Shown here: in pieces, positions 1-64,000 of the stretch
Position numbering within the stretch: position 1 is the first letter of the stretch
Layout of the letters: the number at the start of each line of letters is the position of its first letter
NCBI GenBank assembly: GCA_043719155.1
Contig: JAYSUJ010000024.1
Span: 3,424 to 67,423 of the forward strand
DNA from: a bacterium
Lineage (GTDB): Bacteria; Patescibacteriota; Minisyncoccia; Phycocordibacterales; UBA5272
Direction: 5' to 3'
Length of the DNA stretch: 64,000 nt
Notes under the pieces: generated by a model
Databases searched by the model: none
What the model saw: only the letters and a program-made list of their open reading frames with translations
What the model was told of the DNA's origin: nothing
Program-made: the position numbers and the translations under genes

Positions 1-1178
1 TCACACACTTTTTTATCTGTGGCCTGAGTTTCCCCTTTCCATTTAACTCTTTCTCCTCTAAAATCTACCACTTCATCTTTAAAACGACCGTCCATACTAA
101 CATGCAAAATAGTTGGCACATTGTTTTGCATTGCCAAGTTATAGTCGTCTTCTCCAAAGGCCGGCGCCTCGTGAGCAATACCCGTACCGGCTGTATCGGT
201 CACAAAGTCAGCATGCCAAACTTTATAAATATTTTGTCCATTACTTTCACCAAAAGAATTTTTTAATTTTCCGATTTCAATGTCATTATTATAGTAATCA
301 AAAACTGGTTTGTACTTTTTTCCGATTAATTCTTGACCTAAAAACTCACTCAAAATTTCTACAACTTTTCCTTCTTTATTTTCAAAGACCTTTTCCACCA
401 AATTCTTTGCCACAACAAAAATCTGATTATCATATTTCAACTCCACATAACTCAGGCTTTTATTTACAGCAATTGCGGTGTTACCTGGCAAAGTCCATGG
501 CGTAGTTGTCCAAGCCAATAAACTTACAGGCAAGTCTCCCACCTTTTCTCCCACCAGCTCAAACTTTGCATAAACAGAAATATCCTTTACGTCAGCATAA
601 CCTAAAGCAACTTCACTTGCTGCTAGTGGTGTCTCGCATCTGGGGCAAACATGCATAACTTTAAAACCTTCATACGCCAAACCTTTTTTGTATAATTCTG
701 AAAAAGCCCACCAACAACTTTCGGTATAGGTGTTTGAAAGAGTCATATATCTATTTTCCATGTCTACCCAGCGTCCAATACGAGGTATTATTTTTTTCCA
801 CTCATCTTCGTATCTTAAAACCGAGTCAGTCGCCGCTTTGGTAAATTTTCCAACTCCAAAGTTTTCAATGTCGGCTTTATTTTTAAAACCAAGTTCTTTT
901 TCTATTAAATTTTCAATCGGCAAGCCATGAGTGTCCCAACCCCAAACCCGCCTAACATACTTACCTTTCATGGTTTGGTAACGTGGAATAGAGTCTTTCA
1001 AGTAACTCTGTAACAAGTGCCCATGATGTGGCATACCTGTAGCAAAAGGAGGTCCATCGTAAAAAGTAAAAGTAGGGTTGCCTTTATTTTCAAAAAGCGA
1101 CTTTTCAAATATTTTATTTTTACCCCAAAACTCTAGTATTTCCAGCTCTTTTTCATTGATAGTTTTTTGTTCTTTCAT
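1..1178 (-). CDS. ileS: Isoleucyl-tRNA synthetase, N-terminal part; the gene runs off the window's left edge so its 3' end is missing. Eukaryote-like type-2 IleRS.
   Basis: Reverse-strand translation from ATG at 1178 gives MKEQKTINEKELEILEFWGKNKIFEKS...FTFYDGPPFATGMPHHGHLL, which carries the HIGH-class motif in its HHGH variant. FYDGPPFATG(L/M)PH(Y/H)GH is the signature of eukaryote-type IleRS. A CP-editing-like region follows. It is absent from the ORF track, presumably because it is truncated at the window edge. Confidence 0.8.
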   Translation of the reverse strand, partial: MKEQKTINEKELEILEFWGKNKIFEKSLFENKGNPTFTFYDGPPFATGMPHHGHLLQSYLKDSIPRYQTMKGKYVRRVWGWDTHGLPIENLIEKELGFKNKADIENFGVGKFTKAATDSVLRYEDEWKKIIPRIGRWVDMENRYMTLSNTYTESCWWAFSELYKKGLAYEGFKVMHVCPRCETPLAASEVALGYADVKDISVYAKFELVGEKVGDLPVSLLAWTTTPWTLPGNTAIAVNKSLSYVELKYDNQIFVVAKNLVEKVFENKEGKVVEILSEFLGQELIGKKYKPVFDYYNNDIEIGKLKNSFGESNGQNIYKVWHADFVTDTAGTGIAHEAPAFGEDDYNLAMQNNVPTILHVSMDGRFKDEVVDFRGERVKWKGETQATDKKVC

Positions 1179-1222
1179 TATCTCATAATAGCAGAAAAAA
1201 AATCTATTTTCAAACTACATGA

Positions 1223-1654
1223 TTAGGGCCAAGCTGGTGGAGTAGCCCCACGACAAGCTTTCCAGTTTTTAGTATTTGTGGAGTCAACCAAATCAGGCTG
1301 AGAAGTGTTTTTGAAAATACTTCCCACCGCCCCTACACAATAACTTTTAAAGTCTGTAGTGTTGACGGAATACTTGTAACTACTTACACCCCCACTTGTA
1401 GAGTCGCTTGGTAATTTATTTAAAAAAACAGGCATCAACTCCTCTTTTGTGGCAGGATATTTTCCATTCACACTTTTAAAAGCTTCAAGCGCTAGCTGGT
1501 AGTCTCGTATCCCGGCCAAGTGTGAAGTGTCCTGAGCTTTTTGACGAACCGAAGTTAAGCCGTAGACAGCAATACCACTTAAAATACTTATAATTGTTAT
1601 TACCACCATAAGCTCTATTAAAGTAAAGCCTAAAAGTTTTTGTTTTTTTAACAT
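1223..1654 (-). CDS. Type IV pilin / pseudopilin-like protein with a prepilin N-terminal cleavage/methylation domain
   Basis: N-terminus MLKKQKLLG|FTLIELMVVITIISILSGIAV is the class III signal, with G-F cleavage and the E5 hydrophobic helix. The C-terminal domain is small and variable and contains Cys. Confidence 0.7.
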   Translation of the reverse strand: MLKKQKLLGFTLIELMVVITIISILSGIAVYGLTSVRQKAQDTSHLAGIRDYQLALEAFKSVNGKYPATKEELMPVFLNKLPSDSTSGGVSSYKYSVNTTDFKSYCVGAVGSIFKNTSQPDLVDSTNTKNWKACRGATPPAWP

Positions 1655-1684
1655 TGTGAAAGTATACTACAAACTATATTTAAC

Positions 1685-3439
1685 TTACATTTTTTCTGGG
1701 GCGTTTATACCCAAAATATATAAACCCTTTTTTAAAGTATCTTTAGCTAAACTAGTCAGATGTAAATTGTACCGAGTATTTTCTAAATTATTTTCATCAA
1801 TAATTTTCTGTTGTGCATAAAAAGAGTTGAACTCGCTTGCCAGCTCGAACAGATATTTTATGAGTTTTTGAGGTGCAATTTCTACTGCGGCAATATTTAA
1901 AATAAAATCAAATTGTAAAACTTTTCTTTCTATTTTACTTGTACTAAACTCCTCTCCTTTGTAAGGAGAGGCTGGGTGAGGTAGAGACAGTCCTCTCTCC
2001 AACAAACTCGCACATCTAGCATGGGTATAACAAAGGTAAGGTCCAGAGTCTCCCTCAAAACTACTTGCCCTCTCTGGGTCAAAATCTATATTTACACCAG
2101 GTTTACTTCGCAAAATTGCAATTCTGAGAGCTGAAAGGGCGATTTCTTTTTGTAATTTTTCTTTTTCTAAACTATTTAAATTTGCTACCCTCTCGTCACT
2201 TCGCTCACACACGTCTTCATAAACTGCATTTATAACCTCTTCTGCACTTGGCACCCCCCCAAGTCGGCTCGACATTTTTTTTCCTTTAAAGGTCATTCGT
2301 CCGTGCGGCACGTGTATACTTTTTTCAACCCAGTTTTCATTTATTTTTTTCGCCGCATCTAAGACCAATCGAAAATGTGGAGACTGCTCATTGTCAGTTA
2401 TAAAAAAAGAAAAGTCAGGGTTGTATTTTTTAAACTTTAGATCCAGTAGACCAATGTCTTTGGCGGCATAGGTCGGGTTACCCTCGCTATTTATAAAAAC
2501 TCCTGTATTTATGTCTTTTCTATTTTCGCCTGGGACGTAGATTATTGCTCCTTCACTTTGTTGAAAAATTACTGGTACATTTTCTATCACAATTTCCTTA
2601 CCTCTCACCCCAGCCTCTGACTCAAAAATGAAACCCTCAAAATTGGATTCTAGCTTTTTGGCCATTTCGTAAAAATAGTCTAAATTTATTTTCTTAGCAT
2701 ATTCATAAATCTCCACATCTTCGCTTTCTACTTTTCCATATAGATTGTTGGAAATATTCTTTACTTTTCTTATCTCGTCCTCTTTTTTTTCCTCTTCAAA
2801 TTTTTTAAATTCTTTTACACCTCGCACATAAGTTTCCCCTAAATATTTTACAGCTTCATCTATGTGTTCTTTTTTTTTCAAAAACTCTAGACCACCGTCC
2901 AACTTTATTATATAAATTGCCTTAGCTATGCCAATAGAAATGTCGGATGGATAGGAAATATCTGTAACTTTTGCCCCCATTTCTTTCATTATTCTAGTTA
3001 TGAACTCGCCAGTAAAGTTGTTCATTAAATGCCCAACCGTAAAAGGTTTAAATAGATTTATAGAAGTATGCTCCACTAAAACTTTTTTACCAAAATATTT
3101 TAGATTTACATATTTCACTTTTTCACTTTTTACAAATTCTGACTTTAAGTAAAAGTTTATAAAGCCCGGCATTTTAAACTCTAACCTTTCGGCTATTGCA
3201 TTTTTTTCTTCTCCTTTGTAAGGAGAGGTTAGGTGAGGCAGCAAAATATCAAACACTTCTTTCGGGGCTTTCTTTAGAATTTTACTCGCAACCAAACATA
3301 CGTTACTGGTCACATCTCCGTGTTCAAGCTCTGGCACATCTACAGTGAAATTTACCTTTTGAAACTCTAACCCCAACTCCAAAAAAACTTTTTCCAAGCT
3401 TTTTTCTATTTCTTGTTTTATGTTATCTAAATAGTTCAT
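1685..3439 (-). CDS. argS: Arginyl-tRNA synthetase; carries two in-frame copies of a short palindromic repeat
   Basis: 584 aa. Class I HIGH-like motif region HTSINLFKPFTVGHL. C-terminal DALR anticodon-binding-like SALRIAILRSKPGVNIDFD. N-terminal Arg_tRNA_synt_N-like region. The peptide LPH(L/P)(T/A)SPYKGEE occurs twice, see the repeat features. Confidence 0.8.
   Translation of the reverse strand: MNYLDNIKQEIEKSLEKVFLELGLEFQKVNFTVDVPELEHGDVTSNVCLVASKILKKAPKEVFDILLPHLTSPYKGEEKNAIAERLEFKMPGFINFYLKSEFVKSEKVKYVNLKYFGKKVLVEHTSINLFKPFTVGHLMNNFTGEFITRIMKEMGAKVTDISYPSDISIGIAKAIYIIKLDGGLEFLKKKEHIDEAVKYLGETYVRGVKEFKKFEEEKKEDEIRKVKNISNNLYGKVESEDVEIYEYAKKINLDYFYEMAKKLESNFEGFIFESEAGVRGKEIVIENVPVIFQQSEGAIIYVPGENRKDINTGVFINSEGNPTYAAKDIGLLDLKFKKYNPDFSFFITDNEQSPHFRLVLDAAKKINENWVEKSIHVPHGRMTFKGKKMSSRLGGVPSAEEVINAVYEDVCERSDERVANLNSLEKEKLQKEIALSALRIAILRSKPGVNIDFDPERASSFEGDSGPYLCYTHARCASLLERGLSLPHPASPYKGEEFSTSKIERKVLQFDFILNIAAVEIAPQKLIKYLFELASEFNSFYAQQKIIDENNLENTRYNLHLTSLAKDTLKKGLYILGINAPEKM
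1951..1984. repeat. 34-nt palindromic repeat, copy 1, inside argS and in frame
   Basis: cctctcctttgtaaggagaggctgggtgaggtag. The first 21 nt form a perfect hairpin with a 9-bp stem and 3-nt loop. Copy 2 is about 90% identical. Confidence 0.6.
3208..3241. repeat. 34-nt palindromic repeat, copy 2, inside argS and in frame
   Basis: cttctcctttgtaaggagaggttaggtgaggcag. Same palindrome core as copy 1. Confidence 0.6.
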
Positions 3440-3529
3440 CTTTTTTTCTGGTTTTTCTTTTTACATTTTACCACAAAAAAGACTCCCCCACGTTTTGCAA
3501 CGCGAGAGAGCCAGTCGTCCAAAGAGATC

Positions 3530-3814
3530 TTAGAAACGGTTTGTAATATGACCGTCGGGCTCGACAGAGACTTTCGTCCCAACCTTTGCCTGTTTTGGCC
3601 AAACAACGACCTTAGTCGTCGAACCGTCAGGGAAACGAAGAGTCACCTCTTCGCCCATGCAGCTCAGGCTCATCACCCGGCACTGCCTTTCCAGATCGTA
3701 AATCGGTCCTTGGACACTTTCAACCACTCCCTCCCGAGTCTTCACCTCCTGTCCGTTGGACGAGGTGGTGCCGACTGCGAGAAAGGCAACTACTGCGAGG
3801 ACATGACGAATCAT
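3530..3814 (-). CDS. Small secreted hypothetical protein (signal peptide) in a sharply GC-rich patch
   Basis: MIRHVLAVVAFLAVGTTSSNGQ... begins with a signal-peptide-like N-terminus. The region 3480-3830 is far more GC-rich than its flanks by eye. An alternative plus-strand ORF 3548..3841 lacks any signal. Confidence 0.35.
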   Translation of the reverse strand: MIRHVLAVVAFLAVGTTSSNGQEVKTREGVVESVQGPIYDLERQCRVMSLSCMGEEVTLRFPDGSTTKVVVWPKQAKVGTKVSVEPDGHITNRF

Positions 3815-3866
3815 GTTGTATCCTTTTGGTTTGTGTGGTAGATAATCTAAATAATAACAGAAATAT

Positions 3867-5120
3867 TCATTTTGTCAAGCTCTTGTCCCCCTTCCCAGAA
3901 GGGGGACAAGAGTAGAGAAGAAGCGCAACACACAGGACGACAGATGCAAATATGGTAGAAATTTTTACCCCAAATCTTTCACTCATGAAACCAACGTACA
4001 AACCACCTATGGAGCCAGTACCAATAATTGCCATGGACCAAAGAGAAGTGACTAGTCCAAGCATCTTTTCTTTACTATTAAGCATAACTAAAGCATTTGC
4101 CGTATTACCCATCAAAATTCCCAAAAACCCAGTCAGTAAAACGAAAAGCAGAAAGAAAGGAAAAGTTAGAGGTAGGGCCAAACAACCGAAAACCATAATA
4201 AGCAGAAAGCCTAATTTTTTTACTTTAATTTGACTCACATTTCTGTCTTGGGCCCCGTATATACCACCCAACACACAGCCAACGCTATAAAAAGTAATAA
4301 TAGTAGCATAGGACAAGGCGTTGCCACTAAAAATTTGCTTGATGAAAATTGGTGCTAAAGTTTGAATTATTAAAATAAAAGTCCCAACAACCCCCAAAAG
4401 AAGTAAGGTATCCCTTACGACTAAATTTCGCCAAATTTCTTTTAAATTTTTTATTAAACTTTTTTCTTCTTTTTCTTTTTCCTTCTCTGTTTCTGAGTTT
4501 TTTTCTATTTGGTTAAATTCACTCTTATTCATTTTTAAAATTAGAAAAATAGCAGCTAAAAAAGAACAGGCATTTAGTAAGAAACACCAAGCTGCCCCAA
4601 ATGCTGCCAAAACTATGCCTGAAATAATTGGACCAATAATTCTACCTAAACCATTTATGGTTGAAAAAAGCGATATAGCATTTTTAGTTTCGGATTTTGG
4701 TATAAGCCTGTACCTTAAAGATTGACGAACTGGGGCATCAATAACACGCAGCATTCCAGCCCAAAGTGCACTTGCGTATAAGAAATAAATATTTAGACCA
4801 CCGGTAAACAGGAGGCAAGCAACAAAAAATGGCATCAGAAATTGCAGAAATTGCACAATTAAAACTGTTTTATACTTTGGCAAACTGTCCACAATGTGTC
4901 CTCCAAATATCCCAAACACCAAAAGTGGCAAAAATTGTAAGGCAGTTATGATTCCCAAGGTTTCAGCCGAGCCTGTAATTTCATAGGCTAGCCAATTTAA
5001 AGCAATTGCCTGAACCCAAGAACCGGTTATGGACACAAATTGGGCAGCTATATACAGTCTAAAATTTCTATACTTAAGTGAGGAGGTAATTTTTTGAAAA
5101 ATACTAGAAATTTTAAGCAT
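3867..5120 (-). CDS. MFS transporter, EntS/MFS_3-like
   Basis: 417 aa with about 12 predicted TM helices. Conserved N-terminal RNFRLYIAAQFVSITGSWVQAIALNWLAYEITGSA is typical of MFS_3 exporters. Confidence 0.65.
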   Translation of the reverse strand: MLKISSIFQKITSSLKYRNFRLYIAAQFVSITGSWVQAIALNWLAYEITGSAETLGIITALQFLPLLVFGIFGGHIVDSLPKYKTVLIVQFLQFLMPFFVACLLFTGGLNIYFLYASALWAGMLRVIDAPVRQSLRYRLIPKSETKNAISLFSTINGLGRIIGPIISGIVLAAFGAAWCFLLNACSFLAAIFLILKMNKSEFNQIEKNSETEKEKEKEEKSLIKNLKEIWRNLVVRDTLLLLGVVGTFILIIQTLAPIFIKQIFSGNALSYATIITFYSVGCVLGGIYGAQDRNVSQIKVKKLGFLLIMVFGCLALPLTFPFFLLFVLLTGFLGILMGNTANALVMLNSKEKMLGLVTSLWSMAIIGTGSIGGLYVGFMSERFGVKISTIFASVVLCVALLLYSCPPSGKGDKSLTK

Positions 5121-5188
5121 CTAAACATTCTACCATAACAAAAAACTTATCTTTGCAGATAAGTTTTTTGTTTGTAAATTCTTAAACT

Positions 5189-5614
5189 TTAGTTTGTAAC
5201 TTCGATACCCATAGACTTTGCAGAACCTGCTAAAACTTTAGCAGCAGCGTCTATTGTAGTTGCATTTAAGTCTGCCATTTTAAGGGCTGCTAATTCTTTT
5301 AAGTCTGCCATAGATATTTTCCCAGCTTTGATACTTCCAGGTTTTGTAGAACCTTTTTTCATTCCCATTTTTGTAAGTATGAGCTCTGTGGCTTGGGTTG
5401 TACCAGTTTTAAAGTCATAAGTTCGGTCTTCGTAAACAGCAATTTTTGCAATTAATTTACCTTTTTTGTCTTTAGTAGCATCATTGAATTTTTTTACGAA
5501 CTCAGCAATGTTGATACCAGCTTGCCCAAGAGCCGGACCTAGTGGCGGCGCAGGAGTTGCTTTTGCAGCTTCGATCTTTACTTTTATATTCTTTTTAGCT
5601 ATTTTTTTTGCCAT
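5189..5614 (-). CDS. rplK: 50S ribosomal protein L11
   Basis: MAKKIAKK...ATPAPPLGPALGQAGINIAEFVKKFN is the L11 signature. It lies downstream of nusG. Confidence 0.9.
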   Translation of the reverse strand: MAKKIAKKNIKVKIEAAKATPAPPLGPALGQAGINIAEFVKKFNDATKDKKGKLIAKIAVYEDRTYDFKTGTTQATELILTKMGMKKGSTKPGSIKAGKISMADLKELAALKMADLNATTIDAAAKVLAGSAKSMGIEVTN

Positions 5615-5698
5615 ATATTTTCTTATTGCTCAACATTATATCATAATTTTACCAAAACTCAAGGCTCCTGCAGACTTTATTTGTATGAAATATGAAAA

Positions 5699-5734
5699 GG
5701 GGACGAATCATTTTCGTTCCCCTTTTTGTTTTTT
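5699..5734. terminator. Bidirectional intrinsic terminator hairpin after the inserted 102-aa ORF
   Basis: ggggacgaa / ttcgt(t)cccc stem with a tcatt loop, followed by ttttt on plus and tttt on minus. Confidence 0.5.
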
Positions 5735-6041
5735 ATCCTCCTTCTTTTTGGTTGTAGTTGGTAAACATCGACCTCAATCTCATTTTAGCTTTTTCTCGTT
5801 TTGAGTGTCCGACATGCCAACCATTACAGTACTTACATTCATAGGCATGGACCGTAGACTGAAATCTCTCCTTATGCCACAAAACATGCTGGTGGGCACT
5901 TCTCTGGTCCAAGTGCCGCACCTTTCCGGTGCAGCCAGTGTTCCTCATGTACCAGTGTTTCCCCATCTGACTCACCTCCTTTCGGTTTTTGATAAGATAG
6001 AAAAGACAGCCGCAAATTACAACCAAAAAAAGCACAATCAT
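5733..6041 (-). CDS. Cys/His-rich hypothetical protein, possibly zinc-binding, GC-rich; inserted between nusG and rplK
   Basis: ORF contains ...GCTGKVRHLDQRSAHQHVLWHKERFQSTVHAYECKYCNGWHVGH. Its GC content is visibly higher than the neighbours and it has its own terminator. The true start may be internal M26 (MGKHWY...). Confidence 0.3.
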   Translation of the reverse strand: MIVLFLVVICGCLFYLIKNRKEVSQMGKHWYMRNTGCTGKVRHLDQRSAHQHVLWHKERFQSTVHAYECKYCNGWHVGHSKREKAKMRLRSMFTNYNQKEGG

Positions 6042-6045
6042 GTGC

Positions 6046-6597
6046 TTACATTGGTTTCACTTGCAAAAAGTCCAACTCCACCGGCGTCTCTCGTCCAAAC
6101 ATGTTTACATTTACTTTTAGCTTTCCTTTTTCTACATCCACCCCTTCCACTTTTCCTTCCATACCTTTAAATGGTCCGTCTGTTATAGTTACATTTTCAC
6201 CAATTGCGATCTTAAGGGCATGAGTAGTTTTTGTATCTTTTAATTTGCTCCAGATAAACTCAATTTCCTTTGGAGTTAGCGGTACAGGCACAGTTCCTGC
6301 CCCCACGAAACCTGTTACACGAGGTGTGTTTCGAACAAGGTACCAAGAGTCCTCGTCGGCTATCATGTCTACTAGAACGTATCCAGGATAAAAATTTTCT
6401 TCAACTTCTACTTTTTTTCCATTCTTGATTTTTACTTTCTTCTCCAAAGGAACAAGTACGTCAAAAATCTTGTCATTCATACCTTCACTCAAAACTTTTT
6501 GTTTCAAATTTCTTTCTACTGCTTTTTCATAGCCAGAATAAGTCTGTATTGCATACCATTTTCTCACATTGCCTGCTACGTCATCTAAAATATTCAT
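6046..6597 (-). CDS. nusG: Transcription termination/antitermination factor NusG
   Basis: NGN domain (KWYAIQTYSGYEKAV) plus C-terminal KOW (VTITDGPFKGMEGKVEGVDVEKGKLKVNVNMFGRETPVEL). Sits in a secE-nusG-rplK context. Confidence 0.85.
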   Translation of the reverse strand: MNILDDVAGNVRKWYAIQTYSGYEKAVERNLKQKVLSEGMNDKIFDVLVPLEKKVKIKNGKKVEVEENFYPGYVLVDMIADEDSWYLVRNTPRVTGFVGAGTVPVPLTPKEIEFIWSKLKDTKTTHALKIAIGENVTITDGPFKGMEGKVEGVDVEKGKLKVNVNMFGRETPVELDFLQVKPM

Positions 6598-6600
6598 AAA

Positions 6601-6795
6601 TTATTTAACTTTAAAATAGTTAATTCCTTTTAAAATAGCCTCACCGAAACCAAGGTCAAGTGCACCCAAGTAAACAGCCATAACAGCAGTAAACAGTACC
6701 ACGAAAAGTGTAAAGTTTACCACCACGTTTTGTGAGGGAAAAGTTGTTAATTTGAGCTCTTTTTGTATATCTTTTAAATATGTTGACAAATTCAT
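6601..6795 (-). CDS. secE: Preprotein translocase subunit SecE
   Basis: 64 aa with a single C-terminal TM helix, immediately upstream of nusG. Confidence 0.7.
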   Translation of the reverse strand: MNLSTYLKDIQKELKLTTFPSQNVVVNFTLFVVLFTAVMAVYLGALDLGFGEAILKGINYFKVK

Positions 6796-6804
6796 AATGC
6801 TGCT

Positions 6805-6834
6805 ATTATACCAGAGAAAACGAGATTAGTACAA
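6805..6834 (-). promoter_or_regulatory. Putative sigma70-like promoter for secE-nusG
   Basis: On the minus strand TTGTAC, then 18 nt, then TGgTATAAT (an extended -10) ending about 10 nt before the secE ATG. The transcript may be nearly leaderless. Confidence 0.35.
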
Positions 6835-6840
6835 TTTAAA

Positions 6841-8286
6841 CTAGTTAGAGGTTATTGAATCAAAAATACTATTAAAAATGTAGCTATAATTTTCTAGTAA
6901 GTTGGCACTAAAAATTGGTGTCGTAACCAGATACAAAATTTCTTTATTTACAAAAACCACCTCTTCGACAAAAGCTGGCGAGTTGAAAAGTTGCCCATCT
7001 TTGTCATAAAAACGAATACTAACAGCTTTTCCTATATTGCCCAAAGTGAATTGTGAAGTTTCCTGCTTGCTTATACCCATATCACCCAATGCTACTATCA
7101 ACTCTGAAATTTTATTTTTTATTGCTACTTCTTCAGACTGATAACCAATATTGCTCTTGCTGATTACAAATGTTTCTGAAAAATTATCCAACTTGCTTTC
7201 ATAAGGAGATAGGAGCATGATAGAGACAGTCTTGTTTGCATTTGTAGAGGAACTAGTTGTCCATCCTAGTGGATAATATATTTTTATATTTCCATAATTA
7301 ATTTTATTTTTTAAAAATTGACTAGGTTTAGTGTTGGTTGCTGGAAGACTTTCGGTCTTTAGGTCTGTTATATTTTCTAAAAATAGTTTTATGGTACTAG
7401 ATGGAATAATGTACCCCAAGTTGGAACCAGCTTCAAAAGTTGCACTTTCAACCAGCCCATAATAGCAGCCATTATTTTGCCCAATGGCAATACCGCCCGA
7501 GTTACCATGGTTAGTACTGGCACTAATTTTTATCCTATTGTCCTCTCCACCTTGAAACCCACTCACCACACCTTCTGTTAATGTCACTGACTCCCCACCA
7601 GTAGTTGGGTAACCAATGATAAATATCTTGTCACCAATCTCAATGCTTTTAGAGCCACTACACATATTGGACACAGACTTAAAAACATCTTTCACTTTTG
7701 GTGGCATGGCATAAGTCTCGCCGTTCAGATTTTTGTTAGCTTTTTCGATAGTTAAAACAGCCAGATCCAAGCCTTCTATTTTAGATTTACTAGTTTCTAT
7801 TTTAGCTATTTTATTGTGGTACAAAACAGCTTTTTTAGAAAAGTAAGAAGTGTCGTAAAAAGTACCGTCGGTTGGTTTTGGAAAATAGATGTTACAGCCG
7901 TGAAATTTTTCATCTAAGCCTAGCACTACATGAGCGTTGGTTTGCACGCTTGGAATACCCTTTTCATTTAGAAAATATATACCACTACCCACTATAGTTT
8001 CTGGGCCACCGTCTGCATCTGAGCATCGTACCTGAGCCACAGCCGGGATAATATCTTTACGAATTTGAGACAAAACTTGTTCTGGTGACTTTTGATAAAA
8101 GTAAGAGAGTTTTTGAGAGAAAAAAATTCCCATAATTCTTGAATTTAAATAAATAATTCCAAAAAAAGAAAGCAAGATGGAAATAGAAATAAGCAAAGTG
8201 TAAACTCTGACTAAAAAATGTTTATGCAAATATTTATCTAGCATTATGCAACAAGTATCACATAGATAAAAGAAAAAAGTACTCAA
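6841..8286 (-). CDS. Membrane-anchored trypsin-like (S1) serine protease
   Basis: N-terminal TM anchor. TNAHVV supplies the catalytic His region and HGNSGG the catalytic Ser motif (GNSGG). Confidence 0.55.
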   Translation of the reverse strand: MSTFFFYLCDTCCIMLDKYLHKHFLVRVYTLLISISILLSFFGIIYLNSRIMGIFFSQKLSYFYQKSPEQVLSQIRKDIIPAVAQVRCSDADGGPETIVGSGIYFLNEKGIPSVQTNAHVVLGLDEKFHGCNIYFPKPTDGTFYDTSYFSKKAVLYHNKIAKIETSKSKIEGLDLAVLTIEKANKNLNGETYAMPPKVKDVFKSVSNMCSGSKSIEIGDKIFIIGYPTTGGESVTLTEGVVSGFQGGEDNRIKISASTNHGNSGGIAIGQNNGCYYGLVESATFEAGSNLGYIIPSSTIKLFLENITDLKTESLPATNTKPSQFLKNKINYGNIKIYYPLGWTTSSSTNANKTVSIMLLSPYESKLDNFSETFVISKSNIGYQSEEVAIKNKISELIVALGDMGISKQETSQFTLGNIGKAVSIRFYDKDGQLFNSPAFVEEVVFVNKEILYLVTTPIFSANLLENYSYIFNSIFDSITSN

Positions 8287-8316
8287 AATAAATGGGATGT
8301 GTGGAAAATGTAAAAC

Positions 8317-8925
8317 ATGTTACAATTTCAATATAAAATAAATATGTTAGAGATAATACACAACTTTGGATATACTGGATTGTTCGTAACCATATTTGCA
8401 GAAATTGGGGCTATGATGTTTTTCTTGCCTGGTGACACCCTCATCTTTGGGTCTGGAATGTTGGCTGAAACTGGTGCTATGCATTTTTTAGGAACTATCT
8501 TTTTGATTTTTACTTCGTCTGCCCTAGCTGGTCATTTTGGTTATTTTGTTGGGACAAAAATTGACAGAGAAACACTTATAAATAATAAGTATTACAAAAT
8601 CAAAGACGCCCACTTAGAACATACTGAAAAGTTTTTTGCAAAATATGGTGCTTTAGCCATTGTAGCATCTCGCTTTGTGCCCATAGTCAGAAATTTTATT
8701 TCCCAAATTTGTGGACTATTAAAATATAATAGAAGAAAGTTTTTCATTTACAATCTTATTGCTAGCTTTATTTGGCCGGCAATTACCGTTTCTTTGGGGT
8801 TTTATTTTGGTAAAATGTTCCCGAACTTAGTTGTGTACATGGAGTATTTTATGGTTATAATGATAGCCATCGTGGCCTTACCTTTTATTTTAGAGATGGG
8901 TAAAAAACTTTTTAGGTTTAAATAA
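8317..8925 (+). CDS. DedA/SNARE-associated family membrane protein
   Basis: FLPGDTLIFGSGMLAETG motif and a multi-TM profile typical of the DedA family. Confidence 0.55.
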   Translation: MLQFQYKINMLEIIHNFGYTGLFVTIFAEIGAMMFFLPGDTLIFGSGMLAETGAMHFLGTIFLIFTSSALAGHFGYFVGTKIDRETLINNKYYKIKDAHLEHTEKFFAKYGALAIVASRFVPIVRNFISQICGLLKYNRRKFFIYNLIASFIWPAITVSLGFYFGKMFPNLVVYMEYFMVIMIAIVALPFILEMGKKLFRFK

Positions 8926-8927
8926 AA

Positions 8928-10118
8928 CTACTTTTCTGCAGTAATACCTTCTATTTCCTCCTTTAATTTAGCAACCAAGGCTTCCATGTCGAGTTTTTGT
9001 ATGTACAGTTTATTCAAATTTTCAATAAGTTTTAGGACCAAATCTTTTCCAGCTATTTTTTCAGCACCTGAAGCGTCCCTTGACAAAGCCCCTGTGGAAC
9101 TATTCACTACAAAAAAATCATTGTTTGGTACGCCGTCGATGTACATTTCACTAGTTTTGGCTATTCTCCAAAAAGCATCACAGTTGCCGACCAAGATTTC
9201 CATTTTCCCGTTTTTATTTACAACTTTAAAGTCGATAATCAACCTCATACTTGCGGGTCTGTCGAAAAGTTCTGTATTTTTAGTTGCATCTGGTGGTGCG
9301 GATCGTATCAACTCTTCGACAACCAAATCCTCAATATCCACTTCTCTACCCCAAAGTCTGGAGTAGTGAGTAGTGATTTCCAATATTTTATTTCTCAGTC
9401 TAAATTCCAAAACATCTAACATAAAAACCTTATCTTCCTCGGTATCTGAAAATAACTCACCTTCATCACGTTTTATGTCTGGGAAAATATGTATACCTTC
9501 ACCTCTGGCTCCGTCCACTGGTTTTACTATCCAAAACCCAGATTCAGGTACAGTTTTTAAATTTAATTTACCAAAAGGTCCGACCAATTTTCTAGCAGAA
9601 TTTTCCAGAGGTGTAAACTTGGGATGATTGAGCTTGTTATCACAAAGGTCACGAATATAGGGTGGATTGGGATTGGCATGAAGCGGGTATGCAGCCTTGT
9701 CTAAAATATCACGGACATACTTTTGAACTCTAGGGAAAGCCTCTTCTGAAAAACCTGTCTCCATGTGACGCATTTCATATCTAGTAACAGGTTTGCCAGC
9801 GAGTTTTAAAGTTTCATCAAAAGCTCTGGCTTTATCTAAAACATCTGGGTAATCAGGGTTGTTACGCCCCCTTATCCTTGCTTTTATCCTATCAGCATAA
9901 CTCACCATGCCTTTAGGAATTTTTTCTTTACCAAAACCAGACGTTGAACCATTGGTTTCCACTATCCACCAATGACCGTACTGATCCATAAACATATCTA
10001 CACCTAGAGTGCCTACCCATTCTAAGTCATTTGCCTTCGTCTCTACTTTAGCTTTAAACTCACCCAGTAATTTACTGAACTGAGACTCTCCTGGCTTTGG
10101 CTCTTTTCCAATCATCAC
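8928..10118 (-). CDS. Hypothetical protein with an ATP-grasp-like (TTL-like) segment
   Basis: FWIVKPVDGARGEGIHIF resembles the ATP-grasp/TTL KP..G.RG.GI motif, and WWIVETNGS is a possible E.N metal site, though in atypical order. Overlaps the rluA-like gene by 4 nt, ATGA. Confidence 0.3.
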   Translation of the reverse strand: MMIGKEPKPGESQFSKLLGEFKAKVETKANDLEWVGTLGVDMFMDQYGHWWIVETNGSTSGFGKEKIPKGMVSYADRIKARIRGRNNPDYPDVLDKARAFDETLKLAGKPVTRYEMRHMETGFSEEAFPRVQKYVRDILDKAAYPLHANPNPPYIRDLCDNKLNHPKFTPLENSARKLVGPFGKLNLKTVPESGFWIVKPVDGARGEGIHIFPDIKRDEGELFSDTEEDKVFMLDVLEFRLRNKILEITTHYSRLWGREVDIEDLVVEELIRSAPPDATKNTELFDRPASMRLIIDFKVVNKNGKMEILVGNCDAFWRIAKTSEMYIDGVPNNDFFVVNSSTGALSRDASGAEKIAGKDLVLKLIENLNKLYIQKLDMEALVAKLKEEIEGITAEK

Positions 10119-10930
10119 CCAAGTTTATCACATTCTATTTTTATAATTAGACCTATATGTGGATGCAAAAATTCTAAACTTTTAGCATGCAACATTAATC
10201 TGTTTTCAGTATTTACTTTGACTACCCCAGTCTCCAGATTCAACAGTAGGGACTCTATTTGTTTTGTAGAGTGTTCATTTGCAATTCCATTAACTCCATA
10301 TTTTGTATCTCCAACAATAGGATGTCCTATGAATCTACAGTGCAAGCGTAATTGATGTGTGCGACCAGTTTTAGGATACATTTTTAATGTTGAAGTATTT
10401 TCTTTTTCGTCATAATTTAAAATTTCAAAATTGGTTTCGGCAACTCGCTTGGTATTTCTACCGCCCTCTTCCCCAGTAAAACCACAAACCCAAATACGCG
10501 GATCTTTTTTATGTCTAGAAATTGGCTCCGAAATTTCATAAAAATTTTTTAACTCTGTTTTAAAAATTTTTTTTTCACTTATTAACTTTTGTAAATTTAT
10601 TTCTCCCCAGACTTTAACAATGTACTCTTTTAAGATAGTTCTATCCAAAAATTGTTTTTGCAGATTTTCAAAAACCTCTTGATTTTTGGCGACCAAAATA
10701 ACCCCACTAGTTTCCCTGTCTAATCTGTTCAAAATCCCCCATCTTTTTTCGTAACGACCACTGTCGAGCGTGTGTGGGTTACCTACGTCTTCCAAGTTTG
10801 GAAATTTATTTTTTATAAAATCTGACAGAGTGGCTTCTGTCGTGCGACCATCAGCATGCACTACCAAACCAGCAGGTTTGTCGACTGCAAACAAAAATGC
10901 GTCTTCAAAAATTATTTTTACGTCTGGCAT
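10115..10930 (-). CDS. RluA-family pseudouridine synthase
   Basis: LVVHADG...HRLDRETSGVILVAKN is the RluA catalytic motif HRLDxxTSG. Confidence 0.8.
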   Translation of the reverse strand: MPDVKIIFEDAFLFAVDKPAGLVVHADGRTTEATLSDFIKNKFPNLEDVGNPHTLDSGRYEKRWGILNRLDRETSGVILVAKNQEVFENLQKQFLDRTILKEYIVKVWGEINLQKLISEKKIFKTELKNFYEISEPISRHKKDPRIWVCGFTGEEGGRNTKRVAETNFEILNYDEKENTSTLKMYPKTGRTHQLRLHCRFIGHPIVGDTKYGVNGIANEHSTKQIESLLLNLETGVVKVNTENRLMLHAKSLEFLHPHIGLIIKIECDKLG

Positions 10931-10950
10931 TTGTTAACAATTATAGCAAA

Positions 10951-12144
10951 TTATCCAAATAAAAAACTCCAAAAACTAGGAACAGACAAATCTAAGTCTT
11001 CTGGTAAGGTAAAAAACATGTTCCCTGCAAAATCTCTTTCTAGCTTTTGCCTACATCGGATATTATTTACAAAGGCAAAATCTGAACAGAGAGTTTTAGT
11101 TAAGTCTTTTTTTTCAAATTTTTCTTCATTTCTTAAAATATCATAGCTCAGTGAATACAGACAATGTACCTTGTACTCTAAACTGCTTTGATTCATACAA
11201 AACTTACGAGAAATAACAATTGGGGTCTTTCCCTTTTTACCAAAAATTTCCATAATAAATCTTCTATTACAAGCAAAGTGCTTTTTATCATCCCTATACA
11301 AGTTACAAAAATCTGAAATTTTCTGATAATTTTTTGCTAAAAAATTTGCGGAGCGGCTATTCACAAGCAAACAAGAATACTCTGCCAAGTCAGAGTTGTC
11401 CTGATATTTTTTACAATAATCTATACTAACTTTTTCTTTTAAATCGTCTACCACTTGAAAGTAGTCCATGAAAATTCCTGTGTGACAGGATAATAATTTA
11501 TCTCTGCTTTTAGAAATAATTTCACATGTTTTGATGGCCTCTGGTATGTCTTTGCTGTTTTGAAAAACAAAATGCCCCAACTCATGCATACCACTTATGT
11601 AAATGTTTCGCTTACCATTAAGTTCTCCCGTTTGAAATTGTTGAGCTAATTTTTCTATTAACTCATTTTGAAGCTTAGAACTTTCTATACCATTACCGAT
11701 AATGCCGTGTACATAACCATTGGCACAGATAAAACTAAAGTTATTTTTGTATGGGTCATACTCTAAGCTTTTGCTAGGACTTTTATTTACCAAATTGGCT
11801 TGATAGCCAATTTCATGTGATACAGAGTGACACGAAGCTTCGGTTATCTCGTGACTATCAAGTAAATAATTTAAATCTGTAAATAGATTGTCAAAAAAAA
11901 CTTGGTCAAATTTTTTAATAGCAATTTGCTTTTTGACCAGTTTTTTGGCACAATTTGTAAATTCCAAATTTGATAATTTACAGGCTTTGAAAAAGTTATT
12001 TGATAGATCTGCTTCTTTTAATTTTTCATCGACAACCTCTTCAATTTCAAAATCATTCACATTTGTATAAAAATTAACAGGCATAACAAAAAGGAAAAGG
12101 AAAGAGGTAAAGTAAAAAACAAAAACTAAAATCCAAAATTTCAT
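10951..12144 (-). CDS. Membrane-anchored hypothetical protein with an HExxH (zincin-like) motif
   Basis: GMHELGHFVF. Start re-assigned to the internal Met at 12144, because the first 21 codons of the tracked ORF are encoded by the vWA terminator hairpin. Confidence 0.35.
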   Translation of the reverse strand: MKFWILVFVFYFTSFLFLFVMPVNFYTNVNDFEIEEVVDEKLKEADLSNNFFKACKLSNLEFTNCAKKLVKKQIAIKKFDQVFFDNLFTDLNYLLDSHEITEASCHSVSHEIGYQANLVNKSPSKSLEYDPYKNNFSFICANGYVHGIIGNGIESSKLQNELIEKLAQQFQTGELNGKRNIYISGMHELGHFVFQNSKDIPEAIKTCEIISKSRDKLLSCHTGIFMDYFQVVDDLKEKVSIDYCKKYQDNSDLAEYSCLLVNSRSANFLAKNYQKISDFCNLYRDDKKHFACNRRFIMEIFGKKGKTPIVISRKFCMNQSSLEYKVHCLYSLSYDILRNEEKFEKKDLTKTLCSDFAFVNNIRCRQKLERDFAGNMFFTLPEDLDLSVPSFWSFLFG

Positions 12145-12164
12145 AATTTTATTTAGTTTAGCAT

Positions 12165-12204
12165 AATAAAAAAGTGGCCAGTTTCGCGAAGCGAAACTGG
12201 CCAC
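12165..12204 (-). terminator. Strong GC-rich intrinsic terminator of the vWA gene
   Basis: Perfect 14-bp stem gtggccagtttcgc-gaa-gcgaaactggccac, followed on the minus strand by a T-run. Confidence 0.7.
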
Positions 12205-12231
12205 CACTGACCCAACTTTAGCCCTTAAGCT

Positions 12232-13329
12232 TTAGTCGATGTCAAAATCGAACCCACCACCACTGTCGTTGCTTCCGCTGTCGGACGAGCCACCACCCCA
12301 AGAAGGAGTGCTGTCTTCGCTCGAGCTGTGCGAAGGTTGGGTGTAAGAACTATCAGCATCACTGCTGTCGTCACCACTGTTGCCATCCTGGAGAGCTTCC
12401 AGGTCGTCCTCATCATGGACGTCGCCGTCGGTTTCGAAACCGCCAGTCTGCTCGCCGTTGGCGTCCAATGAGCCCTTGGTAGGGTCAAAGTCCGCTGGCA
12501 AGAGAGCGATCTCCTGCTGGAGATCGGCAGGCAACGAGAACATGTCCGGGAGGGGTTCATCGAATCCGGACACATCCTCTTGGACAGCTTGTTCCCAGGT
12601 CTTGGAAACACCGTCCACACCCATGGCTTCGTTGCGGTCAGCTTCAGAGAAGCCGAGCGACGAAGCTTGGGCAGAGCCAGGCGCAAGAAGGTGATAAGCC
12701 AACCCGAGCCCAGCGGCGGCAACGAAGGCCATGGCTACAGGGTTGCTTCCGCCACCCTTGCCTTTGCCGAACCAGCTCGACTTTGCAGCCGGCTGATTGT
12801 TGCCTTGAACATGCACGTTCATCACGCGCTCCTTGGGGATACCCATCGGCTCAGCCTGTTGCCAGGCGTCGATGTTGGCCCCGAGGTAAATCACGATAGT
12901 TCCGGCTTTCTGTTTGCGCTCCACCAGGGCGCGCAAGGCAGAAAGCTGACTAAACTCGCCTTTCGAGGCGTTTTCGATACCGTCGGTAAAGAGCACCACG
13001 ACATAGTCGGTGTCCTGCTCGATGTTATCGTTCAGGGCAGCCGCCAAGTTGTCGTAGAGCGGAGTCAATGCCCGAGGCACGTACTCTTCGTATTTGAGGT
13101 CAGCGATCTCGCCACCGAGTCCTTGACGAAGGACATCGGTCCCCATGCTGTCAAAAGTGACGAGCCGGAGGTAGGCGGTCTTGCCACGGGAATCATTGCG
13201 CATCCGGCCGAGGTAGGCATTGCTGCCTTCCACCACCCTGCGCCGCCACGAATACATGGAGCCGGACTTGTCCGCGACAAAGCGAACTTCAAGCTTACGC
13301 TTCGCTGCTTTCGCTACGATTTGAGCCAT
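12232..13329 (-). CDS. von Willebrand factor A (vWA) domain protein with a TM segment and an acidic Ser/Asp/Gly-rich disordered tail; GC-rich foreign patch
   Basis: MIDAS motif FVADKSGSM...LFTDG. TM-like VAMAFVAAAGLGLAYHLL. C-terminus ...DSSDADSS...GGGSSDSGSNDSGGGFDFDID. Codon usage and GC are conspicuously unlike the flanks. Confidence 0.7.
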   Translation of the reverse strand: MAQIVAKAAKRKLEVRFVADKSGSMYSWRRRVVEGSNAYLGRMRNDSRGKTAYLRLVTFDSMGTDVLRQGLGGEIADLKYEEYVPRALTPLYDNLAAALNDNIEQDTDYVVVLFTDGIENASKGEFSQLSALRALVERKQKAGTIVIYLGANIDAWQQAEPMGIPKERVMNVHVQGNNQPAAKSSWFGKGKGGGSNPVAMAFVAAAGLGLAYHLLAPGSAQASSLGFSEADRNEAMGVDGVSKTWEQAVQEDVSGFDEPLPDMFSLPADLQQEIALLPADFDPTKGSLDANGEQTGGFETDGDVHDEDDLEALQDGNSGDDSSDADSSYTQPSHSSSEDSTPSWGGGSSDSGSNDSGGGFDFDID

Positions 13330-13440
13330 TTTTTTCCCTTTCTGAGGGGGTTAATCCTGAGCCTATTTCTCAGGATTTTTATATTATACAATATAAATTG
13401 TAATTTGTAAAAAAATACTTTAAAATAGTTTTTTTTTACT

Positions 13441-14466
13441 TTGTGGGTTATAATAAGTATTACAAAATTCATGTCCCAAAAAACTAATAGTTCTGTAATT
13501 TACGCCTTTTCCGGTAATTTATTCATAACTTTTTTGAAAACTTTAGGCTTCTTCATTTCTCTTTCTCCGTCACTCTTTAGTGAAGCTATTCACTCTCTGG
13601 CCGACACTGCCAACCAAGGTTTGTTATGGATAGGAGCAAAACGTTCCAGAAAAAAAGCTGACCTCAAACATGTTTATGGTTATGGTGCTGAGAAATTTTT
13701 CTGGGCTACAGTTTCAGCTTGTGGCATTTTCTTTTTGGGAGCAGGCATAACCATTTACCATGGTGTAGAATCTTTTTTACACCCAACAAGCTCAACCACA
13801 TCAGCTTGGGTTTACATAATTTTATTTGTTTCGTTTGTCGTAGAAGCCTTCACGCTTTATAAAGCCTATCAAGAAATATCTCAAGTTGGTGAAGATACTT
13901 TTCTAGAAAATTTAAAATACGCAGACCCTATTTCTATAGCTGTTTTTTACGAAGACACAGTTGCGGTACTGGGTATTATCGTAGCAACACTGTCAATTTA
14001 CCTAGCTAAAATTACAGGTAATCACTTATTTGATGCATTTGGGTCTATCATTATCGGTTGTCTTTTAGCCATAGTTGCGGTTTTACTTTTAAACATGAAT
14101 CGTCAATATCTACTTGGTCGTTCTGCTCCAACAGAAATTGAAGAAGGCATAAAAAAACTTTTACTTTCTGATAAACATGTAGAAAAAGTTTTAGATTTTA
14201 AATCTGAAGTTTTAGATATTGGAAAATATTTAATCAAGTGCGAAATAGAATTCAACGGCTATGCACTTGTTGGAGAAATATTTAAAACTGAGGACATGGA
14301 AGAAATATTTGAAGACGTGAAAGATGACTTCCAAGAATTCCAAAAATTTGTTATTTACCAAACAAATCAAGTTCCTAGAATGGTAGGCAGAGTTATAGAT
14401 GCATTAGAAAAAGAAATTAAACACAAATTTCCAAGTGTAGAACATATAGATTTAGAAATTAATTAG
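13441..14466 (+). CDS. Cation diffusion facilitator (CDF) family metal transporter
   Basis: Six-TM N-terminal domain with HSLADT... plus a cytoplasmic C-terminal domain, the typical CDF architecture. Confidence 0.65.
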   Translation: MWVIISITKFMSQKTNSSVIYAFSGNLFITFLKTLGFFISLSPSLFSEAIHSLADTANQGLLWIGAKRSRKKADLKHVYGYGAEKFFWATVSACGIFFLGAGITIYHGVESFLHPTSSTTSAWVYIILFVSFVVEAFTLYKAYQEISQVGEDTFLENLKYADPISIAVFYEDTVAVLGIIVATLSIYLAKITGNHLFDAFGSIIIGCLLAIVAVLLLNMNRQYLLGRSAPTEIEEGIKKLLLSDKHVEKVLDFKSEVLDIGKYLIKCEIEFNGYALVGEIFKTEDMEEIFEDVKDDFQEFQKFVIYQTNQVPRMVGRVIDALEKEIKHKFPSVEHIDLEIN

Positions 14467-14586
14467 CATATACTCTACATATGTCAGAAAAAATTATCTG
14501 GACCCCAGAGGAAGAGGAGCTTATATTGAAAACCTATCTATAAATTACCCGTCTACTTATATTCCATCATTTAATATATAATCGTA

Positions 14587-14979
14587 TTGTCCAATACGAA
14601 ACCAATGGAGAGAAACATGAGTACCATCCAAGCTTTCATTTTCCGCTTACCAGAAGAGGTTGAGGAAAGACTGAATACTGCCCTTCTGATTTGTGGAATT
14701 GCTGTAGATGAAAAACATAGACATGGAACTGGCCCACTTCACAGTGAAATTCCAGTTTCCAGCAGCTTTGTAACCGAACTATATCCAAAATCCAAGAACG
14801 GAAAGTTTAGTTCCCTGGTTCTAGTGGCAACAGTTGATGATTTGGAAAAAACAAAAACACTACTTGATCAAGCCTGTCTTTCACCCAAAAGTGAAGCATT
14901 GTACTTGCTTCTAGAAATAGAAGAAGAGTATTTGCAACTTCAAATCTGGGATAAGAAAGCTTGGGATAGCTTCAAATAA
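14587..14979 (+). CDS. Hypothetical protein
   Basis: 130-aa ORF with moderately higher GC, followed by a terminator. No recognisable motif. Confidence 0.3.
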   Translation: MSNTKPMERNMSTIQAFIFRLPEEVEERLNTALLICGIAVDEKHRHGTGPLHSEIPVSSSFVTELYPKSKNGKFSSLVLVATVDDLEKTKTLLDQACLSPKSEALYLLLEIEEEYLQLQIWDKKAWDSFK

Positions 14980-14986
14980 CCTAGAA

Positions 14987-15017
14987 CTGTTGACGTTCAT
15001 AGCGTCAGCAGTTTTTT
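14987..15017 (+). terminator. Intrinsic terminator
   Basis: ctgttgacg-ttcatag-cgtcagcag forms a 9-bp stem with one G.U pair, followed by tttttt. Confidence 0.6.
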
Positions 15018-15028
15018 CTTTAATTTAC

Positions 15029-15050
15029 TTGGGGTGCCCAATGGGAATTG
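15029..15050. repeat. 22-bp direct repeat, the att-like left boundary; duplicates the 3' end of tRNA-His
   Basis: ttggggtgcccaatgggaattg is identical to 33396-33417. Confidence 0.75.
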
Positions 15051-15443
15051 GTCACGCATAAAATTTGTATTCACAATTTTTTGCGCTACCCCGACTCACT
15101 CGTTTCGGCTCGCTTTGCTCACATCGAAACTTCGCTCCGTCTTTCAATTCCCCTAAAACATACAAACAATTTTAAAACCCCACAAAGGGGGTCTTAAAAT
15201 TGTCTGGGTATCTAACGGTCCAGGAAATGAACACCCTTATATTGGATTTCAACCGTATAGGGACTATATTATCTGGTATTTTTCAGAAAAGTAACAGTAG
15301 CAAACTTCAATAATGACCACTAATCTAAAATTGATTGTTGAGTCTTTTGGAATTAACGATTTCTCCGGTTTTTAACTTTAATTTTTTGTATTTTTCTTTC
15401 GTAAACTACATCTTATTTTCAATTAGATTTGTTGTTCTTTGGA

Positions 15444-15872
15444 TTATTTCAGCGACTCTTCAAAATTAGTTTTAATTTCTGGGTTAACTTTTCTCAATTC
15501 CAAAATAAAACCTTTCAAGTCTGAATCGACTAGAAAAAATGGATATATATCATATAAAAACCTACTGCCATCTTTTTTTCTCACTTCTATATCCTCTTTG
15601 AACAGAGCAGGTCTTTTTACAACCAATGATATATCTTGAATATTTATATTTCTCTTGAAGAAGACATAATCTCGTATCAAAAAGTTACTACTAATAATTA
15701 ACTTTATTTGATTAAAGTATAAATACAAGATTACAAATAATGCGATAAAATACAGTATGTTTGTATAGTCTACATCTGCACCAAAGAAAAAAGAAATTAA
15801 AGCGGGAAAGCAGACTATTGTGAATAGAACCATAAGTCTAATAATTAAAAAATTAAGTTTGTATACTTTCAT
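15444..15872 (-). CDS. Putative toxin immunity protein, a 2-TM membrane protein; paralog of the upstream gene
   Basis: 142 aa with two N-terminal TM helices plus a cytoplasmic domain. C-terminal GFILELRKVNPEIKTN parallels EFLEFVEELKKYNPDIKIN of the neighbour. Confidence 0.55.
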   Translation of the reverse strand: MKVYKLNFLIIRLMVLFTIVCFPALISFFFGADVDYTNILYFIALFVILYLYFNQIKLIISSNFLIRDYVFFKRNINIQDISLVVKRPALFKEDIEVRKKDGSRFLYDIYPFFLVDSDLKGFILELRKVNPEIKTNFEESLK

Positions 15873-15926
15873 ATTATTTATTTAAGAAGTTATTAGACTC
15901 TACCCAATACAACACATTTGGATTAC

Positions 15927-16388
15927 CTACCATATCATATACTTTGCAACCCAAGAACCCCAATTTACGTTAATTTTAATGTCTGGATTATATTTTTTGA
16001 GTTCTTCAACAAATTCCAGGAATTCATTTTTTGAAGAAAAATAATTTGAGATTTGAGGAATTAGTATTTTTCCATTTTTATCAACTAGATTTAGAAATAC
16101 AATTACTGGCAGGACTTTAATTTCAAAAGAGCCAATGTCTATTACTTCGACCAACCTATCCTTAAATCCCTTTTTCTTATAAATTATCAATCTATTTTCA
16201 ATATCAAATTGTAGGAAACTAAACTTTTGAATTACCCAAGTTAGTGACACTATAAACAAAAAGAAGCCCGAGAAATATTCAACGGCACTCTGAGATATAC
16301 TTAACATCCAAATTGAAAATATAAAACAAAGAAGATACAATGCCACAACTGAAAGCCTAATGGAAAACTTATTATTAAGTACCTTCAT
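15927..16388 (-). CDS. Putative toxin immunity protein, a 2-TM membrane protein, immediately downstream of the RHS toxin
   Basis: 153 aa. Starts 2 nt after the RHS stop codon and shares the same architecture as the 15444..15872 paralog. Confidence 0.55.
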   Translation of the reverse strand: MKVLNNKFSIRLSVVALYLLCFIFSIWMLSISQSAVEYFSGFFLFIVSLTWVIQKFSFLQFDIENRLIIYKKKGFKDRLVEVIDIGSFEIKVLPVIVFLNLVDKNGKILIPQISNYFSSKNEFLEFVEELKKYNPDIKINVNWGSWVAKYMIW

Positions 16389-16390
16389 AA

Positions 16391-19300
16391 TTATTTTTTA
16401 TTTGATTTAATTTCTTGTATTTGAAATAATCCCCAGTCTAAATAATTAACACTTCCTACATTTGTAATCTGGTTTGTTTTAATATTGTTTCCATTAAAGT
16501 AATTGTTCATTATTAGTCCAGGAATATTTTGTATTGTCTCTTTTCTAATTTCATTTTGTGTTGCTACGCTTGTGATTTGCGAAATTAATTTTTCTGCTGG
16601 TCTTCCTAGGGTTGGTCCAATTAATTTACCAGCAACTGCACCACCAAATGCTGTTGCAAAAGCATCGGTGGTAATACTATTAGTAGAAATATTTTTATCT
16701 AATAGTGAATTTCCAACAGTTGAATCTATAACAGCACTGCCAACTCCTCCACCAACTGAACCAACAATTAACACTCCAGTTGCACCAAGTCCAGCCGCAG
16801 TAGCACCAGCCGCAGTAGCCGCTGCTGCACCAACTACAGCCACCCCTTTCCCCCCAGAATACATATAATCACCAAATGTAGACAAACTTCCATTTTGATA
16901 ATCATTAATTCCTTGCACTGCAACACCTCCAATAAATCCAATTCCAACCCCAATACACATTGGGCATTTACCATCAGGGTCATATTTATGAATTGGGTCA
17001 TTTACTGCATAAGAATACCCATTTTGAAGTTGGGGATTTTCAAGAAATATTTTTTTGTCTTCTCCCTCATAATTCTTTGGGTCAGGAGAAATAAAGATTC
17101 CATAATTACTAGAATTATAACGAGCATTCATATAAATCAAATTATTTTCTTTGTCCATTTGTTGATTAGTATACCCTCTATTCCCATTCGTCACACCTTG
17201 TTTTTCAACATTCCCAAAGGCTTTGTAAGAGGACGTTGATATTTCTGTTCCAATAGTGAAATCTAAAATCTTTTCAATACTGTTCAAATGGTCCGTCACA
17301 ATAGTTTGTATGGCGAGAGTGGAAGTGGGAGTGTAAATAGTTGAGGTAGAAGTTACAATAGTTGGAACAGAAGTGGTGGAGGTAATCCAAGATACTGTAG
17401 TAGTGGATACATTTACATTGGTAGTGGTAGTTGCATATTTTAGATTCTTTAGAGTGAATAAGTAGGAATCTAAAATGTAATAGTTATCTATGCTTGGAGT
17501 AGAGGTAGCAATACTGGAATTAATGGAGAGGGTAATGTCAGGAGTTTTAGGAAGTAAAATAATTTGAGTAGACTGATTAAAGTATTTCATTGTGCCACTG
17601 GCAGTACCACCTATGGTAAATGTAATTCCTTTACTAATTACTCCAGTTCCCTCGGTGATACTAGTAGTGTAAGATTTGTTGTTCTTGGCTCCGGCGAAGT
17701 AGAGGGTTAGGGTTTGGGTGGCGGTGGTTAGGCCTGTTAATTTAATAATATGATTTGAAGAAGTTGCACCGTTTTTACCTACGAAGTAATTTATTGTATT
17801 TGGCGTAATGGTAGCCGAAGACATTATCATAGAAGTGGTGCCAATACCCTTAAACTCGTCCCATTGTAGAGAGTTAATAGTAGTTTCTCGTAAACCTACC
17901 CACAATGATTTAGATACTGTAGAAGTGGATACTTTGTAGGTGGGAACCGTAATTGTTGCAGTTGTGTAAACCGCTGTGGTTGTGGCTACTTGAATGTATT
18001 GAGTAGAAGTGGAAACTGTTTGCGAAATAATATCTTTCCAAATTCTGTCTATGTTTAATATCGGTTTATTTCCTAAAGTTATTTGATAACTTGTGGTTGA
18101 ACCGGTGTTTTGGATAGATTGGTTTGGGGTGAATAATCTACTTTTAATTGTGGAACTAGAAGTGGTAGCAGTTATTTGGTTATTGTTAATCACAAAACTC
18201 AAAACCCTATTTCCCTCTGTGTCATAATAGTATTTGGAAGTAGTAGAAATATTCCCATTTACTTTTTTAATCTCTTTTACTCTGTCCAAATTATTCCACA
18301 CAAAGTCACCAAGCATTGTAGAACTTGCCAATCTCCCTTTGTTATCCCAGTTTAAATTATCACTAATATTTTCTTTTGCAACTTTACTTGGTGTGTGTGC
18401 TAGAGTATTTGCATACTCATAGTTATTTCCAGTATTAGACAATATTTTCCCAGTTGGTGAATAACTAAAAGTTTCCTCTACTTTTTTCATAACTTTATCT
18501 TCTTTCTCTACTTGAGTTAATCGAGATAATTCGTCATAAGTATAAATTGTATTTTCAAAACGATTATCTTCATCACGCAAAATACTTTTAATACGAGAAA
18601 GTGTGTCATAAGAGTAAGAAGTATTTTGTGGAGATTTGAAGTCACCAGTAGTGAACATATTAATTGTTCCATCTTTAAGTAGATAATAATACTTGGCATT
18701 TTTCTTCAATTTATTTCCAACATATCTAATTTCTTTTTGATTTACAGTAAATGTATCTATGGTTGTGGAAGCAATATTAGAAGATGCCGCGATATTGATT
18801 TGTCCAAAGTTTGAAGAGTTGGAAACATTGAATATCGGGTCTGGACAATTTACTGAACCTAAATCTGTATTGGTAATTGATTTACAGAATACAGTGTTGG
18901 TATTTCTATCTAACTTGTCACTTGTTTTGTAACTACTTGTTGCATACTCTGACCAGTCACCATTTATGTCACGACTACGAGTAAAGATTTCATAATCTGT
19001 GTTGTAAGAGAATGGAAACTTATCTACTAAGTATGAGGTAGAGGCAATGGAAGTGGTTGCCACAGTTTCTAATTGAATGAAGTTAGAGGTTGAAGTTGAA
19101 TTAGTTTTAGCCCGCAAGTAAACTTCATTTTCTATGATTGCATCTTTTTCAATGTCAGTATTTGCAACTGAAATATTGGCAACTAATCCTTGCCCCTGTT
19201 TATTTATAACCAAACTTGAAATAACTGGCTTGGTATTCGAGGCATTGTATTGAAGAGTTAAACCGGCGTGTATTTTGTAAGCGTTCTCTGCTCCCGTATC

Positions 19301-22300
19301 ACTTCGGTAATACAACTCTTGAAAATTGTGTGAGAAAGACAATGTGTTTTTAAGTTCTGGAGTTGAAGTCGCCAAAGTTATTTGTGCATTGGTTGCAGAG
19401 TGACCTGTCAAGATACACACTCCAATGTATGCCCCTGTTCCATTTACATAATCTGCTAAATAATTATTATTTACGTCCACTTTTAACCAAGTATTAGTAG
19501 CAATAGTGTTAAAGAATATTTTATCAGAGTAGGCAGTACCAGTGGCACATTGGTTATATGTCTGTCCACTGTCTGGCCATACTGGAACTCCCATACTTCC
19601 GTTTCTTTTAAAGAGTTGAATGTAACTGTTTTCATCGTTTATTTGATTAACTTTTTCTTTAACAAAGAAATTGTAATAGGCGTCAACTAAAGATGAGGTA
19701 GCAAGACCAGAACTTTTGTTGGTTGAAAATACTAGACCAGAGTCCAAAGTATTTAATGTTAAATTAGCGGGTATTACTATTTCTTCTCCAATAGGATTAG
19801 TTGTTCCAAAGAATTGTAGCAAATCAAGTGAAGTATCTCTATCTTGTCTACGCATATAGGTAGTATTTCTAATAGCATCGATAAAACTTTGGGCTGGTGA
19901 ACTTGGATATAGTATATACCCACCGATGTTAATTCCATTACTTTGAATTGTTCCGTAATAACTTTCTACCCCTTGTCTTGCTCTTACTTGGGTTATTTTT
20001 ATCGCATTAGCATAGGGGTGTAAAGTTTTTACTACTGATACATTGGTATATGGGTTTGTTGAATAAATATACTCCCCACTTGTTTTACTTACTTGTATTA
20101 AGTTTTCACCAGGTAAACCTTTTTCTCTAACTACCGATGCCGTAGATGTTGCAATATTGGTTGGCAACCCTACATAGTTTATATTTCCAAAGTCATAGGA
20201 GTTTTTACCCCCTATAAATGAAATTGTGTTGGAAATACGATTTAGATTTTTATCGTCATAAGTATTTTGAGTTCGAAGTATTCCTCTGTCATAAGCAACA
20301 ATTTGACCCAGCACATTGTATTCTGGGTTTTCAAATACTTTAGTAGTAGTTGAATAAAAATCACCAAAGAAAATAGATTTTATTTTTCCTTTTGCTAATT
20401 CATTAGTTGTAGTCGATACCCCGTCACCAGTGGTGATAATATTTCCCAGTAAATCATAGACAAAATATTGGGTTGATTTTGGTGACCAGATACTATTGTT
20501 GGTAACAGTTTCAATCTTATCAACTTCACCACTTCCGTTGTATGAATATTTTTTAACAATTCCGTCAGATGAACTTGCCACACATAATTTACCTAATCCG
20601 TTTGTACAAGAGTCGTAAATATATTCATTCAGCAAGTTATTTGTAACAATAATAGTAGTCGTAGCCACTGTTGAAGTTCCAATAATTATGTAAGTGGTAG
20701 TTGCAAAAGAAACAACTTCTGTATCAGTTGCTTTTCTACCAAGTAAGTCAAATGTAGTTTTAACTTTGTCCCCATTTGTAAATATACTTTCCACAAAGTC
20801 GTTAATTTCTCCATAACTGGTATTGGTATATGATGTAGATGTCCCTTTATTAGTTAACTCGTCATAAATTTTTCTGTTAGAGAAATCATAGCCAATATTT
20901 CTAATTGCATTTTCAGAATCTAGTATATTTACTAGATTCCCTAAAATATCATAGGTATATTTAGTGTTGTAAACTACTCCACTGTTATTTTCCACCACTT
21001 CTTTTATCAGTCCGTCTTTGTCATACACAAACCCTGTTTGATGATTGTTTTTATCAAACACGATTTTACTTCTAGCCCCATAATTTGCTTTGTCTGTTCC
21101 AAGCACGGTTTTAGTTTCTATCACTCTTCCAAAACTATCACGCACATAAGTCTTGTAATTGTAAACTGGTAAAGTTATTCCGTCACTTCTCCCAAGTGTG
21201 TAAGTAGTGTAAGGTAAACTTTCTTTAACAACATTCCCAACTTCGTCGTAGAAAGTGTCAGATGTAGAGTAATTGTTATTTACAGTTTCTGTTTTTGTTT
21301 TGATTACTTTCCCAAAGCCGTCAAAGTAGAACACTGAACTTAAAGTATCAGTTGCAGTAAAAAACTTTTTAACTGTTACATCTGGGAAATTAGCATCACT
21401 GTAAACTCTTTCCTCTAACAAATTGTTATTTTTCCAAGTTTTAACAGTCCTACCAAAGCCGTCATACTCCACTCTGTTTTCCAAATTATTTTGGTCAACA
21501 CTACGCTTTACTTTACTTGTATTGTAATCGTAAACAAAAGTATTTATTTGTCCTAAAGCATTAGTAGTTTTGATTGGGAATAACTTTTGCGTGTCATATT
21601 CAATAGTTGTGGTTGCACCTCTACTGTTCACTGTCAGTGTCGGCAACCCGAACACTATATCGTAAACAGTTTTTTCACTTTGCTTGGTCGTTGTTCCAGT
21701 GTAAGTATCTTTTTGAGTAAGTAGTCCACTTGAAATGGTAGAATCTAAATTATTGTCATAGAAATAATTTTCTTTTGCAAGTAAGTTACCATTTACATCT
21801 TTCAAAGTTTTAGAAGTGGGTAAATACTTTTTAGTTTGGGTTTGGGAATTGTTGTAAGATATTTCCAAAACTTTTGTGTCAGCAATATTTGTATCTGTAA
21901 TTGTTTGTGAAGAAGTTGTCACATCTCCATAACTAATTTCCTTTACCTTATTTAAGTTATTATCAAACATATATTCACTTGCAGTCGTAAATACAGCCCC
22001 ATTATTTTGGTCCACTACAGACGTATTATTTCTAACTGGAACAATTGCTGTTGAAGAAGCAGTCAGGGGGTTAAAGATTTCAGAGTATGAAATCAAATCT
22101 CTTTTTTCTAAAGAATTATTTTTGTTAAAAGTTTCTTGTTTGTAAAGTTTTCCTGTCTTACTTGCACTATCTTTTATCTCATCTACACTGTCACCGTTTC
22201 CTTGGTGATAGTAAGAGATTGTTTTCAACGAGTTGACCTCTATTGTAGTAACTTTTCCAAATCCAGCAAGGGTATTTTCGAAGTTCCCCTCACGAATTAT

Positions 22301-24583
22301 GGAGGCATCTTCATAAATATATTCACGAGCGGAAATCATTCCAGTTCCGTCCTTACTAATTTCTTTTTTGAGTGTCCAAACTGGATAGCCAATTTTATTG
22401 GCTCTGGTGCCGTCTGTTTTTTTATATGAACTTGCAGGTGCATATTCAAAACTAGATTCACCGCCTAAATTGTTTTTAATTCCAGTAAGTAAATCGGCTT
22501 TCATTTTAGAAGCGGTCACAGAGAAAGTATTTGAGGTATTGGGAGAGCGGGCAATGTCAGGTAAACCGTCACCATTTAAGTCAGCCGAAAAAGCAATTTG
22601 GTATTGTATTTGTTCTGCCTCTGTAAAACCGTCAAAGTTAAAGTCGGTGTAGAGGTTATCGTAAAAAGACATTCCGTTAAAAATGTGCGAGTAATATGAA
22701 ATTGGGAAATTGTATTGTGCGGAAGAAGTAGCGTCCAAAAGCACCATATCTTTTCCATTATTTAGCCAAATTTTTTTGTAAGTGTTATCTACAAAGCCAT
22801 TTATACCGACTGCTGACTCGTTTAATTTATATACATTTATCAAATCATCCAGTCCATCATTGTTAATATCCAGATATACAAATGAAGCGTCTATCATTGC
22901 ATCTCTGTTTTGTGAGAACCAACCAGTTGCTTTTAAGTCTGGGACTCTATCTCCGTCGAGGTTAGCAATTTTAAAACCATTTGGATAACTTGGAAAGTTG
23001 GATTGTTCCCAGAATAATGAAGTTGTGGCATAAGTTCTTTCAGTTGAACTGGCTACAACAACTTGTGTGGTAGTTCCCACAACAACTGTTGAGGTTGAAG
23101 TTTTAATAGTATCCTTGTAATTTATTCCCTTTATTCCTGCTCCCAAAACATCTACATTTCCGTCACTGTCATAGTCATAGAAAAAGTTATTAACAGGTTG
23201 ATTTATATTTACATAAGAGTGAAATTGAGAGAGGAAAAATGGTATTTCGGCTGTTGGCATTTCTCGACAATCATAACCTGGTTGAGAGTTAGTTTGGGGA
23301 TTACAATTAGTAGTTTTGTCTAACAAAACTTTTTCAGTAAAGGTAAAATCTCCATCGTTTAGATAAACTTTTTTAACTACACGGTGATTATTGTAATAAT
23401 CTCCAAAGAAAGTTTGGCGAGAATATACCAGGTCATTAAAACCGTCACCATTTATGTCTACGATTCGGTCAAAGTTGTCTTTGGGAATACCCAATGTTTT
23501 AGTTTCTGTTTGTGGTTGAGAGTAAGTAAAAACAGTTTCTGGTAAAGTGGTTTGTGTTCCATTTTCACCAAATGCAGATTCGATGATACCAGCAAGTAAA
23601 CTTCTTTTACCATTTACACCAAGTGAATATCTAAAAGCAAAATTCTTGGTTTTATTTCCGTTTACAAATACCTCTGTTCCAAACATTCTTTTATTGTTCT
23701 TTATCAAGTATCCAGTTTGATAACTTTCTAGTTGGTCAGGACGATTTTCAAATGTAAAACGGACTTCGTAAATACCGGGCTGATTTAAGTGATTCGTATA
23801 GAAAATACTTTGTGGGTATACAAAATTATCGTCTTTAGAGTAAGTATATTTTATGGAGTTTCCAAATACGTCAACTACCTCGGTTAAATACCAAGTGTGG
23901 ATTTCAGAGGTTGAAGATGCAGAGTTTATTCTACTTTCAGTATTTCCTCCATAAACGTATTTCATACCAGAATTATCTTTAACTTCCCAAGTGTCACCAA
24001 CACGAGTGAACTCACTGCGACCTGTGTCATTTTTCTTTGGAACAAAGATTTGAGAGGAGGTAGTCTTAACTAATTCTCCGTAGGTGTTTGAGGTAAAGTT
24101 TTCGTCTGTGTAGAGTTTAATTATTCCATTCTTGTTTACCCTTTGTATGTATGGAAGTGATAGGTCAAAACCAAACCCTACCCAGTTTTGATTATTTTCG
24201 TTTTGAGAGTTGTAGTTCACCGATATATCCGGAGTCATTCCATTTCTTCCCTCTGGAACTTTCAATTTGTAGTTATATTGCAGTGAGCCAGTATTACCCT
24301 CGCTCTTTGGTTTGTTAGGTGAGTCAATAGTAACACCGCTTGAGCCAGTGGTAGAATAGTCATAAAAGACTGGGGCAGAGAAAACATTATTTACTCCCAC
24401 ACAACCAATTAAAATACCCATTAAAATTAAATTTTTTAATGGGTTGGGGAAACCACTTGGAAAACTACTAGACGATTCTTGTCTACGCATATTATTGTTA
24501 TTTTTATTAAAATTACTCACTTTTAATGACTTTACTCTCATAAAGATACCCACATAATACCATAATCTGTAATACTTAAGCAA
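16391..24583 (-). CDS. Giant RHS/YD-repeat polymorphic toxin (Tc-toxin TcB/TcC-like) with a glycine-zipper-rich C-terminal toxin domain
   Basis: Signal/TM near the N-terminus. SpvB/FG-GAP-like repeats [56 protein letters not shown]. Many YD repeats ([25 protein letters not shown]...). The RHS core ends with a DPxG motif (...[12 protein letters not shown]), followed by about 200 aa: [19 protein letters not shown]...[34 protein letters not shown]... Confidence 0.85.
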
Positions 24584-24594
24584 ATATGCTTTTT

Positions 24595-24623
24595 TGACTT
24601 ATTTTAGGTGATTATGGTATATT
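24595..24623 (+). promoter_or_regulatory. Putative promoter for the 24742 gene
   Basis: TTGACT, then 17 nt, then TGgTATATT (an extended -10). Confidence 0.35.
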
Positions 24624-24741
24624 CTGCCAACTGGTTTACCAGTCTAGTTAGTTTTTTACTCTCAACTAATTAGGTGACTTTTTCAAATGCCACCAGGACG
24701 CTGGTGGTGTTTTGTTATGAGTAAAATGTTAGAATTAGATT

Positions 24742-25854
24742 ATGGATAATCTTGAGGCAACTTTATTAGAAAAAATGTTTTCAAAATTACGTAGAAGACT
24801 TTTATTATTCATATTCAGAAAAAGACTTGGTAAATCAAAGTTTGCAGCGAGTATTTTGTTTAGAATAATAAATACTTTAGAAACTAGTAAGGGAGTTTAC
24901 ATAAACACAAAAGATATCGGGAATACCGACCACTTTGTTCCTCAATTTTTACTACGTAATTTTAGTATAGAAAAAGCAGGTCAAAACAAAGGATTAATTT
25001 TTGAATATCTGTTTTCTAAAAATGTAATTAAAAAGAGCGGGATAAAATCTGTTGCTTGTAAAAAAGATTTATATACATTTAAAGATAAACTGGGTGAAAA
25101 GTCAGACTTCACTGAAAAAATTATTTATTCACAAAATTTGGAGTTATTCAGTGCGACAATTTTTCAAAGTATTGTGGACGACAATAAAACTTTCAAACTG
25201 ACCCCACTGGAAGAATCTACATTGGCAGTGTTTCTCTCTCACCAAATTACGAGAACACCTTATTTTCTAGACTCAATAAAAAAATTTGTGATTTATCTTT
25301 ATGAGAACGAAAAAATATTGTTTGAAGATTTCAACAAAATCGACTCGTTAGATTCAAAAATTATAAACAATGAATACAATGTATCTTATGAAGATATTGT
25401 CAGTTTTGTCCCGAGAATAAACTTTGACGGACTTCATAATCATTTAGGATTACTGTCGTTGAGAATTGCAACTAAGTTAGCCGAGGGAATATACAAGGGT
25501 TATCTTGAAATAATTGATATTAAAGAAACAGTCACAAAAAACTTTGTAATATCAGACAATCCGGTGGTATTGTTCGACCATAAACGAAAAGAAGTCTTGA
25601 AATTTCCTGCTTGGTGGGATTTAAGCAAAAAAGATATATTTATTTTCTTACCAATATCACCAAGTAAATGTATATTTTATTCCAAGTATGACACCAAACC
25701 TGGTTTTAAAGAATTAGAAGATAATCCCTTTATAGATTTAGTAAATTTTGGAAGTTATACAAACTGCACAAATTCAGTTTTTTCTAACAAAAAAAAGGTC
25801 CTGGAAACACATCTTGTAATGTATGAAAGTGAATTAAGAAATTATTTAACCTAA
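24742..25854 (+). CDS. Hypothetical protein, possibly DUF4238-like
   Basis: The N-terminal HFVPQFLLRNF resembles the H-x-V-P-x-F motif that I recall from DUF4238. That is a recollection, not a verified match. Confidence 0.35.
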   Translation: MDNLEATLLEKMFSKLRRRLLLFIFRKRLGKSKFAASILFRIINTLETSKGVYINTKDIGNTDHFVPQFLLRNFSIEKAGQNKGLIFEYLFSKNVIKKSGIKSVACKKDLYTFKDKLGEKSDFTEKIIYSQNLELFSATIFQSIVDDNKTFKLTPLEESTLAVFLSHQITRTPYFLDSIKKFVIYLYENEKILFEDFNKIDSLDSKIINNEYNVSYEDIVSFVPRINFDGLHNHLGLLSLRIATKLAEGIYKGYLEIIDIKETVTKNFVISDNPVVLFDHKRKEVLKFPAWWDLSKKDIFIFLPISPSKCIFYSKYDTKPGFKELEDNPFIDLVNFGSYTNCTNSVFSNKKKVLETHLVMYESELRNYLT

Positions 25855-26100
25855 TTTTTTGCACAAAAAATTGCGTGAAAAGTTTACTTGGTTATCCCCA
25901 TATTTCCGCAATTTTCCTATGGACCACATTACACAAATTTAGGTAATATGTCGACGAACCAGAGAGTTGTAATTTCCTATTTTATCTATGAACCACTTTT
26001 CGTTAAAAATTGCAAAAAATGTATATCCAGTAAGGGTTATTCTCTAATTTACGTTTTACCTTGCTACCAAACTCATACTGGTGACAAAAGTCGGCTCAAA

Positions 26101-26652
26101 TTACAGTTTTTTCTGTAAAAGTTTTGTAAATATTTTATGATTAGTTTTGCACTCTTTTAATTCCGGCAATAGCCCGATAAACTCTGGTATTTCAAAGTAA
26201 TTTAACGGCACTTTTTTGTCGTCAAAAAATTTAATCTTTTTCCCAGTCAGATGTTCCGGAAATATTATATTTGCAGTATCTTTTTCTTCATTTTGAAAGT
26301 CAAATACTAGATTTGGAACAAGAGTGTCCCAACTACGAAGTATTGGAGGGTCGGAACTAATTATTCTGTTTTTAACTTGGATAAAATGTTTACAAATTGC
26401 ATAAAAAGATTTAAGTTCTTGCCCCGCAACTATTTTAGGATTAGTTTTTGGGTCAAGTATGAAAAAGTTCAAATACCTAGATTTTAACTTTACGGGACTG
26501 TTTAATCCCTTGTGCGAGTCGCTGTAAAAAGTGTCCCAGAACCACAAAAAGGTAGGCCTGTCGTGTGTTGGTAGGAAATTAAGACATAACTTACTCCCCT
26601 GGTTAAAAACCAGGATTTTACCAAGAAGTTTTAAGTAGTCTGTGTTTTGCAT
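26101..26652 (-). CDS. Hypothetical protein
   Basis: ORF with start trimmed to the Met at 26652 to avoid overlapping the upstream gene. No motif recognised. Confidence 0.3.
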   Translation of the reverse strand: MQNTDYLKLLGKILVFNQGSKLCLNFLPTHDRPTFLWFWDTFYSDSHKGLNSPVKLKSRYLNFFILDPKTNPKIVAGQELKSFYAICKHFIQVKNRIISSDPPILRSWDTLVPNLVFDFQNEEKDTANIIFPEHLTGKKIKFFDDKKVPLNYFEIPEFIGLLPELKECKTNHKIFTKLLQKKL

Positions 26653-26684
26653 AAATTTTTTTAATAGTACTTTTTTATTTAGAT

Positions 26685-26963
26685 TTAAATTTCCACAGTT
26701 TCCAAAGTATCCAGTGCGTCGCCCATATCTTGGTATGTTCCCCAAGCCGAATCTTTTGCTTCCTCTATATTATCATTCGCCTGCTGTAGTGCTTCTTCAT
26801 AGTCTGATACACTTGTTTCCAAGTCCTCTACATCTGTTTCTAATGTGGAAATTTCACTCCATAATTCTAAATTTTTGTCACTTAAATTTGAATTACTTAT
26901 ATAAAACCATAAAGATATGATTATAATAGTAAATATACACAAAGTACTCTGATTGCTTCCCAT
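26685..26963 (-). CDS. Small membrane-anchored coiled-coil protein
   Basis: N-terminal TM (LCIFTIIIISLWFYI), then an acidic heptad-like SEISTLETDVEDLETSVSDYEEALQQANDNIEEAKD. Confidence 0.4.
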   Translation of the reverse strand: MGSNQSTLCIFTIIIISLWFYISNSNLSDKNLELWSEISTLETDVEDLETSVSDYEEALQQANDNIEEAKDSAWGTYQDMGDALDTLETVEI

Positions 26964-26971
26964 AACTATTT

Positions 26972-28060
26972 TTACCCAACTGCTTTTGTGATTAGTGCAA
27001 TTTTTGTATCGTCATTCAAAATACCGGTAGGAGAAAGCCCGTTATCACTTTGGAAGTTTTTTAAGGCTGTTTTAGTTGCTTTTCCGAAATAGCCAGTGAC
27101 TAGGGTATCTTTAGAAAGGAAACCTAGAAATTGCAGAACTTTCTGCAAAAGTTTTACATCGTCACCCCTTTGACCTAATTTTAAATCTCTATCAAATGAG
27201 ATTGAACTATATGTAGCCCCTGAAACTACCTCATTATTATTTACCTGTGTTTGAGTTGTGCTAACCGGCCTAACTGTAGAAAGAAAGCAAGATTTCTTGT
27301 CTGAAGTCCATTCATATCCTGTAGCACATCTACAACTAACATCATTTCCTTTTTTTGTCCCTGGTATTGCAAGTGAGTATGTTCCATAAGAATTTGAACA
27401 AGCGTTGTCTTGGGAAATACACGAACCGTTATGCAAAATTTCATAATCCGAGCATCTTATCTCTTCTATACATTTACTCCTGTCTGCACCAATTTTAAAA
27501 CCAGTTTTACACTGACATTTTAAAGTTGAGTCATCGTAGTAAGTTCCGTATCCGTGATTTTCTCTACAACTGTCGTCTTTACCTAAACACAGATTGCCTA
27601 GAGAGTTTTTTTGGTAGCCAGTATTACAGTAGAAACTATAACTACCATAGGCAGTTGAATTTGCTGGTGCTAACAAACAATTATCTCCACTCTTATAATA
27701 TCCTGAATTACAAAACAAAACACCATAAGATTTATACCCTCCAACAACATCTACACGAGAAGTTGCACTACTTCCAGTGTATGGAGAAATGTATAGACCT
27801 GGAAGATAGGTCGAAGTGTCATAATAGTTGTTTAAATAGGTACTTTCGCTTCCGCCGGCAGTTTCCCCTGTATACGGATTTGTGTTTCCGGGAAAACTAT
27901 AATTATTATATGGATTTCCGTCAGGACTTGAACGATAATATGAGGGTACATAAGTTCCGTTTGATTTCGTGTGGCCTTTCACATAGACATCAGCAAAAAC
28001 AGAAGTTAGAAGAATGAACGGTAAAATTAGGAGTAAAAAAAAGTTTTTTAATTTATACAT
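26972..28060 (-). CDS. Secreted Cys-rich repeat protein with a C-terminal peptidoglycan-binding (PG_binding_1-like) domain
   Basis: Signal peptide. Repeated C-x-x-GY...C modules (CNSGYYKSGDNCL, CNTGYQKNSLGNLCL, CQCKTGFKIGADRSKC, CRCATGYEWTSDKKSCF). The C-terminus LKLGQRGDDVKLLQKVLQFLGFL...GYFGKATKTALKNFQSDNGLSPTGILNDDTKIAL is PG-binding-like. Confidence 0.6.
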   Translation of the reverse strand: MYKLKNFFLLLILPFILLTSVFADVYVKGHTKSNGTYVPSYYRSSPDGNPYNNYSFPGNTNPYTGETAGGSESTYLNNYYDTSTYLPGLYISPYTGSSATSRVDVVGGYKSYGVLFCNSGYYKSGDNCLLAPANSTAYGSYSFYCNTGYQKNSLGNLCLGKDDSCRENHGYGTYYDDSTLKCQCKTGFKIGADRSKCIEEIRCSDYEILHNGSCISQDNACSNSYGTYSLAIPGTKKGNDVSCRCATGYEWTSDKKSCFLSTVRPVSTTQTQVNNNEVVSGATYSSISFDRDLKLGQRGDDVKLLQKVLQFLGFLSKDTLVTGYFGKATKTALKNFQSDNGLSPTGILNDDTKIALITKAVG

Positions 28061-28069
28061 AGAATTTAA

Positions 28070-28246
28070 TTATTTATACCAAGTCTTTACACCCTTGTGG
28101 TGAGAACAAGTCCCTCTATGGGAATTACTATAACTGTAAGTCCCGTCCCTACATTTAGCAGTTGGTGACTTTTTTGCATCAGTGAGAGATATCGTTGATA
28201 CAGAAATGAAAGCAACGACTAAAAACATTTGTGTTATTTTTTTCAT
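28070..28246 (-). CDS. DUF3761-like small secreted protein (58 aa); not in the ORF track
   Basis: MKKITQMFLVVAFISVSTISLTDAKKSPTAKCRDGTYSYSNSHRGTCSHHKGVKTWYK matches the C.DGT.S.S...RG.CS.H.GV pattern of DUF3761. Confidence 0.55.
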   Translation of the reverse strand: MKKITQMFLVVAFISVSTISLTDAKKSPTAKCRDGTYSYSNSHRGTCSHHKGVKTWYK

Positions 28247-28251
28247 ATTCT

Positions 28252-29211
28252 TTACTTAAACCAGTTGAAAATGTAATCTTTAAATCTTTTATAAACAGGA
28301 ACCCACTCCTCTTTTTTGTCTTCGATTTTTATTTCTTTAATTTCAGTAGGCAATTCTTTTTTCTCGTTGGGAACTAACTTTTCAATTTTCTCTACTGGAG
28401 TTGATGGGAGTGTTTCTTCTTTCGGGATTACTTTTTTAGTTGGTTTTGCGATAGGTGCAATTATTTTTGCAGGCGTTATCACTTCCTCTGTTTTTATTTC
28501 AACTTTTATGTTTTTTTGCTCTACCGATGTTATTTTCGGTTGAGTTTTTAATTCTACTTTTTCTGCGACAAATGGTTTTCCATTGGGATACTTTGCCTTG
28601 TAAAGTGCTTTTACTCTTAATGCAACACTCTCATTTCTAATATACATATTCTGATATAGATTATTTGCTTTTTCTGTGGATAATGAGTCCATTAGTTCAA
28701 ATAAAATTACAACCTTTTCTTGTGGATAATAGTTGTCTTTCGGTGTTGTTTTTTCTGCTTGGCTTGCTCTCAATTTGGCAATCTCTGCTTTCAATTCTGT
28801 AATTTGATTTTTATTTTGCTCTGTATTTTGTATTTGCGATTGGTGTAAAGCCTTTTGTTGGACCAAAGAATCTATTTGTGCTTGAAATTTTGCATCTATT
28901 TTTGCAGATAAAATATCATAGGCTGACTGAACAAAAGAGCCATTCTGTGCCATAGAACCTTTCAAATAGTTTTTTTCTATTTCCTTTTCTCTTTCTAATT
29001 CAGTTATCCTGTTTTCAATATCTAGTATAGAAATTCCAGGACTATTTTGAGATTGGTTTTCTAGTTTTCGTAATCTGTATTCCAAAGCCGATTTTTCTTC
29101 TTGTTGTTTAATGTAAACGTCGTCTGGTAGATAATTATAGTCGGTAGCAAAGGCACTTGTTTGTATTAAAAATACACTTAAAATCAAAAAAGTTATTATT
29201 TTATTTTTCAT
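28252..29211 (-). CDS. Secreted coiled-coil, Lys-rich protein
   Basis: Signal peptide, a long Q/E/K-rich coiled-coil segment, and a Lys/Pro-rich C-terminus. Confidence 0.45.
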   Translation of the reverse strand: MKNKIITFLILSVFLIQTSAFATDYNYLPDDVYIKQQEEKSALEYRLRKLENQSQNSPGISILDIENRITELEREKEIEKNYLKGSMAQNGSFVQSAYDILSAKIDAKFQAQIDSLVQQKALHQSQIQNTEQNKNQITELKAEIAKLRASQAEKTTPKDNYYPQEKVVILFELMDSLSTEKANNLYQNMYIRNESVALRVKALYKAKYPNGKPFVAEKVELKTQPKITSVEQKNIKVEIKTEEVITPAKIIAPIAKPTKKVIPKEETLPSTPVEKIEKLVPNEKKELPTEIKEIKIEDKKEEWVPVYKRFKDYIFNWFK

Positions 29212-29445
29212 ATTGTTTGTCGCGTTTTATTTTAAAGCCCTTTTCACACAAAAAACCTATCACTAGGAAAACCCGAGGGTTTACATACTCGTTTCCAAGT
29301 ATGACGCGACAAACGCCCTAATGATAGGCTCTTTACATTTGTCGCGTTTTTGACCATATCCCAAATCTTATTTGGGGGTTAGGTCTCCGATATTTTATCG
29401 TCTAAATAATTATATCACAATTTTAAAAAGTAAAATTGGAAAAAA

Positions 29446-29922
29446 TTATAAGGCTTCAATTTCCTGCTGAAAATTCAACCCCAGTATAGGCACCCCAAAC
29501 CCTTTCCCCTCACTTCCTGTAACTTCTGTCCTGTTAGAATACCCCTCCTTTTTACCTAGTCTTTCACAGATAAATTTAGCCGTGTCTTGTTTAACTTTGA
29601 GGATAGAAGAATCTATAACTTTAATGGCTTTACCGCTTTTATTGGTCCTAGTTATTTCATAAGGTAAATTCAAAATAGTTTCTAATATTCCCTCGGCTTT
29701 ACTCACAAAGTTCATTTTTCTTACTTTTTCACAGAACCACCCTGTATCAGTTATAGTTCTAGCGTAACTATCTTCATAGCCAGCACTAATTGCAGATTGA
29801 TAAGCATTTGCAAAGTTTAGTCCTTTTACATTAATATATTCCTCCCAACAGAGTTTCTGGCGAGGGTCTAAGAAGTATTGGTTGGCTCCGTTTGGGTTGG
29901 TGGTTTTAGATTTGGTCTTCAT
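29446..29922 (-). CDS. Phage terminase small subunit-like / HTH DNA-binding protein (tentative)
   Basis: NGANQYFLDPRQKLCWEEYINVKGLNFANAYQSAISAGYEDSYAR resembles small terminase N-termini. The similarity is weak. Confidence 0.3.
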   Translation of the reverse strand: MKTKSKTTNPNGANQYFLDPRQKLCWEEYINVKGLNFANAYQSAISAGYEDSYARTITDTGWFCEKVRKMNFVSKAEGILETILNLPYEITRTNKSGKAIKVIDSSILKVKQDTAKFICERLGKKEGYSNRTEVTGSEGKGFGVPILGLNFQQEIEAL

Positions 29923-29988
29923 AGGTTAATTGTAGCAAGGATTATTGTAGAAGCAAGACCGGAAAAATGCTATACTGTCGTCAGATTT

Positions 29989-31134
29989 ATGAATGCTACA
30001 CCTAGGTTAAACTTAGACCATCTTTTAAAAGAAATTCAAGAAAAATACCAATTACTTGGAAATTTAAATTATGCTGGTGAAAAATTTTTAAAAACCTATG
30101 CTGAATATTTGGATATTGCGGAGAAAATAGAGAAAACTAGTCAACTAGACGAAGTCCATAATTTTTCTTCCCCGAAATATTATATTTACATTGTGATAAT
30201 TACAACAGTGAAGACCATTTCGGATACGATTGAAGAATACATTAACACAGATACAAATGAACTCTCTACTTTAAAACTCCAACTTATTACGGCCTTGAAA
30301 AGTTTATCTCATTTGGAAATACAATCTGAACTTGAAAAAAGTAAATTTATAGAGGCGAAAAAACTTTTTTATAAATTTATGTCAGTAGCGAACAAAATTG
30401 TCCCAACAATAGACGAAGACCCAGATTTATTTAAAAATTTAGAAAAGATATATGAAAACTATGAGCCGAAGTTAATAATTTTAACAGAGGAAATTCAAAA
30501 GGCACAAGAATTTAATTTATACGGAAGTATTAAGAGTTTAGAGAAAACTACCTTTGGACTTTCTGACCCTTTGAAACTTTTAGCAGGGAAAAAGATTTTA
30601 AAAGAAGAATTAACAAACCCCAGGTTCAGTAAGAAAATGTTTATGGATTTGGTGGAACCGATTCAAAGAAAGATTGAGCCATTTATAATTTTACCAAATA
30701 ATTTTGTTGGTATAAAAAAATTGGAAATTTGTAAAGAAATATTAGATGTTTACCCAGACTTGAAATTAGTCTTTGAAGAAAAAACGAATTTGATAAAATT
30801 AGTTGGTATTAAAAAAATAGAAGAAATTATTTTAAGTTTAGAAAGTGACCAAACTACAATTGTGATAAAAAATGTCTTGGCAAGGCATAATTTGGAGCAA
30901 AATCTTAACGGTCTACTTACATCTTTTAAAAATAAATTCTTAGTTCAAAGCAAATCTTCCTTCAACAATGCAAATATGAAAAAGCAAGTTAAAAACATTG
31001 TAAGTGAAATTAACCGTAGTATCAAAGAAAAGAATGATTTTGATTTTATTTTGGTTTCTACAAAATCAGTTAAAAAAGACAGTAGTAAATTTATTTTGAG
31101 ATTTAATTTAGAGTTGGAAAAAACGGCTGGGTAG
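29989..31134 (+). CDS. Hypothetical protein
   Basis: ORF with start trimmed to the Met at 29989. Lys/Glu-rich. No motif. Confidence 0.3.
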   Translation: MNATPRLNLDHLLKEIQEKYQLLGNLNYAGEKFLKTYAEYLDIAEKIEKTSQLDEVHNFSSPKYYIYIVIITTVKTISDTIEEYINTDTNELSTLKLQLITALKSLSHLEIQSELEKSKFIEAKKLFYKFMSVANKIVPTIDEDPDLFKNLEKIYENYEPKLIILTEEIQKAQEFNLYGSIKSLEKTTFGLSDPLKLLAGKKILKEELTNPRFSKKMFMDLVEPIQRKIEPFIILPNNFVGIKKLEICKEILDVYPDLKLVFEEKTNLIKLVGIKKIEEIILSLESDQTTIVIKNVLARHNLEQNLNGLLTSFKNKFLVQSKSSFNNANMKKQVKNIVSEINRSIKEKNDFDFILVSTKSVKKDSSKFILRFNLELEKTAG

Positions 31135-31727
31135 GTGACATAAAAATTAAATAACAAAGAAGTCATATAAAATATGGCTTATTTTATATTTAAAATATGC
31201 TTGACAAGTTTTTGGCTGGACCAGTTTAATGGACACAGTTAAGTAATTAACTGAAACACATCGTCATAGAAACCATCTACGCAGGAAATTAGATGTAAAA
31301 CTTTTTCTATAATAATTATTAAGGTGCTAATGGGAAAGGCAAGAAAATGAGTTCAACCATCACAAATCTCTCACTTGCCCACTTGTTTAGCATCGTAATA
31401 ATTAATTGTGATATTGATGAGTTGCGTCTATGAAATATCACGAACTATGACTTTATATGGCTTGTTTCCTAATAAAATATAAGAGGAAACAAAGGCAAAA
31501 GGGTGGACTGCCTTAACTAAATATTAAAAAGGGTTTATACTAAATATGCTACACGAAAACGACCAATCAAATACAAAAAAATTGATACCAAAGGAGGGAC
31601 AACTTCGTATTTCGTGTAGCAATGAAGTATTAAAAAGTTGTCCCTCTTTTGATATTAACAATCAAGAGGAAGTTGAAACCGAAATTGCACAAAAATTATC
31701 AGCAATTTTATTTGATAAATATGTAAT

Positions 31728-33476
31728 ATGGAAACAAAAACAAAAAACTCATACCAATACGGAAGAGTAAGCACGCCCGAACAATTAACTTCTGGCGACA
31801 GTTTAACTCACCAAGATAAAGTGACAAAAAATGAAGCAATCAGAAGAGGTATAAACCCAACAAATTTTTATGGCGATACAATTTCCGGGTCTTCAATTAC
31901 CCGGGACGGTTACGACCAAATGTTTTTTGATTTAAAAAAAGCAAACAGTAAAATCCAAACAATATTCTACGTGATTATAAAATGTATTGACAGATACACA
32001 AGGGGTGGAGCAGAGTTCTATATAATGATGACGAACGATTTAAAAAAACTCAATGTTCAACTAATAGATGTGGCCGGGATAATCCAAGAAGAAAAAAATA
32101 GTTTGGAAGACAAAGGATTCACATACGAATGGAGTAAATACAGACCGAGCGAAACAGCAGAACTCATAGAAGCCCAAAAAGGTAAGGGTGAAAAACGAGA
32201 TATCTTAACTAGGACCATAGGGGCACAAATTTCTCTAACCCAAAAAGGTTTTCGTATGGGGAGTCCCCTTGATGGAATGAGAAGCGAAACACAACTAACT
32301 GACGGAAAAAATAGAATTGTATTTGTCAGAAAAGATGGATTTGTGCATTTTATAGAAAAGATTTTTGAAATGAGGGCAAGTGGTGTAAATTCAGATTTAG
32401 AAATTATTTCAACTTTGAATGCTATGGGATACAAATCCCCAATAAGAAATAGGTGGTCAAAAAATAGAGAGAAACATCTAGGCCAAACAGGCGGCGGACC
32501 TTTAGATTTGAAACGGCTAGAAAAAATCTACTCGAAAGTTGGATATTGTGGAATCTTACTCCATAAGTGGAATAAATATTTACCGATAAATGGTCAGATA
32601 GAAAAAATCATTTCTATTGAAGTCTATAACAAAGCAAACAAAGGAAAAAGATTTATTGTCGAAAACAGTGATGGAACTTACGAAATAAAAACAAATTACA
32701 ACCCAATTCAATCAAGGCCTAGATTAGAAAAAAATCCACTTTATCCGTACGCAAAAGTTGTTAAATGCCAATTCTGTGGTTTAGGCTTTAAATATAGCGC
32801 CGCAAAAGGAAAAAACAAAAAGAAGTCCAGTCCAGGATATCATTGTTCGTATAAACACGAATATTTTAGGAAGCCAAAAAAGGAGTTTGAAGATACCATA
32901 GAAAATTATTTGAAGTCGCTTTCTCTCACGGACGCTTTCGTTGAAAAAATGCAAAAAGAATTGGTCGATACTTTTTCAACTAAAAGTGGCGAACTAAAAA
33001 ATAAATTTGCAAAGATATTTGTAAATATTGCAGACCTTAAAGCCGAACAGGAAAAATACATTAGCGAATACATTGCTACCAATAATCCAATAATAAAAAG
33101 TTCTATTGAAAGTAAAATCAACAAAATTGAAGAGCAAATTAAAAATGCCACAGATGTTGGTGAGGAAAATGAGGTTGAAGAATTAAATGTTGACGAGTTT
33201 CTTGCTTACACCAGAAATTTTTTGAAAGACCCATCAAATCTTGTTTTGGAAGAAAAAACAAATGTTGATACAGTGGGTGTTCTATTCAGTCTTATATTTG
33301 AAGAAAAACCGACCTACAATAATATCTTGTATCGAACACCTAAATTAACCAGTGTTTTCAAGCACTTTTCTGCAAACAAACAACCAGAAAACCAATTGGG
33401 GTGCCCAATGGGAATTGAACCCATACTAGGGGATCCACAAACCCCTGTGATAACCATTTCACTATGGGCACCATAG
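31728..33476 (+). CDS. Large serine recombinase (integrase of the island); its 3' end reads through tRNA-His antisense
   Basis: The N-terminal YGRVSTPEQ is the resolvase/invertase catalytic serine motif. A recombinase domain follows, then a zinc-ribbon-like CQFCGLGFKY...HCSYKH and a C-terminal coiled coil. Confidence 0.8.
   Translation: METKTKNSYQYGRVSTPEQLTSGDSLTHQDKVTKNEAIRRGINPTNFYGDTISGSSITRDGYDQMFFDLKKANSKIQTIFYVIIKCIDRYTRGGAEFYIMMTNDLKKLNVQLIDVAGIIQEEKNSLEDKGFTYEWSKYRPSETAELIEAQKGKGEKRDILTRTIGAQISLTQKGFRMGSPLDGMRSETQLTDGKNRIVFVRKDGFVHFIEKIFEMRASGVNSDLEIISTLNAMGYKSPIRNRWSKNREKHLGQTGGGPLDLKRLEKIYSKVGYCGILLHKWNKYLPINGQIEKIISIEVYNKANKGKRFIVENSDGTYEIKTNYNPIQSRPRLEKNPLYPYAKVVKCQFCGLGFKYSAAKGKNKKKSSPGYHCSYKHEYFRKPKKEFEDTIENYLKSLSLTDAFVEKMQKELVDTFSTKSGELKNKFAKIFVNIADLKAEQEKYISEYIATNNPIIKSSIESKINKIEEQIKNATDVGEENEVEELNVDEFLAYTRNFLKDPSNLVLEEKTNVDTVGVLFSLIFEEKPTYNNILYRTPKLTSVFKHFSANKQPENQLGCPMGIEPILGDPQTPVITISLWAP
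33396..33417. repeat. 22-bp direct repeat, the att-like right boundary, inside tRNA-His
   Basis: Identical to 15029-15050. Confidence 0.75.
33397..33472 (-). tRNA. tRNA-His (anticodon GTG) with encoded G-1 and 3' CCA
   Basis: Manual fold on the minus strand. G-1 is followed by the acceptor GTGCCCA/TGGGCAC and a D-arm GTGA-AATGGTTA-TCAC. The anticodon loop is TT-GTG-GA, the T-arm ATGGG-TTCAATT-CCCAT, and the discriminator C pairs with G-1. Confidence 0.8.
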
Positions 33477-33626
33477 TTTTTTACACAGTCTTTAACACTT
33501 AAAGTGGATTCTGACATTTTAACACAGAAAAGTCTTTCTGGCTAATATTATTTTGAAAAAATTGGTATAAAAAAAGTGGGACCAAAAAGTCTGGCCCCAC
33601 CAATATTGCCATAGCTGAAAAAACAC

Positions 33627-34343
33627 TTACTCGCCTGCACCCTCCTCTTCCGAAGAGGTAGACACAGACTTATCGTGAGTCAGGCGTTTCCGCCGTTCAC
33701 GCATGTAATGCTCTTCCCGCCATTGTCGACAGTCGATCTCCATCCACTCAGGGTGAATGTTCTTGATGAACCAGATTCCCTCGAAAGGATTATCTATCTC
33801 TCTAATGAGGCAGAAGATAAATGAGAAGATGTAGGTTGTAGAGCCGATGAGAAGTACCCCGCTCCAAGGAGTTGGATACTCCAAACCCATTGCACCACCG
33901 ATAATGAAGATTGCCAAGATGGTCATGAGGGCATGTGCCAGAGGCGATACATCTTCATCACGTAAATGCATGAAAGTGTGGATGTCATAGCGTTTGATGG
34001 CCATACGCACCCCCTTATACTCCTCAAGAACTTTCGAAATGAACCACCCTGAGGTGACACTGTAAATAAGTGTTACGGAGGGCATGAAGTATGCCACCCA
34101 ATACTCTTTCACCTCCTTGTGGAAGTGAATATGATTTTGGTACAAGACCAGATACCAAATAGTACACGCGATGAACACCGGTATTGCCGGTTGCAACATC
34201 AGCAATGCTGTTTTGATGACAGTTGTCACCAACTTCGTTTTGGTCAACCGTCGACTGTTAATCATATACGGTTCGCGGTAGAACTCTAAGTCACCAAATT
34301 TCATCCTAAACTCTTTCATGGTTTTCGGTTGTAACTTTCCCAT
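33627..34343 (-). CDS. Hypothetical 4-TM membrane protein
   Basis: 238 aa with about four TM helices and a charged C-terminus. Confidence 0.35.
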   Translation of the reverse strand: MGKLQPKTMKEFRMKFGDLEFYREPYMINSRRLTKTKLVTTVIKTALLMLQPAIPVFIACTIWYLVLYQNHIHFHKEVKEYWVAYFMPSVTLIYSVTSGWFISKVLEEYKGVRMAIKRYDIHTFMHLRDEDVSPLAHALMTILAIFIIGGAMGLEYPTPWSGVLLIGSTTYIFSFIFCLIREIDNPFEGIWFIKNIHPEWMEIDCRQWREEHYMRERRKRLTHDKSVSTSSEEEGAGE

Positions 34344-34414
34344 TTGGGAAACTGCATTCTACCACATAAAAATACACATAGCAAAAATTAAATTTTAGGC
34401 TATACTTTTATTCT

Positions 34415-35593
34415 ATGGATAAACCTCCGACTCAAGTATCAACAATAAACAGAGGCAACCCAGAGAGATTCAAATCAATAGTTACCACAGAAGTAAGAGA
34501 GTTAAAAGAAAAATTGGAAAATCTTTACAATATAAACGTTGCTCTACCAGAATTTTCCAGAAAAAGCTCCAGATTTGCTTCTCATATTCCAAAAATTAGA
34601 GATTTAGATGTTGCTAGCCCAGAAAAAGTGCAGAAAAATGAGACAGAGTGTCAACTGATTTTCTTAAAAAATTTAGAGGACCAGTTATCTAAACTCAAAA
34701 AAGCCTGTGACGACTCAAGAGTTAAAGACGGCCTCATGGGATTCTTTAAAGTAAGAAATGGAAAAAAAGTAACCATTAGACTCCCAGATTTCACTTCAAA
34801 AGTTGGCAGAAAAGTTATAGAAACTATCGAGAAAAGAGGTCATGTTAGTGGTCCAACAGAAGCAAAAGTAACTGGCGGTGAGCTAGCTTTAAGTTTGATA
34901 TTTCACGGAATACCTGTTGTTCAAATTATTGCCCTGTCTGTAGCTGGTTACAAAGTAGGTAGAAAAATAAGACCATTTATTACAGTTGACAATAAAAACC
35001 CAGATGTCCGCGAGCTAAACATAACTCTAAATGCAAGCCAGCACGACCTAATTGCTATAATTAAAAATTACCAAACATCGGAAAATGCCCAAGAAGAACG
35101 AAACTCTAACGAAAAAGAAAGAGCTATAGCAGAACTTGTTGGCAAATACATTGGTGAAAATGTATCTCAAAAAACCAAAGAGCTTGCCAACAATTCACAA
35201 GCAAAATTGGCTTGTCTAAACTTATCTAACAGGATAGTAGCCGAGTTTGGAGTGATAACTTCAATTCCTCGTGAACTTTTTAACTTTAGAATGTTTCGTA
35301 TTCCAAACGGACCAAAAGTTGAAAGCCCTTTGAGGGACAACAGTGGGGTTGGTTTTTACCAAGTTTTGCATCAATATCTTTTAAATGTAGAACAGATACT
35401 TACAACTGCAAGATCTAAAGCTTTAGATCTGCATCCAAACAATTCTGTACATAGAAAACTAAAAAACAAGACCATACTTGCTGGCAAACATTTTAAAATT
35501 GGTTACAACACCATTAACATTCCAATGAAAGTTAACATCGAAAGTGCTGCAGAAGCGTTGGTAAAATATTTAATCGAACCTGAAAATAAATAA
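34415..35593 (+). CDS. Hypothetical protein
   Basis: 392-aa ORF with no recognised motif. Confidence 0.3.
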   Translation: MDKPPTQVSTINRGNPERFKSIVTTEVRELKEKLENLYNINVALPEFSRKSSRFASHIPKIRDLDVASPEKVQKNETECQLIFLKNLEDQLSKLKKACDDSRVKDGLMGFFKVRNGKKVTIRLPDFTSKVGRKVIETIEKRGHVSGPTEAKVTGGELALSLIFHGIPVVQIIALSVAGYKVGRKIRPFITVDNKNPDVRELNITLNASQHDLIAIIKNYQTSENAQEERNSNEKERAIAELVGKYIGENVSQKTKELANNSQAKLACLNLSNRIVAEFGVITSIPRELFNFRMFRIPNGPKVESPLRDNSGVGFYQVLHQYLLNVEQILTTARSKALDLHPNNSVHRKLKNKTILAGKHFKIGYNTINIPMKVNIESAAEALVKYLIEPENK

Positions 35594-35655
35594 CTTTACC
35601 TGCGCCTGCACTCATGTAGAAAAAACACCAAATTCTTGGTGTTTTATCTCATGAG

Positions 35656-35737
35656 TGCCCCCGACTGGACTCGAACCAGCATGCCGTTAAGCGTTACCAC
35701 CTCAAGGTAATGGGTCTACCAATTTCCCCACGTGGGC
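35656..35737 (-). tRNA. tRNA-Leu (anticodon GAG), class II with a long variable arm
   Basis: Manual fold. Acceptor GCCCACG/CGGGGGC with one A.G mismatch. The D-arm TGGGGAAATTGGTAGACCC is typical of Leu. Anticodon loop CTTGAGGTG. Long variable arm, T-arm GCTGG-TTCGAGT-CCAGT. Closely parallels bacterial tRNA-Leu(GAG). Confidence 0.6.
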
Positions 35738-35770
35738 AGACTTACATTTTAGCATTTTAAATGTAAAAAT

Positions 35771-35797
35771 AAAACTCAAGTTTTTTTCTTGAGTTTT
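35771..35797. terminator. Bidirectional intrinsic terminator between rplS and tRNA-Leu
   Basis: aaaactcaag-ttttttt-cttgagtttt, a 10-bp stem flanked by A and T runs. Confidence 0.6.
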
Positions 35798-35818
35798 ATT
35801 TAAATTTAATTTTAGATG

Positions 35819-36229
35819 TTATTTAACAATTTCGTTTTTAGTGTCGGTATTTTTAGCAATTTTAGCTTTTGTAGTTTTCAAAATTTTACGAGTTTCTTTG
35901 GCTGCTTTTTCACGAACAAAGTAAATCTTTGACTTTCGAACGTCGTTTGAACGTACTATTTTTATAGATTCAACGGCTGGTGAGTAGAGTGGGAAAATTC
36001 TTTCTACGGCAACGTCACCTGACATTTTTCGTACTGTAAATGTTGCACCAGCCTCTGTACCATGCTTTCTTGCGAGACAAAGCCCTTCAAAAGATTGGAT
36101 TCTAAATTTTCCATCTGACTCTTTTATTTTTGTTGCTACTTTCAAAACGTCTCCGGACTTAAATGTAAGAGCCTTTCGCTCAGCCACATCTACAGTACTT
36201 AGTTTTATTGCTGTTATTTGACTAGACAT
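35819..36229 (-). CDS. rplS: 50S ribosomal protein L19
   Basis: ...RIQSFEGLCLARKHGTEAGATFTVRKMSGDVAVERIFPLYSPAVESIKIV is the L19 signature. Confidence 0.85.
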   Translation of the reverse strand: MSSQITAIKLSTVDVAERKALTFKSGDVLKVATKIKESDGKFRIQSFEGLCLARKHGTEAGATFTVRKMSGDVAVERIFPLYSPAVESIKIVRSNDVRKSKIYFVREKAAKETRKILKTTKAKIAKNTDTKNEIVK

Positions 36230-36325
36230 ATATTTTTATTATGGAAGCATTATAACACAAAAATCCCAGCCTCGCAACAAAAAGTGACACACAAAAATAG
36301 ATAGGCTATACTAAAACAAATAAAT

Positions 36326-37144
36326 ATGAGTTCAGAAAATTTAAATAGTTTTTGGAGAGCTGAACCACCTAAAACAACGGAAAAAGTTTTACCTCCCCAC
36401 CTTGACGAACAAAAAGCAATTTTGACGATAAAAAATATTTTAGACATCTATGATTTTAACCAAATTACAACCGAGCATATAGGGGCAGGAACAATAGAAA
36501 ATCTTGTTTTGATGATTTTCAATATCAAAGAAAAAATTCATGAATACGATGTTATCGTAGGGGATGACGATAGTGGCCGGATTCCCGCCTTACTTGTTTG
36601 GAGGGTGGCCTGTCTTGTCAGAAGAAAAGCTGGCCTAAAGTCCCCTTTTTTTTTACCCTTGGCAGCTGGAAGAGACTTGAATGAAAACCCTAAAAGACAA
36701 GAGGACATAGGGAACGAATTAGAAAAAGTATTATGTAAATTTGTGATTCCTCCGAAACTACTTGTTGTAACAGACCATATCACGACCGGTGAAGGAATGA
36801 GCAAACTTGACTCATTATTGACAGATAAATTGCACACACATTTTCCAGACGCAAGCAAGAAAACAGCTGACGTTCTGACTGGTACTTTAAAAATTGAGTC
36901 AGAACTAGACCCAGATCTGGCTTTAAGAACTTGGTATGGACAAAATGATAAAACAGTTAGAGGTTTCTATAGAGACAAAGGAAACACTGGCTTTACGAAA
37001 CACAAAGACTTGGACTCTGCCAGATCATTACCCAACACGTACAGGCAAGTGTTAAACAAAGCCCGTAATAAATTTACAGACTACAGAAAAACTAGGCGTG
37101 ACATAGCAAGACTCGCACCTATTTTAGCTCAAATAGTTTCTTAA
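36326..37144 (+). CDS. Phosphoribosyltransferase (type I PRT)-like domain protein
   Basis: LLVVTDHITTGEGM resembles the PRPP-binding motif, and VIVGDDDSGRIPAL is upstream of it. Confidence 0.35.
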   Translation: MSSENLNSFWRAEPPKTTEKVLPPHLDEQKAILTIKNILDIYDFNQITTEHIGAGTIENLVLMIFNIKEKIHEYDVIVGDDDSGRIPALLVWRVACLVRRKAGLKSPFFLPLAAGRDLNENPKRQEDIGNELEKVLCKFVIPPKLLVVTDHITTGEGMSKLDSLLTDKLHTHFPDASKKTADVLTGTLKIESELDPDLALRTWYGQNDKTVRGFYRDKGNTGFTKHKDLDSARSLPNTYRQVLNKARNKFTDYRKTRRDIARLAPILAQIVS

Positions 37145-37901
37145 AATCTTTTGGTATTGATGACTCTACTTTTATTTTCTCTCCGTCAAAAGGACTAAAA
37201 AAAGTAATGCTCTTTGCATGTAAAAGCTGCCTCACTTTTTCTTTACCAAAATATTTTTTCTCGAAATTGGTTTTTGTTGGTCCATACAAATGGTCGCCGA
37301 CTATAGGATGCCCAAGACTTTTAGAGTGGATACGTATTTGGTGGGTACGACCTGTTTCAGGGAAAAACGCAACCAAAGACAATTTCTCACCGAAGATTTC
37401 TAATCTTTTTATAACTTTGTATCTTGTCAGCGCCTCCCTCTCCTCTCCTCTGTATTTCCCTACCGTCTTTACAACTTCCTTTTTTCGAAAGTCAGACTTA
37501 CTCCTGGCTATAGCTGTGTCTATTATTCCAGTCTCATATTTGTAACTCCCCCAAACCAAAGCAACATATTCTTTACGAATTTTATGAGTTACAAATTGAT
37601 TTTTTAAATTTTCATACGAGTCTTGGTTTTTTGCTAACAACAAACAGCCAGTAGTGTCTTTGTCTAGTCTATGCACTATCCCGGGTTTTTGCACTTCTAC
37701 CTTTACTCCCAAATTTTCAAAAATCAAATTCTCACCGACTCCCTTTAGAGTTTTAAAGTTTTTCAAAACATAATCAGCAATAGTAATTGCTCTTTTTTCT
37801 TTAGTCACTTTTTCAGCCTTACCGTCTCCATGTACAACAAAACCCGCTGGCTTGTCTAAAACCAACAGGTTCTTGTCTTGGAATAATACTTTTATTTTCA
37901 T
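37119..37901 (-). CDS. RluA-family pseudouridine synthase, second paralog
   Basis: LVLDKPAGFVVHGDG...HRLDKDTTGCLLLAKN. Confidence 0.8.
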   Translation of the reverse strand: MKIKVLFQDKNLLVLDKPAGFVVHGDGKAEKVTKEKRAITIADYVLKNFKTLKGVGENLIFENLGVKVEVQKPGIVHRLDKDTTGCLLLAKNQDSYENLKNQFVTHKIRKEYVALVWGSYKYETGIIDTAIARSKSDFRKKEVVKTVGKYRGEEREALTRYKVIKRLEIFGEKLSLVAFFPETGRTHQIRIHSKSLGHPIVGDHLYGPTKTNFEKKYFGKEKVRQLLHAKSITFFSPFDGEKIKVESSIPKDFKKLFELK

Positions 37902-37929
37902 AAAAGTATTATAGCAAATTTATCTTAAA

Positions 37930-38361
37930 TTACTTGCAACATTTTGAATGCACAGACATTTTCCCTGGGCCAACTAAAGCGATACCTATAGAGCAAACCA
38001 ACAAAAGAAGTTGAAACTCGTATCCACCCGCCATTGCATTGAAACCATTTTTAAAATGCACCATAGAGATAGCCACTATCATGATCACTGCAAAAAGACC
38101 ACCAACCAATCTTGTCATTACCCCAGCTGCCATAAGTAGACCTCCTAAAAATTCTACATAAGCTACGGCGTAAGTCAAAAATGCCCCAACGCCCATAGAC
38201 CCAAACATTGCCAAAGTTCCTTCCATGTTGGAAACTTTCATCCAGCCGTGAACAATAAAAGTAGCCGCTACAGAAAGACGGATTATCAAGAGTGCAATGT
38301 CCAGGTGTTTTGGATCATTAGAAACTCCACAGGCCAAGTCACAGATTTTTTTACCATTCAT
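37930..38361 (-). CDS. DoxX family membrane protein
   Basis: ALLIIRLSVAATFIVHGWMK... with four TM helices, the DoxX pattern. Confidence 0.6.
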   Translation of the reverse strand: MNGKKICDLACGVSNDPKHLDIALLIIRLSVAATFIVHGWMKVSNMEGTLAMFGSMGVGAFLTYAVAYVEFLGGLLMAAGVMTRLVGGLFAVIMIVAISMVHFKNGFNAMAGGYEFQLLLLVCSIGIALVGPGKMSVHSKCCK

Positions 38362-38450
38362 AAGTATTTATTTGTTTTTTGTATACATTAAAAATGTGTA
38401 TACCTGCACTAAAGTATACTCGAGACTAGTAATGTTTTGCAATACCCCTG

Positions 38451-38523
38451 TGGGCGATAGAGGACTCGAACCTCTGACCTTCGCTGTGTAAAAGCGTTGC
38501 TCTACCAACTGAGCTAATCGCCC
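38451..38523 (-). tRNA. tRNA-Val (anticodon TAC)
   Basis: Manual fold. Acceptor GGGCGAT/ATCGCCC, D-arm GCTC-AGTTGGTA-GAGC, anticodon loop TT-TAC-AC, T-arm AGAGG-TTCGAGT-CCTCT. Confidence 0.75.
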
Positions 38524-38616
38524 AAATATTTTTTACTTTATTTGAACAGAAACATTATAACAAGGAGTGAAGAAAAAGTAAATGCTGGGGGCAAATTTTG
38601 TTAATACTCTCAAAAC

Positions 38617-39684
38617 TTGTATACTTTTTTGCAAATGGCAAAACACGTAGTAGCAGAGGCAAGAGCTGCAGGAAAAAATATGGTTGTTAACAGTACCCCG
38701 TCACAGATAACCAGTTCTTTTAACTATGACCCCAATGCCGAAAATTTAAAACCTGCTAACAACAATCCGCCAGCCAAGAAAACTAATGCATCCAATATCT
38801 ACCCACTGATAAAAGATTCAAACCCAGAGGTGGCTCAAAAAAAAGCCCAGCAGAGAGCGGCTAGCCTCAACCCAGACAAAGCTGAAGCAGAACTCAGTAG
38901 GCAAGAAGGAAAAGAAGCTGAGCAAACATACTCCAAGGCAACTAAAAAACTTTTAGAAGGCCAGACAAAAGTAGAAAATCCGGACTCAAAGGAAGCAAGC
39001 CAAGAGGAAGAATCTGCGGAGCTGCAAAAAGTGCAAGAGGAGCAAGCAAGAGAAGAACAAGAAAAAATAAATTTATTCCTTGCTCAAGATGCTGAAAGAG
39101 CGGAAGAAGAGGAGATTGACGCCCAAGAAACAAAAATGCGCGAAATAGAAAGTAACTTGAGGCTAGCTGGTTACAAATTTACCAGAGAAGATATAGAGTT
39201 TTTCATGGCGTCCGACTTTAAAGTAAACTTTCCTGTAGGCATGACCATTACAGCTGGTGTGTCTTTTTTAACTAGTGTTTTCTTTTTTTTCACTTCCCTA
39301 GTCATGTCTGTAGGAGGCTCGTTGGCAGGCTCTCCACTTGCCTGGCTTTCTACACTTGGCTTTAGCTTGGTTGTAAAGGCAGTACTCGAAACTACCAGTC
39401 TTGGAATTTTTGTAATTGGCTACATTACTCAAACAGCCTTTAGTTTTGGAGAAATCGGGGTAATGATTTACTATTTAAAAACTGGCTCTTTAGTTGCAAG
39501 AAAAGGAAACTTGGTCAGGAAATATTTAACACGCTTGATAATTATCTGGCTGATAATTTTCTTTATTGGCTGGATCCCTGGCTTAGGCTTGATAATTTAT
39601 TTTGCAGGAGGTCGAGGAATCTGGAGACTGGTAAAACGAGAAACAAGAAAAGTTGAGAAAATAATAAAAAATGGTCTGCAGTAA
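38617..39684 (+). CDS. Hypothetical protein with a disordered E/K/Q-rich N-terminal half and a C-terminal multi-TM domain
   Basis: 355-aa ORF with clear coding periodicity. Confidence 0.4.
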   Translation: MYTFLQMAKHVVAEARAAGKNMVVNSTPSQITSSFNYDPNAENLKPANNNPPAKKTNASNIYPLIKDSNPEVAQKKAQQRAASLNPDKAEAELSRQEGKEAEQTYSKATKKLLEGQTKVENPDSKEASQEEESAELQKVQEEQAREEQEKINLFLAQDAERAEEEEIDAQETKMREIESNLRLAGYKFTREDIEFFMASDFKVNFPVGMTITAGVSFLTSVFFFFTSLVMSVGGSLAGSPLAWLSTLGFSLVVKAVLETTSLGIFVIGYITQTAFSFGEIGVMIYYLKTGSLVARKGNLVRKYLTRLIIIWLIIFFIGWIPGLGLIIYFAGGRGIWRLVKRETRKVEKIIKNGLQ

Positions 39685-39743
39685 AAACATTTTAACCATT
39701 GTAAAATATAGGATTTATGGTATAATTTTCCTATCCAAAAATT

Positions 39744-39815
39744 GCTTCCGTAGTTCAATGGATAGAACAGGAGACTTCTAAGCTCTTGATGTAGGTTCGA
39801 TTCCTGCCGGAAGCA
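39744..39815 (+). tRNA. tRNA-Arg (anticodon TCT)
   Basis: Acceptor GCTTCCG/CGGAAGC, D-arm GTTC-AATGGATA-GAAC, anticodon loop CT-TCT-AA, T-arm GTAGG-TTCGATT-CCTGC. One non-Watson-Crick pair at 31:39. Confidence 0.7.
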
Positions 39816-39828
39816 CACAAAAAACGTT

Positions 39829-40248
39829 TTATCTTACTGTCGTACCCGGCTCAGGTTCCCCCACCGGACTCACCATAAACAAATTTCCAGCATCTCCACC
39901 GGCAAACAGAAGCATACCGTTACTCTCAAACCCCCGCATTTTTCTTGGTGCCAAGTTTGCCACTACGCATACATATTTACCAACAAGTTCGTCTCCTGTT
40001 TTAAAATATTCTCGTATGCCTGATAAAATAGTTCTGTATTCTGGAGACACACTTTCTTCTCCCGTTTCAGAAATTACTTGTTTTGTTTCCCCTACGTCTA
40101 CTAAAAATCTATAGAGCTTGTCAGCCCCATCTATCGTGTGACACTCTAAAATTTTGCCAATTTTAAGTTGAACTTTTGCAAAATCTTCGATACCAATAGT
40201 TTTTACAACATTCACAGTTCCTTCTTTTTTAATTTCATCTGTTTGCAT
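39829..40248 (-). CDS. tRNA-binding domain protein (CsaA/Trbp111/Myf-like)
   Basis: IEDFAKVQLKIGKI...DGADKLYRFLVDVGE...ELVGKYVCVVANLAPRKMRGFESNGMLLFA is the OB-fold tRNA-binding signature. Confidence 0.8.
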   Translation of the reverse strand: MQTDEIKKEGTVNVVKTIGIEDFAKVQLKIGKILECHTIDGADKLYRFLVDVGETKQVISETGEESVSPEYRTILSGIREYFKTGDELVGKYVCVVANLAPRKMRGFESNGMLLFAGGDAGNLFMVSPVGEPEPGTTVR

Positions 40249-40265
40249 ATTTATATTATATTTTA

Positions 40266-40739
40266 TTACATGTCTTCACTATCTGCAATTCCCTGCTCAA
40301 ATTCTTCTTGCTTTTTCTTTTCCTCGTCAGTCTTCACATTCACTTTGTCTAAATATCTTTGTAAAATTAGGGCGGCTGCCCTGTCATCTATGTCTTTCTC
40401 ATTGTCCAAATATCTTGCATGCTTACTAGTTAAAAACTCTTTCTCATATTTAAATTCTATCTCCCCATTTAAAACTCTTGCCTCGTATTTTTCTTTCATC
40501 ATGTTTACAAAACTTTGAGTCTTTTCCCAAATGTGATTATGTATACCTTTAGAGTTTACACTTTCTCCAAAGATAATTCTTTCAAAAAGCACATTACTCA
40601 ACATATGGTCTAGCTCGGCCTCCAGACTTTCAGTCGGCACAATTTTTAATGGCACAGCCACTGTTCCCTTGTCGTCACTCACTGCTAGCCCACATTTTTT
40701 GGCTCCAAAGTCTACGGATAAGTATTTCATGTTATTCAT
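40266..40739 (-). CDS. ruvX: Putative pre-16S rRNA nuclease / Holliday junction resolvase YqgF (RuvX)
   Basis: YLSVDFGAKKCGLAVSD..GTVAVPL is the YqgF N-terminal motif. The acidic C-terminal extension is atypical. Confidence 0.65.
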   Translation of the reverse strand: MNNMKYLSVDFGAKKCGLAVSDDKGTVAVPLKIVPTESLEAELDHMLSNVLFERIIFGESVNSKGIHNHIWEKTQSFVNMMKEKYEARVLNGEIEFKYEKEFLTSKHARYLDNEKDIDDRAAALILQRYLDKVNVKTDEEKKKQEEFEQGIADSEDM

Positions 40740-40801
40740 TATAGCAAAGTTATTGAAAAATTAGAAATATGTGTTATAATTTTGGAGTTCTCAAAAACTC
40801 T

Positions 40802-40873
40802 GCTCGGGTAGTTCAATGGATAGAATATAGGATTGCGGTTCCTACGATACAGGTTCGATTCCTGTCTCGAGCA
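40802..40873 (+). tRNA. tRNA-Arg (anticodon GCG as read from the fold)
   Basis: Acceptor GCTCGGG/CTCGAGC, D-arm GTTC-AATGGATA-GAAT, anticodon stem TAGGA/TCCTA, loop TT-GCG-GT, T-arm ACAGG-TTCGATT-CCTGT. Backbone highly similar to the tRNA at 39744. Confidence 0.65.
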
Positions 40874-40882
40874 CAAAGGGGT

Positions 40883-40919
40883 GAAACAAAAAACACATAA
40901 ATTATGTGTTTTTTGTTTC
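40883..40919. terminator. Long perfect palindrome / bidirectional terminator after tRNA-Arg
   Basis: gaaacaaaaaacacataa-a-ttatgtgttttttgtttc, about a 16-17-bp stem. Confidence 0.5.
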
Positions 40920-40935
40920 GTGTTTTCAGTCAATT

Positions 40936-41124
40936 TTACACTAACTCAAAGTGTTGAGCTAAAACGTAAACACCTGAAAGTCCTACCAAAATGTATACTA
41001 GACTTTCTAAACTTGCCATTGACCCAAAAATCATACTTACCAAGTTGAAACCAACTGCGGTCAACCCCCAGTTAAGTGCGCCAATTACTACTAACCACCA
41101 AGCCACCATTCCTATTGTTTTCAT
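40936..41124 (-). CDS. DUF378-like small membrane protein
   Basis: VVIGALNWGLTAVGFNLV motif and two TM helices. Confidence 0.5.
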   Translation of the reverse strand: MKTIGMVAWWLVVIGALNWGLTAVGFNLVSMIFGSMASLESLVYILVGLSGVYVLAQHFELV

Positions 41125-41212
41125 ATATATATTTTTAACTAGGATTCCCCTAGTCTGTTATAAGTATAGCTATATTTTTAAAAAGTGTGCAACTAGTTAT
41201 CCCCTTTATCTT

Positions 41213-42382
41213 TTATTTAATTTTGTATTTTTTAAACTTGTAAAAATACATAACTGCCATGTTTATTGAGAAAGTTACAAGGAGCAGAATTATAAAATAC
41301 CAAAACCCAGCACTAGTAAATTTCGGCAAAGTATCCCTGGTCATGTAGTTGACTATTCCTGCTACTACCCCAATTGTAGTTATAAGTGTCAGTGACGAGA
41401 TAGAAGACTTGGTACTTTCAGTCTGTAAAACTCCCAGCATCTCATTGGCAGAGTTTAAATAGTTTTTAGTCATGGACCAAAGGCTTTTTACATAGTCATG
41501 AGTATCTAAAAGAGTTTCAAATTTGTATTGAAAAAGAGGGTGGAGATTTTTATAATCGTCGCCAAGATTGGTGAGTTTTTGTCTGGTTTTCAGGTAAACC
41601 GGCATTTGGTTTATCCTTGCTTCTATCAGGTTTATCGTTTTTTGCTCTTGCTGCAATTCTTCTCTTGTCTTAAAGATTTCATCTCCCCTTAAATAATCTT
41701 TACTTTTAATTATATTAATTTTTTCCCAAATCTCTCTGTGTATGTGTAAATATCTAGCCATCTGAGCTTTAAATTCCCTAAAGAAAATTTCAGTCTCGGC
41801 AAACAAGTTAAATACTTTATCATTTGGTAAATTTTCTAAGATCATTATTTTTTTACCTTTGTAAATCCCAACTTTTTCTACTACAATTTTAGAACTTATC
41901 TCATCCTCCAGCTTTTCGAACACTTCTAAAATATCTGCCATCGCCCCAGCTTCTACATTCAAAATAAATGGGTAGATATTTTCTATCTTAGCCAACTCTT
42001 TTGGTACTGGTGCACCTCTGGAAAATAAATATGAAAAAGCTGTCGCTAGCTTTGTTTCATAAAAGTTTTTTATTTTTTCTATTTCTTTTACTAAATCTAG
42101 TAAATCATTTTTTTTATCGTTTTTTTCTATATTTACTTTTAGAGTTATCAGGCCATCTTCAAATATATTTAAAGAAAAGCTACCTTCCAAAACTATATCC
42201 AAATATTCCATTTCTGCCACAACTCTTTCACAACTTTTTACCTTTAAATTCTTAAGGTTTTTTGTTACAACTTTTTTATCTAGACCAAGCAAATCTTTAC
42301 CAGACAAAAAATTTTGCATTTCTGTCAAATGCAGAGTTGTCCTTTGAAACCAACCACCTATGGTTACAGATTTTATTTTCAC
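41213..42382 (-). CDS. Hypothetical protein with a C-terminal TM anchor
   Basis: 389-aa ORF with no recognised motif. Confidence 0.3.
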   Translation of the reverse strand: MKIKSVTIGGWFQRTTLHLTEMQNFLSGKDLLGLDKKVVTKNLKNLKVKSCERVVAEMEYLDIVLEGSFSLNIFEDGLITLKVNIEKNDKKNDLLDLVKEIEKIKNFYETKLATAFSYLFSRGAPVPKELAKIENIYPFILNVEAGAMADILEVFEKLEDEISSKIVVEKVGIYKGKKIMILENLPNDKVFNLFAETEIFFREFKAQMARYLHIHREIWEKINIIKSKDYLRGDEIFKTREELQQEQKTINLIEARINQMPVYLKTRQKLTNLGDDYKNLHPLFQYKFETLLDTHDYVKSLWSMTKNYLNSANEMLGVLQTESTKSSISSLTLITTIGVVAGIVNYMTRDTLPKFTSAGFWYFIILLLVTFSINMAVMYFYKFKKYKIK

Positions 42383-42409
42383 TAAAAAAGTTTAACACAA
42401 CTTTTTGTT

Positions 42410-43189
42410 TTAACTACGCAGTTTCCAACCAGTTTGAAATATGTATATTGTTAGACCCAAGAAAAGTGCAGCTATAGTACCCAAAACTACAATACCTAAA
42501 AGTAGTGAAGCGTCATGGTAACCAGTCAAGGCATATCGTATACCGTCTGTGGCGTAAAAAAGTGGGTTAAAGTGAATCAGAAAACGCAAGTTTTCAGGCA
42601 GCATCGACACCGAGTAAAACGCTCCACCAAGAAAAGACATGGGAGTAATAATAAAATTTTGAGCTAGGCCCATTTTCTCAAAACTGTTGTCCGCCCAGAT
42701 GCCTACAACTAAGCCCATAATCCCAAAAACAAAAGATATAAGCAAAACATAAAACAAAAGCATAAACGGGTGCGCAATAGCGTTTACCCCAAACATCAAA
42801 CCTACAATGGAAAGGGCTAACATAATACAAATACCTCTGAATAAACCATTAGCCACCAGAGAGAGCACCAGTTCAACATAAGAAATTGGGTAAGTTAAAA
42901 AATCTTCTATAGTTTTACCAAATTTCATAAAGTAAATTGAAAAACTAGTGGCCCCAAAAACTGACATAATTAAGTTCATGGCAAAAATACCTGGGAAAAC
43001 GAAAGAAATATATTTTATGCCCTCGATACTTTCTATTTTGCTGCCCACCACATAACCAAAGATAAATATATACAGTGAGGCAGTAACAAAAGGAGCTATT
43101 AGAGCTTGACCTAAAACTCTTTTATTTCTAGCTACTTCTCTTTCTATCAGTGTGAAAAAAGGAATCAGTCTGGTTATTATTTTTTGCAT
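42410..43189 (-). CDS. ABC-2 type transporter permease
   Basis: Six-TM ABC-2 permease pattern, adjacent to an ABC ATPase. Confidence 0.7.
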   Translation of the reverse strand: MQKIITRLIPFFTLIEREVARNKRVLGQALIAPFVTASLYIFIFGYVVGSKIESIEGIKYISFVFPGIFAMNLIMSVFGATSFSIYFMKFGKTIEDFLTYPISYVELVLSLVANGLFRGICIMLALSIVGLMFGVNAIAHPFMLLFYVLLISFVFGIMGLVVGIWADNSFEKMGLAQNFIITPMSFLGGAFYSVSMLPENLRFLIHFNPLFYATDGIRYALTGYHDASLLLGIVVLGTIAALFLGLTIYIFQTGWKLRS

Positions 43190-43219
43190 ATTTTTTATAT
43201 TTTAATTAGTAATTGTAAT

Positions 43220-43927
43220 TTAAGAAAACATTTTTATTTGATTAATGTAATCACTAACTTTTTCAAGAGTTTCCGACACTGTTAAAACTTCGTTATCAAT
43301 ATAATACCCTTCTTTTACATTATCAACCATACTAAAAACAAATTCAGCAGACTCCTTCCCGAAAACTTTTTCTCTTTTTGAGTCTCTCTCAATACACACC
43401 TTAAGTGAGCTAAACAAAGTAATAAAAAGTACGTTACCCCTAAACTTAGATTTCAAATCTTCCACTTGGTCTTTGTAATAAAAACAACCACACAGTAAAT
43501 TTATTTTATCTGACACACAACTTTTAAAAACTATTTCATTGGATTTTATAAAATTTTCTAAAGGAATGCCATCGTTCGCACTTAAATTATTATCGTCAAT
43601 AATTTTATCCAAAGACAAATAATTATAAACTAGACTGTTTGCGAGCAGCTTTGAAATTGTGGTTTTCCCAACTCCTAATGGTCCACGGATAACTATCAAT
43701 TTTTTACTTGACAGATCTTGGGTAGGTGTTATACTTTCTATACTAACGCCAAATGGCGCCTGAGAAACCCCGTGTAAAAACGGGGTTTCGTCTTTATGTA
43801 AAATTACCCTATTAACTTGAGCAACTAATTTCAAAAACTCATCTTCCGATTGTTTTTTAACACAGTTCCAATCATCGAAGTTTTTGCTAATGTCTTTTTG
43901 TCCTAAAGGGACTTGGTTTCCATGCAT
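43220..43927 (-). CDS. P-loop NTPase/kinase-like protein inserted between the ABC ATPase and permease genes
   Basis: Walker A IVIRGPLGVGKTTISKLLA, typical of small-molecule or nucleotide kinase folds, preceded by a roughly 95-aa N-terminal domain. Confidence 0.45.
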   Translation of the reverse strand: MHGNQVPLGQKDISKNFDDWNCVKKQSEDEFLKLVAQVNRVILHKDETPFLHGVSQAPFGVSIESITPTQDLSSKKLIVIRGPLGVGKTTISKLLANSLVYNYLSLDKIIDDNNLSANDGIPLENFIKSNEIVFKSCVSDKINLLCGCFYYKDQVEDLKSKFRGNVLFITLFSSLKVCIERDSKREKVFGKESAEFVFSMVDNVKEGYYIDNEVLTVSETLEKVSDYINQIKMFS

Positions 43928-43934
43928 AAAAAAA

Positions 43935-44663
43935 TTATTTCTGGGTTATCTCCAAATACTTATCCTGCAATTTTCCATTCTCCATTGCTGTTTTAATACT
44001 TTCGTCATAAACAATTTCGCCCCCCTTTATTATGACTACTCTTTCACACATTTCCTCTATCTCCTCCAAATAATGTGAAGTGAGGATAATAGTCTTACCT
44101 TCTTTGTGTAAATCTTTTAAATATTTCCAAATAGCTTGCCTAGTTTCTACATCTACCCCCGCAGTTGGTTCATCTAAGATAATTATTTCAGGGTGATGTA
44201 TCAAGGCTTTGGCAACAACAGTACGACGTTTTAAACCTCCGGAAAGGAAGTTGAACTTTTTCTTTCTATGTTCTTGCAAACCAAAGGCTGTCAACATATC
44301 CTCCACCCTTTTCTTTCTCTCCTCACCGACAATACTGAAAAACCCAGCCTGATAGTACAGGACGTCTTCCACCAAAGCAAAGAAATCTATATTGAACTCT
44401 TGGGGTGACAAACCTATTTTAGTTCTAGCTTGTTTATAGTCCTGTACCACATCATGTCCGAAAACTTTTATACTTCCACTTGTCGGCTCGGAAACTCCAG
44501 TTATACAGTGTATGGTTGTGGACTTGCCAGCCCCATTTGGACCCAGAATCCCTACAAACTCACCTTTTTTTATTTCTAAAGACAAGCCTCTGATGGCCAA
44601 TTTTTCATCTTTTGTTCCCGCTTTATATACTTTTACTAAATTCTCAACTTTTATGGCAGACAT
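43935..44663 (-). CDS. ABC transporter ATP-binding protein
   Basis: Walker A GPNGAGKST, signature LSGGLKRR, Walker B IIILDEPTAGVD. Confidence 0.85.
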   Translation of the reverse strand: MSAIKVENLVKVYKAGTKDEKLAIRGLSLEIKKGEFVGILGPNGAGKSTTIHCITGVSEPTSGSIKVFGHDVVQDYKQARTKIGLSPQEFNIDFFALVEDVLYYQAGFFSIVGEERKKRVEDMLTAFGLQEHRKKKFNFLSGGLKRRTVVAKALIHHPEIIILDEPTAGVDVETRQAIWKYLKDLHKEGKTIILTSHYLEEIEEMCERVVIIKGGEIVYDESIKTAMENGKLQDKYLEITQK

Positions 44664-44666
44664 ATT

Positions 44667-45185
44667 TTAACCCTGCTTCATTTCCATTTTACCTATAAAG
44701 TCCATTTTACCAATTTTAACCCCCTTGTTTCTTAAGATATTGTAAGCTGTAGAAAGGTGGAAAAGTGAGTTTTGAAAAATAAAGTTCTCCAAATATTCTG
44801 GACCTTCAAAATACATACCACTTGGCATCCAGCCCATAGATATTCTCCTATTTTCAATATCTTCAACTTTTTCTATATCCATACTTTGTAAAAATTCTTT
44901 TGTTTTCTTTATTCTTTCTTTTAGTTCTAAAATTGTCTTTTCACTGTCCTCAAACTTCGGTGCGTCTACCCCAGCAAGTCTAGCTACACCCCCTTTGGCA
45001 TTGTCAGAAAAAATTTGTACTTGTCTTTTAAAATCATACATATCAGGTGCCAGTCGTGCCGACAATATCTCCTCCTCACCTACCCCACTTTCCGCCAAAT
45101 ACCCTTCGGCTTTTTCAAGTAAATTGTTCATGTTGTCACAAGCTCGTAGCATCATTTTGTAAAAAAGTTCGTATTTATTTTTCAT
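44667..45185 (-). CDS. DUF1993-like protein
   Basis: ARLAPDMYDFKRQVQIFSDNAKGG resembles the conserved DUF1993 core. This is a recollection, not a verified match. Confidence 0.4.
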   Translation of the reverse strand: MKNKYELFYKMMLRACDNMNNLLEKAEGYLAESGVGEEEILSARLAPDMYDFKRQVQIFSDNAKGGVARLAGVDAPKFEDSEKTILELKERIKKTKEFLQSMDIEKVEDIENRRISMGWMPSGMYFEGPEYLENFIFQNSLFHLSTAYNILRNKGVKIGKMDFIGKMEMKQG

Positions 45186-45227
45186 ATATTTTATTGTAGG
45201 TTTAGTATAGCAGACCCGTCAAGAGGA

Positions 45228-47048
45228 CTATATAAAAATCCTATAGACTTTTAAATCCTCATACTTGTATTTTTCCTTTAGTTCTTTGAATACAGGCGCG
45301 AGTTTTACATTTCCCTCTTCATCTTTTTTTAAAATGTTTTTCTTAAATGCTTTTTTAACTTCATTTGGTACAGAAAAAATATTTACATGTTTGTAGTTTT
45401 CATCATTTTCTAGAATTTTAGACACCTCTGCCTTTGTAACTTTTTTATTTTTAAAAAGTTCTTCAACATGTTTTAAGATACTCTCAAATTTCATATCTCG
45501 CATCTCACATATTTCAGATATACTTTTTTCAAATTTAACAAGCTCCAAAGTTTGTTCCTGGGTACTTTTTTCAACTACTCTTATCTTTTTCTCTACTCCT
45601 CCATCCCAGACACCACCACAATCGTCTATAAATTTTTTCTGAGTTTTTTCAAGTTTTTTTAAATCAGCTTTTAAAAACTTTTCCTGAATAAACCTAGAAT
45701 CTTTACGTATCTTTTCATCAAATTCACAAATGTTTTGATTGACTTGTAAACTTTTAGGATTATAGCTTTTTAAGTAAAGCCCATCCAGACTACGCAAACG
45801 TGACAGTGCCACATAACCCTGACCAAACTCAAACGTCTCACCAAGATTAATAATAGCCTCGTCCAAACTCATACCCTGACTTTTGTGAACCGTGATAGCC
45901 CAAGCTAATCGTAGTGGGTACTGAGAGAGTCTAGCCTTTACCTTGCCGTCATCCTCCAGTTTCCACTCTTCTTGTTTTACCTCTATTGTTTTACCAAAAC
46001 TTTTTTCAACAACAATTCGAAATGGCTCTAGCTCCACAACTTTGCCCATAGTCCCATTTACGTATTCACCCTCCAAAGAATTTTTAGTAAACATAACTTT
46101 GGCTCCAACTTTCAACTTTAAAATCTCTGGACTTAGACAATTTCGTATCAATCCTTCTAAGGGTTTAGAGCTGCCAATTGTCACCATTTTATAGACAAAT
46201 TCCCTTTCCGTAATTAAGTTTAGCTTCAAATTGTTTATCTCATCGACATTTTTATTATGTGAATGTAGCTCTAAAATATCCAAGTTTTTTTCTGTTACGA
46301 TGTCTTTATTGTCTTTATCTTTTTTGCTTATTTCGTCCTCTTCCAATACCACCAACTCCTCCTCGTACTCACCCTCGTCTAAAACTTTTTTTTCTTCCTT
46401 TAGTCCAAGCTTTTTAAAAGTTTTCTTTTTTACCTCTTCTAAAATCTCTACGTGCATTTCATCGATAGTATTTTCTCGTATAGCCAAAAGTAATTTAGTA
46501 AAAGTTTCATCTGTCTGTCTAAATTGTTCTTCTAAATAGCAAGTTAGTGGCCTTGCCTCTTTCCAAGCTGCTCCCATAAAAGCAAAAAACTTTCTCTCTT
46601 CACCCTTTTTCATAATCGGTGGTAGTTGAAAAAAATCTCCAACAAAAATAATTTGCACCCCACCAAAAGGCTTGGTTGGGTCTTTTATACCCTTTAAAAC
46701 AAAATTTACATTGTCCAAAGTTTGGGCATCCAACATGGATATTTCATCTATGATCAAGACTTTAGTATTCTGAATTTTCTTGACCAATTTTTCCCTCTCC
46801 ATTATTTTATCCAACTTGTATTCATCTATTTCCTTTTCAATACCAATACCAGAAAAACTATGAATAGTAGAGCCACCAATGTGAGTAGAGGCTATACCTG
46901 TAGATGCGGTAATAGCCGGGTAAACACCTTTGTCTTCTAAATATTTGACATACTGATTTATAACATAAGTCTTTCCTGCCCCTGGAACACCAGTTAAAAA
47001 AACATTGGAGCCAGTTTTTAAAATTTCCAAGGCCTCGGTTTGTAACAT
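45228..47048 (-). CDS. Pif1/RecD-like ATP-dependent DNA helicase
   Basis: Walker A GVPGAGKT, LIIDEISMLD, GDFFQLPPI, and a C-terminal ...HKSQG-like region. Confidence 0.7.
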   Translation of the reverse strand: MLQTEALEILKTGSNVFLTGVPGAGKTYVINQYVKYLEDKGVYPAITASTGIASTHIGGSTIHSFSGIGIEKEIDEYKLDKIMEREKLVKKIQNTKVLIIDEISMLDAQTLDNVNFVLKGIKDPTKPFGGVQIIFVGDFFQLPPIMKKGEERKFFAFMGAAWKEARPLTCYLEEQFRQTDETFTKLLLAIRENTIDEMHVEILEEVKKKTFKKLGLKEEKKVLDEGEYEEELVVLEEDEISKKDKDNKDIVTEKNLDILELHSHNKNVDEINNLKLNLITEREFVYKMVTIGSSKPLEGLIRNCLSPEILKLKVGAKVMFTKNSLEGEYVNGTMGKVVELEPFRIVVEKSFGKTIEVKQEEWKLEDDGKVKARLSQYPLRLAWAITVHKSQGMSLDEAIINLGETFEFGQGYVALSRLRSLDGLYLKSYNPKSLQVNQNICEFDEKIRKDSRFIQEKFLKADLKKLEKTQKKFIDDCGGVWDGGVEKKIRVVEKSTQEQTLELVKFEKSISEICEMRDMKFESILKHVEELFKNKKVTKAEVSKILENDENYKHVNIFSVPNEVKKAFKKNILKKDEEGNVKLAPVFKELKEKYKYEDLKVYRIFI

Positions 47049-47075
47049 ACTATTTTCTTTTAGAATTATAGCATT

Positions 47076-48641
47076 TTAAACAAAGCCAGGGAAAAAGTCT
47101 ATTTTTATATTTCTGCTTGGCACACCCAAATCTTTTAGGATTTTTTCAAATCCAAAAACCATACTGTGTGGCCCAGAAATGTAGAAGCACCTTTCCTTAA
47201 AGTCTGGCACTTCTTTTTGTAACAAGTTTTTATCTATAAATCCAAATCTAAAGTCCTGATAATTTAAAACACTCTCCTCTACTTTTTGACCAACGTCAGT
47301 CACAGTATAAATAGTTTTAATATTTAATTTTTCTTTAGCTTCATCAAAAATATTCTTATAAGCAATGTCATCTATAGTTTTGTTAGAATAAAAATGAACA
47401 ATATCTCTTTTAGAATTTGTATCCAAGCAAAACTTAATCATGCTGCGAAAAGGGGTAACCCCGATACCTCCCGCTATAAAAACTAACTTTTGTTTTTTAT
47501 TTTTAGGTAAAGTGAATTCTCCCGCAATCTTAGATGCCGACACAGTATCGCCAGTTTTAAGTGCTAATAAATCTCGCTTGAACGTACTCGGTTCTGGGTA
47601 ATATTTTACTCCGAGTTTTATTTCTTTTTCTGTTGGAGATGATGCAACTGTGAAATATCTTCTATTCCCCCTACTGTCTGACAAATTATCTTGTACAGTA
47701 AACTCCATATATTGCCCTGCTTTGAAATTCATCTTCTTGTCTTTTTTAAAAACAAATTCGAAAACATCTTCAGCAACCTTATTTACCTCTTTCAAAGTTA
47801 GGGAGAGCCTGATTTTAGGACTAGCCAAGTATGAGAATAAATTACCCAGCACCAAAGCCAGTTCAGGTGTAGAGTAGAAGCTGCCAAAATGAATGAGTGG
47901 AGAAAACAACGCACCTACTATTGCCCCATAAATTATTCTTGTAATCCTTTTCGGAGGAGTTGTAAGTGGCTCGGTCAGCATAAATAAGGCAAAAAATAAA
48001 ATGGGTGACAGTAAAAAAATATTTAAAGTGTAGCTGAAGACGTTTTGCTGATTGGTATAAAAAATACAAATGAAAATTGTTTCTAAAATAAATATAGTTA
48101 GGAAAGAAAATATAAGATCGAACCTTTGTGTCTTTCTGACAATCAATAGGCCAGTAATAAAAACTGCTGGCAGTAAATATATGTTGCCCACCCACCAACT
48201 CGCCGATAAGTTTAAAAAGAGCGCCGTCAAAACTATCGAGACAGCAACGGGATTGAAGATATGTTTAGAGAAAATTGCCAAGATATATTTGCTAGCCTGT
48301 GCTAAAACAGAGGCCCAAAAAGCTATGACAAAAAATGTTTCTGCAGTCTTATCTGTAAAAGGGTTGATAAGCAAGACCAAAATAAGTGCCGTGATGTAGA
48401 CAGACTCTAGGTTAGCTGGGACTTTAAAAACAAAAGCAAAAACTTTGTTGGTTATTGCAGAAACCGCAAGAATGAAAAAAGTAGAAAATAAAAGAGAGAC
48501 TGGATTAAAACTTAATAGACCAAAAAAACTTAGCCCAAGTGCGTTAAGCCAAATTAAAAGCAATGCGTACAAAACCAATTTATACATCGTTATCTTATTT
48601 AAAAAATCATCGATCTTATTTAACATATTTTTGAAAACCAC
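47076..48641 (-). CDS. Membrane oxidoreductase: polytopic N-terminal domain fused to an FAD/NAD(P)-binding FNR-like domain
   Basis: About 8 TM helices, then FKAGQYMEFTV...RYFTVASSP (FAD-binding RxYS-like) and GGIGVTPFRSM (NAD-binding). Confidence 0.55.
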   Translation of the reverse strand: MVFKNMLNKIDDFLNKITMYKLVLYALLLIWLNALGLSFFGLLSFNPVSLLFSTFFILAVSAITNKVFAFVFKVPANLESVYITALILVLLINPFTDKTAETFFVIAFWASVLAQASKYILAIFSKHIFNPVAVSIVLTALFLNLSASWWVGNIYLLPAVFITGLLIVRKTQRFDLIFSFLTIFILETIFICIFYTNQQNVFSYTLNIFLLSPILFFALFMLTEPLTTPPKRITRIIYGAIVGALFSPLIHFGSFYSTPELALVLGNLFSYLASPKIRLSLTLKEVNKVAEDVFEFVFKKDKKMNFKAGQYMEFTVQDNLSDSRGNRRYFTVASSPTEKEIKLGVKYYPEPSTFKRDLLALKTGDTVSASKIAGEFTLPKNKKQKLVFIAGGIGVTPFRSMIKFCLDTNSKRDIVHFYSNKTIDDIAYKNIFDEAKEKLNIKTIYTVTDVGQKVEESVLNYQDFRFGFIDKNLLQKEVPDFKERCFYISGPHSMVFGFEKILKDLGVPSRNIKIDFFPGFV

Positions 48642-49377
48642 TTGTCATGGTGGCCATACCTTCTTTGTCTATTATATACCCTTCTAAATCATAACCCATT
48701 TTTTTCTTTTCTTCTAAGAAATAAGCCCCTGCTTTCCCCATGGCAAATATAGCGGTCACAAATCTGTCAGCTTCTAAAATATTTTCTGCCACAATGGTCA
48801 CACTTACAATCTCATTTAAACCATCTTGGTAGTTATTTGGATTATATATATGTTCACCTCTGGCATATTTCGCGGACGTAGCCACACCGACATTACATAG
48901 GTTTAAAACTTTAATAATTTCGCCCTCTGGTTGAAATGGATTTTTTATCCCAACTCTCCAATTTTCTCCATCTGAGTTTTTCCCAGAGACTTCTATATCG
49001 CTCCCAATATCTATCAAGAAGTTTTTACAACAATTTTCTCTTAAAATGTTTGCCGCACCATGTATTGCCCAGCCTTTTACCAGACCTGATGGGTCAATTT
49101 TACCATCATCTTTTTTTACATCAAAAAAGTTTTTGGTTTCTGATTTTGTTTTTTCACACAAAGCTAAAACCTCGCACATTTCAGGAGAAAAATTTAATAA
49201 AGATATTTCACCTCTATTTATTTTAGATACTTCACTTGTACTTTTATAGGTTGAAAATTTTTCATCTATCTCCCGCAAATAACTAAAAACTTTAAAAGTT
49301 ATATTTTCAAAATCTACATCCTTGTCTACTATTTCCACCAATACTTGCATGCCCATTATAACTTCAGTTGCTCGCAT
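48616..49377 (-). CDS. apbE: ApbE-family FAD:protein FMN transferase
   Basis: MGMQVLVEIVD... with the ApbE fold pattern and flavin-cluster context. Confidence 0.55.
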   Translation of the reverse strand: MRATEVIMGMQVLVEIVDKDVDFENITFKVFSYLREIDEKFSTYKSTSEVSKINRGEISLLNFSPEMCEVLALCEKTKSETKNFFDVKKDDGKIDPSGLVKGWAIHGAANILRENCCKNFLIDIGSDIEVSGKNSDGENWRVGIKNPFQPEGEIIKVLNLCNVGVATSAKYARGEHIYNPNNYQDGLNEIVSVTIVAENILEADRFVTAIFAMGKAGAYFLEEKKKMGYDLEGYIIDKEGMATMTSGFQKYVK

Positions 49378-49388
49378 TTTAAGTGGAT

Positions 49389-49820
49389 TTATTTAGCTTG
49401 GGCGAGGGCACTTGTCAATGACTCTACAAAAGCTGGGCTGGTATAAGATGCTCCGGAGACCGCGTCAACATTGGCAGACTGAACCTTTATGGCCTCTTGT
49501 TTTAAGATAGGTAAAGCACTCTGATTTACTTGTCTAGATCGGTCTTGCTCATCAGCATAGGATAAAATTTCCACGTCCACTAAAAACCCATTTTTAATAA
49601 CAGCTGCTACTTGCAATGTCCCATAGTAAGCATCTATAGCCGGACCAGTAAAGGTACCATCTTTCGCAAAACTTCCCCTCGTTGTATTAGCATAAACTTC
49701 AGTAGACTTTTCTATAGAATTTACCACCTCTTCTTCTGAAGGAGAGTACCTATAAAGTGCATAAGTTAAAAAAGTGCTCACCACCAAAATTGATAAAATA
49801 TTTTTCTTAAATAAAACCAT
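49389..49820 (-). CDS. FMN-binding domain protein
   Basis: The C-terminal DAVSGASYTSPAFVESL is the FMN_bind motif, which carries the Thr/Ser that ApbE flavinylates. Confidence 0.55.
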   Translation of the reverse strand: MVLFKKNILSILVVSTFLTYALYRYSPSEEEVVNSIEKSTEVYANTTRGSFAKDGTFTGPAIDAYYGTLQVAAVIKNGFLVDVEILSYADEQDRSRQVNQSALPILKQEAIKVQSANVDAVSGASYTSPAFVESLTSALAQAK

Positions 49821-49842
49821 GCTTGTACAGTATAAACTAAAT

Positions 49843-50391
49843 TTATTTTTTTGAATTTATTTTCTGAAAAATTAAAATTAATGAAAGTATAGAGATGGCA
49901 CTGAAGGCTAAAATAGCCATAAGTGGTATGGTTATAAACCCAAATACTAGAATAGAGCTTTCAGTACAGGATGGTGTAAGTCCAACTACCGAGCAAGCCA
50001 TATCTATTTTGTTTCCAAGCACAATATTTTGATAGTGAAAGTAATAATGGTAAGCAGCTATCAGTCCTCCACCCAAAGAAAGCAGTAAAGTCAAAAACTC
50101 TATATCTTTCTTTTTGAAATAAATTGCCCACAAAATAATCGCATCGATGGGAAACATAAAAATTCTCTGCCACCAGCAAAAATCACAGACAGGTGTGTAA
50201 TAAATAAATTGATAAGCCAAAACCGATAGAGTAGAAAAAATTGAGGTGAAGCCGATTAATTTTAAAATAAAAAAATAATCTAAATCCAAGTTTTGCCAAA
50301 ATTTATCTACCAAAAAAATGGTTAGAGAAAACAGAAAAAACAAAACAACCGACACTGAAAGAAAAGTTGAAAATGTATCTACATCTAGCAT
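49843..50391 (-). CDS. DsbB/BdbC-like disulfide bond formation membrane protein
   Basis: Four TM helices. CDFCWWQRIF supplies the first periplasmic-loop Cys pair, with the QR, and a second Cys pair follows at MACSVVGLTPSC. Confidence 0.5.
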   Translation of the reverse strand: MLDVDTFSTFLSVSVVLFFLFSLTIFLVDKFWQNLDLDYFFILKLIGFTSIFSTLSVLAYQFIYYTPVCDFCWWQRIFMFPIDAIILWAIYFKKKDIEFLTLLLSLGGGLIAAYHYYFHYQNIVLGNKIDMACSVVGLTPSCTESSILVFGFITIPLMAILAFSAISILSLILIFQKINSKK

Positions 50392-50431
50392 ATTTATGTA
50401 ATATAAATTAACTTTAACAGATATCTAATTT

Positions 50432-50752
50432 CTAATCAAATTTAACCGCAGTCCCGATAGCTGTGACTGTAACCATATTGGAAATTTGTGTTTCTATAGA
50501 TACTCCTATAACAGCATCTGCACCAAATCCGACAGCTCTTTCCTCTAACTCTTTCAAACAACCATCTCTGGCGTCTTTTAAAGCATTTTCAAGAGTTGCC
50601 GACCTCCCACCAAAAAAATCTGTAACACTGGCAAATATATCTCTTACTACATTTACTCCAACTATGTTTTCTGCAGTAACTACACCAAGATAATTCAAAT
50701 TATCCTTTCCCTGCAAAACATCTGTTGTAGTAATTAGAATTTTATTCTTCAT
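50432..50752 (-). CDS. YbjQ/UPF0145 (DUF74) family protein
   Basis: ITTTDVLQGK...GVVTAENIVGVNVVRDIFASVTDFFGGRS... matches along the full length. Confidence 0.8.
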   Translation of the reverse strand: MKNKILITTTDVLQGKDNLNYLGVVTAENIVGVNVVRDIFASVTDFFGGRSATLENALKDARDGCLKELEERAVGFGADAVIGVSIETQISNMVTVTAIGTAVKFD

Positions 50753-50765
50753 ATGAAAGTATTTT

Positions 50766-50966
50766 TTATTTAAAATTTGCTAAAATCTTATTCTGTTCCG
50801 CTAATTGTTTTCTGAAACTGTCCAATTTATTTTTTTGCATTAAATTTTTGTTTTTAATTTTATCCAATATAGCAATTTCTGTAGCTAGTTGATCTATACG
50901 TTTCTGCACATTTTCTTTCTCTAAGTGTGTCTGAGCTCCAAATATCATTCTTGGTTCTGGCATATA
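50766..50966 (-). CDS. Small coiled-coil hypothetical protein
   Basis: Start trimmed to the Met at 50966. Weak call. Confidence 0.2.
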   Translation of the reverse strand, partial: YMPEPRMIFGAQTHLEKENVQKRIDQLATEIAILDKIKNKNLMQKNKLDSFRKQLAEQNKILANFK

Positions 50967-50968
50967 AA

Positions 50969-51394
50969 CTAAATTGACAAAATGTAAGCCGCTATTTGTA
51001 GACCGATAAACGTATAACCTATCATTATTGCAATTTGCTTTGGCCAATAACTTTTTTTAGTGCCACCCCAGATTACTGAGGCAACTTGTATCGGCATCAT
51101 ATAGCCCAACCACATAAAGAAAGCATAGAACTGGGCTGCTACACCCTGCAGGTTACCAAAAGCTAGGTTACTAGCTAAAACAAAAGTAGTGATAATCGTC
51201 AATATCAGTTGCAGACCGTAAAATGGCATCATTTCTTTTTGCATTTTATCCATTTGTTCTTTGGTCCATTTCTCACAATCTTCGTTCATTATTTTCATCC
51301 ACAATTTACCAAACATAAGTGGTGAGTGCCAGACAGCACCTAGTACAAACTGTACTACAACAGCGGCAACAACTAGTGCAAAATTTATTTCCAT
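50969..51394 (-). CDS. DUF1761-like membrane protein
   Basis: LGAVWHSPLMFGKLWMK motif with four TM helices. Confidence 0.45.
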   Translation of the reverse strand: MEINFALVVAAVVVQFVLGAVWHSPLMFGKLWMKIMNEDCEKWTKEQMDKMQKEMMPFYGLQLILTIITTFVLASNLAFGNLQGVAAQFYAFFMWLGYMMPIQVASVIWGGTKKSYWPKQIAIMIGYTFIGLQIAAYILSI

Positions 51395-51434
51395 ATATTT
51401 ATTCTTTTTTTTAGTCTTTTAAACAAATATAAGT

Positions 51435-52136
51435 CTAACTTACATTTGGTTTTTTCACAAAACGCAAAATAAAACTGGTACCCACATCCTCTACAATTAC
51501 CTGCCCACTTTCTATTTCATTTTTGTAGACAATATTTATAATTTTCAGAAAAATTTTAAATCTTCGCTCTTCTACTTCTAACCTTTTAACAAACTCCAAA
51601 CTAGACCTCATGTTTATAAACTCTAAAAGCTCTGGGTCTGAGTCCACAGCAACCTCTGTCTGACTCAGTTCATTTTTGTACATACCCACCAAAACAAAAG
51701 GCGGCTGCGACTCTAACATTTTTTTATCATATTTATCACTTAAATACTTTCGCAACTTATCCACAATCTCTAAATCATCGGAGTGCTGAAAATAAAAAGC
51801 TTTTACAGATTCGTCAATTGTCAAAATACTATTAAGAATTTTTTTAAGATTTTTGCCGTAAAGTCGCAGATTCATTTGTCCTTGCATATCGGCAAAACCG
51901 TATTCCTCAGTTTTTAAGGAAACTTCCAGGTTAGCATCATTGTCATAAAAGTAAGGAGAAGCCCGAACTACAAAAACAAATCCATGCGAAAGATATTTGT
52001 ACACATAACTCTCCAGCTCTGGTTCTGGGTTATCCACTTTGTACAAAGTGTCTAGACCTAAGCAATCTTCTTGGCTGTCTACATTTTTAACTTCCAACAC
52101 AGCTTCTGGTTTATTTATATCTTCTGGTATTTTCAT
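51435..52136 (-). CDS. Hypothetical protein
   Basis: 233-aa ORF. Confidence 0.3.
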   Translation of the reverse strand: MKIPEDINKPEAVLEVKNVDSQEDCLGLDTLYKVDNPEPELESYVYKYLSHGFVFVVRASPYFYDNDANLEVSLKTEEYGFADMQGQMNLRLYGKNLKKILNSILTIDESVKAFYFQHSDDLEIVDKLRKYLSDKYDKKMLESQPPFVLVGMYKNELSQTEVAVDSDPELLEFINMRSSLEFVKRLEVEERRFKIFLKIINIVYKNEIESGQVIVEDVGTSFILRFVKKPNVS

Positions 52137-52159
52137 ATAGTGTAGTATGTTTAAAAAAA

Positions 52160-53197
52160 CTATTGGGTTTTTGTAGTTTCCTGTATTCCATATTTAATAC
52201 CCTTGTCCGCCTCGGCGGTCGGCTGAATAAACTTTCCTTTTGCACATTTCTGCACAACATTTACACCTGTTTGTGTCATTTGCATATCAGACGCTTTACA
52301 GTAGGTGCCTGTCGTTGCGTGGAAACCTCCCGCACTCTTAATTACATTTTTCCCTGGGTCTCCTAGCTTTTGTGAGCCCATTGGCATAAGTAAAACAACA
52401 TCCACCTGTTTAGCATTTACTGCTTTAGACTCTCCTCCTTTTGTAGCTTTTTCCACATTACTTTTACCTTTAACAATAGCTCGACACTCTTTTTCCCGAC
52501 CATTGACCACTACACCAGTTTTAGGATCTATTTTAATCGCGCAGCCGATATCCTCTGTTATTTTAAAACTATCTTCCGGTTTAAGTCCTTCACTTGTTCT
52601 CTTGATTAAACTTTCATCCACAGTAGCCCCAGGGTTTTTTGGGTCTTCGGTAATGGCTTTGGTTTTTGCGTTAGCTTCGGCTTTTTCTTGTCCAGTTTTG
52701 TCATAACCACTTTTACCATCTTTATCTTTTACCAATCTACTGATAACTTCTTTCTGATACGCATTAGCAGCATCATCTTTAATGCTTCCTTTTACACCCC
52801 AAAGATTTTTAACAGCATTGAACACAGTATCCATTCTTCGCATTTTTGCTTCTTGGGAATTTTCAGGTTGTTCATTCCAATTTTCTCCATACATTAATTC
52901 CATCCCCTTTTGAACTTCCGGGGAATAGGTATTTCTTCTTTTAACAAGTTCATACTCCTCAGTCCTTGCCCGCTCTTCACTTTTGTAAAAAAAATCACTC
53001 AACCATTGAGAACCCTTGGCTACCCCCATTAAAGACTTACCCGGTGGGGTTACGCCTGCAATTTCTACGGCTGAGCCATAGAAAAGTCCCATCCTGTCAT
53101 CTCTATCAGTATCTGGGTCAGAAAATGAATACACCTGTGCATTCACACTCTCGAGAGTAGATAAAACTGACAGCACGACCAGCAACAGTAATTTCAT
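52160..53197 (-). CDS. Secreted hypothetical protein
   Basis: Signal peptide MKLLLLVVLSVLSTLESVNA. Lys-rich. Confidence 0.4.
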   Translation of the reverse strand: MKLLLLVVLSVLSTLESVNAQVYSFSDPDTDRDDRMGLFYGSAVEIAGVTPPGKSLMGVAKGSQWLSDFFYKSEERARTEEYELVKRRNTYSPEVQKGMELMYGENWNEQPENSQEAKMRRMDTVFNAVKNLWGVKGSIKDDAANAYQKEVISRLVKDKDGKSGYDKTGQEKAEANAKTKAITEDPKNPGATVDESLIKRTSEGLKPEDSFKITEDIGCAIKIDPKTGVVVNGREKECRAIVKGKSNVEKATKGGESKAVNAKQVDVVLLMPMGSQKLGDPGKNVIKSAGGFHATTGTYCKASDMQMTQTGVNVVQKCAKGKFIQPTAEADKGIKYGIQETTKTQ

Positions 53198-53303
53198 ATT
53201 TTAATTTTATACAAAGTATACATTAACAATTGGCATATCAAAACAAGTTCATTTTAAAATGAAACAAAATATGCTATAATGTCAAATAAATTATACAAAC
53301 CTT

Positions 53304-54062
53304 ATGGATAAAGACAATACAATTTATATTTTTGGAAAAAATGCAGTACTCGGAGCTCTGGAAAACCGACCAGACACAATAGAAAGAATATTTTTAGAAA
53401 ATGGTAAGAAGTTCGACAAAGATTTTGAAAAGAAGGTTTTAGACTTGGTAGAAAAGAACAAAATCAAGAAAGAAATTGTCTCGACTGGTGACCTGTCAAA
53501 GGAGATGCAAACCTCCAACCATCAAGGAATTTTAGCCAAAGTGCGCATCGACAGCCTGACTGTGGACTTTGACTATTTTTTGGAAAACTTAGAGATAGAT
53601 GCAAATACTTGTGTCCTACTTTTAGGAGAGCTGCAAGACGTACAAAATGTGGGGTCTATCATTCGCTCGGCTACGGCATTTGGCATTGCTGGCATCTTGA
53701 TCCCCGAACATGACCAAGCCCAAGTAACTAGTACAGTGGTAAAGGTTTCTGCAGGGACCGCTTTCTCTATCCCCCTTGTAAAAATAAACAACGTAAACAA
53801 TGCTATCGAAAAATTAAAAGAAAAAAGATTTTGGATCTATGGCTTGGACATGTTTGGTGAAAAAAGTATTTTTGAAGAAAAATATACTGAGGCCACTTGT
53901 TTTGTAATCGGCAATGAAGGAGACGGCATACGCCAGAAAACCAAAGAAGCTTGTGACATGCTTTTAAACATACCCATGTCTCAAAATGCTGAAAGTCTAA
54001 ACGCCTCGGTTTCCACAGCTGTGGCCCTGTACGAGTGGAGAAAGCAGAAGTTGAGTAACTAA
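53304..54062 (+). CDS. rlmB: SpoU/TrmH-family rRNA 2'-O-methyltransferase (RlmB-like)
   Basis: N-terminal substrate-binding domain plus SPOUT motifs NVGSIIRSATAFG, FVIGNEGDGI and ESLNASVSTAV. Confidence 0.8.
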   Translation: MDKDNTIYIFGKNAVLGALENRPDTIERIFLENGKKFDKDFEKKVLDLVEKNKIKKEIVSTGDLSKEMQTSNHQGILAKVRIDSLTVDFDYFLENLEIDANTCVLLLGELQDVQNVGSIIRSATAFGIAGILIPEHDQAQVTSTVVKVSAGTAFSIPLVKINNVNNAIEKLKEKRFWIYGLDMFGEKSIFEEKYTEATCFVIGNEGDGIRQKTKEACDMLLNIPMSQNAESLNASVSTAVALYEWRKQKLSN

Positions 54063-54066
54063 AAAA

Positions 54067-56301
54067 TTAGAAACCGAAGTAGTCTCCTAAATTTTCTGTG
54101 TACTGAAAACTTGGTTCTGAATACTGGTCATAGTTTGCAAAAAGTTTGAACTGCAGCTCTACACCTCCTCCAATAATATTCCCAAACTCATCTTTCTGCC
54201 TCTGAACTTCAATTACCATTTTATCAGATAAGCTTTTTTTATCTCCCAATTGAGCAATAAACTCAGCTATTCTTATTTTAACAAGTAAACTTTCCTCTTC
54301 ACTTATGTTATCCAGTAGAACCAACCTTGTTTTATGTTCATTTTTCAAAATTTCTGCCTCCCACAAAATTGCTCTAGAAATACCTCTATCGAGACGGTTC
54401 ATAAAACCAATTAAGCTGGACTTAAAAGCACTAATACTCTTTTCTGTTTTAGGATCTGGGGCTTCTACTCCCTGCCTTGTTAAATACCCCATTACTCGAT
54501 GCAGCCTTGTAACTTTTCTTGGTTTTGGTTCAAAATAAACAAGCAGATCCCCAGTTTCATTGAAACTAATGTCTACCTTTAAATACTTCATTACATTTGT
54601 ATATTCGTAGTTTTCCGGAACATCCGCAAAGTTAAATCTAACATCTTGGAATGCATCAAAAACTTTTACCTGATCCTGCTTACTCAAATCATTGATTTTA
54701 ATCCCTGTAAAATTTGGTTTTGCCGACTCAACAAATCTTGTAAAATCATTTCTTTTTTTGTGATACTCAACATTAAAAGTTTCATCTACCATGAAAGATG
54801 CCCATGGTCTTAATGACTTATAGGAATACCCTACACTACGTTGAATTGGCACAGACAAAAAACTAAATTGTTTTTTACTTAGTTTTTGCATTTCTTTTTC
54901 TCTTTCACCTTCTGGAACTGGTAAAATTAGCTTTTTTAAATTTTGACTTGTTTCTGGAACTATATTATGTAAGATAAAGTTAGCAGCAATTTCAAGACAT
55001 GCCACAGGGTCTGTTGAAACAAACCTAAGAGATTCTCTTATACTAGGGTTGTATAGTTCATGAATCCCATCTGCCATTATGCCCATAGGAACTTGTAATA
55101 TTTTATCAAATGCCGCACTAACAAATTTAAAAGTTTCAGTTTTTTTATAATTTACATCTAAAGTATCGTCTTTAGAGTGTGTATCTGGATGGAGAATTTT
55201 GGCCAAGTCTTTTTTTATTTTGGCCAAGTCTTTGGTATCCGGCACTTCATCTAATACAATTTTGTTCTTTATCTGAGTTTCAGCATCTTGTTTATCTTCA
55301 TCTTCCCCGAACTCGCGAGAGATTTTTAGCCAGCCGAAATTTCCTCCTACTAGCAACTTTTCTTTTGAGCTCATCTCCCAACCCTTGCCAGTATTTTTAG
55401 GTTTGATTATTTTTCCTGTTTCTCTTTCATATGTTACTCTATTTACTTCATCTATAAATCGCCTATACCAAGTCTTGCTTGGGTTTGTTTTGTTCTCACC
55501 TGTAAGTTCCCAGTCTTCAGTAATTGCATTGTGAAAAATTTCTTTATCTATACCAAGACTTTCACCCACATCTGCCAATAACCATGTCAGCTTTGTCAAT
55601 TCTCTAGGGTAAGCAAAGTCAGAAAACTCTGGGTTGCCATGTAAAATAAAGGCAAGAAGTTCTGCGGCGGCTTCATTAGCCCAGACACCACTTTTTTTAA
55701 CTTTTTTTTCTACAACAATTTTATCAGTAGCAGTGTCCCTGCTTTGAGTTGCCACTACCGTTCCTCTTCTTAGACCAACTTTATTTATTACACTAATGGA
55801 TGACTCCCCTCCAACTTGCCTGACTTTTGTATTTGAGCTTTGCCCACTCAATAAATGTTGCATTTCGTGTTTAATATAAAAAATAAAGGACTCTTTACTT
55901 ATATCTCCTGCTTCGTACTCTTTAAGCAGTTCTGGACTTATGTTCAAAACATTTTCAAAAGAATTATATTCTGCACCACCATGTGAGAGGTCCGCTAATA
56001 CAATTTTTAAGCTGAAAATTTTATCAAAATTTTCCAAATATCCTTTGGGTAGATCGCCAGTAGCAACTAGTTTTTTAACGTCGATGATGGCTTTTTCTAA
56101 AGTATCTTTTACTAGAAAATAAACTTTTGGATGACCTTCTTGAAAACTTTTAATAGTACCCTCAACAACTACCACTTCTCCTGTCGGCACCGTTTTAACA
56201 TTTGGCTGTATTTGACTTATCGGCAACTTAGATGGTGTCTTAGATAGAAGGTTAAGGTCAAATCGTGAGTCTAAACTTGGTCCTGCAGGTGTAAATTTCA
56301 T
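54067..56301 (-). CDS. Large hypothetical protein with an HExxH motif
   Basis: YIKHEMQHLLSG is a zincin-like HExxH. A J-domain-like fragment DLAKILHPDTH is not convincing. Confidence 0.3.
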   Translation of the reverse strand: MKFTPAGPSLDSRFDLNLLSKTPSKLPISQIQPNVKTVPTGEVVVVEGTIKSFQEGHPKVYFLVKDTLEKAIIDVKKLVATGDLPKGYLENFDKIFSLKIVLADLSHGGAEYNSFENVLNISPELLKEYEAGDISKESFIFYIKHEMQHLLSGQSSNTKVRQVGGESSISVINKVGLRRGTVVATQSRDTATDKIVVEKKVKKSGVWANEAAAELLAFILHGNPEFSDFAYPRELTKLTWLLADVGESLGIDKEIFHNAITEDWELTGENKTNPSKTWYRRFIDEVNRVTYERETGKIIKPKNTGKGWEMSSKEKLLVGGNFGWLKISREFGEDEDKQDAETQIKNKIVLDEVPDTKDLAKIKKDLAKILHPDTHSKDDTLDVNYKKTETFKFVSAAFDKILQVPMGIMADGIHELYNPSIRESLRFVSTDPVACLEIAANFILHNIVPETSQNLKKLILPVPEGEREKEMQKLSKKQFSFLSVPIQRSVGYSYKSLRPWASFMVDETFNVEYHKKRNDFTRFVESAKPNFTGIKINDLSKQDQVKVFDAFQDVRFNFADVPENYEYTNVMKYLKVDISFNETGDLLVYFEPKPRKVTRLHRVMGYLTRQGVEAPDPKTEKSISAFKSSLIGFMNRLDRGISRAILWEAEILKNEHKTRLVLLDNISEEESLLVKIRIAEFIAQLGDKKSLSDKMVIEVQRQKDEFGNIIGGGVELQFKLFANYDQYSEPSFQYTENLGDYFGF

Positions 56302-56333
56302 ATCTCTATCACTTGAGTATACCTAGAATTATT

Positions 56334-58133
56334 TTATATTTCAACCGCCTCCCCATTTTTAATATACTCTTCCCAAGAATTTTTAAACTCAATATTGTTT
56401 TCTAACAAGTACTCAAAACTTCCGTCTGCTACAATTTTACCTTCTTCCATTATCAAAATTCTATCAAAATATTTTAACAAATTCATTTTGTGTATTGAAG
56501 CCAAAATGGTTGCTTCTTTAAAATTATTAAAAATATTTTGATAAATTTTTACTTCGTTGTTTGGGTCAACAGAACTTGTAGATTCGTCCAGCAAAATAAG
56601 TTTTTTATTGCCTGAGAAAAGCAAGGCTCTCGCCAAGGCAAGTCTTTGTTTTTGTCCACCAGACAAGTTTACCCCTTTTTCATTTACTATTGACTCTATT
56701 TTATTTGGCAGAGCCTCGACAACCTCTGAAAACATGGCCATGTCTGTTGCGTTTTTTATCTGTTCATCTGTGAATTCTAAAAGTAGAGTTAAGTTTTCTT
56801 TTATACTTGCGGAAAATACTTCTGGCTCTTGGGGCACAAGAGTAGACAGGATATTTATCTTACCGATTTCGTAATTTTCGAATCTCTTTGTGTCAATTTC
56901 CATGTCTGCTTTTACATTTTCATACATACCATGCAAGACTTTTAAAAGCGTAGACTTGCCACTGCCACTTTCACCTATGACAGCTATCTTTTCCCCGACA
57001 TTAAAACTAAAGTTAAAATCTTTTAAAACTCTAACTTTCTGTCCACTACCTAGATCATAGTCGAAGTTTAAATTCTCAACTTTCACTTTTTTCCAGTCTT
57101 TAAATATTTTTCTTTTACTTATGTTTCTACTTTCAAACTCATCTTCGATGATACTTACATTTTTTATTCTGGCTTTAAAAATCATATACTCTTCATACAT
57201 GCTAGCAAAAGTGTCAAATACTCCATCTAGGTTTGAGAGGTAAACATAGAGTGCACTAATGGTCCCAGCTAAAATTGCAGCCCCAGCTGTATATTGAACG
57301 TAAATGTATAAAGTAAGAGGAAACAAAATCACCACTTGTAAAAGCTGCGAACCTGTAAACCATTTTAATTCTACAAGTTTTTTATTTTTTATGTAAAGCG
57401 GGTACGAAGAAAGCCAAGAAGTGTTTATACTTTCTTGCACTGGGGACTCGATACTTAAAACTTTTACTGTTACCACGTTTGAAATAGAGTCATAGACTTT
57501 GGCTGAGGACCTATTATCAAACACATTCATGGCTCTATACTGAGGCACTAAAATTTTATCAAATCTTGCAATAATATAGAACACAATGAAGAGAAGGGTT
57601 ATGGCAAGCAACGCCACATAAAGGTCAAAGAAAATAAGTATGGCTATGGTGCCTACAGTTCTTACTAGAAATCTTATTATCACGAAAATATTTCGAGAGA
57701 AACCAAACAAGGACTCTGTGGCCTTGTTTACCTTGTCTATCAGGTCGCCCGAATCTCGGTCGGCATGCCAAGCTATAGGCAAACTTAGAACTGCGTTGTA
57801 TAAATATTTTTTGTAGTTTCTGTCTACAAAATACGCCACTCGTCTTTCCATGACTCTGGACGGCCCATGAAAAGCCCATGAAAATAACCTAACCACAAAC
57901 AAACTTGCAATACAAAAATAAATAAATTTTATATTTGCTTGGTTTAGACCATTGGTTTGCAGCTCATTCAAAATTTTGGCAAAAATAATAGGTGGAGTGA
58001 GCCAAATAAGCTGGGCAACAAGCGACATTAAAATAAAAATAATTACCAAATGCCTGTAACCTTTTGCGAACCTCCACATTTTTGAAAATAAAAACACAAC
58101 AGGCTCCTCTTTAAAACTTTTTTTAAAACTCAT
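56334..58133 (-). CDS. ABC exporter with fused permease and ATPase
   Basis: Six-TM N-terminal domain, Walker A GESGSGKST, LSGGQKQRLALARA and ILLDESTSSVD. Confidence 0.85.
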   Translation of the reverse strand: MSFKKSFKEEPVVFLFSKMWRFAKGYRHLVIIFILMSLVAQLIWLTPPIIFAKILNELQTNGLNQANIKFIYFCIASLFVVRLFSWAFHGPSRVMERRVAYFVDRNYKKYLYNAVLSLPIAWHADRDSGDLIDKVNKATESLFGFSRNIFVIIRFLVRTVGTIAILIFFDLYVALLAITLLFIVFYIIARFDKILVPQYRAMNVFDNRSSAKVYDSISNVVTVKVLSIESPVQESINTSWLSSYPLYIKNKKLVELKWFTGSQLLQVVILFPLTLYIYVQYTAGAAILAGTISALYVYLSNLDGVFDTFASMYEEYMIFKARIKNVSIIEDEFESRNISKRKIFKDWKKVKVENLNFDYDLGSGQKVRVLKDFNFSFNVGEKIAVIGESGSGKSTLLKVLHGMYENVKADMEIDTKRFENYEIGKINILSTLVPQEPEVFSASIKENLTLLLEFTDEQIKNATDMAMFSEVVEALPNKIESIVNEKGVNLSGGQKQRLALARALLFSGNKKLILLDESTSSVDPNNEVKIYQNIFNNFKEATILASIHKMNLLKYFDRILIMEEGKIVADGSFEYLLENNIEFKNSWEEYIKNGEAVEI

Positions 58134-58219
58134 ATTTAAACTAGTATAACAGAGATATTTTTTACCATGTCCTTTACAAAAATGTAATTTTGTGTTATAA
58201 AATAATAGGAGGTACCCAG

Positions 58220-58402
58220 ATGAAACTTATCCTAGTTTTACTACCTCTGACTCTACTTGTAGGCTGTGCGAACACCCAAATACAGGTACATGTCCCCAAG
58301 CTCAAGCAATGCCTGGACCTAAACAGCTCCAACATCGGCCTTTGCCAAGAGCAGCCAAAATTTGGGACATCTATCTGGGTTCAGCACACTGTCGAGTTTT
58401 GA
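58220..58402 (+). CDS. Small lipoprotein in a GC-rich patch
   Basis: MKLILVLLPLTLLVGC has a lipobox and an AGGAGG RBS lies 8 nt upstream. A GC-rich terminator follows. Confidence 0.45.
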   Translation: MKLILVLLPLTLLVGCANTQIQVHVPKLKQCLDLNSSNIGLCQEQPKFGTSIWVQHTVEF

Positions 58403-58408
58403 GTCGGG

Positions 58409-58436
58409 CCGGAAGCGACAGCTTCCGGTCTTTTTT
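58409..58436 (+). terminator. Intrinsic terminator
   Basis: ccggaagc-gaca-gcttccgg followed by tttttt. Confidence 0.7.
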
Positions 58437-58443
58437 CTTTATT

Positions 58444-58962
58444 TTATTTAATGTCTTTTAAAATTTCTTCCGCGTGTTTTTTTGTGTCAACTTTTCCATA
58501 CACCTTTTCTACCTTCCCTTTTTCGTCAAACAAATAAGAGATTCTGGAGGTGCCAAAATATTTTTTTCCATACATACTTTTTTCTTCCCAGACTCCAAAC
58601 TTTTTTATTATTTCTGTGGATTCATCCGACAGTAAAATAAAATTTAATTTATATTTTTCTTGAAACTTTTTATGACTTTTTACTGAGTCTTTTGAAATGC
58701 CAACTATCTTAACACCCTTATTCTCAAAATTTGTAAAAAAATCCCTAAACCCGCAAGCCTCAGTAGTACAGCCTGGAGTATCGTCTTTTGGATAAAAATA
58801 AATTAGTATTTTTTGTTTTAGTTTTAACAAATTTTTACTACTCACACTTGCTCCGTCTTGGTCTGTTAGCTCAAATTCTGGCATTTTGTCTTTTATTTTT
58901 AACATATATTTATTCAAAAAGTTTAGCATAAAAAATACCCGTCTTTGCCTGAGTTCAGACAA
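58444..58962 (-). CDS. bcp: Peroxiredoxin Bcp (AhpC/TSA family)
   Basis: FYPKDDTPGCTTEACGFRDFF carries the peroxidatic Cys. Confidence 0.85.
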   Translation of the reverse strand: MSELRQRRVFFMLNFLNKYMLKIKDKMPEFELTDQDGASVSSKNLLKLKQKILIYFYPKDDTPGCTTEACGFRDFFTNFENKGVKIVGISKDSVKSHKKFQEKYKLNFILLSDESTEIIKKFGVWEEKSMYGKKYFGTSRISYLFDEKGKVEKVYGKVDTKKHAEEILKDIK

Positions 58963-58973
58963 AGACGGGTTAC

Positions 58974-59672
58974 TTACATCCTGATCTCACTCAGGAGTTT
59001 TGACAGAGCCAAGCGCTGGTCGTCAGCTTCGATTATTTGACTACTGATAACTAAACGTGTGGCCCCAGCGAGCAAGGCTGTCCGCGGTGTTTCCACGCGT
59101 TTTTGGTCGCCATGTGGCACCCCGTCAGAGCGAGAGCCGACAGCAATGAACTCCATCCCTTTCAGGTCTGGGTCCACTGCCAAGCTCCACACTTCTTGTG
59201 GAGAGCAGATGACCCCATGACAACCAGCAACCTTGGCTTTGCGGGCCAAACTTTGCACAACCGTAGCTACGCTCTTATTGAAAGTGTCGACGACTTGGAC
59301 CGGAGTCAAAGACGTCAAGACTGTCACAGCGTAAACGGTTAGCCCAGAGTCAACAGCGGCTTTCATCATGTCGATGCCGCCAGAGGCATGCACCGTGACA
59401 ATGTCGGTCCCGTTGGCCTTTAGTTTTTTGGCACTATTGGCCACAGATTTCGCAATGTCATGAAGCTTTAGGTCGAGAAAGACCTGTTCAGCCCCAACGT
59501 CCTTTAGTTCCGAGATGACTCTCGGGCCAACATCGTGGTAAAGGTCATGGATTTTGACTGCAAAGGCTCCCCGAGCCAAGTCTTTGGTAAAGACTTTAGC
59601 ATTTCCGAGACCCATGTCGTCTAAACCAAAGATTAGGCGATTCATCATTTCAGACTCCGAAAAGTTTCTCAA
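58974..59672 (-). CDS. pyrF: Orotidine 5'-phosphate decarboxylase in a GC-rich patch
   Basis: IFGLDD...VKIHDLY...FLDLKLHDIA (the KLHDI catalytic Lys motif) and a C-terminal phosphate-binding region. Codon usage is conspicuously GC-rich relative to the flanks. Confidence 0.75.
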   Translation of the reverse strand: MRNFSESEMMNRLIFGLDDMGLGNAKVFTKDLARGAFAVKIHDLYHDVGPRVISELKDVGAEQVFLDLKLHDIAKSVANSAKKLKANGTDIVTVHASGGIDMMKAAVDSGLTVYAVTVLTSLTPVQVVDTFNKSVATVVQSLARKAKVAGCHGVICSPQEVWSLAVDPDLKGMEFIAVGSRSDGVPHGDQKRVETPRTALLAGATRLVISSQIIEADDQRLALSKLLSEIRM

Positions 59673-59710
59673 CTCAGAATATCCAAGTTGGTATTGACAT
59701 CATAGCATTT

Positions 59711-60883
59711 TTAGAGTTTTAAATAAACCTCCTCGGTTTTTTTACACATAGTTTCTAATTTATAAATTTCAGGCAGATCTGTATTTCTAGGTAGAGAATT
59801 GTCCAACAAAAGTTTATTTATTACCCCAGATATTTCTTCAACATTTTTACTCTGTACCAAGTTTATCTCAAACTGTTCCGCCATTTCAGGAATTCCTCCA
59901 ACACTAGTTGCAACTATGGGTACACCAGCCATTTTGGCTTCTAAAAGAGTGTAAGGCAAGCCCTCTTTTAGACTAGTTAAAGTAAAGACGTCAAAAGCTT
60001 TTAAATATTTATAAGCATCGGGGGTTTTTCCAAGCAAGAAAAAATTATCTTTCATTTTTAATTTGTTAATTTTTTCTTGCAGCTCTTCCCTATATTTATC
60101 TTCCCCAAACCCTAAAACTAAAAAGATAGTTTCTGGAAATTTTTGTAAAATTTTGGCAGCTGCTTCAATTAAATATTCTAAACCTTTGGTTTTATACAAA
60201 TTGGAAATTGTACCTACTACTTTTTGTTCTTCATCTTTTTTATTTATTTTTTCAAAAATATATTTTCTGGCTTCTTTTTTTTCTAGCATTTTAACTTGTA
60301 AATATTTTACCCCATTTTGAATTAGTGAATATTTGTTTTTATTTCTTAGAATAAAATATTTCTTTCCCACACTTACATCTTTCTCGGTTATTAAGATAGT
60401 ATGTGTCCTGAAAACTGAAGAGATAATTTCTAAAAAAATAAAAAAAAGTTTCTTCAGAATATTCATTGGCTCTAAAAAAACAAAACCATGAACAGTGAAA
60501 ATACATTTACTTTTTAACTGCACACTACCGGGAAGTGTGGAGGACAGAAAAGAAGCGACTGCGCCTACTACCCCAGACTTACTGGAGTTTAAATGAACAA
60601 CATCTGGGTTTATTTTTTTGTACAGTTTAAAAAAATCCCAAACACTTTTGATATCTCTAAATAATTTTATTTCTCTCTGATGAGATTTTATTTCGAATAA
60701 ATTTTCTTTTTTTATGCCACTTTTTTCAAGTTGGAGAAAAAGCCATTTGTCACCCTCATTTTCTATTTCGCCAACTGCTACAAATATTTCATAACCTTTT
60801 TTTAGCATTTCAGGTGCCAAATCAGAAATATATTTTTGTGCCCCTCCTTGCTCACCCTGCGTCACAACGTACAAAATTTTCAT
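59711..60883 (-). CDS. Glycosyltransferase family 4 (GT-B)
   Basis: E-x7-E-like C-terminal motif EGLPYTLLEAKMAGVPIVATSVGGIPE. Confidence 0.75.
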   Translation of the reverse strand: MKILYVVTQGEQGGAQKYISDLAPEMLKKGYEIFVAVGEIENEGDKWLFLQLEKSGIKKENLFEIKSHQREIKLFRDIKSVWDFFKLYKKINPDVVHLNSSKSGVVGAVASFLSSTLPGSVQLKSKCIFTVHGFVFLEPMNILKKLFFIFLEIISSVFRTHTILITEKDVSVGKKYFILRNKNKYSLIQNGVKYLQVKMLEKKEARKYIFEKINKKDEEQKVVGTISNLYKTKGLEYLIEAAAKILQKFPETIFLVLGFGEDKYREELQEKINKLKMKDNFFLLGKTPDAYKYLKAFDVFTLTSLKEGLPYTLLEAKMAGVPIVATSVGGIPEMAEQFEINLVQSKNVEEISGVINKLLLDNSLPRNTDLPEIYKLETMCKKTEEVYLKL

Positions 60884-60884
60884 A

Positions 60885-62513
60885 TTATTTTGTACAAGCT
60901 TTTATAAAGCCAGAAAACATCGGGTGTGGTGACCACGGCCTAGACAGAAACTCTGGGTGTGACTGCGTTGCCAAAAAGAAAGTGTTTTTGTCCTTACTCT
61001 CTACCAGCTCTACCAGCTTTCCATCTTTACTTGTACCTGAAACAACTACACCACCTTTATTAAAATTTTCTTCAAAACTTCTGTTTACTTCATATCTATG
61101 TCTATGTCTTTCCTCTGCCTCTATTTTCCCAAAAACTTTCGCAGCCAAACTTTCTTTTTCTATAAAACATTTATAAGTTCCCAACCTCATTGTCCCCCCC
61201 GTATTCTCTTTGCCAATCTGGTCGTTCATAATATAAACAACATTTTCATTTGTGTCTGAAAACTCTTCACTATTGGCATTTTTCAACCCACCTCTTCTAG
61301 CCGCAGCAATAACAGCCACTTGTAAGCCTAGGCAAAGGCCTAGATACGGAGTTTTGTTCTCTAGGGCAAAATTGGCTGCGCCAATTTTGCCCTCTACCCC
61401 ACGCTTTCCAAACCCACCCGGCACCAACACCCCGCAATATTTCTCTAAAACTTTTTTTATTTCACCTTCCTTTTTTCCTTCTAAACTTTCCGCATCCACC
61501 CAATCATATTTTAGGCTTACCCCAGAGTGCCATGCAGCGATTTTTAAACTTTCTATTACAGAGTAATAAGTATCTGCATTGTCCAGATATTTTGCCACAA
61601 TACCAATATGTATTTCTTTTTTGCTAGCCTTACTTTTTGTAAATAAGTCTAAAACCTTGTACCACTTTTCTTGCATCTTTTTTTCAAAATCTTTTTCTAC
61701 TACTTTAAATTTAAATTTAGAGAAAATAAATTTATGAATTTGTTTTTCATACAAAGTGACAGGTACTCTATAAATTGTGTCGGCGTTTGGCAGCACTATT
61801 ATCTGTTCTTCTTTCACCCCAACAAATGGCGCAACCTTTTTTTCTATATAATTATTTTTAGGAACTCTTTCACATCTTGCCACTATTAAGTCTGGGACAA
61901 TGCCATACTCACGTAAATCTCGCACCGAATTTTGCAAAGGTTTGGTTTTAAACTCTTGAGAAGTTTCTAGAAAAGGTACATAGGCAACATGGACAAAAAT
62001 AACATTCTCGCGCCCCACGTCACTTGCCAACTCTCGTACCGCTTCTATAAACGACAAGGCCTCATAATCTCCTACTGTGCCTCCAAGCTCTAAGATATGG
62101 CAATCAGACTTTGCTGCCGCCTCTAAGATTTTTTCTTTTATTAAATTAGTTAAATGTGGTACTAGTTGCACATTTTTCCCTAAATATTTTCCCGCCCTTT
62201 CTCTCTCCAAAAGTTCTTTAAATAAACCACCCGACAAAAGTACGCAATCTTTATTCAGCTCTGCACCAATGAATCTTTCATAGTGACCTAAGTCCAAGTC
62301 TGTTTCCTTACCATCAGCAGTCACAAAACACTCACCATGCTCAGCAGGCGAAAGTGTGCCAGAGTCGACATTTAAATACGGCTCAAGTTTTTGCACAGTT
62401 ACTTTTTTATTTGCGCAATTTAAAAGGGCACCGATAGATGCCGCTGTTATGCCCTTACCTATTCCAGACAAAACACCTCCAGTTACAATTACATATTTTG
62501 TTTTTTTACTCAT
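60885..62513 (-). CDS. pyrG: CTP synthase
   Basis: KYVIVTGGVLSGIGKGITAAS N-terminus and a C-terminal GATase domain (GLCLGLQ...HRHRYEVN). Confidence 0.9.
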   Translation of the reverse strand: MSKKTKYVIVTGGVLSGIGKGITAASIGALLNCANKKVTVQKLEPYLNVDSGTLSPAEHGECFVTADGKETDLDLGHYERFIGAELNKDCVLLSGGLFKELLERERAGKYLGKNVQLVPHLTNLIKEKILEAAAKSDCHILELGGTVGDYEALSFIEAVRELASDVGRENVIFVHVAYVPFLETSQEFKTKPLQNSVRDLREYGIVPDLIVARCERVPKNNYIEKKVAPFVGVKEEQIIVLPNADTIYRVPVTLYEKQIHKFIFSKFKFKVVEKDFEKKMQEKWYKVLDLFTKSKASKKEIHIGIVAKYLDNADTYYSVIESLKIAAWHSGVSLKYDWVDAESLEGKKEGEIKKVLEKYCGVLVPGGFGKRGVEGKIGAANFALENKTPYLGLCLGLQVAVIAAARRGGLKNANSEEFSDTNENVVYIMNDQIGKENTGGTMRLGTYKCFIEKESLAAKVFGKIEAEERHRHRYEVNRSFEENFNKGGVVVSGTSKDGKLVELVESKDKNTFFLATQSHPEFLSRPWSPHPMFSGFIKACTK

Positions 62514-62572
62514 ATTTAAAAAAAAGTATAAACAAAAAAAACAACTTTTTCAAGTTGTTTTTTTTGTTAAAA

Positions 62573-63409
62573 TTATACTTCTGCTACTTTATTTATTTCA
62601 TAAAGTTTTCGGTACAAAAATATGCCGCTCATGGCTGACCAACCAACTGCTATAAATATAGCAGGGAAAACACCCACTATTAGGCAAATAAGGCCAGCCA
62701 AGACAAGGCATAACATTAAAAAACCTTGTACCAAACCAAAACCTAACAATTTCCACTTGATTCCTTCGGTCATTTTTGACGACATAGTGAAGGCATCTGA
62801 AACTTTCATATTTTTGTCAACCACCAAATTTAAAACTTGGCCGTAGCGGACTGCTATATATATTCCAGGGATAATAAATAATACAAAACCTACAAATATA
62901 GCAGCGCAATAAGCTAGATATACCAGAAGATAGTTGCAAATTTTTTTAGTATTCCCGTTTTCAGAATTTGGTAAAACCAAAACATCTTTCAAATTAAAAA
63001 TATTTGTTGAGTCTTGTTGACCATCATTTTTTGTGTCAAAAATTTTAAAATAACTTTTGTATAAATTAAACCCAACTATGATACCCCAAAGTGTAGTTAA
63101 AAAGACAAAGAGTACATATAGTACTGTCTCACTTGCCCCTGCTACCCATACCTGCTCTATCATGTCTGTCCCAACTTCGTTCAAGACTGTTTGAGCTTCG
63201 TAAAGTCTCATTTTCCAAACTTCTCCTAAAATAGTAAACGGCAAAGTAGCCAGCGCCCAAGTCAGAAAAAGAACCAAAAGTTTTGACCAATTTTTGGAAA
63301 ACTTGTCCCAACCTTCTTTTAAAGTTTCTTCTATTTTAAAACTATTTCTGTTTATTGTATTTGTTTCCATTTTTAAATTATAATGCAAATTTCCTATAAA
63401 GCAAAGCAC
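62573..63409 (-). CDS. Hypothetical polytopic membrane protein (DUF975-like?)
   Basis: Multi-TM. Its C-terminal region resembles the neighbouring gene. Confidence 0.35.
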   Translation of the reverse strand: MLCFIGNLHYNLKMETNTINRNSFKIEETLKEGWDKFSKNWSKLLVLFLTWALATLPFTILGEVWKMRLYEAQTVLNEVGTDMIEQVWVAGASETVLYVLFVFLTTLWGIIVGFNLYKSYFKIFDTKNDGQQDSTNIFNLKDVLVLPNSENGNTKKICNYLLVYLAYCAAIFVGFVLFIIPGIYIAVRYGQVLNLVVDKNMKVSDAFTMSSKMTEGIKWKLLGFGLVQGFLMLCLVLAGLICLIVGVFPAIFIAVGWSAMSGIFLYRKLYEINKVAEV

Positions 63410-63995
63410 TAGCCAAACTAAAGGTTAAGGAAAAAATAAGTAAGGTCGGTATAACCCCTACCACAAAACATATTAACCCAACAAGCACAGAAAGCACAAG
63501 CAAAACTAACCCAAGCAAGTAAAATTTAAAAATATTTAATTTGTTATTTTTAGTCATGTTAGCACTAATACTAAATGCTTCTACAATTTTTACACCTTTA
63601 TCTAGGACTAGTGTAGAAGCAAAAACATATTTAACTGCCAATTGTAAACTAAACCCAACCAAACACAATGACAGCAATAAAGCCAGAGTTAAAATACCAA
63701 AACTTGCACCTGACATGTAAACAGAAAAAATTGCAAAAAAAGTAACACCCGCTGGAATTACAAAATATAAACTGTAAAGAAGATTCACTATGAACCATTT
63801 AAATGAATTTAAATCTATTTTTTTAAATAGGTCAATTACTTCAAACCTTCCTCCATCTACTATTTTTAAATAAATTTTCTGGCAATTATAAGCAATCCAG
63901 ATACTTAACAAATAATTTAAAACTGAAAAAAAAGCAACGAGCAAATTGCAGTATAGTGGCATTTGACCGACAACTTTCCCAGAGCTTGCGTGCAA
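63378..63995 (-). CDS. Hypothetical polytopic membrane protein, tandem paralog
   Basis: LLGLVLLVLSVLVGLICFVVGVIPTLL parallels LLGFGLVQGFLMLCLVLAGLICLIVGVFPAIF in the neighbour. Confidence 0.35.
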   Translation of the reverse strand: MHASSGKVVGQMPLYCNLLVAFFSVLNYLLSIWIAYNCQKIYLKIVDGGRFEVIDLFKKIDLNSFKWFIVNLLYSLYFVIPAGVTFFAIFSVYMSGASFGILTLALLLSLCLVGFSLQLAVKYVFASTLVLDKGVKIVEAFSISANMTKNNKLNIFKFYLLGLVLLVLSVLVGLICFVVGVIPTLLIFSLTFSLASALLYRKFAL

Positions 63996-64000
63996 GAAAT

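Follow-up and report, generated by a model that had tools for sequence, protein, structure and literature searches.

We asked what kind of element occupies positions 15029-33417 of a 64,000-nt window of bacterial DNA (contig JAYSUJ010000024.1 of assembly GCA_043719155.1, positions 3,424-67,423; Patescibacteriota, UBA5272), and whether the large serine recombinase (LSR) encoded at one end of that segment is the enzyme that placed it in a tRNA gene. The segment is very probably an integrated, non-viral genomic island, one of a family of Patescibacteria (CPR) elements whose integrase is an LSR specialised for tRNA genes.

Island boundaries and the tRNA-His gene

The island is bounded by a perfect 22-bp direct repeat, TTGGGGTGCCCAATGGGAATTG, which lies at 15029-15050 and 33396-33417 and nowhere else in the window, even with three mismatches allowed (0 of 100 shuffled controls contain any match). 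It is the sole perfect long direct repeat within 14.5-34 kb, and its copies stand 18,367 bp apart, start to start, which is the length of the island with one core copy counted (~18.4 kb). As the first-pass annotation had proposed, the right copy belongs to the 3′ end of an intact minus-strand tRNA-His; it covers positions 56-76 plus 1 nt. This tRNA has its body at 33397-33471, G-1 encoded at 33472, C73 as the discriminator and an encoded CCA. The left copy begins, again as proposed, directly past a hairpin on the host side that resembles an intrinsic terminator and carries a T-run (14983-15015). The features at the two ends are:

15029-15050, no strand: attL core, exact 22-mer, read as the displaced original tRNA-His 3′ fragment (56-76 plus 1 nt)
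15137-15150, plus strand: conserved left-end motif CCGTCTTTCAATTC, an inverted copy of part of the target's T-loop (GGGAATTGAAA)
15163-15206, minus strand: terminator-like hairpin, a 19-pair stem followed by a T-run, 3′ of the minus-strand cargo genes
33396-33417, no strand: attR core, exact 22-mer, read as the element-supplied 3′ end of the regenerated tRNA-His
33397-33472, minus strand: intact tRNA-His(GTG), the integration target (ARAGORN; Rfam tRNA, 62 bits)

The repeat and the intact tRNA are direct observations. Together they give the layout of tRNA-integrating islands: a whole tRNA gene at one end, overlapped by the adjoining integrase gene, and at the far end a second copy of the tRNA's 3′ segment. 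The left end also has counterparts elsewhere: the pattern CCGKCTTTCRATTC occurs in the window and at the left ends of two related islands (L060 and L061), 80-110 bp inside attL, with zero occurrences in the rest of ~1.15 Mb of loci, and both islands have an equivalent of the 15163-15206 hairpin. The GC content of the island had been judged similar to that of the host; it is in fact somewhat lower (33.0% versus 36.1% in the flanks), and all stretches of equal length to its right exceed it.

A serine recombinase whose reading frame runs through the tRNA

The serine recombinase noted just inside the tRNA-proximal boundary, by its YGRVSTPEQ motif, is borne out as a 582-aa ORF, preceded by a small conserved ORF:

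31546-31770, plus strand: conserved 74-aa ORF overlapping the LSR start, candidate directionality factor (RDF) or regulator
31728-33476, plus strand: LSR, 582 aa integrated and 566 aa predicted excised; YGRVSTPEQ; Resolvase PF00239, E 1.6e-8

Its catalytic serine is S15 within YGRVS. Residues R13, S15, D88, R89 and R92 are invariant or nearly so in alignments of 11 and 41 sequences, as are C347, C350, H372, C373 and H377 across homologues. Matches to Recombinase (PF07508, E 0.008; found in many of the homologues) and Zn_ribbon_recom (PF13408, E 0.009) are weak, and PDB sequence matches are confined to the catalytic domain, with profile matches to the catalytic domains of TP901-1 and TnpX. The AF2 model (pLDDT 84.8) has long helices at 402-481 and a tail, 552-582, predicted to be disordered. 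Searched with Foldseek, it matches solved serine integrases over its full length, including PhiC31 and Bxb1 (E 1e-12 to 1e-15), in alignments that span 563-634 columns and include serine-integrase/att complex structures. The protein thus combines an N-terminal resolvase-type catalytic domain (Ser nucleophile, Arg/Asp) with the C-terminal recombinase domain, zinc ribbon and coiled coil of an LSR, a fold that we regard as directly established. Relatives are few: phmmer returned just 662 among 1.84 billion proteins. Small ORFs homologous to the 74-aa ORF lie directly upstream of the LSR in five further loci (L003, L004, L008, L009 and L011) and share the motif ..LSxILFDKYvxWK; in the window, this ORF contains a conserved hairpin (I4; 24-bp stem, 31582-31658) with compensatory changes.

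The LSR ORF continues across the att core and the whole of the antisense tRNA-His, a direct observation that puts attP within the 3′-terminal part of the integrase gene. This overlap was absent from the first-pass annotation, as were the LOOT RNA described below and the weakness of a terminase-like match in the cargo. The same junction recurs across the family: of the 87 homologue loci, 61 have the LSR 3′ end overlapped by an antisense tRNA. By specificity these are Glu 34, Trp 11, His 7, Arg 5 and Gln 1, a tally that counts the window locus, with 4 more cut by contig ends. Across these five tRNA specificities the spacing and frame are fixed, and 55 of 58 share one frame through the T-loop, encoding G[IVFL]EP. 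The LSR's two nearest homologues, 79% and 75% identical, have no adjoining tRNA. In the related genome of L011, a different element with an LSR 39% identical occupies the syntenic tRNA-His / tRNA-Leu / L19 locus, a partial sign of the sporadic distribution expected of tRNA islands. Three further islands of 5.3-10.8 kb could be delimited at both ends by tRNA-derived direct repeats with cores of 15-16 bp:

L061: 5.3 kb, 16-bp core, attL copy found
L069: 9.5 kb, 15-bp core, attL copy found
L060: ~10.8 kb, core with 1 mismatch, attL copy found

Shuffled controls for these three attL copies gave zero matches, and in all three the identity ends in the T-loop, as in the window island. The recurring junction and these islands uphold the earlier reading of the repeats as attL and attR with the serine recombinase as integrase, and the sequences suggest that tRNA targeting is typical of this LSR clade.

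From this arrangement we infer how recombination, and the crossover within it, would proceed. The reconstructed excised LSR ORF stops 3 codons past the core (566 aa). In the free circle, attP would be formed by the last LSR codons, with conserved 3′ coding sequence as the P arm, a 22-bp core copying tRNA-His positions 56-76, and a P′ arm starting GTCACGCATAA, whose TAA would end the 566-aa ORF. LSR dimers bound to attP and to the tRNA-His gene (attB) would synapse and cleave at a central dinucleotide lying somewhere in the stretch from the T-loop to the 3′ end, followed by rotation and religation. The element-borne 3′ segment would restore a functional tRNA-His at attR, and the original 3′ fragment would stay at attL. 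As a by-product, the integrated ORF would continue through the antisense tRNA, and integration is predicted to exchange the 3-aa LSR tail (-GHA) for a 19-aa tail predicted to be disordered. Excision would need a directionality factor, for which the 74-aa ORF upstream of the LSR and a 158-aa helix-turn-helix (HTH) protein in the cargo are candidates.

LOOT RNA, cargo and alternative origins

Between the two ends lie a structured RNA and the following genes:

15444-15872, minus strand: 142-aa membrane protein, candidate immunity protein 2 by its place downstream of the RHS gene
15927-16388, minus strand: 153-aa membrane protein, candidate immunity protein 1, its ORF starting 3 nt past the RHS stop
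16391-24583, minus strand: RHS polymorphic toxin, up to 2730 aa (SpvB, E 2.2e-15; TIGR03696)
24742-25854, plus strand: DUF4238 protein (PF14022, E 7.4e-28)
26101-26745, minus strand: 214-aa ORF, zero family matches (Pfam, PHROGs and NCBIfam scans)
26685-26963, minus strand: 92-aa membrane-anchored coiled-coil protein, weak spanin-like and coiled-coil matches only
26972-28060, minus strand: 362-aa secreted Cys-rich protein with C-terminal PG_binding_1 (PF01471, E 1.2e-16)
28070-28246, minus strand: DUF3761 small secreted protein (PF12587, E 1.9e-14)
28252-29211, minus strand: 319-aa secreted coiled-coil protein (ORF), the first gene 3′ of LOOT
29268-29385, minus strand: LOOT RNA (Rfam RF03000), full length, 74.4 bits against a gathering score of 46.4
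29446-29922, minus strand: 158-aa protein with an N-terminal TerS-type HTH (phrog_51, E 1.3e-3, residues 9-57 only)
29989-31134, plus strand: 381-aa ORFan, zero family matches (Pfam, PHROGs and NCBIfam scans)

To our knowledge, LOOT has no assigned function or genomic context. Here it scores above threshold. A further 20 LSR loci have a copy too, and all 21 copies, the window's included, lie on the island side; like the tRNA junction, this family-wide association is observed directly. Its secondary structure is backed by covariation among the 21 copies, with compensatory changes in 23 of 25 pairs and 94% of cells paired, values attained by 0 of 500 shuffles. LOOT is a structured RNA of the backbone of these elements and heads the cargo operon. 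An RNA that was so far an orphan, and goes unmentioned in the main text of Weinberg et al. 2017 on candidate structured RNAs, is now placed inside LSR/tRNA islands.

The cargo is accessory, as first described. In the RHS protein, an N-terminal SpvB domain and the RHS-associated core (TIGR03696, aa 2453-2538; 51 bits, cut-off 32.5) are followed by a C-terminal extension of ~190 aa that is glycine-rich and hydrophobic. Core, variable C-terminus and a downstream gene that may confer immunity are the parts of an RHS polymorphic toxin; neither candidate immunity protein gave a family match in profile scans (for the 142-aa protein: Pfam, PHROGs and further profiles). The DUF4238 and DUF3761 genes both recur in L011, and the minimal island L061 has a secreted PG-binding protein directly after its LOOT RNA. 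The 158-aa HTH protein has zero Pfam or NCBIfam matches and is probably, from its sequence, a DNA-binding regulator or RDF candidate. The sole homologue of the 381-aa ORFan among 5.8 billion proteins is itself; it occupies the slot of replication-type genes in related elements.

Some of these genes could suggest a phage origin. An integrase, a regulator and a TerS make up the usual satellite set, and two LSR homologues lie on IMG/VR contigs; the island might accordingly be a prophage or PICI-like phage satellite, with the LSR as a phage integrase and the TerS-like, PG-binding and spanin-like genes as packaging and lysis remnants. The matches behind this reading, to a terminase small subunit, to endolysin PG-binding domains and to an Rz-like spanin (7.6e-5), are weak. 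The terminase-like gene of the first-pass annotation does match phrog_51, but over an HTH of ~49 residues only and less strongly than claimed, and the PG_binding_1 protein lacks any catalytic lysin domain. Capsid, portal, large terminase and tail genes are absent from the island in PHROGs, Pfam and NCBIfam scans, and these scans together with protein searches revealed no recognisable transfer or replication genes. Across the family, the 142 island-side ORFs are mainly restriction-modification and defence genes, with some AAA_25, TrwB and Replic_Relax, and no virion family is among their 25 commonest Pfam families. Both IMG/VR loci, moreover, belong to a subfamily without tRNA and without LOOT. 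We consider a phage or satellite origin quite improbable; as to virion or packaging genes, the 49-residue TerS match was all that was found.

The role of the LSR can also be questioned. Nearly all known tRNA-gene islands use tyrosine integrases (PMC7192596), and the repeat could stem from another recombinase, such as a lost tyrosine integrase, or from a local duplication of the tRNA 3′ end, leaving the LSR as a bystander resolvase or invertase. Pfam and PHROGs scans of the island ORFs found no tyrosine integrase, the att core sits within the LSR ORF, and the recurrence of the junction in 61 of 87 loci, at fixed spacing and frame, effectively refutes this account, to which we give almost no weight. 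It is also unlikely, if less so, that the island entered by LSR integration and has since become a fixed fossil in which the LSR gene is merely kept. The searched collections, which contain no close relative, yielded neither an empty site nor an excised circle or attP junction. Searches for the 22-mer drew a blank in the metagenome and viral collections and located it in just one other GTDB species genome, where the left side is not syntenic; the nearest relatives of a left-flank gene are ~70% identical and not syntenic, and the predicted 566-aa LSR is not among 15 billion proteins. Loss of mobility would also fit the absence of transfer genes and the changed C-terminus of the integrated LSR. 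Against it, both 22-bp cores remain identical, the LSR ORF is unbroken and keeps every conserved catalytic and zinc-binding residue, the accessory small ORF, LOOT RNA and left-end motif are all intact, and the changed tail is predicted to be disordered and lies outside the conserved domains. These features lead us to infer that the island may still be mobile.

Relation to known systems

We are highly confident that the island is a real LSR-driven, tRNA-integrating element, of a general kind already known. Like the tRNA islands catalogued by Islander/TIGER, it has an intact integrase-proximal tRNA, a displaced 3′ fragment at the far end, a target regenerated by an element-borne copy, and accessory cargo. 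Those islands normally use tyrosine integrases, whereas here an entire LSR clade in CPR hosts is involved. The identity block from T-loop to 3′ end is reportedly the T-loop sublocation class of Williams 2002.

With PhiC31, Bxb1, TP901-1, A118 and SprA, the LSR shares a resolvase domain with Ser nucleophile, a recombinase domain, a zinc ribbon and a long coiled coil, and a separate RDF would be expected for it too. LSRs recombine attP with attB through a 2-bp staggered cut, require identity only at the central dinucleotide, and need an RDF for excision. The attP/attB identity of 15-22 bp seen here goes far beyond that dinucleotide. The known enzymes also differ in having protein-coding targets instead of a tRNA gene, in very remote sequence similarity, and in that attP here lies inside the integrase ORF. 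An attP within the integrase gene also occurs in Myxococcus phage Mx8 (intP/tRNA-Asp) and Sulfolobus SSV1, both with tyrosine integrases. There, as here, integration alters the integrase product, in Mx8 likewise at the 3′ end; SSV1 splits its integrase gene in two, whereas here just a short disordered tail would be exchanged.

The filamentous phages phiRSM reportedly target tRNA-Ser, with a small resolvase-type enzyme that, unlike the LSR here, has no LSR C-terminal domains. This serine recombinase has been cited as a site-specific integrase (PMC7192596). Prochlorococcus tycheposons are islands with site-specific integrases, 27 of 937 with an LSR, a small minority not presented as a tRNA-dedicated clade (bioRxiv 10.1101/2020.12.28.424599). 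Unlike the elements here, neither phiRSM nor the tycheposons have a known link with LOOT RNA or with CPR hosts. The rarity of serine-recombinase islands in tRNA genes, asserted by the first-pass annotation, agrees with a survey in which 14 of 297 serine-integrase elements (unverified) versus 1333 of 2998 tyrosine-integrase elements lay in t(m)RNA genes, the former 'not reported previously' and serine integrases being 'not known for targeting tRNA genes' (Mageeney et al. 2020, PMC7192596). For large serine recombinases, a clade with a habitual preference for tRNA genes is unusual.

Ends and contents of the tRNA-His island

The island is bounded by a 22-bp repeat, TTGGGGTGCCCAATGGGAATTG, which a pattern search of the window recovered at 15029-15050 and 33396-33417 and nowhere else with up to three mismatches. 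Shuffled sequence gave no match (0/100 shuffles), and between 14.5 and 34 kb this pair is the sole perfect long direct repeat. Both ARAGORN and Rfam call an intact tRNA-His(GTG) on the minus strand at 33397-33471; as read from the sequence, its acceptor stem is GTGCCCA/TGGGCAC, its discriminator is C73, and both G-1 (at 33472) and CCA are encoded. The right copy takes in tRNA positions 56-76 and one further base downstream, spanning part of the T-loop, the 3′ strands of the T-stem and acceptor stem, the discriminator and CCA. Just before the left copy stands a terminator-like hairpin (14983-15015). These results confirm what the first-pass annotation had claimed for the two ends, namely a 22-bp direct repeat with its right copy in an intact tRNA-His and its left copy just past a terminator, and they support its reading of the region as a serine-recombinase island.

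We consider it very probable that the island was inserted through integration by its large serine recombinase (LSR). The predicted attB junction is ...CAGTTTTTTCTTTAATTTAC-TTGGGGTGCCCAATGGGAATTG-AACCCATACTAGGGG... and the predicted attP junction is ...CAACCAGAAAACCAA-TTGGGGTGCCCAATGGGAATTG-GTCACGCATAAAATTTG.... A matching central dinucleotide between att sites is all that LSRs require, so selection for a regenerated tRNA is the best explanation of the identity over 15-22 bp.

Features of the island (window coordinates)
15137-15150, plus strand: conserved left-end motif, followed by a hairpin terminator
15927-16388 and 15444-15872: two small membrane ORFs after the RHS gene
RHS gene: protein of 2730 aa with SpvB and RHS-core domains
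Between the RHS gene and the minus-strand operon: DUF4238 gene
Minus-strand operon: secreted proteins (PG_binding_1, DUF3761, coiled-coil), with the LOOT RNA at its head
29268-29385, minus strand: LOOT RNA (RF03000), full length, 74.4 bits against a gathering score of 46.4
HTH protein of 158 aa: TerS similarity over 49 residues, E 1.3e-3
ORF of 381 aa: ORFan without family matches
31546-31770, plus strand: small conserved ORF of 74 aa, overlapping the LSR start
31728-33476, plus strand: LSR ORF of 582 aa; contains YGRVSTPEQ and, at E 1.6e-8, a Resolvase domain

Scans of the island with Pfam, NCBIfam, PHROGs and PADLOC revealed no recognisable tyrosine integrase, virion, conjugation or replication gene, and PADLOC returned zero matches for its proteins. 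A terminase-small-subunit-like protein had been proposed; the match exists, but it covers only the 49 residues of the HTH protein listed here, at E 1.3e-3. Across the family of related loci described below, island-side ORFs mostly encode restriction-modification, helicase and defence functions, with a few AAA_25, TrwB-like and Replic_Relax proteins and no virion families. The elements are integrative, possibly mobilisable islands, not prophages.

GC content is 33.0% within the island and 36.1% over the remainder of the window. Within the RHS protein, the C-terminal domain past the core (16391-17000, ~190 aa) is glycine-rich and hydrophobic, a composition that suggests a membrane-targeting toxin. 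The two small membrane ORFs that follow look paralogous, and L003, a locus encoding one of the closest LSR homologues, starts with a gene similar to this C-terminal region. Outside the island, GC rises to 0.47 at ~12000-14000, against a background of ~0.35; the overlapping ORFs there (12232-13329, minus strand; 12580-13410, plus strand) have no Pfam match, and the region has no Rfam match at the gathering threshold.

Inside the 74-aa ORF, 70-145 nt upstream of the LSR start codon, lies a hairpin with a 24-bp stem (31582-31658, plus strand), which is conserved with compensatory changes in the homologous loci L003, L004 and L008. The hairpin overlaps the N-terminal half of the ORF, and that half is missing in more distant homologues, so it may be a regulatory structure rather than coding sequence.

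A recombinase family with a predicted attP inside its gene

Matches of the LSR to the Recombinase and Zn_ribbon_recom families are weak. In alignments with 11 and 41 homologues, residues R13, S15, D88, R89, R92, C347, C350, H372, C373 and H377 are kept. A PDB sequence-profile search matched the catalytic domain only, to TP901-1 integrase and TnpX. For an AlphaFold2 model (mean pLDDT 84.8), the alignment to PhiC31 integrase, Bxb1 and solved serine-integrase/att complexes is full-length (E 1e-12 to 1e-15). Because of this conservation, the catalytic-only profile match and the full-length model alignment, the ORF is, as judged from sequence and predicted structure, a genuine but remote LSR. Among 1.84 billion representative proteins, phmmer found 662 relatives, 183 of them at E<=1e-30.

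The LSR ORF passes through the att core and the entire antisense tRNA before its stop codon at 33474-33476. When we reconstructed the excised circle in silico by joining the right end to the left end, the ORF ended three codons past the core (...NQLGCPMGI-GHA*), giving a protein of 566 aa in place of the 582-aa integrated form (...GI-EPILGDPQTPVITISLWAP*). Residues 552-582 are predicted to be disordered (pLDDT ~40), and the simplest view of this swap of tails is thus that it follows from attP lying at the gene's 3′ end, with a regulatory role possible.

We gathered LSR homologues from the protein database, their encoding contigs, and metagenome and viral contigs, obtaining 87 loci. In 61 of the 87, the LSR ORF overlaps at its 3′ end with a tRNA gene in antisense orientation. 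The 58 complete LSR-tRNA junctions, including that of the window, comprise tRNA-Glu (34), tRNA-Trp (11), tRNA-His (7), tRNA-Arg (5) and tRNA-Gln (1); four further junctions are cut by contig ends. The reading frame through the T-loop is shared in 55/58 junctions, producing the tail motif G[IVFL]EP, and the same tail motifs occur in many representative proteins. A different element occupies the syntenic tRNA-His/tRNA-Leu/L19 locus in another genome (L011), where the LSR is 39% identical and the cargo includes DUF4238 and DUF3761 genes.

Of the 36 loci whose upstream sequence extends for 3 kb or more, three yielded attL; most islands are longer than the 10-kb flank.

Homologous islands with both ends present
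L061: tRNA-Glu, 16-bp core, 5.3 kb
L069: tRNA-His, 15-bp core, 9.5 kb
L060: tRNA-Glu, core with 1 mismatch, ~10.8 kb

Shuffled attL queries for these three gave zero matches. In all four islands (4/4, with the window), the block of identity starts at or near the tRNA 3′ end and stops in the T-loop, and crossover must therefore fall between these two points; in the reconstructions, attP overlaps the LSR 3′ end in 4/4. At L061 the displaced attL fragment (4945-4960, compared with 10202-10219) lacks CCA and the regenerated tRNA-Glu has it. A tRNA gene that originally encoded no CCA seems to have gained one from this element.

The closest LSR homologues, P0002 (79%) and P0003 (75%), have no adjoining tRNA. 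Their genes (L003, 10001-11689; L004, 5107-6825; also L005-L007) diverge from the window sequence precisely past the core's TTGGGGT. Examined as attP-bearing free or plasmid forms, P0002 and P0003 showed no tRNA-like core beyond TTGGGGT, terminal overlap or informative repeats. Recurring in four samples, the element at L004 has a gene resembling a Toprim primase, together with a PemK toxin and a weak Phage_CRI-type Rep. It may be a free plasmid-like form or the user of a different target. A sister subfamily (L021, L025, L027, L028, L032-L034, L036, L043, L051, L054, L070, L077, L088; protein P0010) has a Trp-rich C-terminal extension (..SWNTIxxTIxxW..), is never next to a tRNA and lacks LOOT.

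The LOOT RNA and a T-loop-like motif

The LOOT RNA, an orphan among structured RNAs whose name we take to derive from the lineages OD1, OP11 and TM7, recurs across these elements. A covariance model built from five copies (window; L009, 7242-7360; L011, 5023-5144; L061, 7320-7438; L069, 8544-8660) found 21 copies in 1.15 Mb of loci, adding 16 loci; a DNA pattern recovers only 5/21. Each of the 21 is found 0.4-8.5 kb upstream of the LSR, on its island side (P ~1e-5, the island side being 57% of the surveyed sequence), and all are in tRNA-type loci except one in a locus cut by a contig end. Covariation is very strong: over the 21 copies, 94% of cells are paired and 23/25 pairs show compensatory changes, a level reached in 0/500 shuffles. 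The gene just 3′ of LOOT varies between loci without homology. We therefore reject a riboswitch-like tie to a single gene family, and place LOOT at the border where the conserved LSR module gives way to variable cargo. We found no literature linking LOOT to mobile elements; it here gains a genomic context as a mobile-element RNA.

At the left end, the motif CCGKCTTTCRATTC occurs 80-110 bp inside attL in the window (15137-15150, plus strand), L060 (908-921) and L061 (5042-5055), and is absent elsewhere in the 1.15 Mb. The motif repeats, in inverted form, the T-loop part of the target tRNA, with covariation between its R position and the T-loop base of that tRNA. This motif may be an accessory site for the recombinase or for a recombination directionality factor. 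A structured RNA in the conserved left-end block was rejected, as the consensus fold is unconvincing (-2.5 kcal/mol) and the block has no Rfam match.

Mobility and relation to known integration systems

In collections that hold no close relative of the window genome, we did not find an empty site, a circular junction or an excised-form gene product. The exact left-flank protein has no record in the protein collection, which also lacks the predicted excised-form LSRs of the window and L061; the right-flank protein search returned the same genome only; no homologue of the cation-efflux flank gene exceeds 72% identity, and none is syntenic; and metagenome and viral contigs contain no match to the 22-mer. 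From the perfect repeats and intact machinery, we infer that the island is probably still mobile.

In GTDB, the 22-mer occurs in one other species, on a non-syntenic contig of a Candidatus Magasanikiibacteriota MAG (L002, JAUSEN010000016.1). Its copies (7832-7853 and 7931-7952) are a 22-mer at the 3′ end of tRNA-His and a degenerate 21-nt copy with one G missing, 78 bp from the tRNA-His, with two small hairpins between. The pair looks like an old scar, left at the same site by an integration or a deletion. We rejected L002 as an empty-site comparator because its left flank is non-syntenic. In the nearest relatives (~70% aa identity), the region 3′ of the cation-efflux gene (L094, 11015-18842; L096/L097, 11068-20996) is a variable defence hot spot, non-syntenic with the window, with MmeI-type restriction-modification, Schlafen-like and GIY-YIG genes and a bAvd and reverse-transcriptase pair resembling a diversity-generating retroelement.

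A joint reading, which we think unlikely as a whole, would be that a CPR-wide LSR clade evolved to use the segment from T-loop to 3′ end of tRNA genes, with at least five specificities, as attB. With attP built into its own 3′ coding end, the C-terminal tail would report the integration state (566 aa free, 582 aa integrated). LOOT would be a dedicated regulatory RNA of the elements, such as an immunity or maintenance RNA or a cargo-operon switch, and the inverted motif near attL, which resembles a T-loop, would serve as an accessory site that governs directionality. Such elements would, if all this is true, represent a new integration module that is self-contained and includes an RNA. The simpler account of the tail remains the by-product of attP placement.

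Serine integrases are preferred tools for unidirectional genome engineering, and we know of no genetic tools for CPR bacteria at present. Ready-made landing pads, including in these bacteria, could come from enzymes that naturally use a universally conserved tRNA segment as attB. The islands also show CPR bacteria exchanging RHS toxins, restriction-modification and defence cargo.

An attP inside the integrase gene, as here, is found in Mx8 and SSV1, both of which use tyrosine integrases. Tyrosine integrases classically land in tRNA genes, and the window island shares the architecture of classical tRNA-gene islands, with a serine rather than a tyrosine integrase. Mageeney et al. 2020 assigned t(m)RNA targets to 44.5% of Y-Int elements but to only 14/297 S-Int elements, and noted that serine integrases are 'not known for targeting tRNA genes', that no earlier work had reported t(m)RNA use by S-Int, and that the few computational cases await proof (PMC7192596). 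An LSR is present in 27/937 Prochlorococcus tycheposons and related cryptic elements (10.1101/2020.12.28.424599). The window leads to a whole serine-integrase clade that targets tRNAs systematically, with five specificities and a fixed geometry, and the question is thus directly testable. New here is a clade of LSRs that, in CPR bacteria, is devoted to tRNA targets, with attP inside the integrase ORF and LOOT on the element backbone.

Follow-up and report, generated by a model that had tools for sequence, protein, structure and literature searches.

A polymorphic Rhs toxin locus of a Paceibacteria bacterium with a putative membrane-pore tip and cognate and spare immunity genes

We conclude that the 64 kb window analysed here (the whole stretch of 64,000 nucleotides), from the chromosome of a tiny, uncultured, groundwater-type member of the Paceibacteria (CPR/Patescibacteria), contains a polymorphic-toxin locus with a probable membrane-pore tip, a cognate immunity gene and a spare one, and we place the probability of this complete reading at roughly 60%. 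That the locus encodes a toxin together with its immunity is strongly supported, and all those elements of the sequence-only interpretation that lend themselves to computation were borne out. We observed the architecture of such a toxin, the homologies of its parts, strict linkage of its C-terminal domain (CT) to an immunity gene, an orphan cassette and co-variation of subfamilies. Rhs toxin systems themselves are a well-known bacterial weapon, and the novelty lies in the CT and immunity families, which have not been classified before. On the minus strand, the list of open reading frames comprised the giant Rhs toxin gene (16391..24583; 2730 codons in the translation, counted from a TTG) and two small downstream genes, each encoding a protein with two transmembrane (TM) segments. 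The toxin frame is open over 8.2 kb in a genome of 35% GC, so a chance origin is impossible. The first small gene, the cognate immunity candidate I1 (15927..16388, minus strand, 153 aa), starts 2 nt past the toxin stop, exactly as the sequence-only reading had stated: the stop codon occupies 16391-16393 and the next ATG lies at 16388. After a gap of 54 nt follows the paralogous spare (orphan) candidate I2 (15444..15872, minus strand, 142 aa), and about 240 nt downstream of I2 a consensus scan marked a terminator-like hairpin (15163..15206, minus strand; a 19-pair stem, then a T-rich tail), a pattern match only, which is possibly the end of the operon.

The giant protein aligned along its length with two RHS proteins, P0002 and the main Rhs protein of locus L004. 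Its translation probably begins at one of two ATG codons (15 or 32), both of which precede a segment resembling a signal peptide (residues 52-70). Hydropathy and sequence placed a putative Sec signal peptide at 24374..24490 (minus strand) under the assumption that translation starts at Met32; the hydrophobic segment spans about residues 51-73, with a core at 52-64 and a c-region ...VFSA/P, and the homolog P0002 possesses a clear N-terminal signal peptide. A TcB/SpvB-like domain follows (residues about 91-420; 23324..24313, minus strand), which matched Pfam SpvB with an E value of 2e-15, and a profile of the N-terminal region (A6) retrieved YenB (4.6e-12), TcdB2 (3e-8) and SpvB (1.5e-7) from the PDB. 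The next part (17228..23323, minus strand) was assigned as a divergent FG-GAP-like propeller and RHS/YD shell by alignment to P0002 and the L004 main Rhs. In the toxin itself, the Pfam matches to RHS_repeat (E 0.027) and FG-GAP (E 0.058) both stayed under the threshold; the shell was assigned because the region aligns with P0002 (24% identity over 933 aa), which has clear RHS_repeat (1e-18) and TEN_YD-shell matches and also carries FG-GAP. Identity to the L004 main Rhs was 29% over 605 aa, with the similarity ending at residue 2543, and about 900 aa of the toxin (residues about 1470-2390) are without counterpart in the homologs. The Rhs-associated core (residues 2453-2539; 16967..17227, minus strand) scored 51 bits against a cutoff of 32.5 for NCBIfam TIGR03696 (Rhs_assc_core; match over residues 2453-2538) and ends ...YDPDGK, where DPDG/K is the presumed autoproteolytic release site. 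The SpvB hit, the TcB matches in the PDB, the shell homology, the core and its YDPDGK end bear out the earlier identification of a Tc-like RHS toxin. Of the SpvB/FG-GAP-like propeller described in that reading, the SpvB part stood and the FG-GAP part fell below the threshold, and its dozens of YD repeats could not be verified, with RHS_repeat sub-threshold and strict YDxxG occurring 10 times (about 2 expected).

The remaining 191 aa (residues 2540-2730; 16394..16966, minus strand) form the C-terminal toxin domain, a new and rare family with relatives found solely as Rhs tips. It is composed of 16% Gly and 10.5% Ala, and hydropathy analysis revealed three hydrophobic segments. The N-terminal helix, GxGxGFxGG...Q...DYQ, is conserved, and behind it lie 40 Gly/Ala-rich residues free of charge. 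A third segment resembling a zipper comes next, then the conserved sequence GR.A...TQ.....E and finally a polar N/Q/S tail. The hydropathy pattern is family-wide, with CT residues 1-20 resembling a TM helix, residues 41-80 lacking charges and a third segment covering 102-121, and the hydrophobicity of the segments is moderate (KD about 1.7). Residues G121, T136, Q137, E143 and Y156 of the CT are invariant across both CT subfamilies, while the terminal tail is of low complexity and unlike between them. The CT holds 7 GxxxG motifs. Its count of glycine-zipper motifs exceeds the expectation from composition only marginally (8 vs 3.9, p about 0.04), and the homologs show no enrichment, the first zipper GxGxGFxGG alone being conserved. 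These counts qualify the earlier description of the CT as a glycine-zipper domain. Searches of Pfam, NCBIfam, PDB sequence profiles and plasmids returned no match to the CT, which agrees with its being called unrecognised, and no enzymatic family was matched in Pfam/NCBIfam-type searches, in line with its being unlike a nuclease, deaminase or ADP-ribosyltransferase. The PDB profile search, in which the Tse5 and EsxX complexes should be included, gave no match to a proven pore former, and the AF2 model of the CT was unusable (pLDDT 33.7).

To find the relatives of the CT, 1.84 billion protein representatives were searched exhaustively. This search returned two real relatives, P0002 (E 4e-32) and P0003 (E 1e-7), and two further CTs were read from contigs (L006 and L019); the family comprises five CTs in all, so its conservation statistics are weak. 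In four of the five loci the CT lies directly after the DPxG of the Rhs core, and the fifth (L006) is a truncated fragment in which the upstream part is not visible. Behind all five CTs, a gene of the small-protein family starts 0-4 nt downstream. In L004, the full main Rhs ends in a CT of another kind and has an 86-aa 2-TM gene behind it; next comes a 545-aa rhs-CT fragment, which bears a CT of the window family and the immunity gene P0005. A single substitution separates this fragment from the main Rhs in the ~165 aa that were compared before YKDPNG, and the two split directly after the motif. Together with P0005, the fragment makes up a classic orphan cassette of rhs-CT and immunity gene downstream of the main Rhs. 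The locus L002 adjoins an orthologous cation-efflux gene (68% identical), and its CT, immunity gene and shell are 49%, 37% and 24% identical, respectively, to those of the window. These values show a fast, paired divergence of CT and immunity, as described for CDI ionophore/CdiI pairs (PMC11630599). The divergences of CT and immunity were correlated (Spearman 0.87 over 10 non-independent pairs), and each of the two CT subfamilies goes with an immunity subfamily of its own.

Both I1 and I2 possess two N-terminal hydrophobic segments, as had been anticipated for them. I1, for which the AF2 model had a pLDDT of 65.5, continues with a C-terminal domain of about 90 aa containing an NPxIK motif, and the positive-inside rule predicts an N-in/C-in topology with this domain in the cytoplasm. 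The best-conserved part of the family is this C-terminal soluble, probably cytoplasmic domain, not the TM hairpin. I1 and its positional counterpart behind the L002 CT were 33-37% identical. BLASTP aligned I1 and I2 over only 37 aa (E 6e-5); hhalign of the I1-type and I2-type subfamilies gave a probability of 93% and an E value of 3e-7 over 133 columns, confirming the proposed paralogy. I2 falls into a third subfamily and is 50% identical to P0010 (L018), which lies 2 nt after an ORF of which 42 aa are visible. Because I1 and I2 are true paralogs and the other CT loci carry a single immunity gene each, I2 was taken as the spare, consistent with the pairing of cognate and spare immunity suggested before. 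The small-protein family has 9 members among 5.8 billion proteins. In the window, L002, L004/L005, L006 and L019, a member lies immediately behind a CT of this family; in two other loci (L007/L008) a member without a CT adjoins immunity-type genes. P0009, an orphan immunity gene without a CT, shares its gene row with a weak Imm26 match, DUF4259 and the 86-aa 2-TM gene that also follows the main Rhs of L004. Members were found behind a CT, beside immunity-type genes or, for P0010, 2 nt after a barely visible ORF, and the idea that these are housekeeping membrane proteins of toxin-free loci fails.

A mechanism for a membrane-acting tip can be proposed on this basis. The giant protein is a natural fusion of TcB-TcC type, in which an SpvB-like domain, a beta-propeller and an RHS cocoon follow the putative signal peptide. 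Sec would export it, the folding RHS shell would enclose the last 191 residues, and the Rhs core would cut the chain after DPDG. When the protein touches a neighbouring cell, the CT, hydrophobic and rich in Gly and Ala, would be freed into the cytoplasmic membrane of the target, where it might act as an ion-conducting pore or ionophore and collapse the membrane potential, as has been demonstrated for the Rhs effector Tse5. I1 would be the cognate immunity protein, binding the CT in the membrane of the producer and possibly also during the Sec export of the toxin, and I2, a paralog that has diverged, would be retained as a spare that protects against competitors making a related subtype of the toxin. 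A pore-forming or depolarising CT is suggested by hydropathy and by the precedents of Tse5/Tsi5 and EsxX. Membrane action is favoured by the family-wide hydropathy, the lack of an enzymatic match and the membrane-embedded immunity protein. Against it count the lack of homology to any proven pore former, the barely enriched zippers, the only moderately hydrophobic segments and the unusable CT model; in addition, the conserved soluble domain of the immunity protein and the polar CT region GR.A..TQ..E fit a cytoplasm-facing activity equally well, and a Sec-exported cocoon would have to reach the target membrane without TcA, T6SS or an outer membrane.

A cytoplasm-facing activity is central to a tentative and rather unlikely alternative, in which two parts of the CT do different work: the hydrophobic half (residues 1-120) would serve only as a membrane-entry or translocation module, while the polar region (about 121-160, GR.A...TQ.....E) would be an effector at or beyond the cytoplasmic face, neutralised by the cytoplasmic domain of the immunity protein. 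The polar half does hold the five residues invariant in both subfamilies, and the conserved part of the immunity protein is its soluble domain, predicted to be cytoplasmic. Glycine zippers may translocate rather than kill, as for Tde1 (PMC10240207), and CDI ionophore and nuclease CTs are built of an entry domain and an effector domain (PMC11630599). However, the conserved polar stretch covers only about 40 aa without a catalytic-family match, the remaining tail is of low complexity and differs by subfamily, and membrane-embedded immunity is more typical of membrane-acting toxins. The target might also be a host rather than a competitor, with a CPR epibiont planting the pore in the membrane of its host bacterium to extract metabolites or kill, and with the immunity genes serving as self-protection during Sec export. 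The CTP synthase (76% identity) marks the organism as a relative of the Paceibacteria, a group described as proliferating on host surfaces (PMC13622651), the signal peptide implies surface exposure, and a toxin passing unfolded through SecY would need self-protection, for which the compartment-specific immunity to EsxX offers a parallel (PMC12744356). We nevertheless consider a host-directed role improbable: orphan cassettes of CT and immunity gene, spare immunity genes and immunity-type genes standing in rows are hallmarks of competition between strains whose neighbours carry related toxins, a host-directed factor would not be expected to select for spare immunity genes, and no host is known.

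The tightly coupled immunity genes and the orphan cassette, which imply a bacterial target, also make it highly improbable that the protein is the BC subunit of a tripartite Tc (ABC) toxin against eukaryotic cells with TcA elsewhere in the genome. Its TcB-like N-terminus and its layout like a fused TcB-TcC would suit that role, but no gene in the 64 kb window has the size of TcA or resembles it, the CT is neither an ADP-ribosyltransferase nor another known eukaryote-directed enzyme, and the genome is CPR-type. Hardly more credible is a non-toxin, in which the hydrophobic C-terminus would anchor a large surface or adhesion protein in the membrane and the small genes would encode unrelated membrane proteins. 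Giant surface proteins are numerous in CPR bacteria, and segments of the CT resemble TM helices; yet the CT follows a canonical Rhs core cleavage motif, is found as a swappable cassette behind another Rhs gene and never occurs without a member of the one rare small-protein family that is also seen beside immunity-type genes.

Signal peptide, SpvB, beta-propeller and RHS together define the 'TcdB/TcaC' trafficking class of polymorphic toxins (Zhang et al. 2012, PMC3482391), and the window shares with it the integrin-like propeller, RHS repeats, Rhs core, variable CT and downstream immunity, with orphan cassettes in related loci. The window differs from this class (PMC3482391) in that its CT and immunity families are outside those described and without Pfam/NCBIfam match, its RHS/FG-GAP Pfam matches are sub-threshold, and its host is of the CPR, a lineage absent from the 2012 list. 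A Pfam scan of the 53 window ORFs revealed no T6SS, T7SS, CDI or TcA genes, in agreement with the earlier statement that T6SS, T7SS and CDI partners are missing; the delivery route, which was called open there, is that of this known class. The candidate resembles Tse5 (RhsP1)/Tsi5 of Pseudomonas aeruginosa, in which an Rhs cocoon encapsulates a pore-forming, depolarising CT without enzymatic signature that is neutralised by Tsi5, with two predicted TM segments (PMC9637101, PMC10684867). However, Tse5, which is PAAR-like and depends on VgrG, is a T6SS effector from a diderm bacterium, whereas the window protein combines a Sec signal with a TcB-like N-terminus and has no T6SS genes around it; the window CT showed no sequence similarity to any PDB chain, and its immunity protein has an additional soluble domain of about 90 aa compared with Tsi5. 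Among other membrane-acting toxins, EsxX (LXG/T7SS) is a glycine-zipper depolariser with integral-membrane immunity (PMC12744356), and CDI ionophores (the CdiA-CT EC93 group) have hydrophobic helical tips and integral-membrane immunity proteins (PMC11630599). In both, the immunity proteins that belong to a single toxin group have diverged to about 30% identity, and other strains carry orphan immunity genes (PMC12744356, PMC11630599); their delivery scaffolds (T7SS, T5SS) differ from that of the window, and no sequence relationship to it was detected. With the BC cocoon of Tc toxins (YenB/YenC, TcdB2-TccC3), the window protein shares the TcB-homologous N-terminus, the RHS shell and a C-terminal aspartyl-protease core releasing the tip; it differs in lacking a TcA gene, in the fusion of B and C, in the presence of immunity genes and in a payload that is hydrophobic, not a eukaryote-directed enzyme. 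The window protein also resembles WapA/WapI of Bacillus subtilis, in which a bacterium with a single membrane uses Sec to place an RHS toxin at its cell surface, with a polymorphic CT and the immunity gene next to it; the CTs of WapA, however, are tRNases with soluble immunity proteins, and WapA carries wall-binding repeats instead of an SpvB domain and propeller.

The gene for the Rhs toxin occupies positions 24583-16391 of the minus strand as an uninterrupted open reading frame of 2730 codons counted from a TTG, and an 8.2-kb open frame at ~35% GC is far beyond chance. The true start is probably the ATG at codon 15 or 32; the sequence-only reading of this locus stood as a whole, and the corrections it needed (start codon, repeat count and motif statistics) were minor. 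Outside the C-terminus, residues 52-64 are the sole segment of strong hydrophobicity, and VFSA/P comes after them. Hydropathy and sequence place a basic n-region before the wider hydrophobic segment (residues 51-73), with VFSA/P as the c-region, and the whole looks like a Sec signal peptide, which we treat as putative; P0002, a homolog of the Rhs toxin, possesses a textbook signal peptide. The toxin stop codon (16391-16393) is followed after a gap of 2 nt by the ATG at 16388 of the first small protein, I1 (16388-15927, minus strand, 153 aa). After a further 54 nt, the second small protein, I2, is encoded (15872-15444, minus strand, 142 aa), and a pattern match revealed a terminator-like hairpin at 15206-15163, ~240 nt beyond I2. 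In the rest of the window, tblastn revealed no additional Rhs core, remnant of a CT or paralog of the immunity genes. In addition, we noted a break in codon composition at 15444-16966: GC3 is 0.157 in the C-terminal tip (CT) vs. 0.272 in the Rhs body, and the overall GC of the I1 and I2 genes is 0.27-0.29 vs. 0.35 for the window. This break is consistent with cassette exchange, and amino acid composition may also be its cause.

Pfam detected an SpvB domain in the Rhs toxin (E 2e-15, 57 bits vs. a cutoff of 22), and the NCBIfam Rhs-associated core TIGR03696 was found at residues 2453-2538 (51 bits vs. a cutoff of 32.5), ending in YDPDGK. FG-GAP_3 (E 0.058) and RHS_repeat (E 0.027, 15.3 bits vs. 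a cutoff of 22) stayed under the Pfam threshold, as did TIGR01643 under its NCBIfam cutoff; the FG-GAP_3 region aligns with P0002, which has FG-GAP matches. The strict motif YDxxG occurs 10 times vs. ~2 expected, so that the "dozens of YD repeats" reported at first were an overstatement. The shell showed 24% identity over 933 aa to P0002, the domains of which include RHS_repeat (1e-18), FG-GAP and TEN_YD-shell, and 29% identity over 605 aa to the main Rhs protein of locus L004. Such alignments to proteins with clear RHS_repeat and TEN_YD-shell domains (24-29% over 600-930 aa, E 1e-40 to 1e-50) strongly suggest that the shell shares its ancestry with bona fide RHS proteins, and the likeness to an Rhs with another tip stops at the DPxG motif. 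With the full-length toxin, phmmer gave no PDB match at 1e-3. TcB relatives in the PDB were recovered solely by a profile built from the N-terminal 330 residues with three sequences, which matched YenB (4.6e-12), TcdB2-TccC3 (3e-8), TcdB1 and SpvB. At the level of sequence, the Rhs toxin can be assigned with confidence to the cocoon architecture of the TcB/TcC type, including the cleavage motif of the core. Zhang et al. 2012 defined a "TcdB/TcaC" trafficking class of polymorphic toxins (PMC3482391), and the order of parts observed here, namely a putative signal peptide, the SpvB domain, propeller, RHS shell, core and variable tip, appears to be exactly the layout of that class, which would make the delivery class one that is already known. 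Approximately 900 residues in the middle of the protein (~1470-2390; window ~17400-20200) have no counterpart in P0002 (2061 aa) or in the main Rhs of L004; they contain Thr/Ser-rich low-complexity runs and no Pfam domain. We read this region as an apparent lineage-specific insertion in or on the cocoon that is so far unexplained.

The CT itself (residues 2540-2730; window 16966-16394, minus strand) comprises 191 aa, of which 16% are Gly and 10.5% Ala, with seven GxxxG motifs. CT residues 1-20 form a TM-like helix, the 40 residues from 41 to 80 carry no charge, a third zipper-like segment covers residues 102-121, and the tail is polar and N/Q/T-rich. Pfam and NCBIfam gave no meaningful match to the CT, I1 or I2, and Pfam gave none to any of five CTs, relatives included. 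Profile searches of the PDB chain sequences with the CT family and the immunity family also revealed no meaningful match, and the domain may rightly be called unrecognised, as it had been from the outset. An AF2 model of the CT based on a 3-sequence alignment reached a pLDDT of 33.7 and was not used for a fold search. Relatives surfaced only through exhaustive phmmer for the CT and through a family profile for the small proteins. In 1.84 billion representative proteins, phmmer returned three matches to the CT: P0002, a 2061-aa SpvB/FG-GAP/RHS protein (E 4e-32, 48% identity); P0003, a 545-aa Rhs C-terminal fragment (E 1e-7); and P0004 (E 4e-4), which was rejected as compositional, since it lies in a module of phage-like structural genes that includes a K1-lyase tailspike and has no Rhs context. 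Two more CTs were read from the short contigs L006 and L019. No CT match was found by a word-indexed search of 5.8 billion proteins, by the CT profile in GTDB species representatives or by tblastn in plasmids, and in JGI metagenomes the profile found nothing beyond the L002 contig that was already known.

The CT begins directly after DPxG[KRD] in all four CTs with a visible start; the L006 copy is a 188-aa fragment that ends at the contig edge, with the junction out of view. The family is conserved in a GxGxGFxGG...Q...DYQ motif, in its hydropathy profile and in a polar GR.A...TQ.....E stretch, and the five-CT alignment is too divergent for pattern design. The sequence-only reading had called the tip a glycine-zipper domain; one zipper, the N-terminal GxGxGFxGG, is conserved. 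The excess of (G/A/S)xxxGxxx(G/S/T) motifs in the window's CT is marginal (8 vs. 3.9 expected from composition, p ~0.04), and no enrichment was seen in the homologs. Since the motifs are barely enriched and a single one is conserved, the CT is accurately described as a hydrophobic, Gly/Ala-rich domain in which one zipper is conserved. In addition, of the four complete CTs, those of the window (16955-16966, CT residues 1-4), L002 and L019 have CPxC right after the presumed cleavage site DPxG[KR], and the tip may carry a disulfide or metal site there. A DsbB gene is present in the window at 49843-50391.

I1 and I2 each have two N-terminal hydrophobic helices, with basic residues ahead of TM1 and behind TM2. 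By the positive-inside rule, the predicted topology is N-in/C-in, and the C-terminal domain of ~90 aa would lie in the cytoplasm. Pairwise BLASTP aligned the two proteins over 37 C-terminal residues only (E 6e-5), and a profile-profile comparison of the I1-type pair with the I2-type pair gave a probability of 93% over 133 columns (E 3e-7). On this evidence the two are real, old paralogs at ~24% identity, in agreement with the paralogy that had been proposed from their C-terminal motifs. A word-indexed search of 5.8 billion proteins with I1 alone returned I1 itself only, and the family profile found nine proteins among 5.8 billion. Their contexts, described below, do not suit conserved housekeeping membrane proteins residing at unrelated loci. 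Matches of I2 to SPC25 and to a holin were weak, below threshold and due to TM composition. Because a single immunity gene lies behind the CT in every other locus, I2 is no obligatory second subunit; it is best read as a spare or orphan immunity gene, in line with the proposed pattern of a cognate plus a spare gene.

Five CT-immunity pairs are known, those of the window, L002, the L004 group, L006 and L019. In L002 (NCBI GCA_009612815.1), an Rhs protein with a 49%-identical CT is followed 3 nt on by a 153-aa gene with 33-37% identity to I1, and then by a degraded Rhs-core remnant; as in the window, the locus adjoins an orthologous cation-efflux gene (68% identity). A DUF4238 gene also lies by or near the Rhs locus in both (window 24742-25854, plus strand; syntenic L002 1-241). 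The 130-aa ORF 3' of the L002 immunity gene (12716-13108) is a degraded Rhs-core fragment (LNARFLEPNQSQFISQDPVFWEIGLTNDG…), which we interpret as the remnant of a displaced rhs 3' end and as evidence for past recombination there. In the L004/L003/L005 group, a full-length SpvB/RHS gene (>2700 aa), the hydrophobic tip of which is a different one, is followed by an 86-aa 2-TM gene, then by a 545-aa orphan rhs fragment carrying the window-type CT family, and then by the immunity family member P0005. Over the ~165 aa compared upstream of YKDPNG, the orphan fragment and the main gene are identical except for one substitution. The different tip (L004 1-8358, …DPNGELAFLAMPVIAVTLTAFEYFGY…) and the conserved 86-aa protein next to it, a pair also found in L007 1-540, suggest that this group of organisms has a second CT/immunity family of membrane type, as yet uncharacterised. 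In L006 and L019, partial CTs are followed within 1-4 nt by the family members P0008 and P0012. L007/L008 carry the family member P0009 without a CT. It shares a gene row with the 86-aa gene, DUF4259 and a gene that weakly matches Imm26, and this row looks like an immunity island. In L018, P0010, which shares 50% identity with I2, is preceded at a distance of 2 nt by another ORF with only 42 aa in view; this 42-aa tail has no similarity to the window's CT.

Across these loci, CT subfamily A (window, L002) is paired with the I1 type and subfamily B (L004, L006, L019) with the P0005 type, while I2 and P0010 form a third immunity clade. The divergence of the CTs is correlated with that of the immunity proteins (Spearman 0.87 over 10 non-independent pairs). 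Variable CTs with an adjacent immunity gene were observed in the five pairs, together with an orphan cassette (L004) and an orphan immunity gene (L007/L008). The CT tip acts as a swappable cassette, and its partner is obligatorily linked, co-varying and membrane-embedded.

The window is chromosomal; among its genes are those for ArgRS, L11, NusG, L19, CTP synthase and five tRNAs. Comparison of the CTP synthase gave 76% identity to the enzyme of a "Candidatus Paceibacteria" MAG and 52-54% to Saccharibacteria, and the source organism is therefore a member of the CPR/Patescibacteria. The related loci lie on low-GC contigs, with a 0.1-um groundwater fraction among the sources. In a Saccharibacteria genome, a large RHS toxin next to an immunity gene had been remarked on earlier (PMC6031116); thus, Rhs toxins in CPR are not new in themselves. 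Among the 53 window ORFs scanned, we found no T6SS, T7SS, CDI or TcA genes (for the T6SS, no PAAR, VgrG, Hcp or other gene), as had been noticed for T6SS, T7SS and CDI before any search.

The interpretation of this locus as an Rhs toxin with its immunity gene is supported, and we put the probability of the toxin/immunity assignment at about 0.9. It appears to be a TcdB/TcaC-class Rhs polymorphic toxin of a Paceibacteria genome, in which the hydrophobic tip belongs to a very rare family of novel sequence and the immunity gene to a new family that matches it. The Rhs toxin shares the TcB-like and TcC-like halves of the tripartite Tc (ABC) toxins, here as one fused polypeptide. However, in the Tc systems the TcA translocator is encoded with the BC genes, whereas the 64 kb window contains no TcA-like ORF and no ORF of >750 aa besides the Rhs gene. 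The closest functional precedent is Tse5, in which the Rhs cocoon encapsulates a pore-forming, depolarising CT that is neutralised by the 2-TM protein Tsi5 (PMC9637101, PMC10684867); the immunity candidate I1 is likewise 2-TM. The two CTs show no detectable homology: a cryo-EM structure of Tse5 has been published (PMC10684867), its sequence should therefore be among the PDB chains searched, and the CT family profile found nothing at E<=10 among all PDB chains. In addition, the delivery of Tse5 is T6SS-dependent through PAAR/VgrG, whereas the Rhs toxin has a putative signal peptide and an SpvB N-terminus, with no T6SS genes in the window. EsxX offers an analogue with a membrane immunity pair that also has orphan immunity genes (PMC12744356), and the CDI ionophore group another, in which immunity proteins are only ~30% identical within a toxin group (PMC11630599).

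By analogy with these systems, a depolarising mechanism of the CT is somewhat favoured. The Rhs toxin would be exported through Sec, its shell would fold around the tip, autoproteolysis would cut the chain after DPDG, and the released CT would enter the neighbour's membrane and dissipate the membrane potential. The main rival is a bipartite tip, in which the hydrophobic half would serve only for entry and the conserved polar stretch would be the effector that is met by the cytoplasmic domain of the immunity protein; we consider this unlikely. A host-directed role tied to an epibiont life style is possible, but it fits poorly with the spare immunity genes and orphan cassettes. The boldest proposal would be that the CT/immunity pair represents a new membrane-toxin class of ultra-small CPR bacteria, in which a Sec-exported, TcA-independent BC-fusion cocoon delivers the tip from the epibiont surface into the membrane of an attached cell, be it host or rival epibiont, and immunity acts via the cytoplasmic domain rather than in the bilayer alone. 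We regard this as improbable; if true, the locus would help to explain by what means Patescibacteria breach or drain the cells they partner with, and what opens an Rhs cocoon when neither TcA nor a T6SS is involved.

These findings add a tip family and an immunity family to the Rhs repertoire, with ~5 CTs and nine immunity proteins in public data. Paceibacteria-type CPR bacteria possess complete polymorphic-toxin loci, orphan cassettes and spare immunity genes, which implies strain-level warfare among ultra-small cells, and the present locus points to inter-strain conflict in CPR bacteria. Current models are not overturned, and the result would be no surprise to specialists. If the depolarising activity is confirmed, Tse5 would no longer be the only example of a hydrophobic pore former stored in an Rhs cocoon, and this second, unrelated case would have a putatively Sec-exported scaffold without TcA. 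The 191-aa toxin domain and the 153-aa immunity candidate also provide a compact test system and a data point on CPR ecology.

Several other features of the window were observed. A 1.1-kb island of 58-59% GC vs. ~34% for the genome was found at 12200-13300. Its ORF (12232..13329, minus strand) encodes 365 aa, in which VWA/MIDAS-like motifs (DKSGS...TDGIENAS) are accompanied by a hydrophobic segment and by a tail that is acidic and rich in Ser, Asp and Gly, and had no Pfam match. The island junction is also present in the independent Logan contig L001, and the ORF is probably a recently acquired foreign gene. A LOOT RNA (Rfam RF03000) was detected at 29268-29385 on the minus strand (74 bits; gathering score 46), a short distance upstream of a 319-aa ORF that has no annotation (28252-29211). 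Finally, a 582-aa serine-recombinase (Resolvase) ORF (31728-33476, plus strand) overlaps at its 3' end the tRNA-His gene at 33397-33471 (minus strand), which may mark one edge of an integrated element, ~7 kb away from the toxin genes; at the end of the syntenic contig L002, there is likewise a Resolvase/Recombinase gene.
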